Part shown: positions 1 through 64,000 of the stretch, in pieces
How positions within the stretch are numbered: the first letter of the stretch is position 1
Layout: each line of letters starts with the position of its first letter
IMG/VR virus record: IMGVR_UViG_3300021185_002806
Length of the DNA stretch: 64,000 bases
Reading direction: 5' to 3' (one strand)
DNA from: a virus
Made by a program: the position numbers and the translations under genes
The notes under the pieces: model-generated
Database searches by the model: none
Seen by the model: the letters and a program-made list of their open reading frames with translations, nothing else
Told to the model about the DNA's origin: nothing

Positions 1-1766
1 CATACTGTGATTCGAGTTCACTTTATAGTCCAATGTGTGATGGATATGCGGCCGCATACTTTACACAACAATGCACAGCCAATCCACTTTACAACAGTGA
101 ATGCGATGGCTATGCGGCGGCTTACTTAGAACAGCAATGTGGTATAAGTGCATTACACTCTACGTCATGTTCAGGTTATGCCGCGGCTTACTTGGCTCAG
201 CAATGTAGTTTAAATCCTTTACATGATAGTTCGTGCAGTGGATATGCAACCGCATATTTCAATCAACAATGTAGTTTAGATGCTTTATACAACAGCGAAT
301 GTCCAGGTTATGACACTGCATATTTCAATCAACAATGTAGTTTAGATGCAACATACAACAGTGAATGTCCGGGCTATGCGAGTGCTTACTTTACACAACA
401 ATGTAATGCAGACCCATTATACAATAGTGAATGTAGTGGATACGATACAGCATATTTTACACAGCAATGTACAGCCAATCCACTTTATAACAGTGAATGT
501 AGTGGATACGATACAGCATACTTTAATCAGCAATGTGGATTAAGTGCATTATACAACAGCGAATGTAGTGGATATGATGAGGCTTACTTGTCTCAACAGT
601 GTGGCATCAACACGTTATATGATAGTAGTTGTGATGGATATGAAGAAGCATATACACTGGCACAGTGTAATGAGAATCCATTGTATGCTGAAAGTTGCGA
701 AGGTTACGACATATCATATTTCAATCAGCAATGTAGCTTTGACCCACAATATGATACACAGTGTCCAGGTTATCAAGCACCTGTAGAAGATACTGTTGAC
801 CCAGTTGCTATTGATGATGGAATAAGCACAGGTGATGCAGTTGTTGATAGTATTATTGCAACACCAGACTTACCAACTGTAAACTTAATACCTGAACTTC
901 CAGCTATTGAAGTTGAGATTTTACCAGTTACTCCAATAGAACCAGAAGTAGTAGAGGTTCCGGTTCCAGATGCTGTGGAACAAATTGAAATAGAAATTGA
1001 AGCAGAGATAGAACAACTTGAAATGGAATTAGAAGTTCCAGAAGACACATCATCAAATGATACAATGGAACTAGAAGTAGAGACAGAAGAAAGTGAGCCA
1101 GAGACAATAGAAGATATAGCAGAGGAAAGTACAGAAAATGAGGACACTAGTGAGGAGTCTACAGAAAGTAACGAAGAAGAAAGTGCAGAAGAAGAAAGTA
1201 CAGAAGAAGAAAGTACAGAAGAAGAATCAACTGACGAAGAAAATGAATCTGAGGAAAATACTGATGAATCTGAGAATGAAGAAAGTGAGGAAGAGTCAGA
1301 AGAAGTAGAAGAATCTGAAAGTGAGGAAGAAGCTACAGAAGAAGATGAAGCGGAAGAAGAGTCTGAAAGTGAAGAATCTGAAACTAAGTCTGATACAAAA
1401 ACAGAAGCAAAACCTAAGTCTACTAAAAAGCAACCATTAACTAAAGAACAAAAAAGAAAAGCAAAAATTAAAAAGATGAAACAAATTATCAAAGATAAAC
1501 TAAAACAATTAGCAGATGTTATGGGTAAAGCAGTGTCGCTAGAGCAACAACAGGCTCTACAGGCACAAATAACTGCACTTATAAATTACGTACCTGGATT
1601 CAACGCATATAGCGAATCTTATATACCAGGCAGAGATTTTTATCTACCAGATGATATCTACTTAGATAAAAAGATACCGGAAAATCAGAGAGGATTACGC
1701 AATGGTTTAGCAAGTGAAATATTACATGAGAAAATGGTTGATATGCAATATGAGGGGATGGAATAA
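1..1766 (+). CDS. Cys-rich 22-aa tandem-repeat protein with Pro-rich and highly acidic linker; 5'-truncated by window edge
   Basis: Frame is open from position 3 (YCDSSSLYSPMCDGY...). About 11 copies of CxGYxxAYFxQQCxxxxLYxSE, then an E/S/T-rich tract and a basic C-terminal domain. Confidence 0.85.
   Translation, partial: YCDSSSLYSPMCDGYAAAYFTQQCTANPLYNSECDGYAAAYLEQQCGISALHSTSCSGYAAAYLAQQCSLNPLHDSSCSGYATAYFNQQCSLDALYNSECPGYDTAYFNQQCSLDATYNSECPGYASAYFTQQCNADPLYNSECSGYDTAYFTQQCTANPLYNSECSGYDTAYFNQQCGLSALYNSECSGYDEAYLSQQCGINTLYDSSCDGYEEAYTLAQCNENPLYAESCEGYDISYFNQQCSFDPQYDTQCPGYQAPVEDTVDPVAIDDGISTGDAVVDSIIATPDLPTVNLIPELPAIEVEILPVTPIEPEVVEVPVPDAVEQIEIEIEAEIEQLEMELEVPEDTSSNDTMELEVETEESEPETIEDIAEESTENEDTSEESTESNEEESAEEESTEEESTEEESTDEENESEENTDESENEESEEESEEVEESESEEEATEEDEAEEESESEESETKSDTKTEAKPKSTKKQPLTKEQKRKAKIKKMKQIIKDKLKQLADVMGKAVSLEQQQALQAQITALINYVPGFNAYSESYIPGRDFYLPDDIYLDKKIPENQRGLRNGLASEILHEKMVDMQYEGME
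36..775 (+). repeat. 66-nt coding tandem repeat (about 11 units)
   Basis: Recurring caacaatgt...tacaacagtgaatgt units with a 66-nt period. Confidence 0.9.
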
Positions 1767-2095
1767 TGTTAAATTGTTTAGTATTGGGTTTGGCACTTTC
1801 AGCACATGTGGGATTAGAAGGAAAATATAACAATCTTCACCCATATGCAATGTGTGAAACCGAAAAGACTATTGTAGGAACTTACTATAATAGTTTAGAC
1901 CGATGGAGTCTTATTGGGGCATATAAATATAGTCTTAATAAAGACCTGTCATTAGATATTGGCGTTGCCACTGGATATGACTATGATGTTGTACCAATGG
2001 CTAGATTAAGATATAAAAACTTATTCGTTATGCCAACTGTTGAAGATGAAGAAAGGACTGGTGTCGTGTTTGGCATACAGTTTGAATTAAAATAG
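1766..2095 (+). CDS. hypothetical exported protein, possible small outer-membrane beta-barrel
   Basis: Signal-like N-terminus, alternating beta-strand pattern, C-terminal GIQFELK. Confidence 0.55.
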   Translation: MLNCLVLGLALSAHVGLEGKYNNLHPYAMCETEKTIVGTYYNSLDRWSLIGAYKYSLNKDLSLDIGVATGYDYDVVPMARLRYKNLFVMPTVEDEERTGVVFGIQFELK

Positions 2096-2104
2096 GAGCA
2101 ACTT

Positions 2105-2614
2105 ATGAGTGACAAAACAACAGTAGAAGTTGGTGGAGTTAAATTCACTGGTGGAAAGTTATTTTTAGTTATAACAATTCTGAGTACACTTGGTGGCGCC
2201 GCATGGGGAGGCTTTGAATTTTATAATGACTATAGAAATATGAAAGCCAAGATAGAACGCTATGTAGCACCAGACTTAAGTGGAATTAGAGCAGAACTAC
2301 AAGTAGTTAACACAAAACTTGATGAAGCATTAGACTATTCTAAAGATATTAAAAACGGATTACGTGATGATATTGTTAGATTGGAACGTATTGTAGATTC
2401 AATAGAAGATGATATTAACAAAGTAGAAGATAATGTACGTGAACAGATTGATTTAGCTGACCAGCGTTTTGAAAATAAACGTGACCAGTTACTTACAGAC
2501 TATGAACAAAAAGCAGATAGTTTACGCACAAGCACTGATTTAAAACTTAAAGAACTAGAAACTAGATTGAATAAACGTTTGCAAAGGGCGTTAGACAATC
2601 CATTAGCAAATTAA
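2105..2614 (+). CDS. membrane-anchored coiled-coil protein
   Basis: SD ggag, one N-terminal TM helix, long heptad-rich C-terminus. Confidence 0.7.
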   Translation: MSDKTTVEVGGVKFTGGKLFLVITILSTLGGAAWGGFEFYNDYRNMKAKIERYVAPDLSGIRAELQVVNTKLDEALDYSKDIKNGLRDDIVRLERIVDSIEDDINKVEDNVREQIDLADQRFENKRDQLLTDYEQKADSLRTSTDLKLKELETRLNKRLQRALDNPLAN

Positions 2615-2618
2615 TAAT

Positions 2619-2696
2619 TGGTCGGGGTGGTAGGATTCGAACCTACGCTCTCCTGGTCCCAAACCAGGCGCTTTAGCCAGACTAAGCTACACCCCG
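2619..2696 (-). tRNA. tRNA-Pro(UGG)
   Basis: Cloverleaf; anticodon arm cctgg-tt-TGG-ga-ccagg; GTTCGAATC T-loop; encoded CCA. Confidence 0.97.
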
Positions 2697-2700
2697 ATAA

Positions 2701-3045
2701 TTATGGTAAACAAGGTTTAATAGAATTCTTATAATACAAAACCGTTTTATCATTTGTTGTTTCTACACGATGGATTACCGATTCTTTTGGTCGTCCAAAA
2801 CATTTATTCAAACTTTGACCTGGAAAACGATAACGAGTATTCATTTTTAGAAACTCCCACTGTTTTGCATTTCGAATTCTAATATTCTCATTTCTTTTGC
2901 TATCAATACAAAAAGCAACATCTGACAAGTTATCATAATCAGCCATACACTTTTTTGCAATAAAGTTTTTAGCATCCGCGCCCGTAGAGATTAGTAAACA
3001 CGTAATCAATACGGTTGCAAATTGAGCCGATAATTTAGTATCCAT
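2701..3045 (-). CDS. hypothetical exported protein
   Basis: ORF with signal-like N-terminus. Confidence 0.6.
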   Translation of the reverse strand: MDTKLSAQFATVLITCLLISTGADAKNFIAKKCMADYDNLSDVAFCIDSKRNENIRIRNAKQWEFLKMNTRYRFPGQSLNKCFGRPKESVIHRVETTNDKTVLYYKNSIKPCLP

Positions 3046-3203
3046 TATTCAGGCTCCACCCAAGGATAACAAGGAATAATACTTTGCTTACAATAACGAG
3101 CATTATCTACCAATAGGAATGGAACTCCTACAATAAAGAACAAAATAATAGCAAATGCTTTACCTAGTCCTTTTAGTGTGCAATAATTAGTTTGTTCACT
3201 CAT
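3045..3203 (-). CDS. small membrane protein
   Basis: Likely start MSEQTNY overlapping the upstream stop; one TM helix. Confidence 0.6.
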   Translation of the reverse strand: MSEQTNYCTLKGLGKAFAIILFFIVGVPFLLVDNARYCKQSIIPCYPWVEPE

Positions 3204-3624
3204 GTTCGCCACCTCGGCCTCGACCAAAGCCACCAAAATATTGTGGCTTGCGTTTTGCTGTTTCGAATGTTGCTACAGTAATAGCAATGGCACCAAGTAA
3301 TAGTGTATGTAGCATCATACTGAACACTCCTGCCCACATGCTACCTACAATAATAGCAAATACAATACACCACATCCATGCTAATACTTGCATAATCATA
3401 TGTCGTGTACTAAAATCTGGAATATTACTTAGTGGATTCTTTTCGTGATCCATTACTACATTCCAACTGTTAAAAATAAATTCTCTCATTGATATTACCT
3501 TTCTAAATATTATCTTTGTAGGATAATGAGCATCCATATCATCACGATATTCAATCGCATCATGTACATCATGGAATTCTTGGGATATTTTTTTATCCTT
3601 AAACCATGCCGTTACTTTATACAT
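3196..3624 (-). CDS. conserved marine phage membrane protein
   Basis: Two TM helices, NPLxxIPD...QVLAWMWC motif. Confidence 0.7.
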   Translation of the reverse strand: MYKVTAWFKDKKISQEFHDVHDAIEYRDDMDAHYPTKIIFRKVISMREFIFNSWNVVMDHEKNPLSNIPDFSTRHMIMQVLAWMWCIVFAIIVGSMWAGVFSMMLHTLLLGAIAITVATFETAKRKPQYFGGFGRGRGGEHE

Positions 3625-3641
3625 CTATTATCCTTTCTTCT

Positions 3642-3715
3642 TGGCATCGGTGCAGGGAGTCGAACCCCGGCTTACAGTTTTGGAGACTGTCGTGCTACCG
3701 TAACACTTCACCGAC
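3642..3715 (-). tRNA. tRNA-Trp(CCA)
   Basis: acagt-ct-CCA-aa-actgt anticodon arm, GTTCGACTC, 3' CCA. Confidence 0.96.
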
Positions 3716-3721
3716 AAATTT

Positions 3722-3798
3722 TGGTAGACCCCGCCGGACTTGAACCGACACTCGACCCGTTATGAGCGGGTGGCTTTAACCAATTAAGCTAGAGGTCT
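3722..3798 (-). tRNA. tRNA with CAU anticodon (elongator Met or lysidine-modified Ile2)
   Basis: acccg-ct-CAT-aa-cgggt; lacks the initiator GGG/CCC stem; 3' CCA. Confidence 0.93.
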
Positions 3799-3805
3799 AT
3801 AATAT

Positions 3806-3883
3806 TGGCCTCCACTAGAGGACTCGAACCTCTGACCTAGTGCTTAGAAGGCACTTGCTCTAATCCAACTGAGCTAAGTGGAG
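3806..3883 (-). tRNA. tRNA-Arg(UCU)
   Basis: agtgc-ct-TCT-aa-gcact; 3' CCA. Confidence 0.97.
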
Positions 3884-3891
3884 AAATTAAA

Positions 3892-3966
3892 TGGTACACC
3901 CTACGAGAATCGAACTCGTCTTTCCAGGTTGAAAACCTGGCGTCCTAACCGATAGACGAAGGGTGC
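3892..3966 (-). tRNA. tRNA-Glu(UUC)
   Basis: ccagg-tt-TTC-aa-cctgg; 3' CCA. Confidence 0.97.
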
Positions 3967-3974
3967 GTAATGAT

Positions 3975-4061
3975 TGGTGCCTCCTCCCGGACTCGAACCG
4001 GGACGCTTTTAAAGGCGAGAGATTTTAAGTCTCTTGTGTCTACCTATTCCACCAAGGAGGC
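3975..4061 (-). tRNA. tRNA-Leu(UAA)
   Basis: agaga-ct-TAA-aa-tctct, long variable arm, 3' CCA. Confidence 0.97.
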
Positions 4062-4066
4062 TAAAC

Positions 4067-4360
4067 TTAAACATCTTCCTCCATTGGTTGTTCGGTTGAA
4101 ATCGTATGCATCTTCATAATGATGAAGTCTATATCATCGGGTGTTAATCCCTGTCGAACTGTATTATCTTTTTCTGTAATACCTGGTAGTTCGGTTAGTT
4201 CATCATTTACCAATGCACCAATTTCGTAAAGTGGTTTATGGGATTCTTTAATGACACTTAGTGCATATTTAGAACCAAAGTTAATACGAGTACGCATTAT
4301 GCGACCAGAATTATCTGATTTAAATGTTAGGTCACTAAATTTTAAACGAGATTTAAGCAT
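4067..4360 (-). CDS. hypothetical protein
   Basis: Likely start MLKSRLKF at 4360, coupled to the upstream small ORF. Confidence 0.65.
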   Translation of the reverse strand: MLKSRLKFSDLTFKSDNSGRIMRTRINFGSKYALSVIKESHKPLYEIGALVNDELTELPGITEKDNTVRQGLTPDDIDFIIMKMHTISTEQPMEEDV

Positions 4361-4526
4361 TATAATTAGGCGCCATATCACGCTCAAATTGGTTAACGAC
4401 CATTTTCTTATCTTCAATCATTCGTTCAATGATTGCATAGCCGCTACGCTTTTCGTCACTTGCACCTTCTGTGATAAGAATAAGTGCATTCTCTAAACTT
4501 TCGATGTCATTCAATAAATCTATCAT
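4353..4526 (-). CDS. small hypothetical protein (57 aa, not in ORF track)
   Basis: MIDLLNDIESLENALILITEGASDEKR...; fills the gap and overlaps both neighbours. Confidence 0.65.
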   Translation of the reverse strand: MIDLLNDIESLENALILITEGASDEKRSGYAIIERMIEDKKMVVNQFERDMAPNYNA

Positions 4527-4744
4527 GAGTAATCCTTCTCAATCCATTCTGTTGCATCACCTGTATACATTACACCATAGAACTGTGTATTGATACAATT
4601 TGGTCCGGTATATTTCCAACGCACATCCATACACATGCCACTGGCAGATCCGGTTTCTTTAACTGCGTAACCAATCTCTACTAAATCTCCAAAGCAGTAC
4701 TCACGTGCACCACCGGCTTCGATAATATTTGGACACATATTCAT
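4523..4744 (-). CDS. hypothetical early protein
   Basis: Start moved to MNMCPN because a promoter lies at 4793-4821. Confidence 0.6.
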   Translation of the reverse strand: MNMCPNIIEAGGAREYCFGDLVEIGYAVKETGSASGMCMDVRWKYTGPNCINTQFYGVMYTGDATEWIEKDYS

Positions 4745-4803
4745 GTCAATCTCTGCCTTAAGATTAGTTTGTTTTGTTTGATTACTTAAGTTAGTATACA
4801 TGA

Positions 4804-5127
4804 TTATGAGCCTACTGTCAACTCAATAAAATCATTTTCTACATTATAATCCAGTTGTTCAACGTAGACACCCCAATACCCACAAGCATCCATAAGATGT
4901 TGTGAAGCCTTGAGAACAGAAGGAACGTCCCATTCACCGTTGACTACTTTAACTTTGTGACCTGATGCCCACTGCATCATAAAGAAATCATCCGTATTCA
5001 AACGATAGTCGGCCATATCGGTTCGCAATTCATATTCGCCATCTGCAATACCCATTGCTTTTGTTGTCTCACAATCGAATACCATACGGTTTTCGTTAAG
5101 ATTTGAATAGATAGATTGATTTGTCAT
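4804..5127 (-). CDS. hypothetical early protein
   Basis: ORF with its own promoter/leader cassette. Confidence 0.75.
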   Translation of the reverse strand: MTNQSIYSNLNENRMVFDCETTKAMGIADGEYELRTDMADYRLNTDDFFMMQWASGHKVKVVNGEWDVPSVLKASQHLMDACGYWGVYVEQLDYNVENDFIELTVGS

Positions 5128-5190
5128 AGTGATTCTCTTTCTCTTTGATTACTTAATTAATATAGCACGATTCGTAATATTGTCAAGTTT
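5128..5190 (-). promoter_or_regulatory. early promoter/leader cassette with YGAKTCG (GANTC) motif
   Basis: TTGACA(5181-86)-N16-TATATT(5159-64); CGATTCG at 5168-74; near-identical to 5435-5497. Confidence 0.9.
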
Positions 5191-5434
5191 AAAATTCAGC
5201 AACTTCGTTGGTTACAAGATTACGCATTTCAAGTATTACATATGGAACCTTGGTTGACATTGTTACTTTACCAGCCCAATCACATGCGTCTTCCCAATCA
5301 ACAAAATTCATTGTTTCTACTGTTTCAAGACCTTCGGCAATCCCTGACAAATGATATTTCTTCATTTCAACTTTGAACTGCATACCTAAAAAATCTGATT
5401 TAAGTGTTTCAAGCATTTGAATTTCATTTTGCAT
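5189..5434 (-). CDS. hypothetical early protein
   Basis: ORF between two repeated promoter cassettes. Confidence 0.75.
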   Translation of the reverse strand: MQNEIQMLETLKSDFLGMQFKVEMKKYHLSGIAEGLETVETMNFVDWEDACDWAGKVTMSTKVPYVILEMRNLVTNEVAEF

Positions 5435-5497
5435 AATGATTCTCTTTCTCTCTGATTACTTAATTAATATAGCACGATTCGTGATATTGTCAAGTTT
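5435..5497 (-). promoter_or_regulatory. early promoter/leader cassette with YGAKTCG motif
   Basis: TTGACA(5488-93)-N16-TATATT(5466-71); CGATTCG at 5475-81. Confidence 0.9.
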
Positions 5498-5658
5498 TAT
5501 ATAGCAAGTATTAATTTCATTTCGTTAACAATATCTTTGTATGTTTGAATCTTCTTTTCAATCGCATACTTTTTCATTTTTACTGATGAAGTGTTACCAG
5601 CAAAAGTAGTTAGATATTTTTCTAACTTTTTGATTTCGTTTTCGTATTGTTCTATCAT
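5497..5658 (-). CDS. small hypothetical early protein (53 aa, not in ORF track)
   Basis: MIEQYENEIKKLEKYLTTFAGNTSSVK... with own promoter and gagag leader. Confidence 0.7.
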   Translation of the reverse strand: MIEQYENEIKKLEKYLTTFAGNTSSVKMKKYAIEKKIQTYKDIVNEMKLILAI

Positions 5659-5715
5659 TTTTCTCTCTCTTGATTATGTATTTAATATAACACGATTCGG
5701 GGATTTGTCAAGTTT
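5659..5715 (-). promoter_or_regulatory. early promoter with YGAKTCG motif
   Basis: TTGACA(5706-11)-N16-TATATT(5684-89); CGATTCG at 5693-99. Confidence 0.9.
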
Positions 5716-6843
5716 TTAGTCGTCCCTTTCACCATATCCATAATCGATAACAACTGGAAATCTTGGAACGCCATCATTAGATAATTCAAAGTATCTGCAA
5801 GTAGCCCACGTGGGAGTTTCAGCATTTAGGAGTTCTTTTAATTTCTCTTGTGAACCTCTAACACCTGAACTGAATTTTGTACCATTTGCAAGTTGAAGAT
5901 TAAACCTTTTTGCATAACCTGACCAGTTACCATTACCTTCCTCAATACTTACTACAGTAAATTCTTCTGTGATAAATTCTTTTCGCTTTAGAAGATTTTT
6001 ACTTCTCTTACATTCGTAAGCAGTATCCTGTCTAACCATTTGACCTTCATACCCTGCCTCTGTGTATTCACCATACATTTTATCAATTTCGGCAGTAGTA
6101 TCTGTTTTAGTAGTTTCAACTAAAACAACCATTAATGGATTAGCAAACTTTCCAACATTATCTTCTAACCATTTACTTCTTTCAGTAAATGTCATATCTG
6201 GATTGTTTTTATCAAACATATCATAAACATGATACTCAACTAATTCTGCACTCTCGGCAATTTCTTCTGGTCTACATTTTACTTTTCTAACAAGCGAAAC
6301 AATCTTTTGAAAGTCTGCTTTAAGATTATGATTGTAAAGTTCACCATCTAAAACTACACTAGGATTATTATCAATTATAGTTTGTAGAGTTTTCATAATG
6401 TGCGGACAACTATTGATTGGCTTTCCGCTCCTTGAATTCATACCATGTTTATCAACTAAACATCTAATACCATCTAGTTTCGGTTGTGTGTAACCGCTAG
6501 TAACTGGCTTCTTTGTAAAATCATTAGCTAACATAGGTTTGAATAGTTCGTAACTATCAACATCATCTATGTTTTCAAAATATTCTTTATCTGCTTTTTG
6601 GTCCCAACTAGATTTTGCTTCTGAAATGGCTTGGGTCTTGGCAGTTGTTCCATTTGCTTTGCCAACATTCTTAGCAATAGACATATTCCATTCGCTAGTA
6701 ACTTTCTGACCATCAATCAACCCGGCAATAGTTCTTGTACCAGCAACATCATCCGAATCAAAACCGTATTCTACAGTCCAAATCCTTAATTTGCCCTTTG
6801 TATCTCTTTTATATAAACTCGCCAAACTTGTGATATTTTGCAT
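5716..6843 (-). CDS. ATP-dependent DNA ligase
   Basis: Motif I QPKLDGIR, LDGELY, EGQMVR, K.K and C-terminal PRFP. Confidence 0.95.
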   Translation of the reverse strand: MQNITSLASLYKRDTKGKLRIWTVEYGFDSDDVAGTRTIAGLIDGQKVTSEWNMSIAKNVGKANGTTAKTQAISEAKSSWDQKADKEYFENIDDVDSYELFKPMLANDFTKKPVTSGYTQPKLDGIRCLVDKHGMNSRSGKPINSCPHIMKTLQTIIDNNPSVVLDGELYNHNLKADFQKIVSLVRKVKCRPEEIAESAELVEYHVYDMFDKNNPDMTFTERSKWLEDNVGKFANPLMVVLVETTKTDTTAEIDKMYGEYTEAGYEGQMVRQDTAYECKRSKNLLKRKEFITEEFTVVSIEEGNGNWSGYAKRFNLQLANGTKFSSGVRGSQEKLKELLNAETPTWATCRYFELSNDGVPRFPVVIDYGYGERDD

Positions 6844-6871
6844 ATTTTCTCCTGATCCTGATTATGTATAT

Positions 6872-6899
6872 ATAATAACATGGAATGCTATTTTGTCAA
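6872..6899 (-). promoter_or_regulatory. early sigma70-like promoter for ligase
   Basis: TTGACA-N16-TATTAT with extended TG. Confidence 0.8.
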
Positions 6900-7280
6900 G
6901 TTTTTTTCAGCATTTCGGTATGCTTTTAGCATAACTTCCTGCATATCAAATGCTTCAATTTCCCAAGGACGCTTTAAGTAAGGAACATCAGAACACTCAA
7001 ATAGTGGATGTTCTTTTCTTACATCTTGTTTAATATGTACAAATTCGTGGAATATGCTTGTAAGTAAATCATCTTCACTCAAACCCTTACGTACACGCAT
7101 TGTATATTCACGGTATTCATCACCGCTTATTACGTCTGCATCAACTTTGATATTAGGGCGAATTTCAATATCTATTTCTATATTCTTGTGCCGTGGGAGC
7201 AAGTAGTCCTTAGCAAACCAAAGTGCCTTAACTACCAATTCTTTCTCTTTTTTCAGGCCGCCTTTTATAGAATATAGCAT
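6888..7280 (-). CDS. HExxH zinc metallopeptidase-like phage protein
   Basis: HEFVHIKQ and PWEIEA motifs. Confidence 0.75.
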   Translation of the reverse strand: MLYSIKGGLKKEKELVVKALWFAKDYLLPRHKNIEIDIEIRPNIKVDADVISGDEYREYTMRVRKGLSEDDLLTSIFHEFVHIKQDVRKEHPLFECSDVPYLKRPWEIEAFDMQEVMLKAYRNAEKNLTK

Positions 7281-7332
7281 ATTTTTCTCTCATTGATATT
7301 TACTAGGATATTCTTGGTATTAAATGCGTAGA

Positions 7333-7938
7333 TTATTGTGCTACGTTGTCTCCGAATTCAGAGTAATTGTGAAAAACATAGTTCCAAAGTTGACTGATAT
7401 TTTCAATTTCTGAACCTAACTTTAGAGCATATGTTGAAATCTGATTTGATACAGAATTATAATCAACATCATCTAACAGACAATCTTCAAGCATTTTTGT
7501 AACGCATTCTTTTACTTGAACATAACGCATGTTTTCTAGTTTACGTGCAACCCATTTCTTACCTGCATAACGTCCTGTCTGCATACGTACTTTTGGGTCA
7601 CGTGTAATGCAAGTGTATCCTTCTGATTCATAGATTTCAGAAAATAACTGATACTCAGATTGTAAATCTTCTTTATCAACATCACCTAATTCTTCATAAG
7701 AAACAGTCCATTCATCTTTTTTAGTACTGCTAAGAATTCGTAGGAAAGTTGTAGTAGAACCTGATTGAGCAGAATCTTTTCCTGAAAGAGCATATGCGGC
7801 TTTTGAAAACGCATTTGTAACTGTTACGTTCTGCTTATAATTTTCTTGTGAAGTTTGCCAAATGTGATACATTTTTCGAGTATCATTTGCAAAAATGCAA
7901 AATGTATGGGGAACTTTAATTGTTTCTAACTCTGACAT
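7333..7938 (-). CDS. hypothetical early protein
   Basis: Long ORF with own promoter. Confidence 0.75.
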   Translation of the reverse strand: MSELETIKVPHTFCIFANDTRKMYHIWQTSQENYKQNVTVTNAFSKAAYALSGKDSAQSGSTTTFLRILSSTKKDEWTVSYEELGDVDKEDLQSEYQLFSEIYESEGYTCITRDPKVRMQTGRYAGKKWVARKLENMRYVQVKECVTKMLEDCLLDDVDYNSVSNQISTYALKLGSEIENISQLWNYVFHNYSEFGDNVAQ

Positions 7939-7967
7939 ACTAAGTCCTTTTTTCTGAGTATGTATAT

Positions 7968-7995
7968 ACTATAACACGATTCGCTAGTTTGTCAA
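7968..7995 (-). promoter_or_regulatory. early promoter with YGAKTCG motif
   Basis: TTGACA(7990-95)-N16-TATAGT(7968-73); CGATTCG at 7977-83. Confidence 0.9.
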
Positions 7996-7997
7996 GT

Positions 7998-8480
7998 TTA
8001 TGGAGAGTATTCGAAATTTTGAGTATCATCATTAATGCTAATTTGTTTAGCACCATTACTGATATGAAAATGAGTGGCCATCGGAGTAAGTGGTGATAGT
8101 GTTACAACTTTTTCTATTCCTTTTTTCTTAGCAAGTTCTAAAACTTTTTTTACTATTTCTTTTCCTGCTCCACGTTTACGTGACCATACGGTATAAGCAA
8201 CTGCAACTTTATTATCTTTTTTTAGATACGCAAGTTCACTCATCATGTCTAACTCACGTACACTTGTTGGTACGTCAGGAGTGAATGCGACACAAATAAT
8301 TGCTTCTATGTTTTCCTCATATTGTAGTCCGTAAATTTTGCGTCCATTAGTAATTCTCCATCCCAAAGTTAACTCTGGTCTAACTGGATCTTCTGTAACA
8401 TCGATATCGTCTAGTTCAACTAATTCTGTTCCCTTGACCCATCTAAAGTAATCATTAATTTTATCTTTAACTATTCTCAA
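7998..8480 (-). CDS. GNAT-like acetyltransferase-fold protein
   Basis: YTVWSRKRGAGKE resembles the acetyl-CoA binding motif; A..FH..NGA. Confidence 0.6.
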   Translation of the reverse strand: MRIVKDKINDYFRWVKGTELVELDDIDVTEDPVRPELTLGWRITNGRKIYGLQYEENIEAIICVAFTPDVPTSVRELDMMSELAYLKKDNKVAVAYTVWSRKRGAGKEIVKKVLELAKKKGIEKVVTLSPLTPMATHFHISNGAKQISINDDTQNFEYSP

Positions 8481-8492
8481 AATACAATCTCT

Positions 8493-9389
8493 TTATTCAA
8501 ACAGACTGCCAAAGGCATCTGTTTGGTTAGGGTTAATACGCAACTGTTTTGGATAACCTGTTCTTTCTTTTTTTATTAGTTGCGTCCACTTACTTTTGTC
8601 ATTTGGTAAGTTATATTTCTTTGCAATATAATCATCACGCATCTTTTCATCATCTTTACGAGTTTCAGTATCACTCCAAGTTGATCCAGCCGTCATTTCT
8701 TTCAGCATTATATTACGCAACATATAAGTTCCTTTGTTTGCCATTACACAAGAAACTATAAATTCATCATCTTCACCACCAAGTATGGGTTTTGTACCTA
8801 ATGGATGTACATTAAAGTACTCGTCCATCATTAAACGTTCTGGATTGTTTCGTAGAAAAAACATAGTACCTTTCATGTGGGTAAGTTTTCTATCGAATAC
8901 AAATTCTGCATTCCAGTCTACATCTTTGTAGTCTTTATCTACTCCATTAAATTTGTCATAGAAAGCCCCATCGCCCGGTCTTTGGTCGTTGTGCGGCGAG
9001 AATAACGTAACATCACTAAACTTTCCCGGATTGCTACGTAGAGCATCGACAATGTTGATATGAGTGTGGTCAAAATTAGGATGCATATTAAGGATTGCAT
9101 CACTATCTGCAAAGATACCCCACTCCTCATTTGTATCATAGAAATAATTAAATAGTACATTTCTTGCACTTGCAGGAGGAATAGGATTGTCAAGACGGTC
9201 GATATACACAACCCGAGGATCATTCCAATATTCCACTTCATCAAAGTCCATAGCGAGAATTCGTATCTCAAGTTCTTTGTCATAATCTAACCACCACTCT
9301 ACTTGCTTATTATGATTAACACTTCTCTTATTTCTTGTCTCTGCATTATCACGTGACCCATGATATGCAATGATATGAATTGCTTTCAT
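8493..9389 (-). CDS. glycosyltransferase-like protein (GT-A fold)
   Basis: ARN...FADSD (DxD) and GGEDDEF motifs. Confidence 0.65.
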   Translation of the reverse strand: MKAIHIIAYHGSRDNAETRNKRSVNHNKQVEWWLDYDKELEIRILAMDFDEVEYWNDPRVVYIDRLDNPIPPASARNVLFNYFYDTNEEWGIFADSDAILNMHPNFDHTHINIVDALRSNPGKFSDVTLFSPHNDQRPGDGAFYDKFNGVDKDYKDVDWNAEFVFDRKLTHMKGTMFFLRNNPERLMMDEYFNVHPLGTKPILGGEDDEFIVSCVMANKGTYMLRNIMLKEMTAGSTWSDTETRKDDEKMRDDYIAKKYNLPNDKSKWTQLIKKERTGYPKQLRINPNQTDAFGSLFE

Positions 9390-10993
9390 TATTTTATACC
9401 TATCAACATAAACCTATTGTATCGGTCACAATCTTTGGTTCCAACAAATAGTATTTCAGACATTATATACTTTTCTTGCAATTCTGTCAAGTCATTAACA
9501 GTGTTTATATGTTCATCAATTTCATGGAAATCATTCGTTTGTATAGCTACAACTGTGCCTGGTTTGATTTTATTAAACCATTCTTCTGTCATATGTTCTG
9601 CACTTGTATTGATAACTAAGTCATGTTTATCATAATCGTAGTCATATGCGTCTTCTACTAAGCCTGAGTACGTATTATTGAACTGATTAAGTTTGTTACT
9701 AAATTTTATTGCTTCTGGATCCATATCAATATTTGTAATATGATGTACAATATTTCTTTTGTGTGTCCAGAATGTCGATATACCCAACCAACCACCTATG
9801 AATACTGCATCTTCAAAGCGTCTATTTAACTTAACTAAATTATCAATTAACCATGTTTTGCTTTCTACTTGATAATTAGAATGTGCGTCTACGATGTTTA
9901 CTTCTGGAGCTTCCTTGAATGCTCCCATTAACATACCAAAATATGGATCTTGTTCTGTATTAAAGTACTCATACATGAAATGGATACATCTTTCAGGGTT
10001 GAATCTATTCTTTATACCACTGTAAAGATATTGTAAAAATATTTGTAAATGTTCAGACTTATATTTCTTATCCCATATAAGTTTTTCTATAGCATTAAAT
10101 ACGTGGTCTTGGTTGCTATCAATAACAGCCAATCTCATTAATTCTAAGTCTTCTACATTTGGATGATTTGTCCACTCAGCATATCGTTGAATACCATTTA
10201 GCATATATCTACCATCAGGGTATGTCGTATCGAATTCGACTATTGGTTGTGCCTTCCAATTCTTTCTTTGCTTAAACCAAGTGTTCAACCATTTCCAATT
10301 ATTAATTCTGTGTAACTTATCACCTTTGCCCACGTTAACAGTACCATAATTTTCGCCCATTATGGCCCCTAATAAGATTTCTGCACGAAATCCTACATCC
10401 TCTAATGGGGTCTTCCATTCTTTTAATTTGGTTCTTCTATCTTGTGTTGCAATGCCACTTGCTAGTTTAGTGCTTTCTCTAAATGCACCTTTCCACGCAT
10501 TAAAGGCTGTTGTATTAAAACGTGTTTCATTAGAAACATGTTCTATTGGTAAGTAAGGAAATCCACGCCTTGCTACTTCTGATGTAACATCAACACCTGG
10601 AAACTCTACATGAGCCCAAGCCTTATCAAAGAATGCTTCACGGGCAAATAGCTTAACACCGCCGTAGCCGTATGTCATTCCTGTTGCTGGATTTGTTGCT
10701 CTCCAAACATGTGTGCATTGTGCTGAACATGTTTCGGGATATACTTCATCTGTTGTGCTTGGTATATATGAAAAGTCGAAATCATCAACAATCCATGCAT
10801 CGCCATCTACAACAAAGAAATGGTCAGTCTTTGATTGTCTTGCACATTCTTTATGAGCATTATAGATACCATCTACGTCTGCTACATTAACCACACGTTG
10901 TGGGAAACCTGACCTGTCTTTTATTCTGTCATAGTTTTCTTGTGAAAAATCGTTCTTATATGTTAGATAGAATATATCCAATAATGGTTGCAT
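9389..10993 (-). CDS. glycosyltransferase-like N-domain fused to SAM-methyltransferase-like C-domain
   Basis: FFVVDGDA (DxD) and YGYGGVK in N-half; FIGGWLG, IDMDP, INTSAEH in C-half. Confidence 0.65.
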   Translation of the reverse strand: MQPLLDIFYLTYKNDFSQENYDRIKDRSGFPQRVVNVADVDGIYNAHKECARQSKTDHFFVVDGDAWIVDDFDFSYIPSTTDEVYPETCSAQCTHVWRATNPATGMTYGYGGVKLFAREAFFDKAWAHVEFPGVDVTSEVARRGFPYLPIEHVSNETRFNTTAFNAWKGAFRESTKLASGIATQDRRTKLKEWKTPLEDVGFRAEILLGAIMGENYGTVNVGKGDKLHRINNWKWLNTWFKQRKNWKAQPIVEFDTTYPDGRYMLNGIQRYAEWTNHPNVEDLELMRLAVIDSNQDHVFNAIEKLIWDKKYKSEHLQIFLQYLYSGIKNRFNPERCIHFMYEYFNTEQDPYFGMLMGAFKEAPEVNIVDAHSNYQVESKTWLIDNLVKLNRRFEDAVFIGGWLGISTFWTHKRNIVHHITNIDMDPEAIKFSNKLNQFNNTYSGLVEDAYDYDYDKHDLVINTSAEHMTEEWFNKIKPGTVVAIQTNDFHEIDEHINTVNDLTELQEKYIMSEILFVGTKDCDRYNRFMLIGIK

Positions 10994-10996
10994 GAC

Positions 10997-11320
10997 CTAG
11001 TTTACATCATCTGGCTTTGTTTCACTAGTTCCTAACATTGCTTCTGGATCACCCATCCAAATCTCGGTTTCTTCACCATCTATGTCAACGGTCATTGATT
11101 CTGTCCATCTTGCATGTTCCATTAGTACCCACTGTCCGGCTACTACTGATTCTTGCTCAGGTCCCACTGCATAGACTTGCGCCCAACGTGGTCTAATGCC
11201 ACGCTCGCCTGCTGACATTTTAGAATCATCTAAAACGATAACTCCGCCTTTTGTTGTTTTTTCCCCTTTATCCAAGTTCTTCAAAAGAACTCGGTCCCTG
11301 ATTGGTCTTAAACTCGCCAT
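10997..11320 (-). CDS. groES: co-chaperonin GroES-like
   Basis: LRPIRDRVL, TKGGVIV, VYAVGP. Confidence 0.9.
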   Translation of the reverse strand: MASLRPIRDRVLLKNLDKGEKTTKGGVIVLDDSKMSAGERGIRPRWAQVYAVGPEQESVVAGQWVLMEHARWTESMTVDIDGEETEIWMGDPEAMLGTSETKPDDVN

Positions 11321-11328
11321 GTTTTCCT

Positions 11329-11760
11329 CTATTTCTTTTTAGATGTTTTTTTTGAAGTCTTCTTAACTTCTGATGCTTTTACAAAATTACCTTCTTCGTC
11401 TTCTACCCAATCTTCTTCTGTAACTTCCTCAGCTACTGGATCAGGTTCAGTAATAGTTTCAGTTTCGACAACTGGCTCTACCCAATCATCTTCTGTTTGC
11501 TTTGGTGCATCCTGTTGTGTCCTTGCCGCATCATCTTCATTATCGATTTTTATGGATGATTTAACTACCGCACGTGGATTATTTACGTTATAATGTTCAC
11601 GTGCAATTTCATCGGCAGATTTTATAACTCTACCACCACGACCCAATTGGTCGCCTCGGGCATTAGTAGACGTATTGCCTACTGAGATATTCTTTTCCGA
11701 TTTCGCCATCAGTTTAGCAAGGTCTACATTGATGCCACGCATACTTTTATATTGTTTCAT
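11329..11760 (-). CDS. hypothetical protein
   Basis: VGNxxxNARGDxLG motif typical of large phages; acidic tail. Confidence 0.7.
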   Translation of the reverse strand: MKQYKSMRGINVDLAKLMAKSEKNISVGNTSTNARGDQLGRGGRVIKSADEIAREHYNVNNPRAVVKSSIKIDNEDDAARTQQDAPKQTEDDWVEPVVETETITEPDPVAEEVTEEDWVEDEEGNFVKASEVKKTSKKTSKKK

Positions 11761-11975
11761 TGTATATCCTCGTTTTCATTTATTTCAAAAACTTTTTTTA
11801 ATAAAGTTTTTATTTGTGTTTCGACATAATTCTTCTTATCATGTCTTTTTACAAATGGGTTATTTGACTCATACGAATTATGAATTTGATTAGTTGCACA
11901 TTTTACCAGACGTTCTTCTTTTGACGTTAAACAACGTTTGCTATTAGGAAATCTAACTATTGTATCATTTGTCAT
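11757..11975 (-). CDS. hypothetical protein
   Basis: Translationally coupled ORF. Confidence 0.6.
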   Translation of the reverse strand: MTNDTIVRFPNSKRCLTSKEERLVKCATNQIHNSYESNNPFVKRHDKKNYVETQIKTLLKKVFEINENEDIQ

Positions 11976-12535
11976 TTTAAAAACTCATTTATATCCAACT
12001 CGTATTTGATGCTATCAACTTTGTGTATACCTATTAAGTATAGCACATAACTGGCAACACTACTTCCTCTGCCGACACCCCATATAATATTGTTCTTTCT
12101 CAGTGTATCAACAATATAAACGCATACTTTAAGTACGTCTATTATACCGTATTTATCATATAAATATAACTCATTGCACGTTCTGTTCATTTGAGGCAAA
12201 TCATCAGGACATTTATCTAATACGTAATTCCATATGTCCATATTCTTGTATTCGTCAGGAATAAACCATTCTTTCTGATTTTCATTATCAAATTCAGCTA
12301 TTTCCTTAGATAATTTCTGTATGGGTTGAATTAAGTCTTTTTCAACATTATTTAATGATAATGCTTTATTGTACTTTTCAATATCATCATGCCACTCCAT
12401 TTCAGTGACTTTAGATATGTCTTCGCCATTATAAAGCATTTCGTATAAATCTTGACGATTATATACGATTCTTCCGTACTGGTCTTTAAGACCGTCAATC
12501 TTTGATGATTTTAGGTTTCCAGCCATTAATGTCAA
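11972..12535 (-). CDS. DNA polymerase III alpha (DnaE)-like fragment
   Basis: WGVGRGSSVASYVLYLIGIHKVDS matches the DnaE GRGS region; only 187 aa. Confidence 0.85.
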   Translation of the reverse strand: MTLMAGNLKSSKIDGLKDQYGRIVYNRQDLYEMLYNGEDISKVTEMEWHDDIEKYNKALSLNNVEKDLIQPIQKLSKEIAEFDNENQKEWFIPDEYKNMDIWNYVLDKCPDDLPQMNRTCNELYLYDKYGIIDVLKVCVYIVDTLRKNNIIWGVGRGSSVASYVLYLIGIHKVDSIKYELDINEFLK

Positions 12536-13157
12536 CTACTTCTCCGCCGTCGGGTTTCAATTCTAATTCTCCCATAGTTAATTTATCTATAGTATCTAAT
12601 ATAGTATCAAATTCTGGAGGGTTTGTCAAGTCCGTATTTTCATTTACTTCATAATCTTGTGTTTCTACGGTTCCTCTTGACCACCATGGGTAGTTATAAT
12701 AGTAATTTTCGTGTCCTATCCAGTCTTTTAGTGTTGGTAACGCTGGATAATTAATGTCTGCATATGTATATGACATCTTGGGATTAGTGTATGTACTTCC
12801 AATAGTCACTGATACGATTTCAATGTCATTCTCGCATATTGCATTTAGCTTCGCATGTAATGTCATTGCTATGATATCGCTCGTAGGCACAAATGGAAAT
12901 ACTACTACTTTATTCTTTAGATGCATCATATCAATGGTAGATGCCTTATGGGTAAAAATAGATTGGTGTAGTATATCTTCAACAAAATACTTCATTTTTA
13001 AAAATGCCGCATTTCCTTTAGCTATTTCTGGAGTGTTCCAAGCAAAATCTATTTTAATATTAAAAGTATCACTTAGTAAAAATGGGTCTGCCTGCATCAT
13101 TGTGACACTAAACTTTGCTTCGTATGTTGTGTAACTATTTACATATTCGTCTGTCAA
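12495..13157 (-). CDS. hypothetical protein
   Basis: Long coupled ORF. Confidence 0.7.
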   Translation of the reverse strand: MTDEYVNSYTTYEAKFSVTMMQADPFLLSDTFNIKIDFAWNTPEIAKGNAAFLKMKYFVEDILHQSIFTHKASTIDMMHLKNKVVVFPFVPTSDIIAMTLHAKLNAICENDIEIVSVTIGSTYTNPKMSYTYADINYPALPTLKDWIGHENYYYNYPWWSRGTVETQDYEVNENTDLTNPPEFDTILDTIDKLTMGELELKPDGGEVVDINGWKPKIIKD

Positions 13158-13158
13158 T

Positions 13159-13551
13159 TTATACCTCTGTTTTATTGGCTATTAGGTTTTGGTCTGTTAT
13201 TTTACCTTCCATTACAAAGTATGTGCCTTGCTGGTGGTCAGCTTCATTAATTGTGTAAAAATCATACATTAAAAACATTTTAGGGAATTCTGCACTTATT
13301 TTCAATATATATTTTATCAAATCTAATTTCCCCCCAAATGTCTCAAAATGCAATATATCATGTCCTATATCAAATTTCATAATCTTGATGTTAAATAATG
13401 GATGCCATTGATTGTACCAATCTTTATCCATGTATTCAACGAATTTAGTTATTGTAACATCATCACAATCACATGTCAAGCTATGATATACGTTTGTTAT
13501 CCTTTGTGGTTTCTTCGCCGGTACCGGTAAGTTCTCCGTCGTCTGATTCAT
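13159..13551 (-). CDS. hypothetical protein
   Basis: ORF in operon. Confidence 0.6.
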   Translation of the reverse strand: MNQTTENLPVPAKKPQRITNVYHSLTCDCDDVTITKFVEYMDKDWYNQWHPLFNIKIMKFDIGHDILHFETFGGKLDLIKYILKISAEFPKMFLMYDFYTINEADHQQGTYFVMEGKITDQNLIANKTEV

Positions 13552-13777
13552 TGTCTTCTCCTATAACCATAGAATTTGGAGTTTTTTGATTTATTATCTC
13601 AAATCTCATTTTTTCAAAGCGTTCTGAATATTCTAGTTTCAACTCCTCTAAATGATGTTGTAACTGTTCCAGAACATGTTCTTGTCCCAAGCGATAAGCG
13701 ATTTCCATCTTAGATTGCAAATCAGTTATCTTCTTATCTAGGTCCTCTTCGGAAAGACTTTTATAATCTGTGTACAT
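13481..13777 (-). CDS. hypothetical protein
   Basis: ORF with helical N-terminus. Confidence 0.65.
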   Translation of the reverse strand: MYTDYKSLSEEDLDKKITDLQSKMEIAYRLGQEHVLEQLQHHLEELKLEYSERFEKMRFEIINQKTPNSMVIGEDNESDDGELTGTGEETTKDNKRIS

Positions 13778-13803
13778 AATATTTACTCTCTATTTACAAG
13801 TAT

Positions 13804-15066
13804 TTAGTCAAAATAATTTTGCATTCCGCCTTCTCTGACAGTATCAACTGTTAAGCAATGCAGTCCTGCATCCCAAAAGTTTCTATGTCTAAATCGGCAA
13901 TATACAGGTTCGATATTGTGCTGTTTTAATTTGTCATTTACTTCCTTCTGATAATTCATTGATAATATTACGTTAGGTGAAACGCTTAACATATTCACTT
14001 CAAATATTGATTCTTCTGCTAGGCCTACCCATTTGGATAGCCATGAATTTACATATTTAGAAAAATCAGGATTAGCATCACTTTCAGGATGCCACCATCT
14101 TCCTGCATTTTGTTTCTTTTGATGTCCCCAACCTTTACCAAAATCATCAGTCATTATTGCTGGGTTTTCTATAGTCATTATATCCCATCCAGGAAAAGTT
14201 TTAGCAAATATATTTTTATCTACCCATGGCGCACAAATTACTAACCCCGGTTTAGGTGTGCAAAATGTACCATCGTTGTGTCCGCCAATTGCTACAGTTG
14301 GTGTTTTAAATTGTGGATACATATGGCCTAAAATAATATTTAAGTTTTGCACATCTTCCGTATCTACGATTAATCTATCTCCGCATCTTGTGACAGTAGG
14401 TGCCCAAAACTGTTGTGTGTTTGCTCTGTATCTTTCAAACATGTCTCCTTCGCTTTCTGCTATAACTTTTCTTTTATAACCTTGTGCGTCAAGCCATTCA
14501 ACAGGAAGTCCATTTTCTTCCATATTTTGTATTGATGGTCGCAACTCTCCTATCTTGTTTTTTCCAACACTCAATCTTGTATCTAAAACCTTAGGGTCAA
14601 TCAGCGCCTGTCCGCCTTCTTGTAGTTGTTCTATTTGATTAAATCCGTTTGTATATAGAAGTTTATCTCCCATCGATATAAAAAAATCTCTAGGCGATAA
14701 GCAAGGTTTAGGAATACCATGTCCGCCAAACCGGGCTTTCCTAGTCATACCTGAACAATGTTTAGCATGTGCAACCCATTCCATAACTGTTTTAAAGTCT
14801 GAAACATTTGCTTCTCCTTCTGCTAAATCTGATAACATTGTCATATTTGCAGGAGTTCTAATAACATCTATTCCCATATCTTCCATGGTTTTTTGAATGC
14901 CATCTAAATCTTCATGGGTCTCGTAAAGTATCTGTTGTACTAAGTCCCGAGTTTTTGTATCAGGCAAATCTTCAAAAAATTCAGGTTCAAATACATTACC
15001 TAATATAACTTGTTTTAATGGATCCCAACCATTATAAGAATTAATTTTGTTTACTCTATAATTCAT
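13804..15066 (-). CDS. amidinotransferase-family protein (copy 1)
   Basis: NSYNGWDPLKQVILG, SPRD, GHNDG, C-terminal GLHCLT; catalytic Asp/His/Cys present. Confidence 0.85.
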   Translation of the reverse strand: MNYRVNKINSYNGWDPLKQVILGNVFEPEFFEDLPDTKTRDLVQQILYETHEDLDGIQKTMEDMGIDVIRTPANMTMLSDLAEGEANVSDFKTVMEWVAHAKHCSGMTRKARFGGHGIPKPCLSPRDFFISMGDKLLYTNGFNQIEQLQEGGQALIDPKVLDTRLSVGKNKIGELRPSIQNMEENGLPVEWLDAQGYKRKVIAESEGDMFERYRANTQQFWAPTVTRCGDRLIVDTEDVQNLNIILGHMYPQFKTPTVAIGGHNDGTFCTPKPGLVICAPWVDKNIFAKTFPGWDIMTIENPAIMTDDFGKGWGHQKKQNAGRWWHPESDANPDFSKYVNSWLSKWVGLAEESIFEVNMLSVSPNVILSMNYQKEVNDKLKQHNIEPVYCRFRHRNFWDAGLHCLTVDTVREGGMQNYFD

Positions 15067-15388
15067 CTGGAAAATCTCTGTATAAAAAATGTTGTATTGT
15101 TTCAACATCTACCATGTGATTAAATCCGTGATGTTCATTTTCTATATTTTCTTCATTTCGTAGTACACCAGTCATTGCGTTATCAAGCTGTTGCATGTTT
15201 TTGAATTCCATATCGATACGAAATTCAGGTAAGTCCATAGAACGAAATCCTAATTTCATTCGTGTAAGTCTGTAGCTTTCCATATGCCCTAGTTCTACCA
15301 TCTTGTCTAAAAATAATTTCATTTTTTTAGCAAAATGATGAGCATCTATTTTTGCATTATGGTCAGCATAGATTGTATATACATCCAT
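15056..15388 (-). CDS. DUF6614-like dimeric alpha/beta barrel protein
   Basis: YRLTRMKLGFRSMDLPEFRIDMEF...LYRDFPD. Confidence 0.6.
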   Translation of the reverse strand: MDVYTIYADHNAKIDAHHFAKKMKLFLDKMVELGHMESYRLTRMKLGFRSMDLPEFRIDMEFKNMQQLDNAMTGVLRNEENIENEHHGFNHMVDVETIQHFLYRDFPDEL

Positions 15389-15813
15389 TAAATTGGTCCT
15401 AATATCTCAAAGCCTTTGATTTGTTTTTTATAGGTATGTGCTTCGCCTAAATACAAATACTTATAGCCTTTATCTTTATATATTGCACATTCATTTCTTA
15501 AACTTTTTATACCTAAATGCAATTTAGGAGTTTCGTAATCCCAAGCAAACTGTAGTGCTTCAACGCTTTCATGGTCTTGTATCATAATACAACTGAATGC
15601 AACAAGTTTATCTTCTTCATCGTAGTATCCAATAATATCATTTTGCAAATAATCATTATCGAACATAGGCATTACACTTTTAAAACCTTTGTATCTACAA
15701 TACTTTTTATATATTTCGTTAAGTTCAGGTATATTTGGATTTTTTAAAAATTTACAATTTAGCAAAACAGAATAATTAGTTTGTTCTAAATCTATCCGGG
15801 CATAAGTTGTCAT
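15388..15813 (-). CDS. aminoacyl-tRNA-protein transferase (ATE1/Bpt C-terminal domain)-like GNAT protein
   Basis: IYKKY, KLVAFS, FAWDY...LGIKSL, GYKYLYLG, YK: the ATE_C motif order. Confidence 0.65.
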   Translation of the reverse strand: MTTYARIDLEQTNYSVLLNCKFLKNPNIPELNEIYKKYCRYKGFKSVMPMFDNDYLQNDIIGYYDEEDKLVAFSCIMIQDHESVEALQFAWDYETPKLHLGIKSLRNECAIYKDKGYKYLYLGEAHTYKKQIKGFEILGPI

Positions 15814-15840
15814 ATTGTAACTCCTAGTTACATCTATTTA

Positions 15841-16323
15841 TTATTTCTGAAATCGCCATCTTACAACATCATCATAGTTTTCTTTTGGCCAATTATCATA
15901 ATACCCTTGGTTCTTTAAAATTTCACTTGCATTATTTAACTTCGATAGTCTTTGCACTAATACCAATATGCATTTACCAAAATTCATTGATGCACCATTT
16001 AATATTTCTGGATCATTGGGATGGTCTTCTAGTGCTACTATATCCTTAGACATTGCAATATCATTAAAGTCTGTTACCATGGTTGAAAGTTCTTTTGGAG
16101 TCAAATCTTCTGTTGGACAATAAACAACAACAACCTCATATTTGTCATCCCAATTATCAACGAGAGAATCAATCAGAGGTGATATAGTATGCTTTCCTAC
16201 TGAGACATAATTGATTCTCTCTTTGAGCATGGCCTGTTTCGCAAAAGGACATGGCACTTGCCCAATCTGGTCATTGTGCGTTGACACAAATTCTTCAATC
16301 CATTTTTTAATTTCTGAAATCAA
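15841..16323 (-). CDS. DUF1415-like protein
   Basis: W.E.FV...CPFAK, DHP, LVQRLSKL. Confidence 0.6.
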   Translation of the reverse strand: MISEIKKWIEEFVSTHNDQIGQVPCPFAKQAMLKERINYVSVGKHTISPLIDSLVDNWDDKYEVVVVYCPTEDLTPKELSTMVTDFNDIAMSKDIVALEDHPNDPEILNGASMNFGKCILVLVQRLSKLNNASEILKNQGYYDNWPKENYDDVVRWRFQK

Positions 16324-16730
16324 AGGTCGCCCTCTTTGCGATTTTCTGAATAGTGAACGTCAAACTCACCACCGGGATATCGTGCTTTTAGCTTTTCTAC
16401 ATTCTCTGCTAAAACTTCATTAGGGTCCAAACCCAATGCACGACAACTATTAACCCAATACCACATAATATCACCAAGTTCTCGTTTAGCGTGAAAGATA
16501 GTCTCGCTATCAAGTGGTTTACCTTGAAATATACATTTTTTAACAATCTCTGCAAACTCTCCTCCTTCTGACGCAATACCAATTGCACCTGTCATAAGCA
16601 ATGCCATATTGACACCTGTTTCTTTATCAAGGTTTTTAAGTGTAGAAGTTAGTGCATCTGTATTGCCTGACTGTTCGGATGTTACCTCTTGTACAAAATC
16701 TTTGTACTTGTTCAAGTCTACTTGTTTCAT
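16320..16730 (-). CDS. MazG-like nucleotide pyrophosphohydrolase
   Basis: SEGGEFAEIVKK...ELGDIMWY...NVEKLKARYP. Confidence 0.9.
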   Translation of the reverse strand: MKQVDLNKYKDFVQEVTSEQSGNTDALTSTLKNLDKETGVNMALLMTGAIGIASEGGEFAEIVKKCIFQGKPLDSETIFHAKRELGDIMWYWVNSCRALGLDPNEVLAENVEKLKARYPGGEFDVHYSENRKEGDL

Positions 16731-16768
16731 TTTAATTCCTTTACTACTAGTATAAGATTTATTATATA

Positions 16769-19630
16769 CTATTCAGTATCAGAAGTCAATAACAAAGTGT
16801 CCCCGCCTATAGCTGTTGTGTTAATACTTATATGCTTTTCCCATACATATGGAGTTAAATAATTAGGTCCACCTGCTTTAGGACCTGTTCCACTTAAACC
16901 TGATCCACCAAATGGCTGTGTCTCTATGACTGCTCCGATTTGGTCTCTATTTACATAAACATTTCCTACATTCAATGTCTTTGCAATATGTTCATAAAAT
17001 CTATTAACACGTGAATGAACACTCAGTGTTAATCCAAATTTACTTTTGTTTATAAAATCTAATATCTCTGGTAACTCAGACTTTTCGTAAACATACACAT
17101 GCAATACTGGGCCAAAGATTTCTTCATCAAAATATTTCTTATAATCTGATACAGTATATGCACATGGTGGGACAACTAGATTTGGTAAAGTTTTTCCATT
17201 ACGTGATTTCATTGCAATAAGTTCTTCTGTTTCTTCCAGTACCCCAATACGTGCTTGAATACGTGAATATGCCGGTCCATCGATAACCCTAGATATATCT
17301 GTATTCAAATCATCTGCATGTCCAAGTGTCATTACTTTTATCTTTTGTGCTAACATGCGAATAACTTCCGCACTATTATCTTTTTGAACAAAGAGAAATC
17401 TGGTCGCACTGCATCGTTGTCCTGCACTATCAAATGCACCATATGTAACATCTTCTACTACTTGCTCTGGTAAACATGTTGAATCTGTTATCATACAGTT
17501 TATGCCACCTGTTTCTGCGATAAACGGTATAATGGGACCATCACGTTCTGCAATTAACCTTTGAATGGCTTTAGCACTACTATGAGAGCCTGTGAACGTT
17601 ACACCCGCTATACGCTCATCTTTGACAGCCATAGACGCACTCTCAATGCTAGGGTCACACATACGCAATGCATCTACTGGAATGCCAACATAATGCATAC
17701 TTGCAATCGCAACCTTGGCAATCTCAACTGTCTGTGGTGCTGGTTTTGCCAGTACTGTGTTTCCTGTAATCAATGCGGCTACTACTGGTCCTAAAAATAT
17801 CGCATAAGGGAAGTTCCATGGGGCAATCACCATCCAAACTCCACGTGGATTAACTAATGTAGTATTATGCTCTCCTGTATACCCCAACTTAACATCTACA
17901 TTGTACATTTTTTCTGCCTGTTCAACATAGTATCTTATGAAGTCGATTGTTTCTCTTACTTCTGCTATTGCGTTAGGATATGTTTTATAAGAATATTTTA
18001 CAAGTCTATTTGCCGCACTAACCATTTCTGCTTCTATACTGTCTGCACATGCTAATAGTAATTTCTTTCTGTGTTCAAATGTTGTATTGGCCCATTGGGG
18101 CTGATAGTTTTCTAAAAGTGTTATCGTATCTTTTACTGAAATTACTTCTTCATCGTGTGGAGGATGCGTTGGCGAATCCAACATGTAATCAATCATTGCA
18201 GGATCTGATAGGTCGTAACCTTTGCTATTCTTTCTTCCAGGATATAATTGATCCCAAGTTTTTAATGATGTTTTTTTCTTTTTGACTTCTATAAATGGGT
18301 CAGTCACTTCTAAGCTATATACAAAACTAGTGTTTGCCCCATTTTCTAATAATCGTCTTATTAGGTATGCAAGTAAATCTTTGTACTCTCCTACCGGAGC
18401 ATAAATTCTAATTTTATGATTTGATGTTTTTCTTATGTAATCAAATAAACTATTTCCCATACCAAACAATTTTTGAAATTCAAAGTCTTCATTGCAATCA
18501 TTACAGTTTTTTAATGCATGAATAATTGCTGATACAGTATATGGATTATGTGTTGCAAATGCACTTTTTAAATTTTTAGATTGTACTAATTTTCTAGCAC
18601 ATGCTAGATAAGATATGTCCGTATTTTCTTTTCTAGTAAATACTGGGTATTCTAGTCCATCTTGTTGAGCGTATTTTATCTCAGTATCCCAATATGCACC
18701 TTTAACGAGCCGTATAACTACCCTTGTGTCGTTATGCTCTGCTATTGTCTGTAAGGTATTAATAGTCCAAAATGCACGTTTCTGATAAGCCTGTAGAGCA
18801 AATCCAACAGTATCATTTTTAAATTTATAAGTTGTTAATAATTCTTCTAATACCATAATACTAATATCTAGTCTACGTGCCTCTTCTGCATCGATAAACA
18901 TAGTAGTATTGTTTTCTTCGCATACTCTAGCTATAGCGGCTAATTTAGGTACTAGTGTGTGTAAAACATCTATGTGGTTCTTTAATTCGTATCTAGGGTG
19001 TATTGCGGACAGTTTTATAGATATAGACTCTTTTGATTTTGTTGCCGCCTCAAGATATCTTTCATAATATAAATTCGCATCTTCCCAATTTGTTGCGGCT
19101 TCGCCCAACATATCAAACGAATAAGTGTATCCAGGTTTTTTCTTTTTGATTGCAGTATCAATACTATTGCCCATAACAAATAATGTACCCATATGTTTTA
19201 CCATAGATTTTGTTATTTTTCTTACCGTTGGCCATCCAAGCCTAGCAACTATGCCTTCATATGCAGAAAGTTGTTGTGCCTGCGTCAAAGCGGTGCTGGC
19301 AACTTTAGAATAAAAACTATTATTTGCTAAGTTATTCCATTGAGCGTTTGATAACTTATCTTTTATAAGTTCATCCTGCGTATCACTATCTGGTGTTCGT
19401 AAAAGAGATTCACAAAGGGTCATAAGTGCCATACCTTCAGGTGCACTCATATCATATGACTTCATAATTTGAGTCAGGTAATGTTCTTCGGTAAGTTTAG
19501 ATTGAATTTGTTTGGCATCAGTCATAATAGACTGACGGTCTTTACTAGATAAACGACACGCAATTAATAGTTTTTCAACTATATCTAATTCGTTTTTTCT
19601 ATAATAGTCATTATGTGGATAACACTTCAT
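16769..19630 (-). CDS. putA: bifunctional proline dehydrogenase / P5C dehydrogenase
   Basis: SFDMLGE, SIKLS, RLVKGAYW, FATHN, YLIRRLLENGAN; ETGG, SAGQRCSA, EEIFGPVL, QPFGG. Confidence 0.97.
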   Translation of the reverse strand: MKCYPHNDYYRKNELDIVEKLLIACRLSSKDRQSIMTDAKQIQSKLTEEHYLTQIMKSYDMSAPEGMALMTLCESLLRTPDSDTQDELIKDKLSNAQWNNLANNSFYSKVASTALTQAQQLSAYEGIVARLGWPTVRKITKSMVKHMGTLFVMGNSIDTAIKKKKPGYTYSFDMLGEAATNWEDANLYYERYLEAATKSKESISIKLSAIHPRYELKNHIDVLHTLVPKLAAIARVCEENNTTMFIDAEEARRLDISIMVLEELLTTYKFKNDTVGFALQAYQKRAFWTINTLQTIAEHNDTRVVIRLVKGAYWDTEIKYAQQDGLEYPVFTRKENTDISYLACARKLVQSKNLKSAFATHNPYTVSAIIHALKNCNDCNEDFEFQKLFGMGNSLFDYIRKTSNHKIRIYAPVGEYKDLLAYLIRRLLENGANTSFVYSLEVTDPFIEVKKKKTSLKTWDQLYPGRKNSKGYDLSDPAMIDYMLDSPTHPPHDEEVISVKDTITLLENYQPQWANTTFEHRKKLLLACADSIEAEMVSAANRLVKYSYKTYPNAIAEVRETIDFIRYYVEQAEKMYNVDVKLGYTGEHNTTLVNPRGVWMVIAPWNFPYAIFLGPVVAALITGNTVLAKPAPQTVEIAKVAIASMHYVGIPVDALRMCDPSIESASMAVKDERIAGVTFTGSHSSAKAIQRLIAERDGPIIPFIAETGGINCMITDSTCLPEQVVEDVTYGAFDSAGQRCSATRFLFVQKDNSAEVIRMLAQKIKVMTLGHADDLNTDISRVIDGPAYSRIQARIGVLEETEELIAMKSRNGKTLPNLVVPPCAYTVSDYKKYFDEEIFGPVLHVYVYEKSELPEILDFINKSKFGLTLSVHSRVNRFYEHIAKTLNVGNVYVNRDQIGAVIETQPFGGSGLSGTGPKAGGPNYLTPYVWEKHISINTTAIGGDTLLLTSDTE

Positions 19631-19658
19631 TAAGTTCTCTTTGCTCTACTTATATATG

Positions 19659-19666
19659 TATTTATC
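19659..19666 (-). promoter_or_regulatory. T4-like late promoter GATAAATA (representative)
   Basis: Same octamer or C/A/T variant precedes many units: minus strand at 15835, 19892, 40498, 49650, 51450, 52382, 52911, 57276, 58892, 59058, 60096, 63362; plus strand at 29805, 34721, 53237. Confidence 0.8.
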
Positions 19667-19669
19667 TAC

Positions 19670-19890
19670 CGCAACTGTAGTTTCAGTGGATTGCACTCGA
19701 AAGTGCAACCCTATATTCTGAATAGAAGACCTCTATGTTGCTGTTGCAATGCAAATCTCGGTTCGAACCTTTTGCACCTCACAAATAGAAGGGACTTCGC
19801 AATAATTCAATATAATCGCTTACTTGCGATATACTTTTGGGTTGCGATAGTAAACTGTAAAACAGAGAACTACTTGTATTTCCCATACAA
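19670..19890. ncRNA. candidate structured ncRNA or leader (about 220 nt) upstream of putA
   Basis: Non-coding, multiple hairpins (ttgcact-cgaa-agtgcaa, tgcaaa/tttgca, tcgcaa/ttgcga, gcaac/gttgc), bracketed by two late-promoter motifs. Confidence 0.55.
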
Positions 19891-19929
19891 ATATTTATTA
19901 TTTTAGTCGATAATCGATTTAAAACAAGC

Positions 19930-20033
19930 AAAAAAAGACCCGATAGTATTGCTACTACCGGGTCAGTTGGCGAAGAGGACTAGAGAACGGTGCAGGGAGC
20001 ACCGTACTAAAGTGCAGGCTAAAAGCCTGCATA
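19930..20033 (-). ncRNA. candidate three-hairpin sRNA with C/U-rich anti-SD-like loop
   Basis: Hairpins at 20013-31 and 19987-20005 (CUCCCU across the loop), pyrimidine-rich linker, GCAA-loop terminator at 19937-64 plus U7; GTAAATA upstream. Confidence 0.7.
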
Positions 20034-20081
20034 AGTATTTACTACAATTTGTGGTTTAGTTTACTTACAACATATTGTATG

Positions 20082-20267
20082 TTATAGCGTTTCGATATCA
20101 AGTAGTTCGGGATCCATATCTAATGAGGTATGTACATTCCAAACTTCTTTTTCGTGTATTAATGAAAAATGTGCCGCTTCTACTTCTGTCATTAGTTTCA
20201 TTTCAGTCTCATTGCCATGTTCAATAAGATATAAAAAATGTTCTTTCTTTTTCTTCTTGGTCGTCAA
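20082..20267 (-). CDS. small hypothetical protein
   Basis: ORF adjacent to upstream stop. Confidence 0.5.
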   Translation of the reverse strand: MTTKKKKKEHFLYLIEHGNETEMKLMTEVEAAHFSLIHEKEVWNVHTSLDMDPELLDIETL

Positions 20268-20600
20268 TTAATATTCCTCTTCACCTAATGTTTCTTTAAC
20301 ACATTCTAATGCTTCATCATCATAACCACACACATGCCACTTATAAATGCCATCAGGTATATTATCTTCATCCCATTCATCTCTCTTAGAGATGGTTGCA
20401 GTTATAAAATCGTAATCATCATTATAACCAGCAGTGTCCATTGGTATTTTAAATTGAAGAACCCATTCAGCATCAGACATATCACTACCAATAGTAGGGT
20501 CGCCAAATATGTCCACTAACCTTTGGTATGTAGTTTCAACATACCCTTGAAGACTAACGCCTTCAAAGTCTATCATATCATCATTTTCAAACTCGTACAT
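20268..20600 (-). CDS. acidic hypothetical early phage protein
   Basis: SD aggag, promoter TTGACA-N16-TATATT at 20622-49. Confidence 0.75.
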   Translation of the reverse strand: MYEFENDDMIDFEGVSLQGYVETTYQRLVDIFGDPTIGSDMSDAEWVLQFKIPMDTAGYNDDYDFITATISKRDEWDEDNIPDGIYKWHVCGYDDEALECVKETLGEEEY

Positions 20601-20645
20601 TATACTCCTTATGTTATACTTAATATAGCATTATTTTGATAAATG

Positions 20646-21233
20646 TCAAGTTTTAATTAGACATATTTTTACATCACTAAATTTCGCATCTTCGCTATCA
20701 AACATACTCCAAGTGTTTCCTGTTCGTTTAACAAAGTCATCTGCTAGTTTATTCTCTGCTTCAATATAATGATACATATGATGGTCGTCCACATACCATT
20801 GATAATTTGGATATGATATATCCCATCCGCCTGCTTCTTTCCACCAATCAAAGCATTCTTTGTTTCCTCGTCTTACTAGTAAGATTTGTGAGTTTTCTAT
20901 GTTATCTTTTAACCAATCTAAACTATATGCAAATTGGTGACACTTAATCATTTTTGTTTTTGAGTTTTTTTCTTGAAATGCCATGTCGCAATCTTTTTTA
21001 AACTGAGAAACATTATCACTATAAAATCTTTCAAGGCTATGAAAATTATGACCTAGTTCCATACCTGGTCCCCAATATGCACCCTTGTGTCCTGAAAATT
21101 TTCCATGAGTGTAGAGTCGCCAGTCTGTTTCATCTGACGTATTGTAACCAAAGTTCTCTGCGATAACCTGGCCTACACCAGACCACCTAGAACCGGGCGC
21201 ACCTACTAAAAATGTATAATCAAGCATTATCAA
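20646..21233 (-). CDS. P-loop / sulfotransferase-like protein
   Basis: FLVGAPGSRWSG, IKCH, LLVRR. Confidence 0.55.
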   Translation of the reverse strand: MIMLDYTFLVGAPGSRWSGVGQVIAENFGYNTSDETDWRLYTHGKFSGHKGAYWGPGMELGHNFHSLERFYSDNVSQFKKDCDMAFQEKNSKTKMIKCHQFAYSLDWLKDNIENSQILLVRRGNKECFDWWKEAGGWDISYPNYQWYVDDHHMYHYIEAENKLADDFVKRTGNTWSMFDSEDAKFSDVKICLIKT

Positions 21234-21462
21234 AATATTTCTTTAATTCGTCAAATCCTCCGATGTATGTTTCATCTAACCAAATCTGAGGAGCAGTACG
21301 AGGTACTATATTCAGTTTTCCACATTCTTCAAATAACGTTGTACGTGCATCGTTATCAATTTGTATATTATATTCAGTTATTTCTACACCCTTCATTTTC
21401 AATAAATTCTTAGCTTGTACACAATATGTACATGCATTTTTGCTGTATACCGTTGCTTTCAT
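21220..21462 (-). CDS. glutaredoxin
   Basis: CTYC, TAPQIW, IGGFDEL. Confidence 0.92.
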   Translation of the reverse strand: MKATVYSKNACTYCVQAKNLLKMKGVEITEYNIQIDNDARTTLFEECGKLNIVPRTAPQIWLDETYIGGFDELKKYFDNA

Positions 21463-21496
21463 AAAATACTTTTTCCTTTCTAATAGTATGTACTTA

Positions 21497-22282
21497 TCAT
21501 TTTTCAACAAATGATTTTTCTACTACATACTCACCTGGTGTCTTATTATTTCCTTCTGAGAACCCAAGTCCTTCTAACCATTCTTTTAATTCTAAATTCA
21601 TTTCCATTGAACCACAAACCATAACTCTGTCATGTTCTTTAGAGAATTCACTTAGTCCTAATTGTTCTTGTACTTTGCCTTTATACATTGCAGTAGTAAC
21701 TCTGCCCATATTAACAAATTCTTCACGTGTTACTGTTGGATAAAACTTAAATTTACCTTGAGTAATTTCGCCCCATATTTCATGAGCATTCAATCCTTCT
21801 AAGAACTCTTTATATGCAAGTTCCTTAACTGTTCGTGTACCCCATACTAATATTACATTATCATAATCTTCATAGGTTTCTAATCCTCTTACCAAACTCA
21901 TAAAGGGTGCAACTCCAGTTCCTGTTGCTAGTAAATATAGATTTTTACCAGGTTTTAAATTTGGTATAACCAACGTGCCTACTGCTTTAGAATTTACTAA
22001 TAATTCATCGCCTTCTTTTATATGTTGCAGTCTGCTTGTTAATGGTCCATCTGGTACCTTAATTGAGAACCACTCCATATATTCTTCATAGTTTGGTGAT
22101 GCAACTGAATATGCTCTCATTATAGGCTTATTTCTTTGTAACTTTTCTGACCAATTATCTAAGCCAATCATTAAAAATTCACCATCACGAAATCTAGTAC
22201 CCTTATCACGGGTAGTCTTTATATGCATTAAGTTATCTGTATAATGTTTTACCTCTAATACTGTTTCTCTTATGATAGCCAT
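21497..22282 (-). CDS. fpr: ferredoxin-NADP+ reductase
   Basis: RAYSVAS, GPLTSRL, TGTGVAPF, MVCGS. Confidence 0.95.
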   Translation of the reverse strand: MAIIRETVLEVKHYTDNLMHIKTTRDKGTRFRDGEFLMIGLDNWSEKLQRNKPIMRAYSVASPNYEEYMEWFSIKVPDGPLTSRLQHIKEGDELLVNSKAVGTLVIPNLKPGKNLYLLATGTGVAPFMSLVRGLETYEDYDNVILVWGTRTVKELAYKEFLEGLNAHEIWGEITQGKFKFYPTVTREEFVNMGRVTTAMYKGKVQEQLGLSEFSKEHDRVMVCGSMEMNLELKEWLEGLGFSEGNNKTPGEYVVEKSFVEK

Positions 22283-23214
22283 TTGTCTACTTCATCCTGA
22301 TAATCATTGATTAATTTGTCTGCAACTTTAAATTTGTTAGTTGAAAGCAACTGTTCTATACCATTTAGTTGTTTATATTTTTTATGCCAAGTTAAGTAAG
22401 TATCACTTAATGTCAGTCCAGGAATGTTCTTAGATAATATCTTTGCTAACGTTTTTGCATCTGAACAATGCAATTCTTTAAAACCTAATGCAAGGCCGCC
22501 ATTTGCTAAAATATTATCTCTCACTCCTATTTCATTACGTAACTTTAGTGACAACTCTGTAATATTATCATAATAGCTTTGATAAGAGAAATTACTGCGA
22601 TAGCCTTCATTTTTAACTTCTTGTAAATGTGTTATAGCCAGCATTTCAGCAGGCGATTTAGAAATTATGGCAATATGGGTATCAATTTCTAAATCATATA
22701 CATCTTTAAAAAGTTTAGGGTGCGAATACGTATCACCGATAATGTAATATTCATGTTGTCCAAATATCTGATGCTTGAATTTTATATTTCTTTCAGTCAT
22801 ATATTTACTATGACGGTCTTTCATATTTGCAACTTCTAGCGATTGTATCTTTGTCAATGCTTCCTGAAATGATATACCATGGCGTAACGCATGCCAATTT
22901 GCAACATCTAATGCACCAACATCATAAAATGTTTGTCCAGTACCGTGCCTAGGCGGAAACACATTCGACAAGAAAGTTAATGGTTTAACTGAGCCATCAT
23001 TTAGCAATGCAACTAAGTCATACTTTACACCATCATGTTCTGCTACATATGTACTACCTTCTGGTGGGGCACCTGCTGTATGCTTAACAAACGTTGGCGC
23101 CCAATACCCTGCATCTTCAAAATCTATTTCAATCTCTGGGTGCAATAATAACCATAGGCATATTTTTAGAAAATCGCCGCCGGCACCTGCATTATAACTC
23201 AAATATATATTCAT
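22270..23214 (-). CDS. hypothetical protein, possible sulfotransferase/P-loop fold
   Basis: N-terminal YNAGAGGDFL. Confidence 0.55.
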   Translation of the reverse strand: MNIYLSYNAGAGGDFLKICLWLLLHPEIEIDFEDAGYWAPTFVKHTAGAPPEGSTYVAEHDGVKYDLVALLNDGSVKPLTFLSNVFPPRHGTGQTFYDVGALDVANWHALRHGISFQEALTKIQSLEVANMKDRHSKYMTERNIKFKHQIFGQHEYYIIGDTYSHPKLFKDVYDLEIDTHIAIISKSPAEMLAITHLQEVKNEGYRSNFSYQSYYDNITELSLKLRNEIGVRDNILANGGLALGFKELHCSDAKTLAKILSKNIPGLTLSDTYLTWHKKYKQLNGIEQLLSTNKFKVADKLINDYQDEVDKWLS

Positions 23215-23372
23215 TTATTTTCCCGGTAAAACGCATATTGGTAATGTTGGTACTACAATACAGCCTACAAATTTCATTACTGTTAGTTTTACTCTATCTT
23301 CTTTTTCTTTTTCTGTTTTAGGGGTAGCACACGCACTGACTAATAATAAAATTAGTATTAAAAAAACTTTCA

Positions 23373-23696
23373 TTAATGATTTCGCCCACCATCGAATACA
23401 CATACAAAGTACATATCGCCTGAGCCTTGATTATGAACACGATGAAAAACACCATCTTCAATCAGTACACAATCACCTTCAATAACGTACAATTCTTTAT
23501 CATCAAGTTCCATAATACCGTGTCCTTTTAAAAACATATAGACTTCTTCTTGTCCTTCATGTTTATGTCCACTGGTAGATTTTCCTGAATGCAATGTAGT
23601 TGAACTGACAACTAAATTTCTCAGTAAGGTATTATCCGTTACTGTATACGTTTCATTGTCTTTTACTGTTTGTCCGTCAATTTCCCATAAATTCAT
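23373..23696 (-). CDS. cupin-domain protein
   Basis: GHKHEGQEEVY...GVFHRVHN. Confidence 0.9.
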   Translation of the reverse strand: MNLWEIDGQTVKDNETYTVTDNTLLRNLVVSSTTLHSGKSTSGHKHEGQEEVYMFLKGHGIMELDDKELYVIEGDCVLIEDGVFHRVHNQGSGDMYFVCVFDGGRNH

Positions 23697-24103
23697 TTGC
23701 ATATAGTTACCCTCTTACGTAAATCACTTGAACTAAACCTATGGTCTCGTTCATTAAAATGTATATCTATCTCCCTTTTCTTACAAATATCACGACCTGT
23801 AAAATCTTTGTCTCTATATTCTACGCCGAGAATACGAATGTCAATATGCATACCACTTAGAATGTCTTCCAAGTCTTGTTCAGTTGCATATGGAATAATT
23901 TCATCTACATATTTACATGCACGTAGTTGTAAGTATCTTTCGACAACAGTTTGTACTGGTTTATTTTTTGTCGGTCTGTCCATTGTTGGGTCTGTTTGCA
24001 ATCCCACAATAAGATAATCGCATTGTGCTTTTGCTTCTTCTAACATCAATGTATGACCTGCGTGTAACAAGTCAAATGAACTACATGTAAATCCTATCTT
24101 CAT
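23693..24103 (-). CDS. glycerol-3-phosphate cytidylyltransferase (TagD-like)
   Basis: FDLLHAGH (HxGH), SSSDLR. Confidence 0.9.
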   Translation of the reverse strand: MKIGFTCSSFDLLHAGHTLMLEEAKAQCDYLIVGLQTDPTMDRPTKNKPVQTVVERYLQLRACKYVDEIIPYATEQDLEDILSGMHIDIRILGVEYRDKDFTGRDICKKREIDIHFNERDHRFSSSDLRKRVTICK

Positions 24104-24495
24104 AATACGTGTACCTTTTGTCTTATAGTTTCAATTAAATTTCCTAATCCATTTCTACGTTGTTGAGATAATAATTGTTGAATGTTTAAACTTTGAAAAT
24201 CTTCATGCTTGATTTCTTTTGCCTCTTCAACTGGTATATCTGAAAAACAATCTGCAACAATACTAGTAATACCTTTTGTAATCATTGCATCACTATCGTA
24301 ATACACTTTTACTTTATCTTCTACTACACCTACATCAATCCAAATCTTTGACATGCACCCACCTACAAGTCTATCATCAGTTCTTAATTCATATGGTAGC
24401 GTAGTAGACTTTTTTGCAAGTTCTATTAGATAAACTAATCTTTCATTGCCATCATCAAAAAGACTTAGATTGTCTGCCCATTCATTTATTTTCAT
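24100..24495 (-). CDS. sufE: SufE-family Fe-S sulfur acceptor
   Basis: VGGCMSKIW, DSDAMITKG, LSQQRRNGL. Confidence 0.9.
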   Translation of the reverse strand: MKINEWADNLSLFDDGNERLVYLIELAKKSTTLPYELRTDDRLVGGCMSKIWIDVGVVEDKVKVYYDSDAMITKGITSIVADCFSDIPVEEAKEIKHEDFQSLNIQQLLSQQRRNGLGNLIETIRQKVHVL

Positions 24496-24722
24496 GAAAA
24501 CTTTTTCCAAAGTTTATGTAATACAAAAAACCAAATACCGTTAATTGCTGGTTCTACTAATGCAACTGACCCTGCTTCCCATAAAGAGGCATCCGTCATT
24601 ATTTTAACTACTGTCATAGCAATAATAATGTGGCCACATGTATAAATTAATGCAAGTGTCAATGAGTCACTTTTTACTGCTAAGTCTTTTAAAGTTTTAA
24701 ATATTCCTTCATTAAACTCCAT
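24492..24722 (-). CDS. DUF2061-like membrane protein
   Basis: Two TM segments, ALVEP.IN..WF..LH. Confidence 0.65.
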   Translation of the reverse strand: MEFNEGIFKTLKDLAVKSDSLTLALIYTCGHIIIAMTVVKIMTDASLWEAGSVALVEPAINGIWFFVLHKLWKKFS

Positions 24723-24734
24723 AGTGTCCCTTTT

Positions 24735-25082
24735 TTATATTATATTTCTCACAATAACAATACTAGAAATACCTAACCATAAAGTATTAAAGATTACTAA
24801 CGTAGGTAATCCTTTTTCTCTACTAGCCCATATTAAAAGACTGCTTGTAAAAAGTGTTAAAAAATGAAATTGCCATACTTCAATACCGTATAATAATGCA
24901 GGAAGAATGACTAATGCTTTTGCATACCAGGCTGATGCTTCTACAACGTTATAATTTACCCAATATTCTTTCTTACCATAAAGTTTTACACATTCGATAA
25001 TTTTTCTAACCCCTACCAATCTGTATACGATTGTTGTAACTGTTAAAAATAATCCTAAAGTTAATAATACCTGAAATAACAT
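24735..25082 (-). CDS. membrane protein
   Basis: Four hydrophobic segments. Confidence 0.7.
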   Translation of the reverse strand: MLFQVLLTLGLFLTVTTIVYRLVGVRKIIECVKLYGKKEYWVNYNVVEASAWYAKALVILPALLYGIEVWQFHFLTLFTSSLLIWASREKGLPTLVIFNTLWLGISSIVIVRNII

Positions 25083-25083
25083 A

Positions 25084-25359
25084 CTAGTTCCTCATTAAAA
25101 AATCTGCACAATCCTGTTCGTTTCTAAAATTGATTGTTGCAATTCTTGTATAGTTATCAATGTGACATGAGATATCTTTTTGAGCATATCTTTTCACTAA
25201 ATCTTTCCTGAACTTCCTCATAGCATCATTATTTAAAAATAATGAAGACTTAGCATTATTGGATTCTTCAACAGGAACAACTTGTGCTACAATAGAATAA
25301 GGAAGACCAACACCTGGGTTAGTCTTTGTCTTCGCTATATCTATTTTATATGTTTTCAT
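25084..25359 (-). CDS. hypothetical protein
   Basis: Likely start MKTYKID. Confidence 0.6.
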   Translation of the reverse strand: MKTYKIDIAKTKTNPGVGLPYSIVAQVVPVEESNNAKSSLFLNNDAMRKFRKDLVKRYAQKDISCHIDNYTRIATINFRNEQDCADFLMRN

Positions 25360-25360
25360 A

Positions 25361-26509
25361 TCACATCTTTGTTGTTGTATTTTCATACGTTTTATTATAT
25401 TGACTATTTGTTCTTATAAATGTAGCACATTTTGAAAGATATTTCAACCTTTTTGCACCTGCATATGTACAAGTAGAACGTATACCTCCAAGAATTGTTT
25501 GTATTGTATCTGCTACCTTTCCTCTATATGGTACAAGTACTTCACGACCTTCACTAGCACGATAATCTTTTAATCCACCAAAGTGTTTTTGATTTGCCGC
25601 ATCTGAACTCATTCCGTAGAACTTTATGAATTGCTTTTCTTCTACTTTTTGTTTGCGATTATCTAAATGCTCCCCAACTTCATATTCTAATTCATTTGTT
25701 GTATAAAACTTAGTAATTACTTTACCGCCGCCTTCATCATGGCCGGCAAGCATACCGCCAAGCATAACATAATCTGCCCCACCTGCAAAGGCTTTAGAGA
25801 TATCTCCAGGGCAATTACACCCACCGTCAGCAATAATGTGACCGCCAAGTCCGTGTGCGGCGTCGGCACATTCGATGACCGCCGATAACTGCGGATATCC
25901 CACACCAGTTTGAATCCGAGTAGTGCAAACAGACCCGGGACCAATACCCACTTTAACAATATCTGCTCCATTTAGTATTAACTCCTGTGTTTGGTCTGCC
26001 GTTACAACATTGCCTGCTATGATTACTATATTAGGATAATTTTCACGAAATTTACCTACAAACTCTGTAAATCTTTGACTATACCCATTTGCTACATCAA
26101 TGCAAACATATTGTAAGATACCGTTTAGTTGTTCGTATACTGTTCTAAATTTTTCTTCATCTGGAGAAGTGATGCCGATACTCATAGCAACATTTTTACT
26201 TCGTCTTGCATCTGGAAAATCATTAATGAAAAACTCTACAATCTGTTCTACTGAATATGTTTTCACAAGGCAGGTAAAAATATTTTGTTGTGCAAGTGCA
26301 TCTGCCATTACCAAGGTACCTACGCCGTCCATATTGGATGCCATAAGTGGGACACCTCTATAATGTCTATGCAATTCTGTCTGTGATTTTGTATTGCGAA
26401 ATGTAAACCCACGTTCTAAGTCAACTTCCTTGCGAGAGCCTAATGTGCTTCGTTTAGGTCTAATTAGAACATCATCATAGTTAAGTTTAATTTCATTTTC
26501 AATATGCAT
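25361..26509 (-). CDS. guaC: GMP reductase
   Basis: [41 protein letters not shown]. Confidence 0.96.
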
Positions 26510-26535
26510 AATTTACCTTAAAGTATTCAAAGGCC

Positions 26536-26784
26536 TTAAAGACCTTTGATAACTTCCCTAATTTCTTCTACCGCTGTAGAATCCACGTACTCACTTCGAA
26601 ATATTGCATACTTCTTAGTTGAGTAATTATATACACCAACTTCTGTGTATTCCCCATTGTCGTTTTTACTAAAACAACTATATAGACCATTACGGCCTTT
26701 GAACGGTTTTAGAAGATTAACTGCCTCTTCCATTGAAACCGACATTTTACGAGGCTTGCGCCCACGTTGAGTTTTGTTTGCCAC
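26536..26784 (-). CDS. hypothetical protein
   Basis: GTG start after SD gagga; promoter at about 26873-26901. Confidence 0.65.
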   Translation of the reverse strand: MANKTQRGRKPRKMSVSMEEAVNLLKPFKGRNGLYSCFSKNDNGEYTEVGVYNYSTKKYAIFRSEYVDSTAVEEIREVIKGL

Positions 26785-26909
26785 TTCATATATCCTCTTC
26801 GTCTGTAGTTAGCAAAGTTGTGTTTGTAGTTTAATCACATTTCGGTGTTAGTTCCTCATTTGAACTGTTATTAGTATACAACAAAATTCATTAAATTGCA
26901 AGAACTATT

Positions 26910-27599
26910 TTAGTTCCAACGATAAAAAATGTGCATGCCAATTCTTCCTACTAAATCCATTCGATGGTCTTTGCTCCATGCAGGTGCCACATAAGTTGCG
27001 TGATAATGTGTTGCGCCCTCAGTGATGCCTCGTAACCCATCATTATGCATAATGTCCCAAGCAATCATCTGTGCCTTGACCCAATTCTCTGAGCCTAATG
27101 GAATATCATCTGACTTGCCATCACAATACCAACTAAACTGACACTTATGACGAATAGGAATATATACACGTTCACTATCATCTAAATCAGGATACTGTTT
27201 TGTCTTCCAGCTTTCCTTCATTTTAGCTTGATATACTACTCCACATATACTATCTGGGTAATGTGCATGTTTTACACGATTAAGAACAACATCAGCAACT
27301 GCCGCCATACCAGCCTTGTTATCGATACTTGATTCAAAGAAAATGTTTTGTGCTAAACAAAACTCATCCTGAAATTCATATGGGTCAATTAGAAAGAATT
27401 CAATATCTTTTCTATTTGAGATATCAATAGTTTCTACTATAGTTGTTTTTACTGTATCAATATCTTTAGTTTTTTCGCCTGAGTCTACATTAAGTGTAGC
27501 ACTTGCGGCATAGGCGGCAAATCCTACTAATATACCCATCACTGTTAGGTTCATTAGTGTAACGAACCCACTACCCATTACTTTTAGAAATTTCAACAT
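26910..27599 (-). CDS. SleB-like cell wall hydrolase (Hydrolase_2)
   Basis: CLAQNIFFES, VLNRV, CQFSWYCDG, GATHYH, HIFY. Confidence 0.92.
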   Translation of the reverse strand: MLKFLKVMGSGFVTLMNLTVMGILVGFAAYAASATLNVDSGEKTKDIDTVKTTIVETIDISNRKDIEFFLIDPYEFQDEFCLAQNIFFESSIDNKAGMAAVADVVLNRVKHAHYPDSICGVVYQAKMKESWKTKQYPDLDDSERVYIPIRHKCQFSWYCDGKSDDIPLGSENWVKAQMIAWDIMHNDGLRGITEGATHYHATYVAPAWSKDHRMDLVGRIGMHIFYRWN

Positions 27600-27632
27600 T
27601 TATATCTGCCTCGCTTTTCTGATTATGTATAT

Positions 27633-27660
27633 ACTATAACATGATTCGCTATTTTGTCAA
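27633..27660 (-). promoter_or_regulatory. early promoter with YGAKTCG motif
   Basis: TTGACA(27655-60)-N16-TATAGT(27633-38); TGATTCG at 27642-48. Confidence 0.9.
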
Positions 27661-27663
27661 GTT

Positions 27664-28221
27664 TTAAGATACATAAATTTTAAGTACTTCGTACTCAATA
27701 TCACCTGCGGGACGCATAATTGCTACAATATCACCAACTTTTGAGCCGATTAGTTCAGCGCCTAGTGGTGATTTGAAGCTAATTATTCCATTATTTGGGT
27801 CTGATTCGAACTCTCCGGCAATCGTATATTCGATTGTCTTTTCTGTATCACAGTTTTCAATCTTAACTGTTGTACCAAAGGATACTTTTTCTTTCTTTCC
27901 TTTGGCCAAAGGCTCCATTACTGTTACCTTTTCAAGCATTTCCTGTAGTCTATGAACTTCCATGTCTACTCGTTGCATATCTTCCAATGCAACCAAAAGT
28001 TCCTCATTTTCTTCAAGACCGCCTTGTAGTCTTGCGGCAGTTATACGTTCTGTTATTTCTGGTCGTTTATCTTGTGTTTCTAAAATCTTTCTGTATAAAT
28101 CGTCTCTGCCTTTGGCACTTATTAAATCCATATTATTTTTATTCTCACTTAAATTATTATTACTTGAACGCCCATATTTATCAGATTGTTCTACTTTAAA
28201 GCCCATAATAGTACTAGTCAT
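27664..28221 (-). CDS. greA: transcription elongation factor GreA-like
   Basis: ARLQGGLEENEE, VSFGTTV, ISFKSPLGAELIG; start may be M at 28131. Confidence 0.88.
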   Translation of the reverse strand: MTSTIMGFKVEQSDKYGRSSNNNLSENKNNMDLISAKGRDDLYRKILETQDKRPEITERITAARLQGGLEENEELLVALEDMQRVDMEVHRLQEMLEKVTVMEPLAKGKKEKVSFGTTVKIENCDTEKTIEYTIAGEFESDPNNGIISFKSPLGAELIGSKVGDIVAIMRPAGDIEYEVLKIYVS

Positions 28222-28224
28222 TTG

Positions 28225-28515
28225 TTATTCCTCTCCAGTTGTTTTCATATCTTTAGTCATTACATCTAACATAGTTTGTAGATGATTTTCTCTACCAAAT
28301 TGCCTATCTAGCATTGCTCTAAACAACATCGATATAGCAACCATTTCATTGCCAACACCATCATCATACGGATTAATGTCATTGTCAACTAGTACTTGAA
28401 TAGCGGATTGAAGATATTCTATTACAATATCTTCGATATCATCTTGATCCATTTCATGTACTAATTTTGTCAAATCTGGTCTATACTTATTAAGTTCTAT
28501 TACATTATCGGTCAT
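28225..28515 (-). CDS. hypothetical protein
   Basis: Coupled ORF. Confidence 0.7.
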   Translation of the reverse strand: MTDNVIELNKYRPDLTKLVHEMDQDDIEDIVIEYLQSAIQVLVDNDINPYDDGVGNEMVAISMLFRAMLDRQFGRENHLQTMLDVMTKDMKTTGEE

Positions 28516-28928
28516 GATTTTAACTTGTCCTCTATAACTACGTATGCTATTACTATTGACTTTTCATCACTGACACTTAAATGAATAGTTTTATCTTTTA
28601 TTATTTGCTCATTTGCAATCTCATTAGATACCCTAACTTGTGGATGTTTTAATCCATAGCTTCCAGTCGGAGAGAAGTATGTAATATTACCCCAAGTAAA
28701 GTTACCTTTAAATCCAATACCTAATGCTTTAACAAAGGCTTCTTTTACTGCCCAACATTTTGCAAGATACTGTGCCTTATTTGCTTGTTGAAAATACTTT
28801 TCTTGCTCAGAGGCGCTTAAGATTTTCATAGCGAACTTATCACCATGCCTGTCTAATGCTTCCTGCATTCTTTTTATTTCAACAATATCTACACCGATAC
28901 CGTGAATTTTGTTGTGCGTTTTAATCAC
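28512..28928 (-). CDS. acpS: holo-ACP synthase (phosphopantetheinyl transferase)
   Basis: GIGVDIVE, WAVKEAFVKALG, LSVSD. Confidence 0.92.
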   Translation of the reverse strand: MIKTHNKIHGIGVDIVEIKRMQEALDRHGDKFAMKILSASEQEKYFQQANKAQYLAKCWAVKEAFVKALGIGFKGNFTWGNITYFSPTGSYGLKHPQVRVSNEIANEQIIKDKTIHLSVSDEKSIVIAYVVIEDKLKS

Positions 28929-29025
28929 TGATTTGCTTTCTTCTTTAGTTTGAATGCAAGTTTTCTTTTATATTTTTTTGCGGCAGTTTTCGTATTTCTA
29001 ATTTTGCCTTTTTCTGATAATCTTT

Positions 29026-29310
29026 TCATGTTGTCTCCATTTCTAATAAATCTTTAAACGTCCAGTTTTGTTTAACGAATGCGCCAAACATACCTGCTTC
29101 GGCATATTTTTCTAACAAAGTTCCTTTGACTTCCAATTGGTTGTTTCTAGTCAGAGTTTGCATAAACTCAGGTGTCATACCATGCTTCGTAGTCATATCA
29201 TGTATATCGATATTAGGTGCAAACTTTAATGTAACTAATGCCGCTTCTTCATCTGACATAACTACACAATCATTTTGACCATTAATTGTTACACTCCAAA
29301 CCTTATTCAT
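29026..29310 (-). CDS. hypothetical protein
   Basis: Coupled ORF. Confidence 0.65.
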   Translation of the reverse strand: MNKVWSVTINGQNDCVVMSDEEAALVTLKFAPNIDIHDMTTKHGMTPEFMQTLTRNNQLEVKGTLLEKYAEAGMFGAFVKQNWTFKDLLEMETT

Positions 29311-29744
29311 TATCGGCGCATCCTTGCAATTTCTACAGCTTCTTCCTTATTGTCTGCAAATACCGGTACCATATTACTCTTATGCATTGTTGCAATACCA
29401 AGTAACTTACGTTCACCTGTATATTTCATAGATTCTTTCTTTGCAGTTGACCCTCCTAGATTATTACTAAGACTAGGATAGTCTGGTGTTTCACGTGTTT
29501 GTGGTGGCTCATATGCAGGTGGCCTATAATTCGGATTTACTTTTGGCTTATAATTACCTTGTCTATAATCTATATATTCATCCATAGTCATTTGCATATT
29601 GTGACTACCAATACGTTTCATATTTTTGTTATACGCACGTAAATCAGTTTCGTATGCTTTCATTTTACCAGCAGTAATCTTACTACGCTTTTTCTTCTTG
29701 TAATTAGTTGTGGTCATATACGGACCAACTAAGTGCATTGTCAT
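29310..29744 (-). CDS. conserved T4-like hypothetical protein
   Basis: YTG..LLGIATMHKSNMVPVF...IARMRR; early promoter at 29770-98. Confidence 0.8.
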   Translation of the reverse strand: MTMHLVGPYMTTTNYKKKKRSKITAGKMKAYETDLRAYNKNMKRIGSHNMQMTMDEYIDYRQGNYKPKVNPNYRPPAYEPPQTRETPDYPSLSNNLGGSTAKKESMKYTGERKLLGIATMHKSNMVPVFADNKEEAVEIARMRR

Positions 29745-29842
29745 AAGCTAAACTCCTTATTGAAGTAGTACTATAACATTATTTCGTTATTTTGTCAAGT
29801 TTTTAATAAATAACAAAAGAGACCATATATGAGGAGAGGTAT

Positions 29843-30325
29843 ATGATTGATCCAGTATCTGCCATTGGCATAGCGGCCGCGGCCTATCGTGGCATTAAAT
29901 CAGCAGTAGAAACAGGCAAAAGTTTACATGACATGGCAGGCACACTACAACAGTGGGCGGGCGCAATGTCTGACTTAGACTTTGCACACAGACAAGCAGA
30001 AAATCCACCAATGTTCAAAAAGATATTTGGTGCAAGCCAAGTTGAACAAAACGCCCTGGAAGTTTGGGGACATAAACAAAAAGCAAAAGAAATGCGTGAA
30101 GAATTAAGGTCTCACGTTAGTTTATATTATGGACCATCAGCATGGAAAGAAATTGTTGGAATAGAAGCACAGATGCGTAATGAACGTAAAGCGGCAGTCT
30201 ACGCCGCAGAAGAAAGAAAACAAAAAATCTTAGAATGGCTTATCGGTTTAGCACTTGCAGGTGCAATGACAACAATTATTGTTTTTATTATTTGGCTTGT
30301 AGGTAAAGGTCAAGGAAGATGGTAG
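29843..30325 (+). CDS. hypothetical protein with C-terminal TM helix
   Basis: SD gaggag, late promoter AATAAATA at 29805. Confidence 0.8.
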   Translation: MIDPVSAIGIAAAAYRGIKSAVETGKSLHDMAGTLQQWAGAMSDLDFAHRQAENPPMFKKIFGASQVEQNALEVWGHKQKAKEMREELRSHVSLYYGPSAWKEIVGIEAQMRNERKAAVYAAEERKQKILEWLIGLALAGAMTTIIVFIIWLVGKGQGRW

Positions 30326-30862
30326 TTACTGTGTAACTCCTAAATTTCTTAAAGACTTCTGTACACATATACTTTGTATCCTGCAATCCTCTAATGCGTT
30401 GTGGGCCGCGAATGCTATATCTTTTCTAGGGTCTCTTGGCATAAGACTAAACAAAGTTCTACTATCCCTAATATTATAGAATGCCCAATTATAATGTAAT
30501 CCTAGTTGTCTATACAAATTTTCTAAAATAGCAATATCAAATACTGGTCCTTGACACCATATCTTATCAACTCCAACTAAATACTTGTTCAACTTAATTA
30601 GGATTTCTTTTACTGAATGTCTATTCTCATCTGATAATGCTTCCTCAACGATTTCAGGTGCTTGTCTTGACCACCACTCTATTGTGCCATCTTCAACGTG
30701 TCTTCCCATAGCAGTTTGCTCATCGACATTTGCTCTATAGTAAAATTCATTATAAGGCGGGTCATTTGTAAAAGGGTCAAACTTAATTGCACCTATTGTT
30801 AATAATACTGCATCTGGCTTCGTACTTAATGTTTCTAAGTCGATTGTTGCATGTGTTGGCAT
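30326..30862 (-). CDS. DEDD 3'-5' exonuclease (DexA-like)
   Basis: IDLETL, FDIAIL, RDSRT, HNALED. Confidence 0.9.
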   Translation of the reverse strand: MPTHATIDLETLSTKPDAVLLTIGAIKFDPFTNDPPYNEFYYRANVDEQTAMGRHVEDGTIEWWSRQAPEIVEEALSDENRHSVKEILIKLNKYLVGVDKIWCQGPVFDIAILENLYRQLGLHYNWAFYNIRDSRTLFSLMPRDPRKDIAFAAHNALEDCRIQSICVQKSLRNLGVTQ

Positions 30863-30864
30863 AA

Positions 30865-31590
30865 TTACTCTTTTCTAAGTTTATTGTTTACTTCTATTAC
30901 AGTCTTCAATATTTCACTTTTTGAGTAGTCATAAAAAGCCTCTGTGTCTTTAGGAAAACAATGTCCTCCAAAACCAAGTCCACCATCTTCATTAGGTGCC
31001 TTCATATGACTAGGTCCTATATTCTCAAATAAGCCTAATATATCTATCATCTTATCATGATTATAGGAATTGTCAAGATTATTTTTCATTTCATGAAAAA
31101 ATGCTACTTTTATTGCTAACCAAGAGTTATGTACATATTTTATCATACTTGCTGTTGTTCTATCCACATCAAAAAAGAATACATTTAAATATGAAAATAC
31201 TCCTCTCCAATAATGACAGCCTTGTGGTGATCCACCTAAGATAAAATGCTTTTGTCTATCCCAATCGTCTTTCGCCGTATTTGCTCTCAAAAACTCAGGA
31301 TTATATGTAACATTATCAGGATACTGTTCCAACATGTCTGGTGGCACTGTACACTTTAATAATACTTTCATATCTCCTAGTTCTGATAATACTTGTCTGA
31401 TTATACTATCATCACATTTGCCATTCACTGTAGGTGTAGGAACACATACGACTGCACCTTTAGCCTTTAGATAATCTTGTATCTTATTATCATTTAGCTT
31501 TGGATCAATCCTTACTACTTGTTTTCCATTTTCTTCTAGTGATTTAGCTACTGTTTCCCCTACAAACCCACAACCTACTACTAATATCAT
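30865..31590 (-). CDS. nucleotide-sugar dehydrogenase (UDP-glucose 6-dehydrogenase-like, short form)
   Basis: GCGFVG, CVPTP, YNPEFL, GFGGHCFPKD. Confidence 0.9.
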   Translation of the reverse strand: MILVVGCGFVGETVAKSLEENGKQVVRIDPKLNDNKIQDYLKAKGAVVCVPTPTVNGKCDDSIIRQVLSELGDMKVLLKCTVPPDMLEQYPDNVTYNPEFLRANTAKDDWDRQKHFILGGSPQGCHYWRGVFSYLNVFFFDVDRTTASMIKYVHNSWLAIKVAFFHEMKNNLDNSYNHDKMIDILGLFENIGPSHMKAPNEDGGLGFGGHCFPKDTEAFYDYSKSEILKTVIEVNNKLRKE

Positions 31591-31775
31591 GTATTACTTT
31601 CCTGTTTTAATCGCCATATACAATAAACATCACACCAAAGTTTGTATAGTCCCCAAACACAGAACCCGGCGAAACTTTGTTGCCACCAAATAGGAGAATA
31701 GAAAGCTACTTTAAACTGAACTAACATGAAGTCTGCCATTAGAAAACTGGCAATATAATCATACCATCTTATCAA
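31587..31775 (-). CDS. small membrane protein
   Basis: Coupled ORF. Confidence 0.55.
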   Translation of the reverse strand: MIRWYDYIASFLMADFMLVQFKVAFYSPIWWQQSFAGFCVWGLYKLWCDVYCIWRLKQESNT

Positions 31776-31972
31776 TTCTTATCCTTTTCTTCTCTATCTT
31801 TAATTTTTTGTTTTAAATCACAAATCTCTTTTGTGTATTTTTCATAAGCCCACTTTGCACCTTCGTCACCGGTTTCCAAATACATTTTACTAAATATATC
31901 TGCATTCTTAGTAAGATTTTCTATAATTTTATTATACTTTATTCTTATCGGGGACATCCATGCTTGTGTCAT
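31772..31972 (-). CDS. small hypothetical protein
   Basis: Coupled ORF. Confidence 0.55.
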   Translation of the reverse strand: MTQAWMSPIRIKYNKIIENLTKNADIFSKMYLETGDEGAKWAYEKYTKEICDLKQKIKDREEKDKN

Positions 31973-31976
31973 TACG

Positions 31977-32267
31977 TTATTCCTTTATCAATGAGGACCA
32001 CTTCTTTAGTTTGTTTCTTTTAACTTGTACACGTTCTTCAAGTTCGTTCCACTCAACTAATCCGTTCTCAGCTAACAGTTCTATCATACATAATACATCG
32101 CCTGCTTCTTCGATAATCTTATTTCGTTGAGTTTGAGCATTTAGTTTCTTACTTGTTAGTTCATCAGTGTTATCAAACTTTCTCATCATCTTACTGCATA
32201 CTTGAGTTAATTCACCACATTCTTCCATAGTGATGGTCATAAGTTCTTGTAAGTTATTTAGCGCCAT
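31977..32267 (-). CDS. MazG-like protein (copy 2)
   Basis: MEECGELTQ...EEAGDVLCM. Confidence 0.8.
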   Translation of the reverse strand: MALNNLQELMTITMEECGELTQVCSKMMRKFDNTDELTSKKLNAQTQRNKIIEEAGDVLCMIELLAENGLVEWNELEERVQVKRNKLKKWSSLIKE

Positions 32268-32461
32268 GATTTTTGATATCCATATTCTACTACTTTTGCA
32301 GTTGATTTTGGGGTTCGCCATATATCTGCAAAACTATCAGCATCTTTTTCAGTATCAAACAGTTGTACTTTCATATCCATACATTTACCAGTATCTTCTG
32401 TAACATACAGCCAATCGCCTTCGCCTAACTTAATCTTTATTGCGTACTTTTTTTCCATCAC
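32258..32461 (-). CDS. small hypothetical protein
   Basis: ORF in operon. Confidence 0.6.
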   Translation of the reverse strand: MMEKKYAIKIKLGEGDWLYVTEDTGKCMDMKVQLFDTEKDADSFADIWRTPKSTAKVVEYGYQKSWR

Positions 32462-32593
32462 TTATTCCAGTCCCTCCAGATTTCTTACTACCACAGTTGC
32501 TACAGAATTGAATTCTGACTGTAAAAAACAAATCATCTAATTCAACTACTACTTGCCTTTGGGTGATAGTAACGTTATTACAACACCCTTGAC

Positions 32594-32833
32594 TCATACC
32601 TTACCTTGTAACCGCAAGTTCAGTATAAAATTTTCTACTGTCAGTTTAAGTATAGATGCCGCCATAATTACATCGGAATCCTTACCTTCTATCTTGTCCA
32701 ACATTTCCATCACGCTAAGACCAATCATATCGTAGACTGTATCCTCGGATACGTTTAAGTTAGTCCAATCGATTGGATCTGTGATATTTGATTCTTTAGC
32801 CAATTCAATTAGTTGACGCAGTGTAGGTTTCAT
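32594..32833 (-). CDS. hypothetical protein
   Basis: DPIDW...KLTVENF.LNL. Confidence 0.65.
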   Translation of the reverse strand: MKPTLRQLIELAKESNITDPIDWTNLNVSEDTVYDMIGLSVMEMLDKIEGKDSDVIMAASILKLTVENFILNLRLQGKV

Positions 32834-33018
32834 TAATCTTCCAGTTTGTTAGTCAGGTCTGATAGCTTTTGTCTAATTAATTCTAAGTACTTGTGTTGAA
32901 CTTTCTCTATTTCAGATACACGTAACACTTCTGACAATCTATCTATTTCTTTAACTATTTCAATTTTAGTCATTTCACTTCCCTTATTATACATGTTTTA
33001 TGACTATATTGCAAGTCA

Positions 33019-34035
33019 TTAGTTTCTTGTACATTCCTCAAAAGGGATACTCGCCAAGTTCTTACATTTAGCCTCAACCATAATATCGAAATTATTACGA
33101 AAAGAACCAGCCCAATCATTTACTGCATCATTCCACATAAAGTCACTGTGGGCTCGCAGTTTGGCTTTTTTATGTCCTGTTTCTATAAGTTTTTGAAAGT
33201 CTGGCTTAACATCTGTTCTATGTCCTGTAAGGTAATCCTCACGGCTAACAGAATAATGCATAGCAGGCCTAACGCCCCGCCAACTATCAATAACTCTTTT
33301 AACTCTATCATCGTTTGCATTTATATATTCACCTGCACTATGTACCCAATGGTGATGTATGTCTAACACCAATGCTACATCTTTTTCTAGTTCTAAGCAA
33401 GAATCGAGACCCCACGACATTTCCTCGTTTTCGATTGTGATTGTGTTTCTTGCTTCTTGGGATAATCTTGGGAGAATTGCTTTGATACCTTCTGGACCTT
33501 TTCTACCCGATATGTGGACGTTGCATTTGAAATCTTGAAACGACTTGCCATAGCCCATCCACCTGATGATATCTGCATGGTATTCGAACTCCTTTATGCT
33601 ATTTTCTACAACATCAGGTCTGTCTGATGCGAGAACCGTAAATTGACCAGGGTGCATTGATAAACGAACATTGTTTGCCCTAGCCTTATCACCGATTGTA
33701 TTTAGTCTACTTGCAATCAAATCTGTAATATAGTTAGTCTTAGATAGATAACTAAAATTATCTTCTGTGTATGCAGGCAACATGTCACTGCCTAATCGTA
33801 ACATACGTTGCTCGATAGGCAATGTACTTACATAATCAATAAGTTTTTCTGTAGCATCAAGGTTATGTTCGATAAGGTCATAAACTTTTTCTTGTGCTTG
33901 GTCTGTATGTTCACGTAACCATCTGATTGTTGTGCCACGAAAGTTCAATGGTTGCTGAATTTCTTTCAAAGCCTTAGGCTTTAGATTTTGATTATGATGC
34001 ATGAATTTACATGCGAACCCTACTCTACCTGTCAT
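33019..34035 (-). CDS. uvsE: UV damage endonuclease
   Basis: GFACK, RLSMHPGQF, TIENEE, LDIHHH, AHSD, MVEAK. Confidence 0.93.
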   Translation of the reverse strand: MTGRVGFACKFMHHNQNLKPKALKEIQQPLNFRGTTIRWLREHTDQAQEKVYDLIEHNLDATEKLIDYVSTLPIEQRMLRLGSDMLPAYTEDNFSYLSKTNYITDLIASRLNTIGDKARANNVRLSMHPGQFTVLASDRPDVVENSIKEFEYHADIIRWMGYGKSFQDFKCNVHISGRKGPEGIKAILPRLSQEARNTITIENEEMSWGLDSCLELEKDVALVLDIHHHWVHSAGEYINANDDRVKRVIDSWRGVRPAMHYSVSREDYLTGHRTDVKPDFQKLIETGHKKAKLRAHSDFMWNDAVNDWAGSFRNNFDIMVEAKCKNLASIPFEECTRN

Positions 34036-34447
34036 TGTACACCTCATCGTTTGCAATTGGACGCAAGTCACGAATCAATGCGCCTTCTAAAAAAGTTATA
34101 TCTACTTCACTATTCAATTCTATCAGAACTAGATGCCATTTGTCAATACTATAATTATAATTTTCTTTGAACCACATCCAACCTTTTGGGTTATAATTTG
34201 CTTTATTTGTTGCTTTATCATAGTGACTTTTATTACGTGCAGAAAAGAAGCCTTTCCCTACATAAATGATTTCATCTTCATCAAATATTACATATACACC
34301 ACGCTTACGTTTATGCCCTTTGAAGCCTTCCTCCCACGATGGGAATACCTGTACACTTATAGGAGAAATGCCTTCTGCTTTCAGCCTACCATGTAATGAA
34401 TTTTCTACGATGAATAAAGTTTCAGTCATTAGCTTTAATTCGTTCAT
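34025..34447 (-). CDS. GIY-YIG nuclease-like protein
   Basis: GVYVIF...IYVGKG...R...LE..LI...P..N. Confidence 0.8.
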   Translation of the reverse strand: MNELKLMTETLFIVENSLHGRLKAEGISPISVQVFPSWEEGFKGHKRKRGVYVIFDEDEIIYVGKGFFSARNKSHYDKATNKANYNPKGWMWFKENYNYSIDKWHLVLIELNSEVDITFLEGALIRDLRPIANDEVYNDR

Positions 34448-34694
34448 CCTTGTATATAAAAAGCAACATAGATTCTACATGCTTATATTTCTCAGGTACT
34501 ACAACTGTTTTTTCTACATATGGAGTGTAAGAAGTATTATGCAGTCCGCCCCATGTAGTCTCAATTCGTTTCAACCCTTTGAGTACCTTACCTTTGATAG
34601 TCCAATTACCCTTACCGCATTCAGCATTAAGCAGTCTAACAATGCCGTAGAATTGCTCACGTGTACTAAACTTGAATTTGAATTCGTGTGTCAT
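34422..34694 (-). CDS. hypothetical protein
   Basis: Promoter TTGACA-N17-TATAAT at 34730-58. Confidence 0.65.
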   Translation of the reverse strand: MTHEFKFKFSTREQFYGIVRLLNAECGKGNWTIKGKVLKGLKRIETTWGGLHNTSYTPYVEKTVVVPEKYKHVESMLLFIYKDERIKAND

Positions 34695-34768
34695 CTTCTG
34701 CCTATATCCTTTACAATAATGATAAATACATTATAGTACAATATAAAGAAAATGTCAAGGAATTTATT

Positions 34769-36375
34769 ATGTCAGATATGAAAATTTGGAAGAACATCAT
34801 TGTAAATGCTACTAAAGTAGCAGAAAGCAATGACATAGAGGATGCAAATCATACAGACCATGAAGTCAGTATGGCAAAATCGCAACTATTATCAAGTGTG
34901 AAAAGTGCAGTTAGAATTGGCAAACATGTCAATGCACTATCAGAAACAGAAGGGTTAGAAGGTTGGGTTGCATCAAAATTGACTATGGCCGAAGACTATC
35001 TTCAGGTTGTAGCAGACCATATGGACGGAAAAAAGCTATCAGAAGGCTATAAAGTTCTTCCACCAATGGATAAAGAAAAGTATCAAGCACGTTCAGGGCT
35101 AGAAGGTCCTTTCTCTACACTAAGCGGCAAAGTAGTATACTACGATCCAAGAGAAGGCAAGTACTATGATCCTGACACTGACATGTATATCTCATATGAA
35201 GACTTCCAAAAACTTGACAATGATTATTCTGGCATGAAAGACGAGCGTGACGAAGTTAAAGAAGCAGGTGGATATTATACACAGCCAGTATATGATATGA
35301 TTAAACAACATGGTTATCCAAAAGTAATGCATAGATTACTATCTGCCTTAGATGCAGATGTAATACAGGATTTTATAAGCCGTGAACCAGATTTAAATGA
35401 ATCAGAAAAGCGTTGGAAACAAACTAGTATGTCTCCACAAGAAGCAATAGCAAAATACGGTAAAGAAAACGTAAAAGTTAAAAAAGGTGCATTGCGTAAT
35501 GGCAATGATATGGTAGAAGTATTTGTTGAATCATAGAAGTATTTGTTGAATCATATTCACCAGGTGATGAGTATGCTGATGGTATGGTAAGTAATTGCTG
35601 TGGTGCTCCTATAATGGACTATAACGATGGATTTGGCAGATGTTCAGATTGCAAAGAAATGGCAAGCGGTGAGAAAGAAGAAGAATACTACGAATCAACT
35701 GCTTCCGGAACTTATGCTAATGTATATTATGATTACAGTGAAGGTTTTTATATGATTGACGTATATAAAGATGGCAAAAAGGTAGAAGAATATGATGATT
35801 ACATGGGTGCAATGGAAGAAGGTAATCCCATTAAAGATAAGTTCTTAGAACTTGTTAAGAAAGCCGGTTTAGAACCAGAAGGTCTTCCTCTTGTATCAAC
35901 AGGTGGTGATGAACCTGATGAAACAGGTGTATTTAAGAATGGCAAGTTCAACTGGCATAAGTCATCAAGTGTATCAGAAGGCCCATTTAAAGGTATCGGT
36001 AAACAGTTGATGAAAAGAAAACTCAACAAACAATATAAAAAATCAGACCTTGCAAATTTCGATAAGTCAGGAATAGACACAAGCGGAAAAACTCCTGATG
36101 AAGTCGGGCAAATGAAGTCAGATTTTTATCATGACCATATGGACAAGGCGGCTAGAGCAAAAAAAGCCGGCGACCGATTATCAGGAAAGAAAAAAGTAAA
36201 AGAATCAACACAAGCATTAACAGAAGAACAATTTGATGAAGCGGCTGGTGAGAAAGATGCTTGTTATCACAAAGTAAAAAGCAGATACAAAGTTTGGCCT
36301 AGTGCATACGCATCTGGTGCCTTAGTTAAGTGTCGCAAAGTCGGTGCTAAAAATTGGGGCAATTCAAAGAAATGA
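34769..36375 (+). pseudogene. modular candidate internal-head polyprotein (528 aa) split by a 20-nt tandem duplication
   Basis: Removing one copy of tagaagtatttgttgaatca (35514-33 / 35534-53) fuses ORFs 34769-35536 and 35584-36375 in frame; late promoter at 34721. Confidence 0.8.
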
Positions 36376-36782
36376 AAATTTCAGAGATAGATAGTAAACT
36401 TTTTGAAAAGTGTTGGAAGGGCTATAAGAAGCACGGCACTAAAATGATGTTTGGTAAGCGTGTACCTGATTGTCGTAAGAATGAATCAGAAGAACATGTA
36501 GATGAAGATTTACGTGCTTGGTTTGGCAAAGGCAAAAAAGGCGGAGCTGGCGGTGGCGGTTGGGACCGTTACAATACTAAAGGCGAACGTGTAGGTAAAT
36601 GCGGAGACAGTGGCAAGGGTGAAGGCAAACCTAAGTGTTTATCAAAATCAAAAGCCGCAAGCCTTAGAAGCAGTGGTGGTAAGAAAGCTATTGCTAATGC
36701 AGTTAAACGTAAAAAGACAAATGATCCAAATGCAAATCGTAAAGGTAAAGCAAAAAACGTAAGTAATCGTCCAAAGAAATAA
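36372..36782 (+). CDS. basic modular candidate internal-head protein
   Basis: MKISEIDSKLFE leader; CWKGY..PDC and DLRAWF..KPKC modules. Confidence 0.75.
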   Translation: MKISEIDSKLFEKCWKGYKKHGTKMMFGKRVPDCRKNESEEHVDEDLRAWFGKGKKGGAGGGGWDRYNTKGERVGKCGDSGKGEGKPKCLSKSKAASLRSSGGKKAIANAVKRKKTNDPNANRKGKAKNVSNRPKK

Positions 36783-36783
36783 T

Positions 36784-36921
36784 ATGAATAAGAATAAAAA
36801 AATTATTAAGATGCAAGTTACAGAAGCAGACAAAAGATTAAATACTCCAGCATGGCAAAGATATATGCAAGGCGATACTAGATACGAATATAAATATCTG
36901 AGAGGATTAAAAAATGATTAA
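36784..36921 (+). CDS. small protein (45 aa, not in ORF track)
   Basis: VTEADKRLNTPAWQRY motif. Confidence 0.6.
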   Translation: MNKNKKIIKMQVTEADKRLNTPAWQRYMQGDTRYEYKYLRGLKND

Positions 36922-37111
36922 GAATTTAAAAGATTTAATTATAATGATGTTAGTAATAGGCGTATTAGGATTACTAGGAGTTATAATAATTGGTGACTAT
37001 TATGTAGCACTACAAGAAAATAGACCAGTAGATGAGAGTGTTATTACTCTTATGAAAATGGCACTGACCGGGCTAATAGGCATAATAGCAGGTTATATAG
37101 GAAGTAAATAA
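36914..37111 (+). CDS. two-TM membrane protein (holin-like topology)
   Basis: Two hydrophobic helices. Confidence 0.65.
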   Translation: MIKNLKDLIIMMLVIGVLGLLGVIIIGDYYVALQENRPVDESVITLMKMALTGLIGIIAGYIGSK

Positions 37112-37311
37112 TGCCAGAAATGATGATTGAGTCCATGTCAACAAGTACATCGAAGACTTATTGTCAAAATTGCGGGCATTCATCACATTGCGGTACAGGC
37201 AAATATGCAACATTCAAAGACTACCAATGTGATGGTGGTGAATACCGAGAAGTCAAAATCTGCGAACATTGTAGATGTTCAGAATGCAGTAACAAAGGAA
37301 AGAAAAAATGA
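37111..37311 (+). CDS. small Cys/His-rich zinc-finger protein
   Basis: CQNCGHSSHCG...CEHCRC..C. Confidence 0.7.
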   Translation: MPEMMIESMSTSTSKTYCQNCGHSSHCGTGKYATFKDYQCDGGEYREVKICEHCRCSECSNKGKKK

Positions 37312-37724
37312 GTCAACTATCAAATGAAATGAAAAAATTGCGTGATTCGATAATGGAGTCAATTCAAACTGATAAAACTATTAATAGTGAAGCAGTAATG
37401 TCTGAGGTTGTATTAGAAGATGACCAAGACTTTCATGAACATTATGGATATCTTGCATTTTCAGAAGATGAAACAGACATGTTTGAAGCTGAATATCAAG
37501 GCAGAAGTGTTAAACTAAACAAACCAATGCGTGGTGATGTTAAAAAGTTTAAGGTTTATGTAAAAAATGATAAAGGTAACACAATAAAAGTTAACTTTGG
37601 CGACCCAAATATGAAAATTAAAAAGTCTAATCCTGCTAGAAGAAAATCTTTCAGGGCAAGACATAACTGTGATAACCCAGGACCAAAAACAAAAGCAAGA
37701 TATTGGTCATGTAGAAAGTGGTAA
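37308..37724 (+). CDS. basic candidate internal/DNA-binding protein
   Basis: Acidic leader then AEYQGR...VNFGDPNM...SFRARHNC...YWSCRKW. Confidence 0.8.
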   Translation: MSQLSNEMKKLRDSIMESIQTDKTINSEAVMSEVVLEDDQDFHEHYGYLAFSEDETDMFEAEYQGRSVKLNKPMRGDVKKFKVYVKNDKGNTIKVNFGDPNMKIKKSNPARRKSFRARHNCDNPGPKTKARYWSCRKW

Positions 37725-37746
37725 TCATCCTTAACTAAAAGGAATT

Positions 37747-37884
37747 ATGAGATATAATGCTAGTGCTACTGCACACGAAAGAGGCCCTAAAAAAAGAACG
37801 GCAATAGGCAATTCTACTAGGTCTCGACCTAATAACAAACATAAGAAAAGATCCTTTAAGAAATATAGAGGACAGGGTAAGTAA
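37747..37884 (+). CDS. small basic protein (45 aa, KKYRGQG motif; not in ORF track)
   Basis: SD aagga; ...PNNKHKKRSFKKYRGQGK. Confidence 0.75.
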   Translation: MRYNASATAHERGPKKRTAIGNSTRSRPNNKHKKRSFKKYRGQGK

Positions 37885-37920
37885 AAAAGGGAGCATTACG
37901 CTCCCTTAGTTTTTTTAAAT
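37885..37920. terminator. bidirectional rho-independent terminator
   Basis: A-tract, agggagc-atta-cgctccct stem, T-tract, between convergent genes. Confidence 0.85.
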
Positions 37921-37930
37921 TCTTTTTTTA

Positions 37931-38761
37931 TTAACCTAAAAGTTTTGCTAAAGTCTTTGGTCCTGCAATACCATCTGCTACTAGACCGTTTGCAACTTGC
38001 CATTCTTTTAACTTTGCTTCTGTTCCAGGACCGAAATCTCCATCTGCACTGATACCAAGGGCTTTTTGCATTTTTGCAACAGTACTTCCTTTACTACCTT
38101 TACGAACAGTTTCAAGTATCTCTTTTGGTTCATAATGACCTCCGAGTACTTCTATCGCATGTGCGTAATGTTTCTTACGGTCTTCTAGTCCTATAGTTCC
38201 GCCATTAATACGTTTCGTCATTCCAACAATATCTTGTGCATCGCAGTAACGATTAATATTGTTAGTCTCCCAGAACCAACATGCACTTGCTAATGCACCA
38301 ATAGGTGTACGAACAAAATCAGTACATTCTTCCGCAGTTCTTCTTTCTGACTCTCCAAACTTTGTATAATTGTGACGACCTGTTAGTTGTAGGATTCCCC
38401 CACCTCTAAATCTCCAACCGTCACCAGAGCCAGTATCTCCGTTATCCATACGATTTGCATAGATTACGTTTGCGATTTTTTCTGGTTGTCTATGATATTC
38501 TTGTGCATTTCTTCCTGCACGTTTAAAATATTTCGGGAAAATCTTATCTAGTGCATCTGCACTATAATTTAGATTCTCAGATAGAACAGTGTAACCAGCA
38601 GATTCGTGTGCCGTCTGAGCAATAAATCCTGCTACTCTATCAACAGTATCAATATCCCATCTGGGTAAAACTCTAGTCATTGCATCATGCCATTCGTTAG
38701 CATCTATGCGTGGTAGTAATTCCGCTACATGTTCTACAGTGAAATTAAACTTAAAAGCCAT
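37931..38761 (-). CDS. endolysin: GH19 domain plus C-terminal peptidoglycan-binding domain
   Basis: FIAQTAHES, ENLNYS, FRGGGILQLTG, RINGG, DGDFGPGT, DGIAGPKT. Confidence 0.93.
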   Translation of the reverse strand: MAFKFNFTVEHVAELLPRIDANEWHDAMTRVLPRWDIDTVDRVAGFIAQTAHESAGYTVLSENLNYSADALDKIFPKYFKRAGRNAQEYHRQPEKIANVIYANRMDNGDTGSGDGWRFRGGGILQLTGRHNYTKFGESERRTAEECTDFVRTPIGALASACWFWETNNINRYCDAQDIVGMTKRINGGTIGLEDRKKHYAHAIEVLGGHYEPKEILETVRKGSKGSTVAKMQKALGISADGDFGPGTEAKLKEWQVANGLVADGIAGPKTLAKLLG

Positions 38762-38764
38762 TCT

Positions 38765-39217
38765 TTAGTCCTCCAATTTTACTTGGCCTGCTTCTATTAG
38801 CCATTCTCTATTTTTCAAGTGAGCCTCTTGTATTGCATCTTTTGATTGACCTTCATACGGGACTGCATGATGATTGTCTAACATAACTGTAGTAAATGCT
38901 ACATAATCATCTTTGTCTTTATCCCAAATTTTAAAGTCTCCTAAAATTCTGCCAAATTTTCCTGTCTTGTCTTTTTGTGTTATGATAATTTGACTAGATC
39001 CAACTGGCATAAGAAATCTTACGAACTCTTTCGCCGCAAGTCCGAATTTCTTTTCAGTCAAATCTCTGGTTCTAGATTCAGGAGTATCAATACCCATGAT
39101 TCTAACTCTTTCTCTGTGCATCCATACACCAAAGCCTAAGTCTATATCAACGTCAACTGTGTCTCCGTCTACTATTCTTAGTATTTTACATCGGTATTCA
39201 TACATAATCCTCTCCAA
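38765..39217 (-). CDS. thermonuclease (SNase-like)
   Basis: VDGDTVD, RIMGIDTPE, GKFGRILG. Confidence 0.9.
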   Translation of the reverse strand: MERIMYEYRCKILRIVDGDTVDVDIDLGFGVWMHRERVRIMGIDTPESRTRDLTEKKFGLAAKEFVRFLMPVGSSQIIITQKDKTGKFGRILGDFKIWDKDKDDYVAFTTVMLDNHHAVPYEGQSKDAIQEAHLKNREWLIEAGQVKLED

Positions 39218-39454
39218 TTATTTCTTATTAACATCTTTCAAACAACCGGGAAATGCTTTTTCTGTCCCATCTGTTATTTTCTTTGCAAGTTTATACGGAA
39301 GAAATCCAAAAAACTGCGGAAAGAAAGCATGAATGATGCCTGTTATTACCATTAGCAAACCAATACCATTAAAGTACATAGCTTTATAAAAATGTGTAAA
39401 CCAGTTTGCTTCTGCCTTGTCTAAATGGTCAATATCGATTAATTTATCTTCCAT
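39218..39454 (-). CDS. DUF6356-like membrane protein
   Basis: HL......WF.H...A...IHAFFP. Confidence 0.6.
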   Translation of the reverse strand: MEDKLIDIDHLDKAEANWFTHFYKAMYFNGIGLLMVITGIIHAFFPQFFGFLPYKLAKKITDGTEKAFPGCLKDVNKK

Positions 39455-40465
39455 CTATTTTTTACCCTTACCTTTCTTTTTGTCATCCTTTTTCCATTCA
39501 CCTAACATGCCACTATCTTCAATATGTTCTAGTCTTTTATTCCATAAGACCTCTTCGCCATTATCGACTATCTTATCAATATTATCGATGTAACTTGTCA
39601 TGTAATGGTCAGGAAGTTCTTTACCTACTTCCCAGAATGAAAAATCTTCTCTTGCCGCAAATAACCAGAAACTATTCACACCAAAGTTTAAACTATCTGG
39701 TTCTTCTAAATGACAATACTTACCATTGTCTAGCAATTTAATTAATGTACCACTGTGTGCGTATCTATGCCTGTGTGTACCTGTCGGTGGCACCAATGCA
39801 ACTATATCTGTCTCGTTAACAACACGGGTAAGTTTAATCTTACCTCTCATTGCTCTAGTACCGTGTGAATCTGTTACTTTAGGCTGACCATATGTGATAC
39901 ATTCTGCAACTTTAAATCCTGCATAATCTAAATACCAACTTACGATTACTGCTTCTGCACCACCTAAACTATGACCTGTAACTGTTATATCCCATGTCTT
40001 ATCTAATCTGCCCATGATATCATCTGCTATCATTTCAGCAGTTCTATGAAACCCAGTGTGCAGTTCGATGCCTAATCTAAAACTTTTATCTTTGAAAAAC
40101 TTTATATCTTGCATTGCATTGTGAGAATTCTTAGTTCCCCTAATTGATACATAATATGATTGTCTATGAGTATCAGTGATTACACAATACTTGATATCAT
40201 TTATTTCATTTATATAAATTTTCTTATCAAGATTTTTATACTTTTTTTGAATACTAGCATTGTCTTTATAGATATAGCTGGCTAGTTCTCCATACCATTT
40301 GATTTTAGTCCAGTCAATTTCTTTCTTGTTTACACAAGTTTCTTTGAATTTATTTTCTAAATCGTATTTTTTTACAAGGTACTTTCTAACTCTTTTTGCT
40401 AGTCTGGCTAGGAGCCAACCCTGAATAACCCATTTTATAAAATAGTTTACTAAAAAAATCATCAT
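39455..40465 (-). CDS. class 3 lipase
   Basis: SIRGT, HTGF, TGHSLGGA, TYGQP, DIV, DH. Confidence 0.92.
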   Translation of the reverse strand: MMIFLVNYFIKWVIQGWLLARLAKRVRKYLVKKYDLENKFKETCVNKKEIDWTKIKWYGELASYIYKDNASIQKKYKNLDKKIYINEINDIKYCVITDTHRQSYYVSIRGTKNSHNAMQDIKFFKDKSFRLGIELHTGFHRTAEMIADDIMGRLDKTWDITVTGHSLGGAEAVIVSWYLDYAGFKVAECITYGQPKVTDSHGTRAMRGKIKLTRVVNETDIVALVPPTGTHRHRYAHSGTLIKLLDNGKYCHLEEPDSLNFGVNSFWLFAAREDFSFWEVGKELPDHYMTSYIDNIDKIVDNGEEVLWNKRLEHIEDSGMLGEWKKDDKKKGKGKK

Positions 40466-40515
40466 AGTTTCTCCCTTCTTTATTAGATAACTACGACTAT
40501 TTATCAGTATTTCTC

Positions 40516-41973
40516 TTATTCTGTTTTGTATGTGTTTGTAGGTATATGAAACCAGTGAGGTTTCTTTGGATAATCGTTCATAATTTTAGCAAGTTCAGGG
40601 AACACCTCTTGAAAGTTCTCACCTCGAACATTGTCTAAATCATTAGTATATTCCCAGAATTTCCACACCCTATGAGACCAATCCTCTTGATTGATGAATT
40701 CTACCCATCTATCAACAAATTTAATCACAGCCTCTTTAATATCTTCTGGTTTTCGCTTACCTGAATACTCATCAATACTATCACACCATTCTATCATCTT
40801 ATCACGCCATTCGTAGTATTTCTGTGTTACATACTTCTTGGCACTTAGAGGCATCGTTTTAACACATAGAAAATCAGGACCGTGTAATGGATGGGCACAG
40901 AAGTTCTCGTCATGCCATTGCCATAGATAATCAAAATCGTACTTACCTGCTTTCACTTTCCACTCAATGAAGTCAAGTATATGTAGTACATTATATGTAC
41001 TAATTGTGATAGAATCATTTAGCTTAACATTATGATTGTTCTTTGCGAATTCTTCTACTCTGTTTATGTTTCTAAGAATGTGGTTCCATTTGACTGGATG
41101 CCTCATATATTCTAATTCTGGGCCCATACCATCGATACTAAAACCAATCATTAATGATTTAAAATGTGACCAATATCCCATAACTTTTTCAGGTATGTTT
41201 GTCAAGTTAGTATCATACTGTAATGTAATATGACTCGCATCACCACTTTCTACGCATTCTTCTAAAAACTTGAAGTGTCTATGTATCATCATTGGTTCAC
41301 CACCAATCAAATATAGATGTTCAATTTCTCCCTTGATAGCAGACATTTGTTCCCAAAATTCATCTGACTCTGCCCATGCAAATGGATTAGGAGTAATATT
41401 ATATTGTTTGCCTTTAACATGTTCAATATTGATAGAGAAAGGATCCTTGCCGCCTCGTACTTTAATATTAGCTTTATCACCTAATCTCATCATTTTCATG
41501 TAATCAGGTATCCAAGCCGAACTAACTAGTGGATTACAAATTCTACATTTAAGATTACATAGATTACCTAACTGAATATCATAATAAAAAGGCTTATGGT
41601 CTACTGGTATTTCACCAGTTTCTTTATTAGTAATTTTCTCTGCTTCAACTTGTGTGAAGTCTTTCCATCTGTCGCCGTATAATTGTCTCATACTACGCAT
41701 ACCAGATGATTCTTCATTTTTACATCTTGTACAATTAGTATGCCATTTGCCTTGTAGCATATCTAATCTTAATTCTTTACTTGTATCAGAATTCATAGCA
41801 CCGTTGATGCCATCTTTTGCAACAGTATGTACTTTGCCGTCAGTAAGCAATCTGCCTCCAACTTCTCCATGGTTCATAACACAACATCCTTTGAATGTCC
41901 CGTCAGTTATTACATGTACATCATGCCATGGCGCAATGCAAAACGTTTTAGAATTTAAATCCGTCTTCATCAA
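40516..41973 (-). CDS. radical SAM protein with N-terminal twitch/SPASM-like domain
   Basis: CIAPW...CC, CTRC, CNLKCRIC, GGEP, SIDG. Confidence 0.92.
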   Translation of the reverse strand: MMKTDLNSKTFCIAPWHDVHVITDGTFKGCCVMNHGEVGGRLLTDGKVHTVAKDGINGAMNSDTSKELRLDMLQGKWHTNCTRCKNEESSGMRSMRQLYGDRWKDFTQVEAEKITNKETGEIPVDHKPFYYDIQLGNLCNLKCRICNPLVSSAWIPDYMKMMRLGDKANIKVRGGKDPFSINIEHVKGKQYNITPNPFAWAESDEFWEQMSAIKGEIEHLYLIGGEPMMIHRHFKFLEECVESGDASHITLQYDTNLTNIPEKVMGYWSHFKSLMIGFSIDGMGPELEYMRHPVKWNHILRNINRVEEFAKNNHNVKLNDSITISTYNVLHILDFIEWKVKAGKYDFDYLWQWHDENFCAHPLHGPDFLCVKTMPLSAKKYVTQKYYEWRDKMIEWCDSIDEYSGKRKPEDIKEAVIKFVDRWVEFINQEDWSHRVWKFWEYTNDLDNVRGENFQEVFPELAKIMNDYPKKPHWFHIPTNTYKTE

Positions 41974-42397
41974 TTTCTTCTTTATGGTTCTTTATAAAAT
42001 CTTCCTTGTATTTAGGGTGTTCCATATAGTACTGAGGACCTCTGCCTCCCCTATGTGCCAATCTAACACTACCAGGAAACCCTTCACAATCGCCTGTATG
42101 TCTTGGCATAAAATGTACATGAGGCCACATTACAGATTGTCCTGCCGATACTCTCATATTCATGCCAAAATTATATCCGTCAATTTTTCCTTCAGCAATC
42201 AACTTTTCACCATATTGTACAGTTGCCTGCAAGGCTATCGTAATAAATTTTGTGTTATTTTCTTTAGGAACAAATAATAGATGACCATCACATACTGGCC
42301 ACTTGTCTTCAAACGCTTTATAATATTCTGTTTCTTCTATTACGTTTTGTTTATTCTTTTCAAATGGGGTGTCTTCAAATTTTTCTATCATGCCCAT
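41948..42397 (-). CDS. HIT-family hydrolase
   Basis: GHLLFVPK, AGQSV.WPHVHFMPR. Confidence 0.9.
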   Translation of the reverse strand: MGMIEKFEDTPFEKNKQNVIEETEYYKAFEDKWPVCDGHLLFVPKENNTKFITIALQATVQYGEKLIAEGKIDGYNFGMNMRVSAGQSVMWPHVHFMPRHTGDCEGFPGSVRLAHRGGRGPQYYMEHPKYKEDFIKNHKEEIDEDGFKF

Positions 42398-43101
42398 GCA
42401 TCCATTACAGGCAATAATCGATTTACAACTTCTGCCGCTTTTGTCGAACTATCGTCAACAAATTCATTAAAATCAAAATGCGAATCATTTCCTGCAAGGT
42501 CACTTAACACTCTTACTACAACGAATGGTTTGTGCCAGTTACATGCCACTTGTGCGATTGCGGCACCTTCCATTTCTATTGCATCTGCTTTAAATTGTTT
42601 ATGAAACATATCTCTTGTTTTCGCACATGCTAGATAAGTGTCACCTGTTAAAATTCTACCAAATTTAGCGTCATCTCCTAATGCATGTTTTACTGCGTCA
42701 CGCATATCTATTGACATTTTATAAGATACATCTTCATGTTCATCTACCATCCCAGGAAAGCTACCCGGAATTGCACTGATTACTTGTCCGTTTACTACTG
42801 CACCATAATCATGTTGTATGAGTTGTTCAGCAATTAATACATCACCAATCTCATACTTAGGATTTAATCCACCTGCTACACCTGAGAACACAATACTATC
42901 GCACCCAAAATGTCCTAACAGCAAAGATGTAGTCATACTAGCATTAACTTTACCGATACCACACTCTGCCGCAATTACCTTTACACCATTCATAGACCCG
43001 AATTGAAAAATCTTATTGATAATCGTTTCAGTTCTTGGTTCGCTATCCCATTCTAATTTTGAATATTCTTCTGGGATCGCTGATATTACACCTACTGTCA
43101 T
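42388..43101 (-). CDS. mtnN: MTA/SAH nucleosidase
   Basis: GIGKVNA, SGVAGG, EMEGAA, RVLSDLA. Confidence 0.93.
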   Translation of the reverse strand: MTVGVISAIPEEYSKLEWDSEPRTETIINKIFQFGSMNGVKVIAAECGIGKVNASMTTSLLLGHFGCDSIVFSGVAGGLNPKYEIGDVLIAEQLIQHDYGAVVNGQVISAIPGSFPGMVDEHEDVSYKMSIDMRDAVKHALGDDAKFGRILTGDTYLACAKTRDMFHKQFKADAIEMEGAAIAQVACNWHKPFVVVRVLSDLAGNDSHFDFNEFVDDSSTKAAEVVNRLLPVMDAWA

Positions 43102-43111
43102 TTTTATTTCC

Positions 43112-43336
43112 TTAATTAATCCAATAAATCCATACTAGCATTGGTATTATGATTGCAAACTGTGGTAAGAAATTCAATATAATTGCTTTCTCATTCCATT
43201 TGTAACCTACATATATCCAACCACTTGCACCAATCATTTGTATGATGCTATTCCATGGTGTGATACCCGCAACGTGTAATACCATTGCAATTAATATTAA
43301 GATTGCACTTGCATATTTAATATATACTATGTTCAT
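43112..43336 (-). CDS. DUF6552-like membrane protein
   Basis: Three TM helices, GW.YVG..W.E.A..LN. Confidence 0.65.
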   Translation of the reverse strand: MNIVYIKYASAILILIAMVLHVAGITPWNSIIQMIGASGWIYVGYKWNEKAIILNFLPQFAIIIPMLVWIYWIN

Positions 43337-43364
43337 TATATCAAATACAAATCATAAAGTCAAT

Positions 43365-43775
43365 TTATAATTTGCCTTCCTTTCGCATTTCTGCTCTTAT
43401 TTTTGTAGCACTAATACTATGTATCTCTTTTCCTAAGTCATGTTCTGTGAATGTATATCCTACTCCTCTGCCATAACTAATATCTACAATATTAGGTACT
43501 CTCATTATGATATATTCATGACCGTATGTATATCCTACTTTTTCTAATTCTTTCTTAATGTTTTCTTCGACATCTGTAGCAATAAAAGGGTTATCATCTT
43601 GTACGACTGTACGACCACCACTTGCGTCTTCTTGTTGTGGAACAGTTCTAATTTGAATACATACTTGTCCTGTTTCTGCTAATGCACGTTTGAACAATTC
43701 TGTATGACCATCATGCCAAGGTTGCCATCTGCCTAGCATTTGTGTTGTTGGTTTGAACTCATTGAAAATCGTCAT
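43365..43775 (-). CDS. HxGH nucleotidyltransferase (cytidylyltransferase-like)
   Basis: GRWQPWHDGH, ISATKIR. Confidence 0.85.
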   Translation of the reverse strand: MTIFNEFKPTTQMLGRWQPWHDGHTELFKRALAETGQVCIQIRTVPQQEDASGGRTVVQDDNPFIATDVEENIKKELEKVGYTYGHEYIIMRVPNIVDISYGRGVGYTFTEHDLGKEIHSISATKIRAEMRKEGKL

Positions 43776-44253
43776 TCTCTAATCTCCATGCACTGTATCC
43801 TACAGGTGTTGTTGTTTTCTTTTTCATATATCTTTCTACAATAGGAACTAATTGAGTATGTGTATCATCGAACCATTTTGCGACATGATAATCTCTTTCA
43901 TATACACCGGGTTTTTCAAACATCTTGTTTGTGTCTTCGTATCTACCTTCTTCAATAGTATCCATCCATACTGTAAAGTCTGCACCAAATTCTTCTCTTG
44001 CTTTTTGTGTGGGGCAAACAAAGTCAGCAACCGCAATTTTGCCAGCCATAATTACTCCATCAGTAAGCAACTTCATTCTTTGTGCTTGTCTCATACGTCC
44101 TTCGGGACTAAAGTCCCACTTACTCATATCATGCCCTTCATACTTTTCTCGTACTCTATCTGCATTGACATGAACGCCTCCAAGAAGTTTTGCTAGTGGT
44201 TCTGCAAGAGTACTCTTGCCACTTCCCGGTAAACCAAATATTAAAATTTTCAT
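43759..44253 (-). CDS. adenylylsulfate kinase-like protein
   Basis: GLPGSGKST, NADRVR, FVCP, FEKP. Confidence 0.8.
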   Translation of the reverse strand: MKILIFGLPGSGKSTLAEPLAKLLGGVHVNADRVREKYEGHDMSKWDFSPEGRMRQAQRMKLLTDGVIMAGKIAVADFVCPTQKAREEFGADFTVWMDTIEEGRYEDTNKMFEKPGVYERDYHVAKWFDDTHTQLVPIVERYMKKKTTTPVGYSAWRLENDDFQ

Positions 44254-44891
44254 ATTGCCCCTTTCCGACTACTTGCTAATTTTATTATTTTATCCAATTC
44301 TGATTCTGTTTGTGAGATATATTTTTCGTTTGCGTCTTTAGATAATATCTCTAGTAATCTAATATTGTCTTCTGTTAATTCACTATCCAATAATCCTAAT
44401 TCTTTTTCTAACCATTGTAAATAATTTAACTTGTATAAGTATAACATTTCTTGGCTTGCAAAGATAGTCCTAAAATTAAAAATTATACTATCTATCTGTG
44501 ACATAAAATCAGGAGTAGTGTGTTTTCCTCTCACACGTTCTTGTTGTAATCTAATAATATTTCTATCTCTGCCTATTATTAGAAATTGAATATCAGCAAA
44601 TTTCTTAGCTATATTTATGAATTCTTTATATTGTGGAATAGTTTCTACACCATCATCAAAATATGGGCAACTGATACTTGTGATGAAATACTGACTTTGT
44701 TTCCAGTCAAAATCATTTAGTTTTAAAGGATCTTTCCAGCACTCTGCAAAGGGTTCTAAATCATGGCCTTCCCAATACTTTTCTTGCAATGCAGGCCATA
44801 CGAATATATTTTTATTTTGTCCTAGTGCTTTACTGAATAAGTGATTACCACTTCCCTGTGGCCCTGTCATTATTGTTAATAATGGTTTCAA
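44250..44891 (-). CDS. P-loop / sulfotransferase-like protein
   Basis: TGPQGSGNHLF, IIGRD. Confidence 0.55.
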   Translation of the reverse strand: MKPLLTIMTGPQGSGNHLFSKALGQNKNIFVWPALQEKYWEGHDLEPFAECWKDPLKLNDFDWKQSQYFITSISCPYFDDGVETIPQYKEFINIAKKFADIQFLIIGRDRNIIRLQQERVRGKHTTPDFMSQIDSIIFNFRTIFASQEMLYLYKLNYLQWLEKELGLLDSELTEDNIRLLEILSKDANEKYISQTESELDKIIKLASSRKGAI

Positions 44892-45106
44892 CGTTTACCC
44901 CATTTTACTATATTCCATATACGTTCATGTATATAAAATACTATAGTGTTGGCTGTTAATTGAATGATTGCAATAGAACCACTGATAGTTAAATCACGTA
45001 GTATTGCATAACTGATTAAAAATGTACAAAGAGTTCCTGTTAATCTCCAAGATACAGTTTTAACAAGACTTCTTACTCTAGTGTCCAAAATAATTCTCCA
45101 ATTCAC
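44888..45106 (-). CDS. DUF2061 membrane protein
   Basis: RSLVKTVSWR...YIHERIW. Confidence 0.85.
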   Translation of the reverse strand: MNWRIILDTRVRSLVKTVSWRLTGTLCTFLISYAILRDLTISGSIAIIQLTANTIVFYIHERIWNIVKWGKR

Positions 45107-46145
45107 CTTCTCGGTCTATGTCACTTGTAATACAATGTATACCGCCGCCCCAAAAATACCTATGACGAAAGTGGCTGATATGTTGTTCAATTCCATTTTC
45201 TTTTAACTTCTTTTTTACTTGTGGATTGTCGTTAAACACTATAACATTTGATTCGTCTATGCTTAATATGTTTGCATCAAATACATTACGACTGCAATAT
45301 TCTTGCCAGCCGTTGTCTAACCATTCATATACAAGTTCTTTTCTTTCTTGGTCAGCATCTTTATTCCACATTTTCCAACTACGACTTTGTTTATATTCTA
45401 ACCACTTATCCATTTTAGCCCAACTATCATTTAACACACTAATGACAGTCCATCCTGGAAATGTACTTGCATAACGTGGTGCTTCGTATAAACTTAATAA
45501 CACACCTGGTTTCAGTGGCCTATAACCTCCATCTTGGAATCCAAGAACATCAAAATATCTATTGTCATATTCACTTGCAAATTCATTAACAAACTTATCA
45601 AATTCTGTTGTTGGCAATGGGAAGTTTTGAAATGTTCCTAAACTATATGTGATTCTTGTACCTATCTTAGTGATGTAGCCTTCAGCATTTAACACTGTAT
45701 CGCTATGTTTAATTGAATTACCATGACTTTGTACAAAGTCTAATATATTTTGATACTGTGGTAGTTGATATGGTTTCAACCAATGTATAAATTGTTCACC
45801 CAACATCATAAACCAATCACGTGGTTCCATTGGTGGAGGCAAAAGACAATCAAAAGTAGGAAAGTCCGTTTCTCCATTTTGAAATCCATATTGTTTAAAG
45901 AATGCGTTGTTGGTTTTTCTTTTTACAAACTCTGCTTTTTCTTCTACAACAGGTCTAATTGTTTCTACATCAAACTGATGTAGCAAATTAATTAGGTGTT
46001 GATAATCTTCTTCTGTTTCTTCCGCTATGCGTTGCCATCTACTTCTTGTGCCACTGTCTTCAATAAAGTTATAAAACTCTGGAGCATAACTTTTTCCAAC
46101 AATACACTTGCGAAGTGGCTGAAACATACAATGACGTTTTAGCAT
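45078..46145 (-). CDS. amidinotransferase-family protein (copy 2)
   Basis: QPLRKCIVG, EPRD, GFQDG, GGGIHCIT. Confidence 0.82.
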   Translation of the reverse strand: MLKRHCMFQPLRKCIVGKSYAPEFYNFIEDSGTRSRWQRIAEETEEDYQHLINLLHQFDVETIRPVVEEKAEFVKRKTNNAFFKQYGFQNGETDFPTFDCLLPPPMEPRDWFMMLGEQFIHWLKPYQLPQYQNILDFVQSHGNSIKHSDTVLNAEGYITKIGTRITYSLGTFQNFPLPTTEFDKFVNEFASEYDNRYFDVLGFQDGGYRPLKPGVLLSLYEAPRYASTFPGWTVISVLNDSWAKMDKWLEYKQSRSWKMWNKDADQERKELVYEWLDNGWQEYCSRNVFDANILSIDESNVIVFNDNPQVKKKLKENGIEQHISHFRHRYFWGGGIHCITSDIDREGELENYFGH

Positions 46146-46889
46146 TTAAATCTGCCATATCGTATCACGTGACCCATTAGCGATAATTTCTCTAGTCTTT
46201 TCAGATTTTAATCCTGTAATCTGAATAGATGGTCTAGGGAAATTACTTGCGTTTGCAGTGGCATGTGGTGCGTTAGCCCAATCAAAAATATGAGCCTCAC
46301 CAGCTTTCCATCTTTCGTAGATACAATTTCCATACATATAAAATTGTCCTGGTTTCCAATCATCTAAGAAAAATGTAATACGACATACTTGTTCTGGATC
46401 ATCGATACATCTGTCCCATAGTTTATCAATATGTAAATTAAACATTTGACCTGTTAACTGCACATGGGCACGATATTTTAATTCATCTTTTCCGCCTATT
46501 ACTCCAAAGTGTTCTTTCATTTTAACAAGCATTGGATAATCTTCTAACTCATCTTTCATATTTGTAAGCATAAGTTTTTTAGGATCCCCACCACCTTGTG
46601 CAATATCATATTCTTCTTGTTTTAACATTGGGGACTCGTCTTCTCTATCTCCGTAGAATTTACGAGTTTCCCAATTAATAGCTTTTATTGATTGCTCAAC
46701 TAATCTATCTCTATCTTCTTTCCACAAATCTGGATTATCAAATCGGCCTAATACCTTAAACCATTCACCTTCTTTATCAACTTTGTTATCATCAAAATGA
46801 TATTCGCTATGTGCTACTGTCCAATCCCAATTCGATTCGAATTCAGATGGATCTTTTAAGGTCTTAGACCAATTTGTTTTGTGTATCAT
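46146..46889 (-). CDS. 2OG-Fe(II)/cupin-fold hydroxylase-like protein
   Basis: LHID...PHATAN...R: HxD..H facial triad. Confidence 0.7.
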   Translation of the reverse strand: MIHKTNWSKTLKDPSEFESNWDWTVAHSEYHFDDNKVDKEGEWFKVLGRFDNPDLWKEDRDRLVEQSIKAINWETRKFYGDREDESPMLKQEEYDIAQGGGDPKKLMLTNMKDELEDYPMLVKMKEHFGVIGGKDELKYRAHVQLTGQMFNLHIDKLWDRCIDDPEQVCRITFFLDDWKPGQFYMYGNCIYERWKAGEAHIFDWANAPHATANASNFPRPSIQITGLKSEKTREIIANGSRDTIWQI

Positions 46890-48409
46890 GTATAATCGAG
46901 TCCTTTATCTTTTCTTACAAGACTATTTATGAATATACCTAAAGCTATAAGAATACATACAAGAAAAATAGGATGATTATAAATGTTGAATAAATCAAAC
47001 CATCTAAAGTCTGACATCGAACTCAATCCTGGTTTCCAGAATTTATAACCGTACAACTGTAGTGTTCCCCAAAAATATTCATCAATTTTAAATGCTACAA
47101 CGTATGCAACTAGAATTGCTGGTCTACTAATATTAAAGTGTTTACATACTACACCAATAGCACTTAAGATAACGAGTAGAACAAAGTCTTCCCATCCACC
47201 TGTGTATTGCATATTAGCCCACGTTATGACTATCAAAATAAATGTTGCATAAATCCAGAAAGGAACTTCTAATACTTTAAGAATCCATTTGTATAAAACT
47301 ATACTTAATAATGCCACACCAATTGTTCCAAAAATATAACCAAATGCTAAACTGTTTGTAAAGTTGACATCTTCTAATAGACTTGGTCTACCAATCTCCA
47401 TACCAAAGTACATACATATTGCCATAACCATGGCCGCAAATGGTGCCGCAGGTATACCAAACAAACAAGCAGGTATCATACTAGATACTTTCTGTGCATT
47501 GTTGGCTCCTTCACAGCCTAGTAACCCTACAGGATTACCTTCACCAAATGGAATTTCTTGGTCTTTTTCTTTGTGTGCGGCTTTTGTGGCACCGTATGCT
47601 AAGAAGTCGCCTACTGCTCCTCCTACACCTGGCAATAAGCCAGTTACGAATCCAATTAGTCCACCTCTACACATATCTTTCCAATGTCTTCTACAATCAC
47701 CAAAGCCTTGTTTAAGGCCTTCCCAATAACTTCCTTCCATTGGTGGTGCCGCTGATTTTAATTGTTTCTTAAATCCATCTAATAGTTCTGGAACTCCAAA
47801 TAGTCCTGATAGTAAAACTACCATACCTATTCCATTTTGTAAATATTCCCAACCAAACGTTAGTCTAGGATTACTTACAACATCTTCTCCTACCATACCT
47901 ACACATAATCCAAAGATAATAGCACAGATACTTAAGAAAACATTTTTACTTGCCACAAAGCCTACACAGGCTAGGGCCATTGTCATGAAGCCCAGAAACT
48001 CTGGACGTCCAAATAATACAATTACTTTCCCATAATAAGGAAGTAAAAAGAAAGTCAATGCCGCAAATATAACTCCATTAAATGTAGAATCAGTTATAGC
48101 AATTCCCATTGCTCTTGCCGCCTGACCTTTTTTAGCCATAGGGTAACCATCAATAACACAGGCCGCAGTCGTACTTGCACCAGGTATACCAGTAAGAATA
48201 CTTGTATAACTATCTGCACTGGCACAACTTGCCACGATTGCAGTCAGAAAGACCAACCCCAAGTAGGGGTCGGCCATAAAATATGCACCCATGCTGAATA
48301 CAGTAATTAGTGCTGTGGTAACACCTGCGATAGGAATAATACCAATTAGCATTCCATACACGGTGCCGGCCATAGCCCACATTACATATTCCATCCACAT
48401 GAATTCCAT
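46886..48409 (-). CDS. tctA: tripartite tricarboxylate transporter large permease
   Basis: GIPG.....DGYPMA..G.A, G.LPG.G, EGANNA, FGIP; many TM helices. Confidence 0.92.
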   Translation of the reverse strand: MEFMWMEYVMWAMAGTVYGMLIGIIPIAGVTTALITVFSMGAYFMADPYLGLVFLTAIVASCASADSYTSILTGIPGASTTAACVIDGYPMAKKGQAARAMGIAITDSTFNGVIFAALTFFLLPYYGKVIVLFGRPEFLGFMTMALACVGFVASKNVFLSICAIIFGLCVGMVGEDVVSNPRLTFGWEYLQNGIGMVVLLSGLFGVPELLDGFKKQLKSAAPPMEGSYWEGLKQGFGDCRRHWKDMCRGGLIGFVTGLLPGVGGAVGDFLAYGATKAAHKEKDQEIPFGEGNPVGLLGCEGANNAQKVSSMIPACLFGIPAAPFAAMVMAICMYFGMEIGRPSLLEDVNFTNSLAFGYIFGTIGVALLSIVLYKWILKVLEVPFWIYATFILIVITWANMQYTGGWEDFVLLVILSAIGVVCKHFNISRPAILVAYVVAFKIDEYFWGTLQLYGYKFWKPGLSSMSDFRWFDLFNIYNHPIFLVCILIALGIFINSLVRKDKGLDYT

Positions 48410-48420
48410 AAGCTACTCTC

Positions 48421-49488
48421 CTATTGTTCTAGTAGCTCTGGTTTGTAGATTGATGGAAAACCATATGCTTCTTGATTCCATCTAACTGCATTTTTCAATG
48501 CGTCTTCTGTAATCAATGACTTCATAATGTCAAGCATTTTTTGTCCATCTTTACCTTCAATCCAAGGATACGTTCCAGTTTTAGCATAAATTTCTGCACT
48601 TGCTACTGGATCATTAATCATTTCGTGCAATGCGTCACGTAGGATTTGTGTATTTGGATTACCTTTGTTTACCCATAATGATTTCTGAACAACATCACGC
48701 CAGTTACGAGTAAGTCGGTATGCTTCATATAACTCACCTGATGGTCTTTCGCCCCATAACTTCTCATATACATCTTCCATTTGAGAACCTGGGAAGTTTG
48801 GATCATTCATTTGTACTTTGTTTTCTAAGTCCAAAATACCATGTGTGAACCATAGTTCTTGTTCAACGTCTGTGTAAAAACGATTCCATGCCGCTGGTGA
48901 TTCTCTTGTTACATCAAATTCACCGTTCATAAAGCCTAGACGTTTTTCTCCGCCTGCAACACCGTTAATCCAATTAACACGCTCTCTCCAACATTCTAAA
49001 TATGCATCGATTGAACCGTTTGGTTGTGGTCCACAAACAAGCATAGCAAGAGCGGCGCCATCTGGCTCATAGCCTGATCCACCAGCAATAATCCACGTGC
49101 CTGTTTTTTCATCTTTACCGTTTTGTTTACCAAGAACGATATCATTGTTCATTGAACCAATTAAGTCATATTCAAAATAATTGTAATCAACTTTATCTAA
49201 TAGAAACGATACACCGTTACCACCATGTGCAACCATGATTGTTTTGTCATCAAATCTTAGTGAGTTATGGAACTTGTTATATCCAGGAATATCTCTAGCA
49301 CCTGGAATGTGTCTAATAACAACTTTCTCTCCATCTGGTAAGAACTTTTCTAAGTTCTTAGCAATGATTTCTCCCCATACAGAAGTACCTTTACCAGGTT
49401 CCTGAGGGACAATCAATGTATAATCAGCCAATGCCGATGTTGCAAGACCAAATGTCAATGCAACTGTCATTAGTAGTTTTCTAAACAT
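48421..49488 (-). CDS. TTT periplasmic substrate-binding protein (TctC/Bug-like)
   Basis: SD aaggag, signal peptide MFRKLL...ALA, IVPQEPG.GT, PGA; adjacent to tctA. Confidence 0.8.
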   Translation of the reverse strand: MFRKLLMTVALTFGLATSALADYTLIVPQEPGKGTSVWGEIIAKNLEKFLPDGEKVVIRHIPGARDIPGYNKFHNSLRFDDKTIMVAHGGNGVSFLLDKVDYNYFEYDLIGSMNNDIVLGKQNGKDEKTGTWIIAGGSGYEPDGAALAMLVCGPQPNGSIDAYLECWRERVNWINGVAGGEKRLGFMNGEFDVTRESPAAWNRFYTDVEQELWFTHGILDLENKVQMNDPNFPGSQMEDVYEKLWGERPSGELYEAYRLTRNWRDVVQKSLWVNKGNPNTQILRDALHEMINDPVASAEIYAKTGTYPWIEGKDGQKMLDIMKSLITEDALKNAVRWNQEAYGFPSIYKPELLEQ

Positions 49489-49695
49489 ATATTTCTCCTT
49501 TGTGAGTTTAGTTTTTTTAAAGAATAGTATATGAGTAGATATTACAAAGTAATGCCCATACACCTTTCTTCAAAAGTTAAAGTTTTTTGAGGGTTAGACA
49601 TGTTCTGCAACTCTGCAATACATGTTGAAATACGGTTCCGTATTACTTTTATTTATCATAATTATATGCTAATATAATTCTAAAGGCTATTTTTT

Positions 49696-50373
49696 CTATT
49701 TTTTTCGTAAAACAAAATAAAAACGGTCACCTTCATCTTGTCGTAGTGTTAGTACATTACAATTAAGATGTTCTGCGGCATTTGAAATGAAGATTGGATC
49801 CCAATCATAAAAGTTAATCCATTTAGCCGCTGGTTTATCATGTTGAATACCAGGATTAACTCTAAAGTATAAGAAACCGCCTGACTTGACCATGTTTACT
49901 ACATTTTCAAGTTCATTAAGTATCTTATCACTGCTACCGAAATTGATACTACCTAAACATATAGCAACATCAAATTCAACATCCGGGTTATAATCTAATG
50001 TGTGTACACATACATCCGCTCTATCATTATATGGATCGATGCCAATTAGATTTTTAATCTTACCTTTGAACTCGTTATACCCACAACCAATATCAACTAC
50101 ATTGTCTGGATTCATACTATTGACTTCATCAATAATAGCTAGTCCACTGTATTTGTATTTCTTTGTTTCGGGTTGCCAAACTTTACTAAAATAGTTTGAT
50201 AACACTGCTCTATCAATCTGTTCTGCTAATGCATGTATTTCTGTATCATTGATTTGACTTAGTTCAATATCAAATACACCATTGACAACTTGGCAGAATG
50301 TATTCTTGTCTGATTGCAAACTTGGATTACTTTTTAGAATTCTATCCAGTTCGTTTAAGATTTTTAGATTCAT
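49696..50373 (-). CDS. class I SAM-dependent methyltransferase
   Basis: VVDIGCG, GIDP, FDVAICLGS. Confidence 0.88.
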   Translation of the reverse strand: MNLKILNELDRILKSNPSLQSDKNTFCQVVNGVFDIELSQINDTEIHALAEQIDRAVLSNYFSKVWQPETKKYKYSGLAIIDEVNSMNPDNVVDIGCGYNEFKGKIKNLIGIDPYNDRADVCVHTLDYNPDVEFDVAICLGSINFGSSDKILNELENVVNMVKSGGFLYFRVNPGIQHDKPAAKWINFYDWDPIFISNAAEHLNCNVLTLRQDEGDRFYFVLRKK

Positions 50374-51084
50374 TTATGTCCTCGATTTTTTAGTCTTTGC
50401 CGTATCCCAATTTAATGTATAGGATATAGGAAAATGTCCTTGTTCTATATCTATATCTGTATTATGCACTATTATATCTGAAATGTCAATAGCAAAATTA
50501 GAAATTAATCTATCTAAATTCATCATACCTTCCCTAGATTTAAATGTGTCATAATTATCTAAATAACTGGTAAATCCATATTCTTTTAGCATGTCATCCA
50601 TTTCTTTATTCGGCGCCATATGGAAGTCTCCTGCAATTATCGTTTCACTATCCTTATATTTTTCTAATAGAAATTTTACATCCTTTATCGAATCTTCTTG
50701 TAATACAGGATACTCGCCTGTTATTTCTGGAAAACAAGGAAGTACTGATATGATATTAACTGATCCTATTACTCCCTTCAACGCTGTACATCCTTGCCAT
50801 GGATTAGCGATTGCAGTAATAAGTTGTTGGCTTGGTAAAGTGATTGTTTCCAAACTACCTATGGAAGAAACTTTTTCAGTTTTTCCTATTACTAAACTTA
50901 ATTGATTCGGTCCTACACTATCTGTTATAAAAACTCTATCAATTATATTGCATAGTTTCTTTTGTTCTTCTTTTGGAAAACGCTGTAATAATATTATGTC
51001 TGCTTTTTCGACTTGTCTTTCTAATACATCCCAACCTAATCGCAGGCTGTCTGTATTGTATTGTAAAAATTTGTATGTGGTCAT
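50374..51084 (-). CDS. endonuclease/exonuclease/phosphatase-family protein
   Basis: YN, DIILLQ, AGDFH, LDR, GHFPI. Confidence 0.75.
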   Translation of the reverse strand: MTTYKFLQYNTDSLRLGWDVLERQVEKADIILLQRFPKEEQKKLCNIIDRVFITDSVGPNQLSLVIGKTEKVSSIGSLETITLPSQQLITAIANPWQGCTALKGVIGSVNIISVLPCFPEITGEYPVLQEDSIKDVKFLLEKYKDSETIIAGDFHMAPNKEMDDMLKEYGFTSYLDNYDTFKSREGMMNLDRLISNFAIDISDIIVHNTDIDIEQGHFPISYTLNWDTAKTKKSRT

Positions 51085-51111
51085 TGTGAGTCTCGGTTGG
51101 GGCAGACTTGT

Positions 51112-51426
51112 TTAGTCCGCCGGTTCTAATGTTACCGTCAATGGGTAACCATGCGCCCTACTTGCTCCGTGAGTCTCTTCCACCTTTTGTTCTGCTATTT
51201 CTAAGTTAAACATACCAACTATAGCTTTATCATCTACGTGAATTTTGTTTGCCAAGTCTTCTGCGGTCTGTTCATCATGCCTGTATAATTCGATTAATAA
51301 TCGCACAACGAATTCAATTGGAGTACCATCATCATTGTGCATAACAACATAGAAACGCTTTGGCGGTTCTATTACTGTTTTTGTTGTAGCATCAACAATA
51401 GTATCTGTTTCGTTGCTTACTTGCAT
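51112..51426 (-). CDS. clpS: N-degron adaptor ClpS
   Basis: VVMHNDDGTPIEFVV...IH...AEQK...YPL. Confidence 0.9.
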   Translation of the reverse strand: MQVSNETDTIVDATTKTVIEPPKRFYVVMHNDDGTPIEFVVRLLIELYRHDEQTAEDLANKIHVDDKAIVGMFNLEIAEQKVEETHGASRAHGYPLTVTLEPAD

Positions 51427-51472
51427 TATTTACCTCACTATCTTTTAAGTATTTATCTGAATTATAGCACCA

Positions 51473-52336
51473 TTACAGAAGTGAATCAAGTCTTTTTTGA
51501 TAATTACTTAACATGTCTTCTATGTGCTCCATATCCTTTGATACAGCAATCTTTTCTGCTTTTGTATGTATCTTCTTAAATTTGTTACCAGTAAAGTTTA
51601 TATCTTCATACTTTACTATTTTATTTACTTTATCACCCAATGTTTCCAGTAATTTAATGTTTATCTCACAACATCTATGGACCCACTCATATGGAGTAGG
51701 TTGATGCATTTTTCTTTTAATGTTTGGATTGAAACTTATATTGCATTCACTTATTGATGTAGAAGTTTCATCTGTACTAGCCTTATGATAAACCATCGTA
51801 AGTTGTGCAACTATTTCACTTAGTGCATTATCTAAAGGATCTCTAATCAATATGTGATGTTTGGTATCGTACTTGATATCCTCGAATGCAATTCTTGGAT
51901 TAAGTTTAGCATCATAATCATACAATTTGATTGCCTCGGATACTCTTGCCAACTTAAGCAAATTCGTTATTCCATCTAAATGATTTTTTATGTACCACAT
52001 TGGAATAGTTCGATTATAGAACGGAGTAATACCATTTTCGGTAGATTTCCAATCAGTCCAAACCCATTCATCATTATGATTATCTAAATGATGCGTAATA
52101 TTATTTGGTTCATTGTCACATTTCCACTTAAATTCATTATCAAATGGATGACTTGCTTGATATTCAGAGTTATTAGTATTGGGATTTTCCTCTTTGCATA
52201 TCGACGGCCATGCACCATGTACAGACATAATCTCTTGTGCTAAATCAGATTTAACTTGTCCAGTTGTTTTTAAGTAATTACAGTATGCAGATGATCCCGA
52301 CCTTGGTTGACACCATACTGTTATGTGCTTTGCCAT
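51473..52336 (-). CDS. sulfotransferase-like protein
   Basis: PRSGS PAPS-binding loop, LIRDPLD..LS, VKYED. Confidence 0.75.
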   Translation of the reverse strand: MAKHITVWCQPRSGSSAYCNYLKTTGQVKSDLAQEIMSVHGAWPSICKEENPNTNNSEYQASHPFDNEFKWKCDNEPNNITHHLDNHNDEWVWTDWKSTENGITPFYNRTIPMWYIKNHLDGITNLLKLARVSEAIKLYDYDAKLNPRIAFEDIKYDTKHHILIRDPLDNALSEIVAQLTMVYHKASTDETSTSISECNISFNPNIKRKMHQPTPYEWVHRCCEINIKLLETLGDKVNKIVKYEDINFTGNKFKKIHTKAEKIAVSKDMEHIEDMLSNYQKRLDSLL

Positions 52337-52404
52337 TATAATGTCCTTATCATCTGGTTAGAAGCGAGGAAACCTCGCTTCTATTTATGAAGTAATATTT
52401 TCTA

Positions 52405-52848
52405 CTATGAGATTTCAATACTACGAGGCTTCTTACCTTCTGGAACGATACGTTCTAAAGATATTTTCAGTAACCCGTCTTTCAACTCGGCACCTTTCAC
52501 TTCAACATCATCTGCAATAGTGAATGCTTTAGAGAACATTCTTTTAGAGATACCTCTGTGAAGAACACCGTCTTTATCATCATCTGATTTTTCTTTCTTA
52601 ACAGATTTAACTGTCAAAATGTTATCAGCATAGTCAACTGTAATATCATCTTTTGAGAATCCAGCTAATGCTAGTTCTACATCATAAGTGAAATCTCCAG
52701 TCTTTACGATATTGTAAGGTGGGAAGTTTACTTGGGTTTGAAATGTTGCAACATCGCCATCGAACATACGTTCAAAATGGTCAAACATGTTGTCAAAGCC
52801 TACAGTTACAGGTCGTAACTGGTTAAAAATAGATAGTCCGTTTGTCAT
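52405..52848 (-). CDS. small heat-shock protein Hsp20 (IbpA-like)
   Basis: FPPYNI, LAGF, HRGIS.R.F, DGLL.I. Confidence 0.95.
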   Translation of the reverse strand: MTNGLSIFNQLRPVTVGFDNMFDHFERMFDGDVATFQTQVNFPPYNIVKTGDFTYDVELALAGFSKDDITVDYADNILTVKSVKKEKSDDDKDGVLHRGISKRMFSKAFTIADDVEVKGAELKDGLLKISLERIVPEGKKPRSIEIS

Positions 52849-52910
52849 TGTTAACTCCTTTGTTAAGCAAGTTGATTAAAGTGTAGACCCTATCAAGCAA
52901 TCTACACAGT
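52849..52910 (-). promoter_or_regulatory. ROSE-like RNA thermometer in hsp20 5'UTR
   Basis: Two hairpins; the 3' one, AAC-UUGCUU-aaca-AAGGAG-UU, places UUGCU opposite the SD. Confidence 0.75.
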
Positions 52911-52965
52911 TATTTATGCACACTATTGTACATATATACTAATATAATGATTATTTATGGAAATG

Positions 52966-53220
52966 TCAAGTCTTTTTCTCAAGTTTTTCTGAAAAAAGTT
53001 CAATTCCCTTAGATGGTCCCGCATCCCGCGGCAATCCACCATATTTTCCAATATAATCTTCAAGTACTGCTTTATACCAAAGTTGGCTATTGTGGTGTGC
53101 TTTTTTGTTATATTTTGAGATACCAACACTTGTTCCATCCTGAGTAAGCAATGCTCTTGTGCTTTCTTGTTGCAATTCTCTTAGTGTTAATTTTTCTAAA
53201 TCTATATTCAATTTATTCAT
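52966..53220 (-). CDS. hypothetical protein
   Basis: NK.AHHNSQ.WYKAV...YG.LP. Confidence 0.7.
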   Translation of the reverse strand: MNKLNIDLEKLTLRELQQESTRALLTQDGTSVGISKYNKKAHHNSQLWYKAVLEDYIGKYGGLPRDAGPSKGIELFSEKLEKKT

Positions 53221-53280
53221 CCTTTGTTCATATTTTGATAAATAACATTATAATCAAACACATTTAGGAGGCCACCTATT

Positions 53281-53598
53281 ATGATTAAAGAAACCAAAGT
53301 ATTTTACCCACATATTGTAAAACAGTATGATGATAATGCACAACTGATTTCTGAGAATAATTATGATACATATTATTCACTAATGAGAACAATTCTTTCC
53401 GATAACGGAATTGACTTGACTGATAATACTAAGTATAAAGAAGATTTGACTACTGATAAGTTCGAAGGCAAAATTACTATTGTTTATCCAAACAATGAAA
53501 CTATGACTGCTATCGAAACTGCTATCGGTTCTCAAATGTCTTCTTTTAGCGACAGTCAACCAATCTTTGAAGAATTCTCTGATAATCATTTGTTCTAA
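53281..53598 (+). CDS. hypothetical late protein
   Basis: SD aggagg, late promoter at 53237. Confidence 0.8.
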   Translation: MIKETKVFYPHIVKQYDDNAQLISENNYDTYYSLMRTILSDNGIDLTDNTKYKEDLTTDKFEGKITIVYPNNETMTAIETAIGSQMSSFSDSQPIFEEFSDNHLF

Positions 53599-53617
53599 TA
53601 CAAAATAATCATGAAAT

Positions 53618-53648
53618 GAAAAGGTCGCTTTATGCGGCCTTTTTTTAT
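53618..53648. terminator. bidirectional terminator
   Basis: aaaaggtcgc-ttta-tgcggcc-ttttttt between convergent genes. Confidence 0.85.
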
Positions 53649-53926
53649 TCCAATTCTTGTGTTCTTTGTTTTCTATACCAACGCTTCTTTCCGGCATCCC
53701 GTGCTTTACGTTTAACCTCACTTGGTTTCACATAAGCAGTACGGTCACGAACCTCTTGTATAATGCCTGCATCTTGTACTTTCTTTTTGAACTTACGTAA
53801 TGCTCTTTCAAATTGTCCGTTTCTTACTTCTACTGTTAGACCCGACTTATTAGTTTGTGAAAAGTCGTTTCTATCGTTTGATTTATATTGTCTATTCTTA
53901 TTATAACTATTATTGTAACTAGTCAT
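53645..53926 (-). CDS. rpsU: 30S ribosomal protein bS21
   Basis: VEVRNGQFERALRKFKKK...YVKPSE.KRK. Confidence 0.92.
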   Translation of the reverse strand: MTSYNNSYNKNRQYKSNDRNDFSQTNKSGLTVEVRNGQFERALRKFKKKVQDAGIIQEVRDRTAYVKPSEVKRKARDAGKKRWYRKQRTQELE

Positions 53927-54464
53927 TTTTTATTATTACACCTATTATCCTATTCCCGTTTGTTTTTAGAGGGAGGTCGTATTTGAAACTACTCAAATAC
54001 TCAGAGATTTGGGAATTAAAGAACTCTAACACATCACTTGCCTTAGAATTTTCCCTGCCCCTCATTTGTACTGTCACTTTTACTTTATTGCCTTTATCAA
54101 TAAACTTTTGAACTTGGTTAAGTTTCATCTTTAGGTCGTTCTCACCTATAGCTGGTCTAAACTTAACTTCTTTAACTTCAACTGAATTTTGTCTGGCTAG
54201 TTTTGCCTTCTCTTTTTCACGTTTTTTGATTTCGTAATTGTACTTATTTATACTAATGATTTTTGCAACTGGCGGCTTTGCATCTGGAACAATTAGAATC
54301 AAATCTAATCCTTCTGAATCCGCTTTTTGCTGTGCTTCTTGTTTTGATAAGACACCAAGTTGTTCACCGGTGTCTGTGACTACACGTAATTCATCTGCAC
54401 GAATACGTTGATTGGCTACAACGAATGGCTTTCGCCCTCGTTCTTCCTTAAAGTTTTTCTTCAT
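53919..54464 (-). CDS. infC: translation initiation factor IF-3
   Basis: N..IRA.ELRV, LDLILI.P.AKPPVAKI, KEVKFRP.I, RGRE. Confidence 0.95.
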   Translation of the reverse strand: MKKNFKEERGRKPFVVANQRIRADELRVVTDTGEQLGVLSKQEAQQKADSEGLDLILIVPDAKPPVAKIISINKYNYEIKKREKEKAKLARQNSVEVKEVKFRPAIGENDLKMKLNQVQKFIDKGNKVKVTVQMRGRENSKASDVLEFFNSQISEYLSSFKYDLPLKTNGNRIIGVIIKND

Positions 54465-55722
54465 TCGTTCCTGTTGATTCCCCTATTTCTTCTGTAAATA
54501 CCAAAATCGGTTCTTTGTTATGTTTAATAAAATCACCTGTAATTTCTACTGATACAAGCCCTTGTTTAGCAAGTTTAGGCAACTTGAATTGTAATTTCAA
54601 TAGTGATTTTTCTAACACACTCCTAAGACCTCTTGCTCCTGTCTTATTTGATTTTGCTATTTCAGAAATCTCATTTATTGCATCTTTAGTTAAATTTAAC
54701 TCAACTCCATCTAATTTAAAAATCTTCTTAAATTGTGCCATTAGATTGTTTTTAGGCTCAGTCAATATACGACTTAGTTCATCTTTAGTTAAGTCGTTGA
54801 TACCTACTAGTATTGGAAAACGTCCCATGAACTCTGGTATAATACCGTATCGGATTACGTCTTCTGGTAATACTTCTTCTGATACTCTCATATCATCTGC
54901 CGAGTCTTGTGCCATAACTCTTGCGCCGAAGCCAATTGAACCATTGGCATTTAATCTTCGCTTGATTACTTTATCAAGACCAACAAAGGCGCCGCCGACA
55001 ATAAACAGGATTTTGCTTGTATCAACTTCAAGCATTTCTGCGCCAGGATGTTTTCTTCCACCACCCGGTGGAACACGTACAACCGTACCTTCAACAATTT
55101 TTAATAGGGCTTGTTGAACACCTTCACCACTAACATCTTTAGTGATAGAGATACTTTCACCCTTCTTTGCTTTTTTATCGATTTCATCAATATAGATAAT
55201 ACCTTGTTCTGCTTTTTTAATATCAAAGTCTGATGCCATAAGTAAACGTTGTATTACATTTTCAACATCTTCACCTACATACCCACTTTCTGTTAGGGTA
55301 GTTGCATCTACTTGTGCGAAAGGAACATCTAAAAATTTTGCGATAGTCTTACCTAAGAGAGTTTTACCTGTACCACTTGGTCCAAGCATCATTACGTTAG
55401 ATTTCTCTAACTCTACTTCATCATCATCTTCTGGTAAATTAATTCTTTTATAGTGGTTGTAAACAGCAACACTCAAAACTTCTTTAGCTTCATCCTGACC
55501 AATTACATGAGCATTTAAAAACTCATTGATATCCTCAGGAGTTGGAATATCGCTGTTTACTTCTGTTGTCTTGTTATCTACGCTCTTACGTTCATGGACG
55601 ATAGAATGACAAAGGTCAATACACTCGTTACAGATATACGTTGCCGGTCCTGCAATTAAGGTGTTGATTTCATTCTTATGCTTTCCACAAAATGAACAAT
55701 GATAATCTTTTTTATCGGACAA
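54448..55722 (-). CDS. clpX: ATP-dependent Clp protease ATPase subunit ClpX
   Basis: CSFC..CNEC zinc domain, GPSGTGKT, GYVG, DEIDK, GRKHP, IGF loop, TGARGLR. Confidence 0.97.
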   Translation of the reverse strand: MSDKKDYHCSFCGKHKNEINTLIAGPATYICNECIDLCHSIVHERKSVDNKTTEVNSDIPTPEDINEFLNAHVIGQDEAKEVLSVAVYNHYKRINLPEDDDEVELEKSNVMMLGPSGTGKTLLGKTIAKFLDVPFAQVDATTLTESGYVGEDVENVIQRLLMASDFDIKKAEQGIIYIDEIDKKAKKGESISITKDVSGEGVQQALLKIVEGTVVRVPPGGGRKHPGAEMLEVDTSKILFIVGGAFVGLDKVIKRRLNANGSIGFGARVMAQDSADDMRVSEEVLPEDVIRYGIIPEFMGRFPILVGINDLTKDELSRILTEPKNNLMAQFKKIFKLDGVELNLTKDAINEISEIAKSNKTGARGLRSVLEKSLLKLQFKLPKLAKQGLVSVEITGDFIKHNKEPILVFTEEIGESTGTNEEKL

Positions 55723-55739
55723 TTTTTATACTTTCTCTA

Positions 55740-57272
55740 TTAATTGTTATTATTCAAACCATCAAGCCAGCCTGATTTCTTTTCTGCTTTAGTATTTATT
55801 TCCCTTTCAACCTTTGATTTAATTTCTTTCAATGATTTTTCATCAACATTTTTTAAATCAATTTCTGCCGGGTCTAAATACACGCCACCTGCTTTGCTTT
55901 CTGTTTTAACTTCTTCCACATCATTAGTTTCTTCTATAACTTCTTCTAAATCACTATCACTATTATCGCTCATTGAGGTCGTTTTGTCAAGCGTTTTCTT
56001 TTCAGATTTTGAAAATAGTGTGTCTAGGATTTCATTCTGTCTTCCTTCATGATTGTTTCTGTTAGCAAAACTATAGTTTGCCGCAATCAATAGAATAACT
56101 GCTAATGGGTCGAATACAAAAATAAAGATAATAATTAACCAACGTACTGCTTCATCAATAATAGTAGGAGTGGTTTCCCCATATACTAATTCTGCAATGT
56201 ACTTAATTGGTCCAACTTCTGCTTCAAGGGCCCTTACTTCACTTTCTAATTCGAATTTCTCATCATAGAGATTTTCGATGGTCTGTTCCGTTTCTGACAC
56301 TTTTAAAACTAAAGCGGTTATCTCATCCGTATTGTCTATTTCTCCAACTTGTGTTAGGAGATTTCGTAGACGATTAATATTATCTTGTGCATTTTGAATT
56401 TCTCTGTCTGCCATGCCACGCAAACGTTTTATTTCTTCACGTGCTTGGTCGATAATATCTGTGTTTACTGAATTACGAATATCCTCAACGATAGCAATAA
56501 GTCTGTCTTTTTCTGAATTTGATTTTTTAATAAATTCAGTAACTTTGCCAGCAGTGATATATCCGTATTTTCCATCTACTTTTGTACCAATCATAGCCTG
56601 TATCTTTTTCACATTATTTTCATCATCTACATTCTCAGCATAAGATTGTATCTTAGCAAGAGTTTCGTCAATTCGAACAATCTGTTCAGTATACGACTTT
56701 ACTTGATCCTCAGAACCTCTTTGTTCTTCTTTAACAATGTCTAACTGTTCATCAATCGCAGGCTGAATACGTAAGTATGCATTATCCATACGTTGTTGTT
56801 CAGCATCAATCTGACTATTGATATCAGATGAATCATCACTAGTTTCGTTATCAAGTTTAGCTATTTTTATTTCAGTACGTTCTATTAATGAATTAAATCT
56901 GATAATATCATTGTCAATACGTTCAACCTTTGCTACGTTAGCCGTTCCCTGTGCGGCTTGTTCTAGGTGTGCTTTCGATAAGAAACCGAAAATACCCATG
57001 CTTGTGATGAACATCAAAACGACAACTGCTATTGTCAAATAAAATTTTAATAGAAATGGAGCCCTCTTCCAATTACGGTACACCCACGATGCGGCTATAA
57101 GTTTGCCTATTTCAAGTGAACCCGCCATTAATGCTACTGGTACCGCAGAGGCGGCAAAAATCGCCATGAGTCCGACGATTGAAAACCAGGCGGCTATAAA
57201 CGCAATAGCAATAGCCGTAGCAAAGGTAATAATTGGAAATAACATAATCTTCTCCTTCTTAGTAGACCTCAT
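55740..57272 (-). CDS. membrane-anchored long coiled-coil protein
   Basis: N-terminal TMs, coiled coil with PG-binding-like IQ..IG.KVDG.YG, GPIKYIA, FDPLAV. Confidence 0.8.
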   Translation of the reverse strand: MRSTKKEKIMLFPIITFATAIAIAFIAAWFSIVGLMAIFAASAVPVALMAGSLEIGKLIAASWVYRNWKRAPFLLKFYLTIAVVVLMFITSMGIFGFLSKAHLEQAAQGTANVAKVERIDNDIIRFNSLIERTEIKIAKLDNETSDDSSDINSQIDAEQQRMDNAYLRIQPAIDEQLDIVKEEQRGSEDQVKSYTEQIVRIDETLAKIQSYAENVDDENNVKKIQAMIGTKVDGKYGYITAGKVTEFIKKSNSEKDRLIAIVEDIRNSVNTDIIDQAREEIKRLRGMADREIQNAQDNINRLRNLLTQVGEIDNTDEITALVLKVSETEQTIENLYDEKFELESEVRALEAEVGPIKYIAELVYGETTPTIIDEAVRWLIIIFIFVFDPLAVILLIAANYSFANRNNHEGRQNEILDTLFSKSEKKTLDKTTSMSDNSDSDLEEVIEETNDVEEVKTESKAGGVYLDPAEIDLKNVDEKSLKEIKSKVEREINTKAEKKSGWLDGLNNNN

Positions 57273-57335
57273 CTGTATTTATCTAATTAAGAAGGAGAAT
57301 TTAACTTCTATGTTATACTTTCGTATAGATTGTAG

Positions 57336-57851
57336 TTAATTTAGTGTTGTAGTAACGTTTAAAAACGCTATAGTTCCGACTTTCCATTGGTCTTTAGTCT
57401 GATATACATAACTATTACCATTAGATGTTTGGAATGTAGTGTTGTAACCTACAGTTTTGTTTACTACTGTTTCGATATAAATTACATCACATTGTTGCAC
57501 TTGCTTGTAACCAACAACTACTTGTTGTGATTTATTTTTATTGGCAGTATCCGCACCTATGATGGCACCTAATGCAGTTGCGGCATCTTTACCCTTACCG
57601 CCACCGAATTGATTACCGATTACACCACCGATAATTGCACCGAATAAAACATCACCTGTACTTGCAGAACTTTGCGTTCTACCATAAATAGGAACATCTA
57701 CTGTTCTACATTGCTGTGAAGGTGTCTTTTGTACTACTTGTTGAGTAATTGCAGTACTATCTGTTACCTCTGCTTGTACTCTTGTTGAATTCGCTTGTGC
57801 AGTTGAAACTAACATCAACGAACTAATGATTGCTACTATAAACTTATTCAT
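57336..57851 (-). CDS. exported glycine-zipper 2TM protein
   Basis: GAIIGGVIGNQFGGGKGKDAATALGAIIG; promoter at 57886-57914. Confidence 0.88.
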   Translation of the reverse strand: MNKFIVAIISSLMLVSTAQANSTRVQAEVTDSTAITQQVVQKTPSQQCRTVDVPIYGRTQSSASTGDVLFGAIIGGVIGNQFGGGKGKDAATALGAIIGADTANKNKSQQVVVGYKQVQQCDVIYIETVVNKTVGYNTTFQTSNGNSYVYQTKDQWKVGTIAFLNVTTTLN

Positions 57852-57953
57852 CTTATATCCTCTCGTATGATTAATAATTACTTACAGTATACACGTTTTA
57901 GGTGGATTTGTCAAGTTTTTTATGTAGAAAAAAGTGAGATAATATAGGGATTT

Positions 57954-58886
57954 TTAGATATATTTGGTGATTTTTCTACCACCTTTTGGGTATACTGAGA
58001 AACGTGCGCCTTTTACACCGAAGTTATCTCTATCACCTTTGTACATCGCCATTAATACTGGTTCGAATTCGCCTTCTACACGTTCACCATTTGAGTGATG
58101 TGGTCCGGTTGATACAAGTTTGTTACCTTTAAATACTGGATCGCCTTGTAATACTAAGTCAACATTTTGCTTACTAGGTTCACCTTTAAACCCAATACCA
58201 TAAATTGCTATACCTCGTAATATACCATTTTTAATTTCTCTTGCATATGTAGTTGCTCTTGGGATTTGACCATCTGTCATATCGATTACTGTCTTAGCAA
58301 ATGCAAGAATTTCTTCTTTTGCTTCTGGAAATCTTTCGTATACAGTTTTCATTTCTCTGTCACTCATACCGCCCCATTGTCCAAAATCTTTTGCACGTGA
58401 ACCTTTCTTATGAGATATCCAAGCAACTTCATTACCTGAGGCATCCACTGCATGAAAGTCAGACTTAGGTGTTCCAGGAGTTGTGACAAACTTAGCAACA
58501 TTAACTATTCTACCGCCAATGTCTAGTTGTATTTCTGCCTTATCACCTTTTAATTTTGCAAACATTTCACCAATACTACCAAGTGCCGCATCCTCATCAC
58601 GTGTAGAAAAACCTGCGCCTTTGCCTCCAAATTCACTTGTTTTTTCTAAACTTGTAAGTCGTACTACTCTTCCGTCGTGTGTTGCAAATTTATCAGGTAT
58701 AATACCTTGCTTTAGATTAGCTAGAACTTCATCGTCTTTTTTTAATTTAATCGTAGGCTTATCACCACCTAATGCTACAAACAGTTGTCCTGTTTCGTAT
58801 TTTCGAATAAAGTTGGCTAGTCTCTTATTATCTTTAATAAGATCCTTTTTAGTAAGTTTACCTTCTATGATATCTGAATAACGCAT
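57954..58886 (-). CDS. PD-(D/E)xK-like nuclease-fold protein, possibly head-packaged
   Basis: TPKSDF...WISHK; MRYSDIIE leader; late promoter at 58892. Confidence 0.6.
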   Translation of the reverse strand: MRYSDIIEGKLTKKDLIKDNKRLANFIRKYETGQLFVALGGDKPTIKLKKDDEVLANLKQGIIPDKFATHDGRVVRLTSLEKTSEFGGKGAGFSTRDEDAALGSIGEMFAKLKGDKAEIQLDIGGRIVNVAKFVTTPGTPKSDFHAVDASGNEVAWISHKKGSRAKDFGQWGGMSDREMKTVYERFPEAKEEILAFAKTVIDMTDGQIPRATTYAREIKNGILRGIAIYGIGFKGEPSKQNVDLVLQGDPVFKGNKLVSTGPHHSNGERVEGEFEPVLMAMYKGDRDNFGVKGARFSVYPKGGRKITKYI

Positions 58887-58917
58887 ATATGTATTTATCA
58901 TTTATGTTACAGATACA

Positions 58918-58950
58918 AATGGAAAACCCACTCCGAAGAATGGGCTCCAT
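58918..58950 (-). terminator. rho-independent terminator with C(UUCG)G loop
   Basis: cccatt-cttcgg-agtggg-tttt on the minus strand. Confidence 0.75.
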
Positions 58951-59068
58951 TAAAATTTGTTTTGTGGAATGTCAGAATGTGTTACGCAGTGTCCGACACA
59001 CTTATACCTTTTTTAAAATCCTATGCGTACTTAGTTATTAGTTTTGTTCTATAAAGTTATTTATCTTC

Positions 59069-60000
59069 TTAGTGCAAACCGTTAGGAACGATTATATAGT
59101 GAATAGATAAAACTACACCAACACTTGCACCTAAGCCAATCATCATCTTTATGAAGTCTTTGGTCACAAGAGGGAAAACAGTTTTAAACTTTTCTTTACC
59201 AGTAATTGTTGCCATAGCAAGTTCACGACCACAATTGGTATATCATTCAGTTCCTTGAAGAACCAAAGAATTAGAAAATATACACAATCAATTATTGTAG
59301 CACTTCTTACATAACGTGTATTATGTTTTTCAATTACGATGTTTTGTATTTTACCACCACCAGTATAAAATATATAACCTAAGCCAAATACAAATACTGC
59401 ACTTACCATTACCATTAAATCAAATGGGATTTGTCTTGGTAAGAATACGGCAATGTTTGCCATATCATGTGATAACCAAGTGAACCATAAAAAGCCAGTT
59501 GTTATCCACTGACCTACTCGCCAATACATTTTATGATTTTCAGCGACTGGTTTTGCTTCGTCAAGTATTTTAGTAACACCAATCCAGATTACATATGCCG
59601 CCACAGCCGCAACTGCATAACCCATCATTGATTTGACTAGCATCTTCTCTAATATAAATGTACTAGCAAATGCACTTAACACTAAGAAACTTGTACTTAC
59701 TGGTACACCTATTCTTGTTAATATCAATAGTAAGCCTGGTGCGGCGGCATGATACCATTGAATCTCTTGAAATGGAATTTTGTTTAATCGTCCGTAACTA
59801 ATATCTCCACCATTAGTTGTCCAACCATACCACAAAGTATAAAGCAGTACCGCACTTGCGGCTCCCCACATTATCTTCCAATTAAATTTTTCGTTATTTG
59901 ATGCAATCCAAGTACCAAGAGTTTGTACTGAATCGTTTGCTATTACTGAATATGCGGCAAATAGAAAACCTATTGCCATCCATAGGGTGAGTGCATCCAT
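59069..60000 (-). pseudogene. PiT-like phosphate/anion permease with internal frameshifting deletion
   Basis: IANDS..LG / SHDMAN and GVPVSTS PiT-like signatures; likely true C-terminus CGRELAM...PNGLH lies in another frame (59233-59069). Confidence 0.75.
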
Positions 60001-60169
60001 TTTTTATCTCCTTCTGCTTAACGTCTTTACCACGTTGCTCACATAATTAGACCAGGCTCGATTGATGCCTGGTTGTAACCTTATTGTTACTTTCATATTT
60101 ATGAATGTAACACAAAAAAGATATTAAATCAATACACTTTTTAATTGAGTTGTTGATAAGTTGGGGAAA

Positions 60170-60235
60170 TAAAAAAGAGACAGTCAGCAATATAAAATGA
60201 AAGTGAGTAAAATATGGTTTGCCAACCGTCTCTTA
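60170..60235 (-). ncRNA. terminator-like hairpin with 28-nt anti-RBS loop (candidate sRNA)
   Basis: 14-bp stem gagacggttggcaa/ttgctgactgtctc with G-U pairs, followed by a U-tract. Confidence 0.55.
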
Positions 60236-60268
60236 ATTTTTGATTACTTGGTATTGTAATCAGAAAAT

Positions 60269-60485
60269 ATAAGCAAAGTAGGAGGGACTTGGTTACACCC
60301 CCAACCCCTCGACACAGATACCATTCTGAATCCAGGGAACCTAGTTCCGTTCGGTAGAACGATGTGACTCTTAGCCTCTCAGCTTTGAACCTGGGTACCA
60401 CCCCTAACTAGTCAAGTTCGACCGTCTGGTAACAGCCTCTTCCTTGCACTACAATCATTGAGTCGCTAAACTCTCTGATGCTTAT
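60269..60485 (-). ncRNA. unidentified highly structured ncRNA (217 nt)
   Basis: GC-rich island; terminal stem AUAAGCA/UGCUUAU; many helices; dedicated promoter at 60492-60520. Confidence 0.8.
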
Positions 60486-60491
60486 GTTATT

Positions 60492-60520
60492 AATATAGCA
60501 TAATGATTCGGTATTGTCAA
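60492..60520 (-). promoter_or_regulatory. sigma70-like promoter of the 217-nt RNA, with TGATTCG motif
   Basis: TTGACA(60515-20)-N17-TATATT(60492-97); TGATTCG at 60504-10. Confidence 0.88.
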
Positions 60521-60528
60521 CAACTTTT

Positions 60529-61251
60529 TTAATTTTTTTTAATATAAATTAAATCAGCCCAATCTGTACGACCATTCATTGGGTTTTTACTAACATGTGC
60601 GATATCGAATAATTCAAAACCCAAGGGAATCAGGGTTTTTTCTATATCATAAAAACTACACTGCTTTTCATATAAGTCATAAAATGATAATTCAGTAAGA
60701 ACGATTCGGGTATTCTTTAGTGTTTCAATTCCATTTTCTAATATCTCTGGTTCGGCTCCCTGAGCATCCATTTTAATCATATCTATGTAATCTATATTAT
60801 TTTCACTTGTAAATTTATCTAACGTTATAACTGGAAATTGTATAGTTTCAGATTCTAAGAAATTCTTATGGGCTTTCTCTGGTTTATTGATAGCAATACT
60901 ATCCTTGCTGTCTGCATTTAATTTATAAAATCCACTGAGCATAGGCTGGTGTTTATTAATATTAAAATCTTGCCAACCATTTGTTGAACCAATTGCTGTA
61001 TTATATACATGAACGCCGGGTAATCTACCTTTTGTTAAGTATAATTGTTGATATGCATCTGGTAAAGGCTCTATAGAATGTATTACTGCATGTTCCCATA
61101 TAGTCTTTAACTTATCTACTGTTTGTCCTATATTTGCACCAATGTCTAATATTATGGGAGTATCAGTTCCAACTAAGTTTTGCAAAACTTTGTTTTTATC
61201 AAACTTAGAAAGATAATCTTTTGTTCGTTGATTACTATTTTTATACTTCAT
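60529..61251 (-). CDS. FkbM-family methyltransferase
   Basis: LDIGANIG, IEP, TLD, KMDAQGAE. Confidence 0.92.
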   Translation of the reverse strand: MKYKNSNQRTKDYLSKFDKNKVLQNLVGTDTPIILDIGANIGQTVDKLKTIWEHAVIHSIEPLPDAYQQLYLTKGRLPGVHVYNTAIGSTNGWQDFNINKHQPMLSGFYKLNADSKDSIAINKPEKAHKNFLESETIQFPVITLDKFTSENNIDYIDMIKMDAQGAEPEILENGIETLKNTRIVLTELSFYDLYEKQCSFYDIEKTLIPLGFELFDIAHVSKNPMNGRTDWADLIYIKKN

Positions 61252-61790
61252 ACGATTACTGTCCTATCTCTCCAGGTTTCATCACAATAGTTTACAATAA
61301 TACTTACTCTGTTGTTTAGCAAAGGCTTCAATCCATGTAGTTCTGTTCCAGTATTTGCAAAGAACCAACCAGAATTCTTTCTAGCAGGAGTATTTGTTTT
61401 CATGAAACTTGTACTTGTGTCTGTGTCTGATAGGTATATCTGTAAAGTAAATAGTTTTGCTTTATCATCAAAATGATTATGTAACCAACTTCCTTTTGCA
61501 TCTTTGCATAGTTCGATTCGTGTGCCTAAATTTGTAAAGTCTTTTTCACAAATTTCACTAAACTTTTCTTTCATAAGTCTACTGTCAAAATATTCACAAA
61601 CTTCTAGGAAAGACGAATGACTTGACTGGTTCATCCAGTTTCTCTTGCCCGTCTTGTCTGTACGTTTGCCTTCCATTGGAATAAATGGCAAATCATTAGA
61701 CTGTTTTAATACTGCATCCTCAAGACCTAATTTGAATACATCTTCCACTACCCAAACAGGATAACCATAATCTTTTTTAGTTATTATCAT
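61248..61790 (-). CDS. 2OG-Fe(II) oxygenase
   Basis: HFD...QIYL...HG...RVS. Confidence 0.8.
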   Translation of the reverse strand: MIITKKDYGYPVWVVEDVFKLGLEDAVLKQSNDLPFIPMEGKRTDKTGKRNWMNQSSHSSFLEVCEYFDSRLMKEKFSEICEKDFTNLGTRIELCKDAKGSWLHNHFDDKAKLFTLQIYLSDTDTSTSFMKTNTPARKNSGWFFANTGTELHGLKPLLNNRVSIIVNYCDETWRDRTVIV

Positions 61791-62734
61791 AATACTAACT
61801 CCCAAAATCCATTATTATTTCTGAGTACTGTGCTACCGTTTACTTTTACTTCATTGCCTACCTTTTCATAACAACGAGGTGGCATATAAGTAGTAGGTTT
61901 AGCTAAGTTTACTGTTATAGCGGCTCCCTGTACTTCTCTATATTTAGCCCTTGTATTTTTAGGAGATAATGTTCTAGTGACTGAGCGTGGACTAAAATCA
62001 TCATTACCTGTATAGCCCAGTGATAATTTTCTCCCTGTAACATCAAATTTATGTAAATGCATTTCATCAACCATTGGATAAAATGATTTTATATAACCAT
62101 TTGAATAATCTGTTATGATTGCGTTTACTTTGCCTTCATATACATTTGCTAATTGCATTCTTGTGTTACCAGGATGTAATTGCCATCTGCCACGTACTGT
62201 TAAATGACTAAAACATTCTTGTTGCATTTGTTCTATATGGGCTTTCCATCTTGTTTTTGCAATGCCGGTATTAAATGTAGGTTCAAATTGAGTTATGGGT
62301 CTTGTAGGTTTCTGTTCCGCCACTATACCGGGCATATACCAATCAGGAAACCAAACTAAATTTAAAGGGTCATATATTTTTTGGCCATTTCTTAATTCTT
62401 CTAATATGTGATAAAACGCATTTGGTTTGGTTAACAAATCATCACGTGAATGTTCAGTGTTAAGCCAATCTTCATTGCTCCAAACTTTATTACTATTAGA
62501 AAATAATTCATCTATTACATGTACAATACTGCCATGTATATTACGGCGAATGCCATCATCATCAAATCCAAAAAGATTTATCCATATATCTTTTATTGTG
62601 CCTCGATATATCCAGGTCTTTTGCCCTGACTCTGCATCTGCACGTTTAGTTACAGTTAGATAATGTTCGTATGAAGTTAGGTGTCTGTGGGACCAATTAG
62701 GTGCTTCTTTCCAAAGACTTTCGTTATCAGTCAT
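61787..62734 (-). CDS. hypothetical protein
   Basis: Long coupled ORF with HPG.TR motif. Confidence 0.7.
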
Positions 62735-63065
62735 AATCGTCTAACAACTTTGTCTTATCTCCTGTATATCCCATTGCAGGGTTTAGTGAGTCTGCATCTG
62801 GAAGAGGGTCTTCTCTCTCTGTAATGACAGGCCATTGCTGTGACCATTTCTCATTTATATCATACAACCGTTGCGTGAACAATGGCGATGTATCTGGAAT
62901 GATTGCATCTGCTGGACACTCTGGTTCGCACACACCACAGTCAATGCATTCGTCTGGGTTAATTACTAACATATCTTCGCCAACGTAAAAACAATCTACT
63001 GGGCAAACTTCAACACAATCAGTATATTTACATTTAATACAATTCTCGTTTACTACGTATGCCAT
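62727..63065 (-). CDS. fdxA: 7Fe ferredoxin
   Basis: [18 protein letters not shown]...[12 protein letters not shown]. Confidence 0.95.
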
Positions 63066-63094
63066 ATATTTTCTTTATTAACCCCAAATTAAAA

Positions 63095-63355
63095 TATGAC
63101 TTTTCTGTTGCCAGGTAAGCCATCAACCCCTACGTGCTTAAAACTAAGCCGCTAATGCCATTTCTGGCTCATAATTTGCGTTTGCAATTATAGTTTTTGA
63201 CCAATAACGCAGTCATCCGGTAAACTCCACTTCACTTTCGCACCTGTCGATCCTAGTTCAGCCCCATCATAAAAACATTCAGTAAATGTGCTTATGGTGG
63301 AGCTGTGGGGTACTGCCCCCCAGTCCAGAATACGTCTACGTTGCTTCAACGTCTA
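63095..63355 (-). ncRNA. ssrA: circularly permuted (two-piece) tmRNA, alphaproteobacterial type; tag ANANYEPEMALAA
   Basis: Acceptor piece ...GGGGCAGUACCCCACAGCUCCACCA ends at 63295; 29-nt intervening segment; coding piece starts GGGGCUGAA...GAUCGAC at 63265; G3-U70 pair; tag ORF 63185-63144. Confidence 0.95.
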
Positions 63356-63400
63356 CAATATTATTTATACACGATAAACGTATATAAGTCAATACATTAA

Positions 63401-63757
63401 TTAAAATGTAATTGATGTTCCGATTACTGATTCAGTTCTTTCGAATGAATCGTTCAAATCATTTTTAAGATAAATTGTTACATTATCTTGTAGCGGGAAT
63501 GAAAAGTTTAACATTTGCTTGTTCAAATCTAAAAAATCTTTTCCATCAGCATCGATGTCCCATTTTGCACCGTAAGATGCAGTGATACCAAATAGTGGTT
63601 TTGCTACTGAAAACTCACCGTTTTGTGTATTTGCCTCAATCGCTCTTTCAAGTGATAGAGAAAACGTCATATCGTCTGATACAGACGTTCCTTCAGCCAT
63701 CGCTGATGTTGTAAATAAGGCCGCAACTAGCAGACCTGTTAGTGTTACTTTTTTCAT
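63401..63757 (-). CDS. exported beta-strand-rich protein ending in Phe (outer-membrane protein-like)
   Basis: Signal peptide, C-terminal SITF, promoter TTGACA-N17-TATAAT at 63809-37. Confidence 0.65.
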   Translation of the reverse strand: MKKVTLTGLLVAALFTTSAMAEGTSVSDDMTFSLSLERAIEANTQNGEFSVAKPLFGITASYGAKWDIDADGKDFLDLNKQMLNFSFPLQDNVTIYLKNDLNDSFERTESVIGTSITF

Positions 63758-64000
63758 AAGTAGTCCTCCTTAAAAAAAATGCTACCCAACTCGGGTAACA
63801 TAAGTTGTATTATAGCACAAGTAAATTCCAGTGTCAACTACCCAAAGAAGAAAAAATGAAAATAACCATCATTTTTCAACCAAGTAATTAAGGCACTCAT
63901 TATCCCGCAAGCCATAATGTACAAGACAGTTTTCACTGTCCAATGTTGTCTTCCTGACCATCTTTTAACTTTGTTATCAGACCTACTTGCTTTATCCATA

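Follow-up and report, generated by a model that had tools for sequence, protein, structure and literature searches.

A real and conserved class of promoters, in which a box containing GANTC occupies a fixed position between the −35 element and the −10 element, was found in the 64-kb window (the whole stretch of viral DNA that was analysed). Pattern searches of the window with TTGACA-N6-CGAATCRTG-N-TATAnT gave exactly five matches, all on the minus strand (class-A promoters in Table 1). The chance expectation is 0, and none of 100 dinucleotide-preserving shuffles contained a match. Judged from sequence, each copy combines a sigma70-type −35 element (TTGACA) with a −10 element (TATAnT) across a 16-bp spacer, and the opposite strand reads CGATTCG (four copies) or TGATTCG (one copy) in identical register. 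The five promoters and their common register had been proposed in the initial annotation and were both recovered here. Recurrence by chance would have nothing but the AT-rich composition in its favour; given the empty shuffles, the conservation of the pattern across more than 100 contigs and the promoters of a complete relative, G002, its probability is practically negligible.

Table 1. Promoters, GANTC sites and RNA gene of the window, with predicted genes nearby
Feature	Position	Strand	Box or remark	Predicted ORF or gene
Class-A promoter 1, 16-bp spacer	5159..5186	−	box CGATTCG 5168-5174 (+ strand)	ORF of 107 aa under the promoter, 4804-5127
Class-A promoter 2	5466..5493	−	box 5475-5481; near-identical paralogue of promoter 1	ORF of 81 aa under the promoter, 5189-5434
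Class-A promoter 3	5684..5711	−	box 5693-5699	ORF of 53 aa under the promoter, 5497-5658
Class-A promoter 4	7968..7995	−	box 7977-7983	ORF of 201 aa under the promoter, 7333-7938
Class-A promoter 5	27633..27660	−	box TGATTCG 27642-27648	neighbours: GreA-like gene (27664-28221), cell-wall hydrolase gene (26910-27599)
manA RNA gene promoter, 17-bp spacer	60492..60520	−	TGATTCG 60504-60510	
Second GAATC, 5′ leader of promoter 1	5131..5135	−	about +20, just 5′ of the start codon; fits YGAKTCK	
Second GAATC, 5′ leader of promoter 2	5438..5442	−	about +20	
Box-less sister cassette	6872..6899	−		upstream of the ATP-dependent DNA ligase gene (5716-6843)
16-bp-spacer promoter without GANTC	20622..20649	−	G002 orthologue also without GANTC	
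Two-piece tmRNA, alphaproteobacterial type	63093..63409	−	127.6 bits against alpha_tmRNA	

The box is present in five of the six TTGACA-N16-TATAnT sites of the window, the exception being that at 20622, and 10 of the 11 promoters with a 17-bp spacer are without GANTC, which bears out the statement that most of them lack the motif. An enrichment of the motif in promoters over coding sequence had been suggested as a check, and YGAKTCG is indeed 12 times denser in non-coding than in coding sequence (19 copies in the window versus 11.2 ± 3.1 expected). When the manA RNA promoter is included, the template-strand boxes read CGATTCG four times and TGATTCG twice, with flanks that fit YGAKTCG/YGAKTCK. 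The N6 segment had been described as varying; it does vary, yet it is not random, being A-rich with AAATAG as a frequent form. Conservation within the cassette extends to an upstream AAAAC, the TG of an extended −10 element and TAATCA at about +1 to +6. In all five promoters RTGn stands immediately 5′ of the −10 hexamer, which is TATATT or TATAGT and not TATAAT; TGn is frequent in box-less promoters as well. RTGn, the 3′ part of the conserved word, is the extended −10 element; it adjoins the box and is recognized by RNA polymerase without help. Three of the cassettes lie within 550 bp (5159-5711) between tiny ORFs, two of them near-identical across about 50 nt. The ORF under promoter 1 had no match in Pfam.

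The class is retained in G002, a complete, syntenic genome of 342.6 kb with 80–88% nucleotide identity, where in 13 of the 15 forward-strand TTGACA-N16 promoters exactly 4 nt separate GANTC from the −10 hexamer. Retrieval of orthologous promoters via their downstream proteins yielded two informative orthologues only. In G002, promoter 3 has an identical copy at the syntenic place, and the orthologue of promoter 4 has a wholly different N6 next to an identical box. Beyond G002, the exact pattern was found in more than 106 IMG/VR stretches (marine viral contigs), at loci whose identity ranged from 66% to 100%, with 27 of 106 not alignable at all. Once one trigger per locus had been discounted, the box stood in register in 66 of the 93 further N16 promoters at these loci, counts that do not represent independent events, the copies being paralogues of one cassette. 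Among promoters with a 17-bp spacer, 16 of 56 kept the same spacing between GANTC and the −10 hexamer, which indicates that the box is anchored to the −10 element. In box-bearing promoters the N6 segment varies and the box is invariant, even between orthologues. Just four variants of the box were found (CGAATCG, CGAATCA, AGAATCA and CGATTCG), all fitting YGAKTCK on one strand, a fit shared by 24–31% of coding GANTC sites. The central base on the promoter strand is nearly always A (about 110 distinct cassettes versus 3), a near-constancy that CcrM does not require. All occurrences of the class fall within one marine clade.

Several of these features would also be expected if no extra factor were involved, that is, if the cassette were kept uniform by duplication or gene conversion, or if the polymerase itself read the box as an element of the spacer or of an extended −10. 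The clustering of three cassettes between tiny ORFs, the conservation of the entire cassette including AAAAC, TG and the TAATCA start, and the R-T-G-n known as an extended −10 context all fit such an origin. So does the behaviour of the cassettes in assemblies: the region is present in 19 seawater RNA studies as assembled contigs that break at the repeated cassettes, and because metatranscriptome and other assembled contigs break there, the cassettes behave as repeats. For the same reason, neither transcript starts nor proof that the region is transcribed can be drawn from the contigs of the 19 studies. Against this explanation stand the freedom of N6 to vary inside a cassette whose box is fixed, the frequency of TGn in promoters that lack the box, and the 17-bp-spacer promoters, which are otherwise different in sequence but keep the distance of GANTC to the −10 hexamer. 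The sister cassette of the ligase gene is especially telling. Compared with promoter 5 its −35 element, N6 and transcribed start are the same and the box segment is replaced, and between the window and G002 only the box segment differs, the remainder being identical. Drift is here confined to the box segment. Uniform gene conversion would predict the opposite, and we regard an origin without any extra factor as distinctly unlikely.

The position of the box agrees with that of known GcrA boxes. With the −10 hexamer taken as −12 to −7 from a start that we infer, GANTC in the class-A promoters spans −21 to −17 (centre about −19), 4 nt from the hexamer. Among 249 distinct promoters, GANTC centres peaked at −19/−20, clustered again at +19 to +23 and were almost absent from −17 to +14. 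Upstream boxes of GcrA in Caulobacter have the consensus TGATTCG/YGAKTCK and are centred at −20 ± 1, with further permitted zones at −30 ± 2 or +2 to +30; the PcsM box is written GAATC and lies at −22 to −18, 5 nt from the −10 hexamer (PMC4647560, PMC9976885). The GANTC distribution over two zones in the Caulobacter GcrA regulon resembles that of the phage promoters. With the upstream-box promoters of Caulobacter such as that of PcsM (Haakonsen 2015, PMC4647560; Wu 2018, PMC5887438; Wu 2023, PMC9976885), the phage class shares a sigma70-type core, GANTC with YGAKTCG/K flanks, a location in the spacer with a centre near −20, and GAATC on the promoter strand. The two differ in that the former belong to a host regulon and the latter to a viral genome, that the phage core is close to consensus (TTGACA/TATAnT), has a 16-bp spacer and includes TG, and that 1 bp fewer separates the phage box from the −10 hexamer than in PcsM. 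The TGATTCG of promoter 5 is the exact word of the GcrA–DNA crystal. In the manA RNA promoter, the sixth copy, TGATTCG lies 7 nt from the −10 hexamer compared with 4 nt in class A, which agrees with the displacement of 3 nt originally reported; its centre at about −22 falls outside the −20 ± 1 zone, and the placement is kept in G002.

Taken as a whole, these data led us to favour, at slightly less than even confidence, the explanation that host RNA polymerase loaded with GcrA activates these suboptimal promoters of an uncultured marine jumbo myophage. The promoters would be immediate-early and of the host type (sigma70), with a GcrA box in the −35/−10 spacer. In an alphaproteobacterial host, GcrA would travel bound to domain 2 of sigma70, and its flexible DNA-binding domain could dock on the box, centred near −19, on the DNA face that points away from RNA polymerase. 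Docking would stabilize polymerase binding and open-complex formation on a promoter core that may be deliberately suboptimal, with its 16-bp spacer and TATATT or TATAGT hexamers. Early transcription of the class would then follow the GcrA level, and it might also track methylation of the box adenines by host CcrM in the previous infection, an effect that is conceivable since the phage yielded no methylase gene. Against this explanation count the paralogy of the copies, the extended −10 element next to the box, the spacing 1 bp shorter than in PcsM, the nearly constant central A, and incoming DNA that may be unmethylated.

The box might alternatively be the site of a different protein, such as an early phage protein that silences the promoters, a factor delivered with the virion or some unknown factor of the host, with the match to GANTC incidental. 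The conserved word (C/A-GAATC-R-TG) is longer than GANTC, and its strong central A is required by neither methylation nor GcrA alone. Confinement to one marine clade is what would be expected of a clade-specific regulator, and the class is missing from cultured phages of Alphaproteobacteria. We nevertheless consider a different protein somewhat improbable: a dimeric operator would be expected to exceed the 7 bp of the symmetric part (CGA-N-TCG), every variant retains G, A, T and C as well as YGAKTCK, and position and strand equal those of the GcrA upstream box. For a protein made by the phage there is the additional difficulty that immediate-early promoters have to be active when no phage protein has yet been made.

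Searches outside the clade covered nine cultured phages, four of them from alphaproteobacterial hosts, and none had the class. Matches numbered 0 in Agrobacterium phage Atu_ph07, 1 in Sinorhizobium phage Phosso, 0 in Pelagibacter phage HTVC008M and 2 in Sinorhizobium phage phiM12 (versus 1 in the control); T4 had one GANTC-N4-TATAnT site versus two in the control. A BLAST search with the cassette against 50,697 phage records returned only chance-level matches to promoters of Gram-positive phages. The initial annotation had proposed that the class is wired to the GcrA/CcrM circuit of the host. Motif, flanks, strand and position match published boxes, the class is conserved and the tmRNA is of the alphaproteobacterial type, which speak for this proposal, and the four cultured phages of Alphaproteobacteria without the class speak against it. 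The word made of box and −10 element was also sought in 401 alphaproteobacterial genomes, with 23 matches versus 12 in the reversed control, an enrichment that was set aside as too weak. An unrelated repeat occurred five times in one of these genomes. Two low-GC genomes carried TTGAC-type promoters whose spacing between box and −10 element equals that of the phage class; no Pfam match was found for the genes downstream of the alphaproteobacterial box promoters.

The main clue to the host class is the tmRNA, whose alpha type points to Alphaproteobacteria, in which CcrM and GcrA are near-universal, as the probable hosts. Such a tmRNA is not proof of an alphaproteobacterial host, a documented exception being phage Melnitz of the gammaproteobacterial OM43 (PMC9004378). 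CcrM is present in SAR11 and nearly all other Alphaproteobacteria (PMC3973325), and four of five small alphaproteobacterial genomes tested here had GcrA together with a PF01555 methylase of about 370 aa. A BLAST search with the tmRNA against the 401 alphaproteobacterial genomes found short conserved segments only; the best matches lay in genomes of 0.9–1.4 Mb and did not discriminate between hosts. A scan of genome contigs gave no lineage signal for PutA, whose sole match was a gammaproteobacterium at 38% identity. There was none for TctA, with 32–34% identity in GcrA-positive and GcrA-negative genomes alike, nor for ClpX, with 50–55% identity to bacteria of all classes. Comparison with a protein atlas resolved the host to phylum only, and the major capsid protein was as close to Pseudomonas phages as to those of Sinorhizobium, Vibrio and Salicola.

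The gcrA and ccrM homologues for which a search had been recommended were not detected in complete relatives: five relatives, of which two have a completeness of 92% or more, yielded no GcrA, PF01555 or PF02086 gene. A weak PF01555 match in G002 was rejected as a radical-SAM/SPASM protein. Since no phage methylase was found, incoming DNA may be unmethylated. Overall, GANTC is depleted to 0.56–0.63, and in the coding sequence of G002 it ranks last among 24 comparable pentamers. This depletion was rejected as a CcrM signature, unrelated pentamers such as AGNTC and GANCT being nearly as low. The intergenic excess of GANTC is the promoter class itself.

Some traits of the class are familiar from other phages. 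Early promoters of the T4 type are strong, host-type, mobile cassettes that precede small early ORFs in plastic regions, and near-identical promoter units between small ORFs are likewise seen at 5159-5711; we know of no GANTC box in T4 early promoters. Mu mom and similar promoters of enterobacterial phages are sensitive to Dam/GATC methylation through repressor occlusion. Gating by host adenine methylation would be common to both, with the phage class using GANTC/CcrM and a sigma70 cofactor. GcrA is, to our knowledge, the only sigma70 cofactor that reads DNA methylation, and we know of it so far only from host regulons. Phages of Alphaproteobacteria with CtrA-box promoters, which serve lytic deferment (Mascolo 2022, PMC9437464), likewise have promoters wired to an alphaproteobacterial cell-cycle regulator, although regulator and site differ. 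A scan of phage genomes for GcrA sites in the same study gave no positional signal (Mascolo 2022, PMC9437464); its phages were cultured and not from this marine clade. A GcrA homologue in phiCbK-like phages and CcrM analogues in Sinorhizobium phages are cited in PMC9437464 and PMC7987155. These phages engage the GcrA/CcrM module via protein genes, whereas the phage of the window would do so via a cis site.

A more far-reaching proposal, which we hold to be rather doubtful, is that a widespread marine jumbo-phage clade uses the host GcrA–CcrM module as an immediate-early co-activator, with the success and timing of infection depending on cell-cycle phase and, given that the phage yielded no methylase gene, on the methylation imprint of the previous host in virion DNA. 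Such an imprint would amount to an epigenetic memory passed from one infection to the next. The box-bearing cassettes and their box-less sisters constitute natural reporter pairs. If a phage promoter class is indeed organized around the GcrA box, it would make this phage the first virus to borrow the GcrA methylation reader, and in ocean metagenomes its sequence could serve to mark phages of Alphaproteobacteria. Gating of abundant marine phage infection by the cell cycle or by inherited methylation would then become testable.

Exactly five promoters of the window, all on the minus strand (see table), match TTGACA-N6-CGAATCRTG-N-TATAnT with its GANTC-centred box, which agrees with the single form given by the initial annotation for five TTGACA-N16 promoters; 100 shuffles of the window sequence gave no match. 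All five carry CGATTCG or TGATTCG on the opposite strand in identical register, and the box is present in five of the six TTGACA-N16-TATAnT sites. The remaining descriptive claims also held: GANTC is missing from 10 of 11 17-bp-spacer promoters, said mostly to lack the motif, and the sixth copy, said to lie 3 nt farther off, is located 7 nt, not 4 nt, from the -10 hexamer of the manA RNA promoter. With regard to the proposed check for motif enrichment in promoters versus coding sequences, YGAKTCG density is 12-fold higher in non-coding than in coding DNA of the window and 7.6-fold higher in the relative G002. Eight of 13 non-coding GANTC sites of the window (tRNAs excluded) belong to box promoters or leaders. 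Promoter 5 lies directly downstream of a GreA/GreB-like gene. The gene that it drives, for a cell-wall hydrolase of SleB type (PF07486), is a surprising one to find behind a promoter of the early type.

The window has a G+C content of 35% and carries nearly all genes on the minus strand. Besides a tRNA cluster and a tmRNA, it encodes PutA, TctA, a GMP-reductase-like enzyme, ClpX, a GreA-like factor and an ATP-dependent ligase. It is syntenic with G002, a complete IMG/VR genome of 342,607 bp with terminal repeats, at 80-88% nucleotide identity. Because of this synteny, and because the G002 major capsid protein, which is of T4 type, shares 65-69% identity with its counterparts in jumbo myophages of the Rak2/PA5oct/Phosso group, the source of the window is, as judged from sequence, an uncultured marine jumbo phage. 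G002 also encodes an adjacent radical-SAM/SPASM gene pair (475 and 341 aa), to which a 485-aa radical-SAM ORF of the window is related. In both the window and G002 the 4-bp palindromes CGCG (0.09 of expectation), GATC (0.22-0.27), AGCT (0.31-0.35) and GCGC (0.29-0.46) are strongly avoided, which looks like restriction avoidance, and TGCA is about twofold over-represented.

Positions of promoters and genes in the window and in the relative genome G002
Feature	Sequence	Position	Strand
Class-A promoter 1	window	5159	minus
Class-A promoter 2	window	5466	minus
Class-A promoter 3	window	5684	minus
Class-A promoter 4	window	7968	minus
Class-A promoter 5	window	27633	minus
Promoter 5 and hydrolase region	window	26910-28221	
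GreA/GreB-like gene	window	27664-28221	
TGATTCG of manA RNA promoter	window	60504-60510	
Ligase promoter	window	6872-6899	minus
Ligase promoter	G002	about 338,260-338,300	
Cassette region with metatranscriptome contigs	window	4400-8400	
putA	window	16769-19630	
tctA	window	46886-48409	
clpX	window	54448-55722	
Radical-SAM ORF	window	40516-41973	
Radical-SAM/SPASM gene pair	G002	95,598-99,203	

Comparison with relatives confirmed the box promoters, at the level of sequence, as a conserved, clade-wide class and no local accident. Of the 15 promoters with a 16-bp spacer on the forward strand of G002, 13 have GANTC at a distance of exactly 4 nt from the -10 hexamer. More than 106 stretches of marine viral contigs contain the exact pattern; their identity to the window ranges from 66% to 100%, and 27 of 106 give no alignment with it. 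After one ascertaining match per locus had been discounted, the box was in register in 66 of 93 further 16-bp-spacer promoters. The same 4-nt distance is kept in 16 of 56 17-bp-spacer promoters, and the box is therefore anchored to the -10 hexamer. This hexamer is mostly TATATT or TATAGT in box-bearing promoters, compared with mostly TATAAT in box-less 17-bp-spacer promoters of G002, so that the class combines a short spacer with an imperfect -10 hexamer, as is often found in activator-dependent promoters.

GcrA prefers TGATTCG, more broadly YGAKTCK (PMC4647560), and was crystallized on TGATTCG/CGAATCA (PMC5887438). Only four box variants exist among 133 distinct cassettes and YGAKTCK fits all of them, against a background of 24-31% among coding GANTC sites. 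GcrA-regulated promoters have the site narrowly near -20 or at +2 to +30 and almost never on the -10 element (PMC4647560); by cryo-EM, upstream boxes lie at -20 ± 1 or -30 ± 2 (PMC9976885). Taking the -10 hexamer as -12 to -7, the phage box covers -21 to -17, centred at -19. Like the Caulobacter PcsM box (GAATC, -22 to -18; PMC9976885) it reads GAATC on the promoter strand, but it is 1 bp nearer the -10 hexamer. GANTC centres of 249 distinct promoters peak at -19/-20 and are almost absent from -17 to +14; a second group, at +19 to +23, stems from one cassette family and is no independent evidence.

Along its entire length, the tmRNA of the window fits the alphaproteobacterial model (127.6 bits). 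The tmRNAs of phages tend to match the lineage of the host, the OM43 phage Melnitz being an exception (PMC9004378). GcrA was present in 71 of 301 sampled Pseudomonadota, and four of the five small alphaproteobacterial genomes examined encode both GcrA and a CcrM-family methylase of about 370 aa. In G660, an alphaproteobacterial genome of 2.6 Mb, a repeat with the end sequence GGGGAATCATGGTATA(A/T)T occurs five times and has no -35 element upstream. In five relatives of the phage (two at least 92% complete) no GcrA, PF01555 or PF02086 gene was found, hence any methylation would have to come from the host; the single weak hit proved to be a radical-SAM protein. PutA (38% identity), TctA (32-34%) and ClpX (50-55%) are about equally far from all bacterial classes sampled and appear to be old phage-lineage genes rather than recent host pick-ups.

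The wiring to GcrA and CcrM proposed by the initial annotation is supported in part, by motif, flanks and position, all of which resemble GcrA boxes, but the class was missing from the cultured phages tested (no match in Atu_ph07, PA5oct, Vibrio 2.275.O and SCTP-2) except for one match in Phosso. GANTC-N4-TATAnT was absent from Pelagibacter phage HTVC008M; matches versus control were 2 versus 1 in phiM12, 7 versus 6 in P-SSM2, 1 versus 2 in T4 and 19 versus 4 in G002. When phages of Alphaproteobacteria were scanned for GcrA sites in a published study, no positional signal emerged (PMC9437464). Also counting against GcrA is the strong preference for a central A, which CcrM does not need. Another box-binding protein might be the reader, which we consider rather unlikely; with only 7 bp, the symmetric part of the box word would be a better target for a methylase or a reader that acts as a monomer than an operator for a dimer.

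The R-T-G-n part of the conserved word is an extended -10 element, which likewise counts against GcrA, and the box promoters are paralogues of one cassette of about 50 nt, shared by none of the cultured phages searched, so that raw promoter counts overstate independence. An intrinsic or cassette-driven element, acting with no factor, seems less probable still. The cassette also conserves upstream AAAAC, TG and, at the presumed start, TAATCA, which lies 7 nt beyond the -10 hexamer (about +1 to +6) in most class-A cassettes and may mark the transcript 5' end. Two comparisons set the box apart from the cassette that carries it. The adjacent N6 differs among paralogues as well as orthologues; promoter 4 has the same box as its counterpart in G002 but no N6 in common with it. 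In the ligase promoter, a sister cassette lacking GANTC, window and G002 agree fully in the -35, N6, -10 and transcribed start and differ only in the box segment; the ligase promoter also departs from the paralogous promoter 5 in this segment alone. Judging from these alignments, the box is frozen where present, whereas the same segment is the freest part where it is absent. Contigs from four of the 19 seawater metatranscriptome studies in which this region occurs were aligned to it; they break at the cassettes, and their unmatched tails hold further cassette variants with GANTC.

Regulation through GcrA and CcrM is the best single explanation, if a tentative one, on the strength of resemblance and one host clue. 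The idea did not turn up in the literature searched. The ligase promoter, a naturally box-less counterpart of promoter 5, provides a built-in experimental control.

Follow-up and report, generated by a model that had tools for sequence, protein, structure and literature searches.

Sets of Clp genes and tmRNAs in jumbo phages have already been published. Rak2-like and T4-related phages encode ClpX, ClpA, ClpP and ClpS together (Atu_ph07, PMC6102473; jumbo-phage survey, PMC7824862), and huge phages are known to carry tmRNAs (PMC7162821). Further annotated ClpS genes are found in PA5oct-like Pseudomonas phages and Sinorhizobium phage Phosso. In ATE1 and Bpt, the ATE_N domain holds a Cys4 zinc finger and a basic pocket for the N-terminal Asp or Glu of the acceptor, with Arg80 being essential (PMC9351520). 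In argolaphos biosynthesis, AglC, an Arg-tRNA-dependent GNAT ligase, makes the substrate of AglA, which is a thiolate-haem guanidine N-hydroxylase (PMC12866846, PMC8976061). Sbb17 (9wqx) is another small-molecule aminoacyl-tRNA transferase.

The DNA considered here (the window) is a stretch of 64,000 nucleotides, IMG/VR record IMGVR_UViG_3300021185_002806, and comes from an uncultured, T4-related marine jumbo phage of ~350 kb, whose host is probably an alphaproteobacterium. Its close relatives include five genomes of 343–364 kb that are 97–100% complete. The original prediction listed a tmRNA, ClpX, ClpS, an ATE-like domain, tRNA-Leu and tRNA-Arg, all of which were found, and combined them into a two-route tag-and-destroy system working through C-degrons and N-degrons. 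Such a system is not supported, because the relatives have ClpP and ClpA of their own and the supposed N-terminal tagger lies in a separate cassette. We consider it reasonably likely that the Clp, tmRNA and translation genes form a self-contained core machine, and that the ATE-like GNAT belongs to a separate early arginine cassette. All features of the window given below with coordinates are on the minus strand.

The genes had been described as dispersed. In fact clpX and clpS are 3 kb apart and belong to one conserved block, the collinear arrangement TM510-clpX-infC-rpsU-hsp20-clpS, which recurs in 80 viral contigs with ClpX identities of 48 to 88%. The first gene (55740..57272), directly upstream of clpX, encodes a membrane protein of 510 residues (TM510) and is found, on the same strand, in 74/80 ClpX loci; it could not be assigned to a family, Pfam giving only a sub-threshold Tetraspanin match and the PHROG search no match. 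The clpX gene (54448..55722, TTG start) is followed in 58/80 loci by infC, encoding IF3 (53919..54464; Pfam IF3_N 85.9 bits, IF3_C 69.3 bits; TIGR00168 143.8 bits). The ribosomal protein bS21 (rpsU, 53645..53926; Pfam Ribosomal_S21 56 bits, TIGR00030 61.3 bits) is present in 64 of the 80 loci, and a small heat-shock protein similar to Hsp20/IbpA (52405..52848; Pfam HSP20 63.8 bits, IbpA model 96.7 bits, which is below its cut-off) in 71, as is ClpS (51112..51426). The Rak2-like and T4-related Clp sets differ in this respect: here infC, rpsU and hsp20 stand in one conserved block with clpX and clpS, and the permuted tmRNA is near. No mention of the clpX...clpS block, or of a tmRNA in that context, was found in the jumbo-phage literature searched.

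The ClpX assignment is clear, with 568 bits against the NCBIfam equivalog NF003745 (cut-off 359) and 546.7 bits against TIGR00382 (cut-off 370.75). The translation contains the C4 zinc finger (Pfam zf-C4_ClpX, 59.6 bits), the Walker A and B motifs (GPSGTGKT and IIYIDEIDK), the pore-1 loop GYVG, the RKH loop GGGRKHPG and the IGF loop GSIGFG.

The tmRNA is located a few kb upstream of the block. It is a permuted, two-piece RNA of the alpha type, matched by Rfam at 63093..63409 (alpha_tmRNA RF01849, 127.6 bits, gathering score 50; tmRNA_permuted RF04321, 121.4 bits, gathering score 47) and placed by ARAGORN at 63053-63388, with the tag ANANYEPEMALAA, whose reading frame closes with a stop codon. 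The tags of the relatives likewise have C-terminal (L/M/I)AA. In its tag ending in LAA, and in a ClpX having all of the substrate-handling and ClpP-docking loops, the phage resembles bacterial tmRNA-SmpB/ClpXP trans-translation. Compared with bacterial trans-translation and the tmRNAs of huge phages (PMC7162821), it is distinguished by the two-piece alphaproteobacterial form of its tmRNA. A further difference from the bacterial tmRNA-SmpB system is that SmpB was found in none of 12 related viral records, which include the five near-complete genomes, and SspB in none of the related genomes searched. Host SmpB must therefore serve the phage tmRNA.

A pattern scan for sigma70-like early promoters found 15 sites, where 1.5 would be expected. 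One of these (TTGACT-N17-TATAAA, 63364..63392) lies before the tmRNA, and another (52941..52969) before hsp20...clpS.

The window lacks clpP and clpA, as had been stated: tblastn with the ClpP, ClpP paralogue and ClpA of a relative gave only a weak AAA cross-match inside clpX. The view that the phage borrows host proteases is nevertheless not upheld, since each of the five near-complete relatives has, besides ClpX, ClpS and the alpha tmRNA, genes for ClpP and a paralogue of it and for a ClpA-like unfoldase that carries a Clp_N domain and an IGF loop. The ClpA-like gene is full length in these five (773–902 bits), and ClpA is present in 8/8 large related genomes. The ClpA of the closest complete relative combines Clp_N with two pairs of Walker A/B motifs, GYVG and an AIGFT loop, and its ClpP has the Ser/His/Asp motifs. 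This evidence comes only from relatives, at 87–93% amino-acid identity. Looking for clpP, clpA and smpB elsewhere in the genome had been suggested as a check; when carried out on the relatives, it recovered the first two and not the third (0/5 near-complete genomes). The proteases are thus the lineage's own, and what it borrows is SmpB. Of the predicted C-degron route, the tagger (a tmRNA with a tag ending in LAA) and the reader (ClpX) stand, and the dependence on proteases of the host does not.

ClpS scores 81.7 bits against Pfam ClpS (gathering score 23) but misses the NCBIfam ClpS equivalog cut-offs (74 bits against 143), and is therefore a divergent member of the family. Its identity to the ClpS of other phages that carry one (PA5oct-like phages, Atu_ph07, Phosso) is only 30–37%. 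A gapless alignment with E. coli ClpS shows that the N-degron pocket is kept, N34/D35/D36/T38/H66 corresponding to N31/D32/D33/T35/H63. Also kept are E79/E82/K84, which we take to be the residues that contact ClpA. The gatekeeper is different, Met40 of E. coli being Ile37 here in the same alignment, and is variable among the relatives (M 28, F 10, I 4, A 2, S 1, V 1).

We propose that the core set of the lineage comprises the early block from TM510 to clpS, the nearby permuted tmRNA, and, in other parts of the genome, clpP, its paralogue and clpA. To judge from the canonical functions of these families, host AlaRS, EF-Tu and SmpB would charge and deliver the phage tmRNA, chains that have stalled would receive its tag, which ends in ...MALAA, and phage ClpXP, possibly also ClpAP, would degrade them. 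ClpS would dock on the N-domain of phage ClpA and divert ClpAP from ssrA-tagged proteins to those whose N-termini are bulky and hydrophobic. The protease side would thus be self-contained, SmpB being the only borrowed part.

The same genes can be read as housekeeping for a very large phage: Clp, tmRNA, Hsp20, IF3 and bS21 would then sustain translation and folding and clear defective phage proteins, or serve virion assembly, in a nutrient-poor host, with no selective attack on that host. The block does bring genes for translation factors together with those for a holdase and for Clp components, its genes are core to the lineage and not patchy, and roles in stress relief, in assembly or as a translocase were proposed by the authors of the Atu_ph07 and jumbo-phage studies (PMC6102473, PMC7824862). 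This account is compatible with the self-contained machine and differs from it only in the substrates degraded; however, the presence of ClpS and of a phage-specific tag suggests some selection of substrates, and the variation of the ClpS gatekeeper among relatives (M, F, I, A, S, V) is a hint that its specificity shifts. We regard it as possible, if on the unlikely side.

The ATE-like protein (15388..15813) has 141 residues and consists of an ATE_C-type GNAT domain only, with 28.8 bits against Pfam ATE_C (cut-off 25). It has more than 500 homologues of about 140–160 residues. The AlphaFold2 (AF2) model has a pLDDT of 95.6, and its best fold matches are L-PGS (Z 14.3), MprF (14.2) and FemX (14.1), that is, their C-terminal GNAT domains that bind aminoacyl-tRNA; ATE1 is also among the Foldseek matches. 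When the family profile was compared with the PDB, ATE1 chains came top, with an E of 0.009. In this weak profile alignment, Y128 and K129 align with Tyr303 and Lys304 of klAte1 and are present in 28/28 and 26/28 homologues respectively, and the loop preceding the Tyr-Lys pair is about six residues shorter than in ATE1. The same weak alignment (E 0.009) places S104 and E108, the latter present in 25/28 homologues, on Ser273 and Glu277 of the ATE1 arginine pocket. The protein is a probable aminoacyl-tRNA-dependent transferase, and to judge from the aligned residues its donor pocket looks to be of the Arg type, with the Ser/Glu pair of Arg-specific ATE1 and not the Ala/Gln of Leu-specific Bpt.

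Set against the Leu/N-degron pathway of bacteria and eukaryotic ATE1 (PMC9351520, PMC10115844), the phage lineage is alike in its ClpS pocket, in the Clp_N domain of the relatives' ClpA, and in the ATE_C homology, with a Tyr-Lys pair kept in the weak alignment. It differs in the gatekeeper (Ile, not Met) and in the related phages being without Aat: PF03588 had no match in 8 related genomes, including the five near-complete ones, nor did the ATE-like protein itself match it at E ≤ 0.01. The ATE-like protein, for its part, has only 141 residues and is without ATE_N, for which neither the protein nor its longer relatives nor the 8 related genomes gave any match, and its score against the Bpt model NF002344 is far too low (23 bits, cut-off 252).

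These differences bear on the proposal that the phage is the writer of both degrons, through the tmRNA tag and through the ATE-like protein, which would aminoacylate N-termini with Arg- or Leu-tRNA, that it reads both through ClpX and ClpS, and that it redirects proteolysis to chosen host proteins. None of the four parts is missing and each looks intact, early-type promoters stand at both modules, and the ATE-like family shares homology with the catalytic GNAT of ATE1/Bpt, its Tyr-Lys pair being kept in the weak alignment. The window also carries tRNA-Arg(tct) (3806-3883), tRNA-Glu(ttc) and tRNA-Leu(taa) (3975-4061), which together span 3806..4061 (ARAGORN, Rfam tRNA) and are part of a six-tRNA cluster; nothing ties them to the transferase. 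The co-occurrence that had been put forward as a check is seen in part: ssrA, clpX, clpS and the ATE-like gene are together in 5/5 complete relatives, and a functional link is possible because the ATE-like gene is in every complete genome with ClpS and ClpA, these also having ClpP. But this is confined to one lineage of ~350 kb, and in the cultured phages PA5oct, Atu_ph07 and Phosso, which have ClpS, the ATE-like gene was not found.

There are further objections. ATE_N, which in ATE1/Bpt holds the pocket for the acidic N-terminus of the acceptor, is lacking, and the constant partners of the ATE-like gene are not Clp genes. Bacterial ClpS reads N-terminal Leu, Phe, Tyr and Trp, and to our knowledge it does not read N-terminal Arg. 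With an Arg-type donor pocket, and no Aat of the phage's own, a host Aat step would therefore still be needed. We thus consider the two-degron proposal improbable. Of the predicted N-degron route the reader remains, ClpS with its pocket residues; the writer is not supported. That redirected degradation might affect CtrA or defence proteins is speculation. A variant in which its two fixed cassette partners, the DUF1415-like and DUF6614 proteins, replace ATE_N, so that the ATE-like GNAT acts as an aminoacyl-tRNA-protein transferase marking chosen host or phage proteins at their N-termini for phage ClpS-ClpAP, appears more doubtful still; if it were true, transferase and tmRNA-ClpXP would together make up a private two-degron proteolysis system of the phage.

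The setting of the ATE-like gene points elsewhere. It lies in a tight cassette between DUF1415-like and DUF6614 genes in 83–90 of 94 loci. The DUF1415-like gene (15841..16323) is upstream in 90/94, mostly with a 4-bp overlap, and the DUF6614 gene (15056..15388; Pfam DUF6614 81.1 bits) is downstream and tightly coupled in 83/94. The DUF6614 alignment has 37 invariant columns and a mean column identity of 81%. An amidinotransferase-like protein of 434 residues (13804..15108) is an optional member (21/94 loci). Its C-terminal ~60 residues, including GLHC, match SxtG 6u1r (E 4.3e-6), AGAT (E 2e-4) and then HsvA and StrB1 in a phmmer search of the PDB; outside this segment there is no Pfam match. 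An early promoter (16761..16789) precedes the run of mazG, DUF1415-like, ATE-like, DUF6614 and amidinotransferase genes.

The DUF1415-like protein was compared with the YqcI/YcgG–DUF6875 (P422) thiolate-haem enzymes, which have a sandwich fold and a conserved Cys that ligates the haem. It falls just short of Pfam DUF6875 (24.0 bits, cut-off 24.5) and further short of DUF1415 (18 bits against 26), and has no sequence-level match in the PDB. It contains a PCP(F/Y)A motif, whose cysteine, Cys25, is invariant in the family alignment. Its AF2 model (pLDDT 89.9) gave a sole VIA match at Z of at least 5, namely AglA (9ub3, Z 5.8, 143 residues aligned), and on this predicted fold it is a possible thiolate-haem enzyme.

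The resemblance to AglC/AglA thus consists of a GNAT of the aminoacyl-tRNA-transferase type beside a small protein with an invariant N-terminal cysteine, for which AglA is the only notable fold match; in addition, an amidinotransferase, an arginine-using enzyme, often shares the phage cassette. The likeness is at the level of the fold and is weak for the haem enzyme (Z 5.8); the present cassette moreover adds DUF6614 and sits in a phage. We suggest that the ATE-like GNAT stands outside the Clp machine, in a translationally coupled early cassette of DUF1415-like protein, GNAT, DUF6614 and sometimes amidinotransferase. Its most likely role is to move arginine from Arg-tRNA onto an acceptor that is non-protein or of some other, as yet unknown kind. 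The cassette product may in turn be oxidised by the DUF1415-like protein, in parallel to the AglC/AglA step of argolaphos biosynthesis, the modelled link to AglA being a weak one. This arginine-chemistry cassette is a more original lead than the Clp/tmRNA kit.

It is worth adding that distant ATE_C relatives of 254 residues occur in other viral contigs, where in one sub-clade their genes have that of a Clp_N-AAA unfoldase just upstream. This arrangement would favour a link of the ATE_C family to proteolysis and hence the two-degron proposal, but the Clp_N-AAA neighbour is present in 15/52 loci, as against 47/52 for an unrelated partner of 218 residues.

The window contains the genes from which a two-route tag-and-destroy system had been proposed. 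The tmRNA (63093..63409, minus strand) matches the Rfam models alpha_tmRNA and tmRNA_permuted at 127.6 and 121.4 bits, and ARAGORN reads the tag ANANYEPEMALAA from it; a 42-base piece of this RNA has no exact copy in IMG/VR. The tRNA-Arg(tct) and tRNA-Leu(taa) are both members of a six-tRNA cluster. ClpX (54448-55722, minus strand) passes two curated equivalog models and has the expected GYVG, RKH and IGF motifs, and its translation also shows a zinc finger and Walker A/B motifs. ClpS (51112-51426, minus strand) aligns without gaps to E. coli ClpS and retains N34, D35, D36, T38 and H66. The gatekeeper Met40 is replaced by Ile, a position that varies among the relatives (M 28, F 10, I 4, A 2, S 1, V 1). 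E79, E82 and K84, which we take to be the contacts to the ClpA N-domain, are likewise retained.

No clpP or clpA is present in the window: tblastn with the ClpP, ClpP paralogue and ClpA of a relative matches only ClpX itself. The original prediction was that these proteases are borrowed from the host. The content of the genome beyond the 64-kb window (clpP, clpA and smpB) is described here from the genomes of relatives. Protein searches find many related viral contigs in IMG/VR, and related records were searched in six frames for Clp parts, SmpB, ATE_N and Aat. The closest complete relative is a 342,607-bp record that has direct terminal repeats and is rated 100% complete by CheckV; its ClpX is 87% and its ATE-like protein 93% identical to those of the window. 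It encodes a bona fide ClpP (259 bits, with the Ser/His/Asp motifs), a second ClpP-family gene with a proline-rich N-terminus (locus L098:1381-2022, about 112-113 bits), and a 738-residue ClpA-like protein that matches the ClpA model with 902 bits (model positions 4-733) and carries Clp_N, two Walker A/B pairs, GYVG and an AIGFT docking loop. The ClpA-like protein, ClpX, both ClpPs and ClpS are each found in 5/5 near-complete relatives (97-100% complete, 343-364 kb). Judging from these relatives, both ClpXP and ClpS-ClpAP are thus encoded in full by the lineage itself, and what is missing is not the protease but SmpB. Every near-complete relative has the second ClpP-family gene in addition to its canonical ClpP; the product might act as a ClpP2/ClpR-type partner or as a head protease. 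It is a reasonable inference that ClpS with the phage ClpAP forms an N-degron reader.

An alpha-type tmRNA is also present in all five of the near-complete relatives, and SmpB in none of them in the six-frame search, so that SmpB must come from the host. The tags of the relatives (ANANYQPEMAMAA, ANDNYQPEMAMAA, ANDNFANEDLALAA, ANNNRAPEMALAA, ANANYAPEMALAA, ANTNAAPAMAIAA, ADENLALAA and ANDSQFALAA) all terminate in (L/M/I)AA. The SspB adaptor was not found in five related genomes searched (0/3 of the records that are 97-100% complete). The C-degron route would then be served by the phage tmRNA and phage ClpXP together with host SmpB, which can reasonably be inferred from the gene content. In the window a TTGACT-N17-TATAAA promoter lies directly upstream of the tmRNA, and a tmRNA occurs within 10 kb upstream in 12 of 80 IMG/VR loci centred on ClpX. 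The tmRNA adjoins a 7Fe-type ferredoxin gene (Fer4 and DUF3470; 62727-63065, minus strand), kept in 24/80 related loci.

Clp sets and tmRNAs are already known in very large phages. Atu_ph07 encodes ClpX, ClpA, ClpB, ClpP and ClpS (PMC6102473), and a survey of jumbo phages reported ClpP, ClpS, ClpA and ClpX in subsets of them and proposed that phage ClpS feeds host ClpAP (PMC7824862). tmRNAs are known from huge phages, some of which have SmpB (PMC7162821). The present lineage is an uncultured and abundant aquatic one with a genome of about 350 kb, whose core genes include a complete Clp machine for proteolysis, private to the phage, and a tagging RNA of its own. This favours the view that very large phages do not just exploit the proteostasis and translation of the host but rebuild them. 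It also offers a defined and testable set of genes, for example phage ClpXP acting on the phage tag, and the specificity of a ClpS with a variable gatekeeper.

The genes had been described as dispersed, which does not hold for clpX and clpS. When the proteins of the window were compared by tblastn with the 80 ClpX-centred loci (identity 48-88%), a co-oriented order was found throughout: a 510-residue membrane protein, ClpX, IF3, bS21, Hsp20 and ClpS. The membrane protein is found in 74 of the loci, ClpS and Hsp20 in 71 each, bS21 in 64 and IF3 in 58; contig ends cut some of the loci short, which may explain part of the missing members. The membrane protein (55740-57272, minus strand), which has no assigned family and in these 74 loci is directly upstream of clpX, might serve the phage ClpX as an anchor to the membrane or as a gate for substrates. 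Between hsp20 and clpS the window has a 287-residue ORF without family (51473-52336, minus strand); it occurs in only 2/80 related loci, and is thus a recent insertion into the conserved block. In bacteria, clpS is paired with clpA and clpX with clpP. The phage arrangement differs, with clpX near clpS and the other two far off: in the 343-kb relative clpA is at 15 kb, clpP at 167 kb, and clpX and clpS at 291-295 kb. We found no description of the clpX-infC-rpsU-hsp20-clpS block in the literature searched, and the order is stable enough to serve as a lineage marker.

The remaining component is the ATE-like protein (15388-15813, minus strand). The ORF is present as predicted and scores just above the Pfam ATE_C cut-off. 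The family to which it belongs numbers over 500 members, almost all about 140-160 residues long. An exhaustive phmmer search matches residues ~25-137 to the C-terminal part of proteins of 225-268 residues, and these too have matches to ATE_C only, never to ATE_N. Bpt models give 23 bits against a cut-off of 252. The AlphaFold2 model (pLDDT 95.6) is a single GNAT domain, and its best fold matches are the C-terminal GNAT domains of aminoacyl-tRNA transferases (L-PGS, Z 14.3; MprF, 14.2; FemX, 14.1; with Sbb17 at 11.9), and ordinary acetyltransferases come next (Z 11-13); ATE1 is in the Foldseek list. Among 50,697 deposited phage records none matches the protein, no PHROG family fits it, and no phage ATE-like gene was found described in the literature searched.

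A search of the PDB with the family profile places ATE1 chains on top (E 0.009). Residues were mapped using this alignment and the klAte1 paper, taking the chain index of 7wfx as the paper number + 4, an offset inferred from the entry title EVAA-KlAte1 and from the lining up of Trp260 and Ser255. At this level of similarity (E 0.009), W91 corresponds to klAte1 Trp260, S104 and E108 to the Arg-pocket residues Ser273 and Glu277, and Y128 and K129 to Tyr303 and Lys304. Among 28 homologues, E108 is conserved in 25, Y128 in 28 and K129 in 26. The Leu-specific Bpt has Ala and Gln at the Ser273/Glu277 pocket positions (PMC9351520). The ATE-like protein would thus keep the donor side of an aminoacyl-tRNA transferase, probably one for arginine. 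In klAte1 the pocket for the acidic N-terminal residue of the acceptor is in ATE_N, where Arg80 is essential and a zinc finger is nearby (PMC9351520). ATE_N is absent from the ATE-like protein and from all five near-complete relatives. The protein shares with ATE1 and Bpt the ATE_C GNAT domain and, by this mapping, probably the Tyr-Lys pair, and is without the part that makes those proteins protein-N-terminus enzymes.

The N-terminal residues read by bacterial ClpS are Leu, Phe, Tyr and Trp; an N-terminal Arg needs the action of Aat first. An arginine donor would thus give no residue that ClpS reads directly, and Aat is found in 0/5 near-complete relatives. Lacking ATE_N, with a donor pocket that is probably for Arg and with no Aat, the ATE-like gene is not supported as an N-degron writer. 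The two-degron interpretation is supported in part: its C-degron half and its N-degron reader are reasonable, whereas its writer lacks support.

The IMG/VR contigs checked that bear the ATE-like gene, found with single-protein queries, are ~10-100% complete by CheckV, the larger ones implying a genome of ~350 kb. All five near-complete contigs have the Clp set; however, they represent one lineage, so this is not independent evidence, and the ATE-like gene is missing from deposited phages with ClpS (the PA5oct group, Atu_ph07 and Phosso). A distant ATE_C relative of 254 residues, encoded on other viral contigs, is found downstream of a 499-residue one-ring Clp_N-AAA unfoldase and a 69-residue ORF in 15/52 loci (L210:4225-7388, and L214-L229). 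This was dropped as an independent link to Clp because all 15 belong to one syntenic sub-clade. The constant partner of these ATE_C relatives is a 218-residue protein of no assigned family (47/52 loci), unrelated to the DUF1415-like family discussed next (hhalign probability 0.2).

In the window the ATE-like gene is part of a cassette (13804-16789, minus strand) consisting of an early promoter (16761-16789), mazG, and DUF1415-like, ATE-like, DUF6614 and amidinotransferase genes. A DUF1415/DUF6875-like gene is directly upstream of the ATE-like gene in 90/94 loci, mostly with a 4-bp overlap, and DUF6614 directly downstream in 83/94; an amidinotransferase-like gene is inserted in 21/94, at varying positions. 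Conservation of DUF6614 is extreme, with a mean column identity of 81%. The amidinotransferase-like protein of the window (434 residues) resembles SxtG, AGAT, HsvA and StrB1 over a C-terminal region containing GLHC. Complex prediction for the ATE-like and DUF6614 proteins gave a score of 0.00, which argues neither for nor against binding. A 214-residue fusion of ATE_C and DUF6614 (protein P0008) was given no weight as a Rosetta stone: no more than 59/116 profile positions are covered by its DUF6614 part, the two genes lie end to end or overlap, and the fusion probably arose by read-through or faulty gene calling.

Across the DUF1415-like family a PCP(F/Y)A cysteine is invariant, and the motifs LEDHP and NG..MN.G are seen. 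A comparison of its model (pLDDT 89.9) with the PDB gives a single standout match, AglA (VIA Z 5.8, 143 residues, Foldseek probability 0.99). AglA is a thiolate-haem guanidine N-hydroxylase with its ligand Cys44 near the N-terminus; the compound on which it acts is produced by AglC from Arg-tRNA (PMC12866846, PMC8976061). The name of DUF6875 is now cytochrome P422, and the family is one of thiolate-haem proteins. From the model, the DUF1415-like protein is possibly a thiolate-haem enzyme, for which the ferredoxin beside the tmRNA could be the electron donor. The fixed neighbours and this fold support another role for the ATE-like gene, in arginine chemistry that depends on tRNA and has an acceptor that may not be a protein. 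The link to haem enzymes is weak. In sequence searches of the PDB, the single DUF1415-like and DUF6614 proteins match nothing, and their family profiles match nothing significantly. The ATE-like gene is thus probably separate from the Clp machine, and belongs to a different cassette that probably uses a charged tRNA for arginine chemistry. The likeness to AglC and AglA of argolaphos biosynthesis suggests a possible tRNA-dependent pathway to an arginine derivative. If confirmed, this cassette, so far undescribed in phages, would be the more original finding.

The window has a GC content of 33-37%, with nearly every gene on the minus strand, and its PHROG matches include a phage DNA ligase and endonuclease. 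A related JGI contig bearing the ATE-like gene has Gp23, Portal_T4 and T4_baseplate genes. The tmRNA is of the alphaproteobacterial two-piece type, which points to an alphaproteobacterial host. The sole nucleotide match to deposited phages is a stretch of 228 bases at the manA RNA, shared with Pelagibacter phage Mosig; this RNA motif (60272-60470, minus strand) scores 55.5 bits against a gathering score of 55.2, and has its own early-type promoter (60492-60520). The window shows no enrichment of the T4-type late box TATAAATA (5 sites, 11.9 expected), and TTGACT-N17-TATAAA early-type promoters occur at 15 sites (1.5 expected). They are found on both the Clp/tmRNA module and the ATE-like cassette, so temporal class fails to separate the two. 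Unusual metabolic cargo for a phage is seen in a full-length bifunctional PutA (proline dehydrogenase and aldehyde dehydrogenase; 16769-19630, minus strand) and a TctA tricarboxylate-transporter subunit (46886-48409, minus strand). Finally, a 187-residue ORF (11972-12535, minus strand) matches no more than part of the DNA polymerase III alpha NTPase domain (positions 25-94 of 260); a polymerase gene may be split or interrupted here.

Follow-up and report, generated by a model that had tools for sequence, protein, structure and literature searches.

ROOL and GOLLD are large structured non-coding RNAs, often linked to phages, which form closed RNA-only assemblies and whose biological role is unknown. 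They represent families different from the manA motif (RF01745) and are much longer than it, and manA is the closest described system for the RNA presented here. It was first reported as a riboswitch candidate located in the 5' UTRs of unrelated genes, with cyanophages and gamma-proteobacteria given as its sources (Weinberg et al. 2010, PMC2864571). A phage paper from 2023 still lists manA as an unverified cis-regulatory element and gives 100.6 bits for the copy of cyanophage S-CREM1 (PMC9964418). Since 2010 it has thus been carried as a riboswitch candidate without explanation; RNA-only cages formed by it in vitro were reported in 2026. A preprint by Ren et al. (2026) describes manA RNAs seen by cryo-EM as RNA-only decamers and as a 60-subunit icosahedral-like cage made from pentamers; these assemblies were obtained only in vitro, from concentrated RNA that had been refolded by heating (10.64898/2026.07.01.735769). 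It presents the assemblies as held by intermolecular kissing loops (L5-L7', L8-L9' or L3-L8') together with an L6-P6' GNRA-receptor contact, and its introduction mentions earlier RNA-only multimers obtained from long transcripts (10.64898/2026.07.01.735769).

The locus considered here lies in a 64,000-nucleotide stretch of viral DNA (IMG/VR record IMGVR_UViG_3300021185_002806), called the window below, in which the original prediction had marked an orphan structured RNA of 217 nt (60269..60485, minus strand). When the whole window was scanned with Rfam 15, manA RNA (RF01745) was the single match in this region, at 60470..60272 on the minus strand, covering model positions 1-192 of 192 with 55.5 bits, only 0.3 bits above the gathering score of 55.2, and E 1.8e-11. 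The RNA is therefore not an orphan. It is a genuine member of the manA family and not a new RNA class, and the vague likeness to manA which had been mentioned without confirmation proved right. The Rfam scan suggested at that time (manA, raiA, RNase P, 6S) gave a full-length hit to one known family and none to the others. With the threshold relaxed to E<=1, Rfam returned for the 551-nt region, apart from manA, just a mir-6 hit that is due to chance and falls on a hairpin downstream of the RNA, in keeping with the earlier statement that the RNA is not a tRNA, tmRNA, SRP or RNase P. A permissive Rfam scan of the whole window was negative for RNase P, 6S, raiA, SRP and other large RNAs, and at E<=0.1 there was neither a second manA copy nor a match to ROOL or GOLLD.

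Like the manA motif, the window RNA has a 5' hairpin, an enclosing stem, a P3 hairpin, a three-way inner junction, a long P8 and a P9, as well as the GUGGU loop, the ACC-containing loop and a marine phage origin. Its GUGGUA (60401-60396) aligns with the consensus GUGGUG of RF01745 and its CUACCG (around 60356-60353) with the consensus uaACCAg, and the marine occurrence of the family is repeated in IMG/VR contigs, in Pelagibacter phage Mosig and in marine MAG contigs. The 5' UTR position, to which manA owes its "cis-regulatory" label, was not found in the window, where a 270-nt gap with a terminator-like hairpin precedes the next ORF; this feature describes the context and not the RNA itself, so the manA membership stands. 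There are also clear differences. The window subfamily scores 55-74 bits for manA (its relatives 57-74 bits, the Mosig copy 64 bits) in comparison to 100.6 bits for S-CREM1 (PMC9964418), and it possesses an additional covarying outer stem, P0, which is outside the Rfam model. Loops L3 and L8 carry UACC and GGUA at sites where the Rfam consensus is variable or different. In contrast to the original manA, placed in 5' UTRs and known from cyanophages and gamma-proteobacteria, the subfamily has the promoter and terminator of a separate gene and its cultured anchor is a SAR11 phage.

Relatives were collected from IMG/VR by exact-pattern searching. More than 118 contigs matched one search, and two scans gave more than 130 loci, from which chance hits and duplicates were removed. 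Alignment A4 (MAFFT) comprises 78 distinct RNAs taken from the IMG/VR contigs listed and from Mosig, with the Rfam RF01745 structure plus the outer stem P0 mapped on it, and the survey of genomic context covers 83 non-redundant loci among the matches listed. The main search pattern lies in loop L5, hence the homologue set represents one subfamily and the conservation of L5 within it is inflated. When 12 kb of the window were compared with 50,697 phage records, the sole DNA-level match was the RNA itself, in Pelagibacter phage Mosig EXVC030M, which grows on Pelagibacter ubique HTCC1062 and in which the manA region, located at MT647606 108391..108164, is unannotated. Two further members of the subfamily used as queries again matched only Mosig among the phage records, and this SAR11 phage is the only cultured carrier of the subfamily; with its unannotated copy it offers a tractable test system. 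The same pattern gave 33 hits in 185,579 species genomes, of which four, all in marine MAG contigs, had flanking manA motifs; the remaining 29 had none and look like chance matches. With only four true copies in so many species genomes, the subfamily is essentially viral. Two contigs of 153 kb and 335 kb (L162 and L166), assigned to one Neomarinimicrobiota MAG from the Tara Red Sea samples, both carry this manA subfamily.

The region was described earlier as a GC-rich island in AT-rich surroundings, and the GC content is indeed 0.43-0.47 at 60200-60499 and about 0.28-0.33 in the flanks; all sequence features named at that time are present on the minus strand at the positions given for them. 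The minimum free energy of the RNA is unremarkable (z = -1.41), so thermodynamics alone would not carry a claim of a structured RNA, and the evidence against chance comes from the Rfam match and from covariation in the 78 homologues. In A4 standard pairs occupy 85.7% of the cells compared with 72.9% after shuffling, and both partners have changed at 53 of the 69 pairs. The covariation score amounts to 0.366 against 0.155 for shuffled alignments, none of 500 shuffles reaches 0.366, and in a control with the partners slid by 1-3 columns the score stays at or below 0.126. Helices P2, P3a, P3b, P4, P5, P6, P7 and P9 are 93-100% paired; the pair counts for P1 and P8 are underestimates, these variable helices being misaligned. 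RNAalifold run with no imposed structure finds P1-P9 again, 40 of its 51 pairs being compensated, and gives the register of P8a as C149-G181 to U152-G178 (RNA numbering). P5 is 100% paired and has swapped GC for AU in 20 sequences, the P6b stem covaries at all four of its pairs, and P7 is 99.5% paired with double changes at four of five pairs. It is thus well supported that the ten-helix manA fold has been kept by compensatory changes, and covariation among collected homologues, to which the original prediction had pointed as a check, strongly supports this fold.

Not all helices drawn from the single sequence survived this comparison. AUAAGCA/UGCUUAU, GUAG/CUAC, GAGU/ACUC, AGCU-GAGA-GGCU and CGUUC-UACC-GAACG are supported, and three others have to be abandoned. 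CCAGG/CCUGG is 71% paired with uncompensated changes and conflicts with covarying stems; GGAAC/GUUCC is 79% paired, also uncompensated, and the same bases covary in P4, which is 100% paired; GAGGG/CCCUC enclosing UUGG/CCAA is 58% paired and incompatible with P8a and P9, each of which is 100% paired. The complementarity of GGUACC/GGUAUC is conserved (96%) and shows no covariation. Outer stem P0, formed by AUAAGCA (60479..60485, minus) and UGCUUAU (60269..60275, minus) with 60485-60479 opposite 60275-60269, changes on both sides at six of its seven pairs; in loci with a promoter directly before the RNA its pairing reaches 84%, AU/UA swaps included, as compared to 24% in loci linked to a tmRNA.

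The opposite explanation, that no functional RNA exists here and that the region is a chance GC-rich spacer or a remnant of coding sequence, could refer to the low z-score and to an 86-aa GTG frame (60401..60141) which overlaps the region. It is opposed by the Rfam E value of 1.8e-11, by the many compensatory pair changes, by alignment gaps that are mostly single columns and would break a reading frame, and by the fact that over 12 kb nothing but the RNA matches Mosig at the DNA level. This explanation is so improbable that it can practically be put aside, and the claim of a real multi-junction non-coding RNA holds on the grounds of the Rfam match and the covariation in 78 homologues.

The second part of the original prediction, a dedicated promoter, has been well borne out. 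A near-consensus sigma70-type promoter is located at 60492..60520 on the minus strand, with the -35 element TTGACA (60520-60515), a 17-nt spacer and the extended -10 element TGC-TATATT (hexamer 60497-60492); its consensus score is 11 of 12 and the extended TG is present. The predicted start, A60485, is the +7 position after the -10 box and at the same time the first base of AUAAGCA, as had been noticed before, and the manA-class RNA of 217 nt would extend from this predicted +1 to the end of the outer stem (60485..60269). A promoter at the same distance is present in Mosig and, in all, in 64 of the 83 non-redundant loci among the matches listed, in the form TTGAC-N16-18-TAnAnT ending at a fixed position about 7 nt before the RNA. 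The spacer in the window contains GAATC at 60509-60505, a GANTC methylation-type site, within CCGAATCA; this sequence occupies the same spacer position in all five members of the window clade (window, L127, L129, L031, L077), and the other promoter-type loci are without it.

The window clade consists of the window, L127/L128, L129, L031 and L077, always with an FkbM-type methyltransferase upstream, and 3' of the RNA the order of elements is the same throughout: a small hairpin, then a 16-bp hairpin, then a U-run. In the window the small hairpin is found at 60241..60262 (minus; UGAUUAC, loop AAUACCAA, GUAAUCA), and in L129 and L031 its stem is replaced by different complementary sequences. The long hairpin, with 16 bp and a 28-nt loop, followed by UUUU (60174-60171), occupies 60171..60234 on the minus strand; its fold has z = -6.66 with none of 200 shuffles as stable, its loop motif ACCAUAU..ACUCACUUUCAUUU is invariant and its stem covaries in the window, L127, L129, L031 and L077. 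Owing to the size of its loop it escaped a simple terminator scan; the most plausible role of the element is that of a terminator, which may work in both directions. The 3' end placed at 60269 by the original prediction is therefore probably wrong, since the conserved hairpin pair and the U-run follow down to about 60171. Two other meanings of the 28-nt loop were considered and rejected: a small ORF on the opposite strand (MKVS...), where an indel among relatives shifts the frame, and an antisense seed, for which one near-match in the window (8064) is at chance level.

Across the wider set, a canonical terminator, made of a GC hairpin and a U-run, begins 13-21 nt after P9, directly behind P0, in 43 of the 64 loci with a promoter, and in several loci a fresh promoter comes after it. 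In 18 of the 83 loci among the matches listed the promoter is replaced by the 3' end of a permuted alpha-type tmRNA lying 10-12 nt upstream, and a promoter and an adjacent tmRNA were found together in none of the 83. Rfam confirms the tmRNA-manA adjacency in L005, L025, L035 and L036, and reveals a tmRNA-tRNA-manA array in L020. A ribosome-binding site and a start codon lie within about 25 nt in about 10 promoter-type loci, Mosig included, and in 9 tmRNA-linked loci; in Mosig the start codon, about 22 nt after P9, belongs to a rubrerythrin gene, and in such loci the manA RNA can also be the 5' leader of an mRNA.

An RNA that has a promoter, an end-closing stem and a terminator of its own, or that is co-transcribed with tmRNA or tRNA, is arranged like a stable RNA gene, and this arrangement argues against the cis-regulatory label. 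It is likely that the window codes for a manA-class RNA of a marine phage which is laid out as its own gene, transcribed by the host polymerase and active in trans. On this reading, which is drawn from gene arrangement, host RNA polymerase would transcribe the RNA early in infection; the product would be a discrete, end-protected and stable RNA of about 220 nt, or about 315 nt with the 3' hairpins, and it would act in trans instead of switching an adjacent gene.

A cis-regulatory leader or riboswitch has to be weighed here, one which senses a metabolite and controls a membrane-protein gene, the 278-aa ORF at 60000..59164, by means of the hairpin and U-run at 60234-60171. Such a role would agree with the first description of manA in 5' UTRs as a riboswitch candidate (PMC2864571), and in the window the next gene is in fact this ORF, on the same strand and 270 nt downstream of the RNA, with a terminator-like hairpin between them, so that control by read-through is possible; the about ten promoter-type loci, among them Mosig, with the RNA some 22 nt before a start codon also speak for it. 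What lies downstream, however, shows no shared theme: a rubrerythrin gene in Mosig, and elsewhere unrelated ORFs, a tRNA, genes on the other strand or nothing at all. Among the matches listed, the closest relatives are the most telling: the next ORFs after the RNA are on the opposite strand in L127 and L129, an opposite-strand tRNA-Asn comes next in L031 and L077, and the homologue of the 278-aa ORF is 1.2-1.9 kb further away in clade relatives, so in these the RNA cannot be the leader of the genes that follow. Moreover, the 43 loci with terminators have variable terminators, a short linker and an invariant outer stem, and no consistent alternative pairing was seen on reading them; several loci start a fresh promoter after the terminator, and 18 are fused to a tmRNA. 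A switch for the 278-aa gene is for these reasons considered improbable, and a stand-alone RNA, as proposed from the beginning, remains the most likely form, given the promoter and terminator layout and the opposite-strand genes next to it in relatives.

In the window itself a tmRNA is encoded at 63053-63409 on the minus strand (permuted two-piece alpha-type, 127.6 bits, tag ANANYEPEMALAA). The manA RNA and the tmRNA share a strand in both the window and Mosig, the tmRNA being upstream by 2.6-3 kb and, in the window, by 2.6 kb. A comparable arrangement is known from phage T4, the tRNA cluster of which includes species 1 and 2, stable RNAs of unknown function co-transcribed with tRNA-type genes; these are smaller than the window RNA and do not belong to the Rfam manA family. 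The tmRNA-(tRNA)-manA arrays resemble the T4 species 1/2 arrangement in gene placement. As for the ribozyme, decoy or translation-related role put forward by the original prediction, no specific support has been obtained for any of these.

The position next to tmRNA or tRNA, together with the 5' leader position in Mosig-type loci and an outer stem that begins exactly at the predicted +1, would also suit a module for transcript ends or processing, a stable 5' structure that protects or delimits the RNA which follows and has no trans function of its own. Nevertheless, in 43 loci nothing but a terminator follows, and ten covarying helices with near-invariant loops far exceed the needs of end protection. 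The in vitro assemblies point to a function of the fold itself (10.64898/2026.07.01.735769). A mere processing module is accordingly very unlikely, and the trans-acting RNA gene is preferred to it.

The loops of the fold are of special importance for this trans-acting RNA. Loop L3, (U)UACCAG at 60426..60431, is complementary to UGGUA of L8 as read from the sequence; loop L5, GUGGUA at 60396..60401, is closed by the 3-bp stem P5 (GGG/CCC); the GNRA tetraloop L6, GAGA at 60377..60380, caps P6b; loop L7, UACC at 60353..60356, stands on stem P7 (CGUUC/GAACG) and is complementary to GGUA of L5; and loop L8, AUGGUA at 60319..60324, stands on stem P8b (CAGA/UCUG), all on the minus strand. The numbers were assigned from the order of hairpins and are presumably equivalent to those of the preprint. 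The pairing between UACC loops and GGUA segments which had been foreseen thus corresponds to matching loops, L5 with L7 and L3 with L8. Complementarity is kept in 95% of alignment cells for L5 and L7 and in 86% for L3 and L8, and in L3 the bases A57, C58 and A60 are invariant in A4 and C59 nearly so (numbering of the first alignment row). No informative covariation between the kissing loops was found in A4, where the partner loops do not follow the single changes seen in L7 (UCCC) and L8 (GGCA); as the loops are nearly invariant, covariation cannot separate the combination L5-L7 and L3-L8 from L5-L3 and L7-L8. A possible compensated L5/L7 change is visible by eye in L123, which was not counted because MAFFT misaligns this sequence.

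In the preprint (10.64898/2026.07.01.735769), manA_pho34_A767 is joined by L5-L7' and L3-L8' kissing and by an L6 GNRA-receptor contact, and the window RNA has the complementary pairs L5/L7 and L3/L8 and a GNRA loop L6. By analogy, the conserved loops may form intermolecular kissing pairs, with UACC(A/G) of L3 and L7 facing UGGUA of L5 and L8, and L6 may add a further contact between subunits. That the window RNA assembles itself into closed, pentamer-based oligomers like the manA RNAs seen by cryo-EM, is a tentative proposal, the likeliest of the mechanisms and yet somewhat short of probable. P0 and the 3' hairpins of the window RNA are apparently absent from the constructs used for cryo-EM (10.64898/2026.07.01.735769). 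A more far-reaching idea would make manA RNAs trans-acting phage RNA particles, expressed from early promoters or together with tmRNA and tRNA in phages of SAR11 and other marine bacteria, which assemble in the infected cell into closed RNA-only shells that sequester or scaffold some component; their recurrent position beside a tmRNA would be a hint of a part in ribosome rescue or translation. This idea has to be called unlikely; if such trans-acting shells were real, they would be the first RNA cages found in nature to take part in infection. What the window RNA and its roughly 80 relatives contribute to the understanding of manA is one large subfamily in which the RNA is laid out as its own gene or as a part of a tmRNA/tRNA transcription unit.

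Some observations concern the surroundings of the RNA. The PHROG scan of the ten largest ORFs revealed no structural core genes in the window, and the 278-aa ORF and several other neighbours have no match in Pfam, PHROGs or NCBIfam. The same 278-aa ORF is 98-99% identical in L127 and L077, an unusually strong conservation compared with 70-84% for the neighbouring methyltransferase. A ClpX-type unfoldase (zinc finger and AAA domain; 54448-55722, minus) and a 4Fe-4S ferredoxin (62727-63065, minus) are encoded in the same gene block as the tmRNA. In some relatives other known RNAs accompany manA: a glnA RNA (glutamine riboswitch) is situated about 300 nt upstream of it (L004 1882-2861, L032 1257-1306), and in L004 a freshwater-2 RNA follows about 360 nt downstream.

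Follow-up and report, generated by a model that had tools for sequence, protein, structure and literature searches.

A probably functional two-piece, alpha-type tmRNA gene in an uncultured marine phage of putative T4-like jumbo type

Previous studies have reported that Caulobacter crescentus has a two-piece tmRNA (Keiler, Shapiro and Williams 2000, as cited in PMC9004378). One-piece phage tmRNAs were listed by Hudson, Lau and Williams in 2014 (PMC4131195), and the 2025 tmRNA database includes 79 unique sequences from phages (PMC11915505). A two-piece ssrA was described in the Methylophilales phage Melnitz by Buchholz et al. in 2022 (PMC9004378). That study reported 402 phage genomes with a tmRNA and 53 unique two-piece forms, of which 50 were marine or aquatic; permuted tmRNAs occurred in 17 of 47 related contigs, and the same functions were proposed as here. 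The Melnitz tmRNA is of the alpha type, and its host is a gammaproteobacterium (PMC9004378). For the Sinorhizobium jumbo phage AP-J-162, which carries a tmRNA together with Clp genes, the two were not functionally linked by the authors (PMC11242549). The phage two-piece tmRNA is therefore already published as a kind, and the gene analyzed here is a further example of it. In the present study, we analyzed a stretch of 64,000 nt from a viral IMG/VR record (IMGVR_UViG_3300021185_002806), which is referred to below as the window. Judging from its sequence and its relatives, we put the probability at roughly 0.78 that the window carries a working two-piece, alpha-type tmRNA gene of an uncultured marine T4-like jumbo phage.

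ARAGORN, Rfam and direct reading all revealed a complete circularly permuted tmRNA gene on the minus strand at 63356-63096, so that the coordinates given in a preliminary description of this DNA (63095-63355) were right within two bases. ARAGORN, one of the checks proposed there, returned a single permuted tmRNA (minus strand, 63053-63388) with the tag peptide ANANYEPEMALAA. The covariance models, which were also proposed there as a check, gave 127.6 bits for alpha_tmRNA (RF01849; E 1.9e-34, model 1-355 of 355, minus strand 63409-63093) and 121.4 bits for tmRNA_permuted (RF04321; model 1-213 of 213, minus strand 63356-63144), neither match being truncated. Both scores are more than twice the Rfam cut-offs of 50 and 47 bits, respectively; the matches lie far beyond chance, which was excluded as their origin by a wide margin. 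The parts of the gene and the gene that follows it are as follows:

63356-63295, minus strand: acceptor piece (62 nt), including the 5' strands of the inter-piece helices (Rfam alignments; covariation in the T-arm, acceptor stem and inter-piece helices)
63322-63306, minus strand: T-arm with stem UGGGG/CCCCA and loop GGCAGUA (direct reading, Rfam)
63305-63299, minus strand: 3' acceptor strand CAGCUCC (direct reading)
63298 and 63297-63295, minus strand: discriminator A and encoded CCA, respectively (direct reading)
63294-63266, minus strand: intervening spacer of exactly 29 nt with a 5-bp ACAUU/AAUGU hairpin (counted from the sequence)
63265-63096, minus strand: coding piece of about 170 nt (Rfam alignments, covariation), including the 3' strands of the inter-piece helices (Rfam alignments)
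63265-63259, minus strand: 5' acceptor strand GGGGCUG, which pairs with CAGCUCC and gives G3:U70
63185-63144, minus strand: tag frame with resume codon GCA (63185-63183), peptide ANANYEPEMALAA and stop TAG (63146-63144) (ARAGORN and reading)
63123-63096, minus strand: 3'-terminal hairpin with the conserved loop ACCUGGCAACAGAA (alignment, covariation)
62727-63065, minus strand: ferredoxin gene with 4Fe-4S domains and DUF3470 (Pfam), starting 30 nt past the tmRNA 3' hairpin

ARAGORN and direct reading both indicated that the acceptor piece, with its CCA end, precedes the coding piece, which starts with GGGG. The acceptor stem consists of 7 bp with the G3:U70 alanine identity pair and a discriminator A. 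The T-loop fits the alpha-type GGCNGUA of the Rfam alignment. The acceptor half preceding the 5' half, the 29-nt hairpin spacer, the G3-U70 pair and a tag frame running to a stop had all been claimed in the preliminary description, and each was found as described; the peptide read from the frame is the one that ARAGORN returned. The region of the putative pseudoknot PK1 upstream of the resume codon aligned to both Rfam models, inspection by eye giving no clear covarying form of it, and an AGG/CCU pseudoknot-type contact was predicted in the coding piece. The 53-codon open reading frame at 63188-63349 was rejected as an artefact, namely read-through of the RNA gene.

We then scanned IMG/VR for the permuted signature, defined as a CCA end, 15-45 nt, and a GGGG..GAA.TAGGATCGAC start, and found it in at least 120 contigs; the closest relatives among the matches listed shared 79-86% identity over about 270 nt. 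An alignment was made of the window and 14 viral relatives. On these 15 sequences, RNAalifold predicted 38 pairs, 17 of which were kept via changes on both sides. With the 3'-terminal hairpin added to the predicted fold, the structure counted comprised 43 pairs; 94.2% of its cells were paired, compared with 34-41% when the partners were slid by 1-3 columns. Changes on both sides were observed in 23 of the 43 pairs, and none of 500 shuffles came up to any observed measure. The G3:U70 pair was unvarying in all 15 sequences, and acceptor pairs 5 and 6 covaried. The pairs altered on both sides included three of five in the T-arm stem, nine of 15 in the inter-piece helices (four segments, 89-100% paired) and all six in the 3'-terminal hairpin. 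The window precursor alone gave a single-sequence fold z of -3.9.

In the spacer hairpin, ACA/UGU was invariant among the viral relatives, with 96% of cells paired. The same hairpin was also observed in some cellular lineages (Sneathiella, Hellea and Caulobacterales), and this sharing between virus and cell hints at a processing signal. One relative, L123, carries a 21-nt insertion in the hairpin loop. Among the 46 distinct tag peptides from 83 viral loci, the end is LAA in 40 and AA in 45; their middle varies freely, and the resume-codon context was invariant in the aligned viral relatives. These patterns argue that selection keeps the RNA fold and the tag in phages. Since the fold is compensatory and the tag end is kept, the comparison points to a working tmRNA rather than to a decaying pick-up or a mere SmpB sponge.

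The window holds 98 open reading frames, nearly all on one strand and tightly packed. Matches to phage families were found for an ATP-dependent DNA ligase, an endolysin, an endonuclease, a thioredoxin and Hsp20. A cluster of six tRNA genes (Pro-TGG, Trp-CCA, Met-CAT, Arg-TCT, Glu-TTC and Leu-TAA) lies at 2619-4061 on the minus strand, and parts of it are 69-84% identical to the tRNA regions that adjoin the tmRNA in three IMG/VR contigs (L121-L123). Many window reading frames recur on tmRNA-bearing IMG/VR contigs. The T4-type major capsid gene (Gp23) was present in three of five long tmRNA-bearing IMG/VR records, one of which is a complete 328-kb genome with terminal repeats. When 185,579 species genomes were scanned, the best 'cellular' tmRNA match was the contig G006:C57 (L137, PBPT01000016.1; 335,231 bp, 35.8% GC), which carries the tmRNA at 42 kb, Gp23 at 238 kb and 10 tRNAs. 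This contig is filed under a 'Candidatus Neomarinimicrobiota' MAG, and it is a mis-binned T4-like jumbo phage. A search seeded with T4 gene 55 revealed a gp55-like late sigma factor on it (phrog_12791, E 2.8e-78), and 36 of the 98 window reading frames have homologues there. Because of the shared reading frames together with Gp23 and the late sigma factor of G006:C57, the window is most probably part of a related T4-like jumbo phage, an assignment that is indirectly but well tested. The structural genes of this phage lie outside the window. Gp23-bearing contigs are also held by MAGs labelled Marinovum and Verrucomicrobiales (G007 and G008).

No close cultured relative of the window was found: when the last 24 kb of its DNA was compared with isolated phages at near identity, a single 228-nt match was obtained. 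It falls at a manA RNA (RF01745; window 60272-60470, minus strand), which scored 55.5 bits and barely exceeded the cut-off of 55.2, and the phage is the Pelagibacter phage Mosig. On the minus strand, the window also encodes a full-length PutA of 953 aa (16769-19630), with proline dehydrogenase, aldehyde dehydrogenase and DNA-binding domains, and a TctA tricarboxylate-transporter subunit (46886-48409); a phage would not usually carry either of these metabolic genes. Only a weak U-rich tract was observed between the tmRNA 3' hairpin and the ferredoxin gene, and the latter may be co-transcribed with the tmRNA precursor. As the 335-kb relative shows no synteny between the ferredoxin gene and the tmRNA, we regard this gene as a neighbour rather than a partner.

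The region upstream of the tmRNA gene contains two promoter words separated by 17 nt:

63392-63387, minus strand: -35-type hexamer TTGACT (direct reading)
63369-63362, minus strand: TATAAATA box, a T4-type late promoter word whose first six bases form an imperfect -10 (direct reading)

The words TTGACT-N17-TATAAA and the overlapping late word had been placed here by the preliminary description, and all of them were found at 63392-63362. In the alignment of 15 sequences, TTGAC[AT] was present at the same position in 12 and ATAAATA in 13. The window contains five copies only of TATAAATA, and the sole TTGACW-N16-18-TATAAATA in it is that of the tmRNA. The 335-kb relative has 26 copies of TATAAATA where about 85 would be expected, which makes the word depleted there. 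Intergenic DNA accounts for 9% of this genome and contains half of the copies, and the single occurrence of the hybrid is again at the tmRNA. The background frequency of TATAAATA is 1.2% per 100 nt; upstream of the tmRNA, we observed it in 50 of 106 distinct viral genes and in none of the 29 cellular genes. The complete hybrid TTGACW-N17-TATAAATA was detected in 39 of the 106 viral genes and in 0 of the 29 cellular genes, as well as in the isolate Melnitz. This phage-specific hybrid promoter appears to be new.

The -10 element of sigma-70 promoters prefers a final T, and TATAAATA is the word read by the late sigma factor in T4. The tmRNA promoter was not listed in a consensus sigma-70 promoter scan of the window, because TATAAA is without that final T; for the same reason, early transcription by the host sigma-70 enzyme may be weak. 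The phage family encodes its own gp55-like late sigma factor, as seen in the 335-kb relative. As a sigma-70-type -35 element is joined to a T4 late word, the promoter is probably active both early and late. The early-plus-late promoter of the preliminary description thus gained support in that the hybrid is kept in relatives, unique to the tmRNA gene in the window and in the 335-kb relative, and absent from cellular tmRNA genes, its timing being predicted from sequence. Elsewhere in the window, at 63779-63837 on the minus strand, we observed a perfect 12-of-12 sigma-70 promoter (TTGACA, 17 nt, TATAAT, extended TG), with a terminator-like hairpin and T-run within 8 nt of it. This odd promoter-then-terminator order lies just upstream of the gene of a 118-aa signal-peptide protein (63401-63757).

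To look for the protein partner of tmRNA, we used a SmpB profile built from 25 alphaproteobacterial SmpB proteins, for which the control gave E 9e-76. Six-frame searches yielded no SmpB, with best E values of 0.14 in the window and 2.7 in the 335-kb relative, and Pfam SmpB was absent from all 10 long tmRNA-bearing viral records, two of them at least 90% complete. Because no phage SmpB was found in the window, which is a part of its genome, or in 11 long related records, the host SmpB would be needed. Besides SmpB, the phage tmRNA must, as far as its sequence tells, rely on the alanyl-tRNA synthetase, EF-Tu and processing enzymes of the host.

Drawing on the host SmpB pool would also suit a decoy, that is, a phage RNA that mainly competes for SmpB and so blocks host trans-translation or swaps the host tag. 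The tRNA-like-domain-only tmRNA of mycobacteriophage DS6A inhibits the endogenous tmRNA (PMC4131195, PMC11915505), and the tags differ among phage lineages, as such a role would allow. We nevertheless consider a decoy unlikely. The mRNA-like part of the gene is under selection, as indicated by the invariant resume context, the in-frame stop, the prevalence of LAA ends (40 of 46) and the covarying 3' hairpin; a pure SmpB sponge has no need of a kept mRNA-like part and was rejected. In addition, the window tag is of the ordinary alpha type.

The origin of the gene was addressed by a tree of 137 distinct tmRNAs, in which the cellular sample was limited. The window was placed in an all-viral clade (SH-aLRT 98-99); the 59 nearest rows were all viral or phage-like contigs, and the first cellular row was the 60th. 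When Melnitz and two roseophages were added, the clade was unchanged and none of the three joined it. Among 401 sampled Alphaproteobacteria genomes, the best cellular match was 79% over 85 nt, covering the tRNA-like core only. By this tree, the window tmRNA is a member of an old, all-viral clade and not a recent capture. The depth and purity of this viral clade appear to be new.

These results also bear on whether the window could be an alphaproteobacterial fragment or a mis-assembly, with the tmRNA being the ssrA of a cell. The window does contain cell-like genes (PutA, TctA, ClpX and ferredoxin), and some related contigs are filed under bacterial MAGs. However, those MAG contigs bear Gp23, one of them with tmRNA and Gp23 on the same contig, and more than a third of the window reading frames (36/98) are common to the phage contig G006:C57. 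No tmRNA match among the 401 Alphaproteobacteria extended beyond 85 nt, the nearest 59 tmRNAs are all viral, SmpB is absent, and a phage-only late-promoter word stands upstream of the gene. We therefore rejected a cellular ssrA as highly improbable. Phages are well known to integrate into ssrA, and prophages to contain fragments of it (PMC9004378, PMC11915505); the gene might accordingly be a piece of host ssrA left by the insertion of a temperate phage. Against this, both pieces are complete, the full-length models match without truncation, the gene has its own conserved promoter, and the fold is under selection within the viral clade. No integrase was found among the 39 window reading frames scanned, which included all flanking genes down to 57954. 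An integration remnant was likewise rejected, with hardly any probability left to it. Collectively, the core of the preliminary description was supported, namely that the permuted, alpha-type tmRNA is carried by a phage and has a degradation tag and a promoter of its own.

The comparison of relatives further revealed that the 42-mer tag frame of the window is identical in L121-L123, which belong to another phage population. About 75 nt around the tag (window 63120-63190, minus strand), beginning shortly before the resume codon and ending shortly after the stop, were identical, and the rest of their tmRNA was about 72% identical. The acceptor half of the window is closest to two other relatives (L021 and L010). 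This pattern suggests a mosaic tmRNA formed by recombination inside the gene between phages, and such a mosaic tag region appears to be new.

Regarding the host, the gene type points to alphaproteobacterial ancestry and gives a hint, no stronger, of the host class. The preliminary description had called the tmRNA the strongest pointer to the host class, which proved too strong: the clade is an old viral one, and the inference is weak because Melnitz, which has an alpha-type tmRNA, infects a gammaproteobacterium (PMC9004378). Host assignment via the tmRNAs of cultured phages was tried and rejected, as Melnitz and the roseophages fall outside the clade of the window. The phage ClpX was also rejected as a marker; its best phage matches, at about 53% identity, are Agrobacterium and Sinorhizobium jumbo phages, and it is too conserved to be informative on lineage or host. 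Two warnings follow from the survey, namely that an alpha-type tmRNA is a weak host marker and that several 'bacterial' MAG contigs with such tmRNAs are really phage.

The surroundings of the gene were compatible with a more specific role in counter-defence, in which the tmRNA, jointly with the phage tRNAs, would rescue ribosomes stalled by RNA-cleaving abortive-infection systems. The gene lies in an accessory-gene region near a tRNA cluster, 24 sigma-70-type promoter matches were found on the gene strand of the window, and the tmRNAs of relatives are likewise near tRNA genes. However, no defence or anti-defence gene was identified adjoining the tmRNA, and the same facts are explained by general ribosome rescue. 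We consider this specialised role quite improbable and retain general rescue as the preferred function.

Three genes within the window are related to protein turnover and form a proteostasis cluster at 51112-55722 on the minus strand:

51112-51426, minus strand: ClpS-like adaptor gene (phrog_27368 'ATP-dependent protease', E 1.2e-20)
52405-52848, minus strand: Hsp20 small heat-shock protein gene (phrog_432, E 2.9e-41)
54448-55722, minus strand: phage ClpX, 7 kb from the tmRNA (Pfam zf-C4_ClpX and AAA_2)

Sequence inspection indicated that the zinc finger, Walker A and B, GYVG, RKH and IGF motifs of the phage ClpX are all intact. The IGF loop of ClpX docks ClpP, and the phage ClpX is possibly a reader of the LAA-ended tag. 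In the 335-kb relative, a ClpS homologue lies about 7 kb from the tmRNA with an Hsp20 homologue adjoining it, and ClpX and ClpP were both absent. ClpP was not found within the window. ClpX homologues were present in two of 10 long tmRNA-bearing viral records; two jumbo relatives carry ClpX together with ClpP, and five further records are without ClpX. As the Clp genes are patchy among relatives, we regard them as variable cargo and not as an obligate partner of the tmRNA. Given a window without ClpP and ClpX in only two of the 10 records, a link between the tmRNA and the phage ClpX would be optional.

Based on these results, we propose the following course of events. The gene would be transcribed from its own hybrid promoter as a single precursor. 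The 29-nt spacer would be removed by tRNA-processing enzymes of the host, by analogy with the excision in Caulobacter; the 5' end with its GGGG would be made by RNase P, and the gene itself supplies the CCA. The predicted product consists of two pieces held together by base pairing, an acceptor piece of 62 nt and a coding piece of about 170 nt; this RNA would be charged by the host alanyl-tRNA synthetase via G3:U70. Host SmpB and EF-Tu would then bring the tmRNA to ribosomes stalled on broken messages, where translation would restart at GCA and append ANANYEPEMALAA. The ribosome would be freed, and the LAA-ended product would pass to ClpXP, possibly with the phage ClpX. The likely benefit would be free ribosomes and amino-acid recycling while host messages are destroyed during infection, and the tmRNA may act throughout infection.

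In a wider reading that we hold only tentatively, and that is on balance doubtful, the tmRNAs of marine T4-like phages would form an old, vertical viral lineage with a hybrid promoter and also be one arm of a turnover programme of jumbo phages. If this is true, the programme would comprise the phage tmRNA tag, the phage ClpX (with ClpP in some relatives), ClpS and Hsp20; it would clear stalled ribosomes and recycle incomplete proteins over the whole course of infection, with only SmpB borrowed from the host. On the main reading, a giant ocean phage would invest in free host ribosomes and in marking unfinished proteins for destruction, which fits with large phages seizing translation and proteostasis. 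The value of the locus lies in its details: it is a clean example with a minimal spacer, it belongs to a viral lineage that appears long-standing and selected, and its phage-only hybrid promoter predicts expression in both the early and the late phases.

Finally, we compared the locus with the known systems. The Sinorhizobium jumbo phage AP-J-162, whose host is alphaproteobacterial, resembles the window in having a tmRNA, clpX and other Clp genes, and Hsp20 (PMC11242549); in contrast, it is a soil phage of 471 kb and 47% GC, and its tmRNA was not detectably similar by blastn. Mycobacteriophages of the Bxz1 type and Bacillus phage G also carry a tmRNA without a phage SmpB (PMC4131195), whereas their gene is of the standard non-permuted form and their hosts and environments are unrelated. 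The roseophages DSS3_MAL1 and Phaeobacter phage MD18 (MN602268, MT270409) are marine and have a permuted tmRNA like the window. They are phages of Alphaproteobacteria of roughly 149 kb in which the tmRNA adjoins tRNA genes, and their tag ANTNAAPMEMAIAA is similar to the ...PEMALAA tags found in the clade of the window; they differ in their distant tree branch, their 98-nt spacer and an upstream region without the TATAAATA hybrid. The Caulobacter-type tmRNA (RF01849) has in common with the window the gene order, the GGCNGUA T-loop, G3:U70, the encoded CCA, a tag of the AN.N...LAA type and a 3' hairpin with the ACCUGGCAACAGAA loop. Compared with the tmRNA of Alphaproteobacteria, the window gene is phage-borne, is without a partner smpB and has a late-promoter word that is absent from the 29 cellular genes. 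The ssrA of Melnitz differs from the window gene in several respects: the spacer is 142 nt rather than 29 nt; a glutamine riboswitch is located in the 3' part of the Melnitz gene, whereas Rfam revealed none in the window; the tag is ANDNYVPVDYALAA rather than ANANYEPEMALAA; and the Melnitz genome is about 141 kb, compared with 328-335 kb for the nearest long relatives of the window phage. The tmRNAs of Melnitz and the pelagimyophages belong to other clades of the tree than that of the window, and the identity between Melnitz and the window tmRNA was 80% over 107 nt of DNA. Like the window gene, the ssrA genes of Melnitz and the pelagimyophages, for which no SmpB is reported, are complete, alpha-type, two-piece genes of marine T4-like myophages with their own promoter, and Melnitz has the same TTGACW-N16-18-TATAAATA hybrid upstream.
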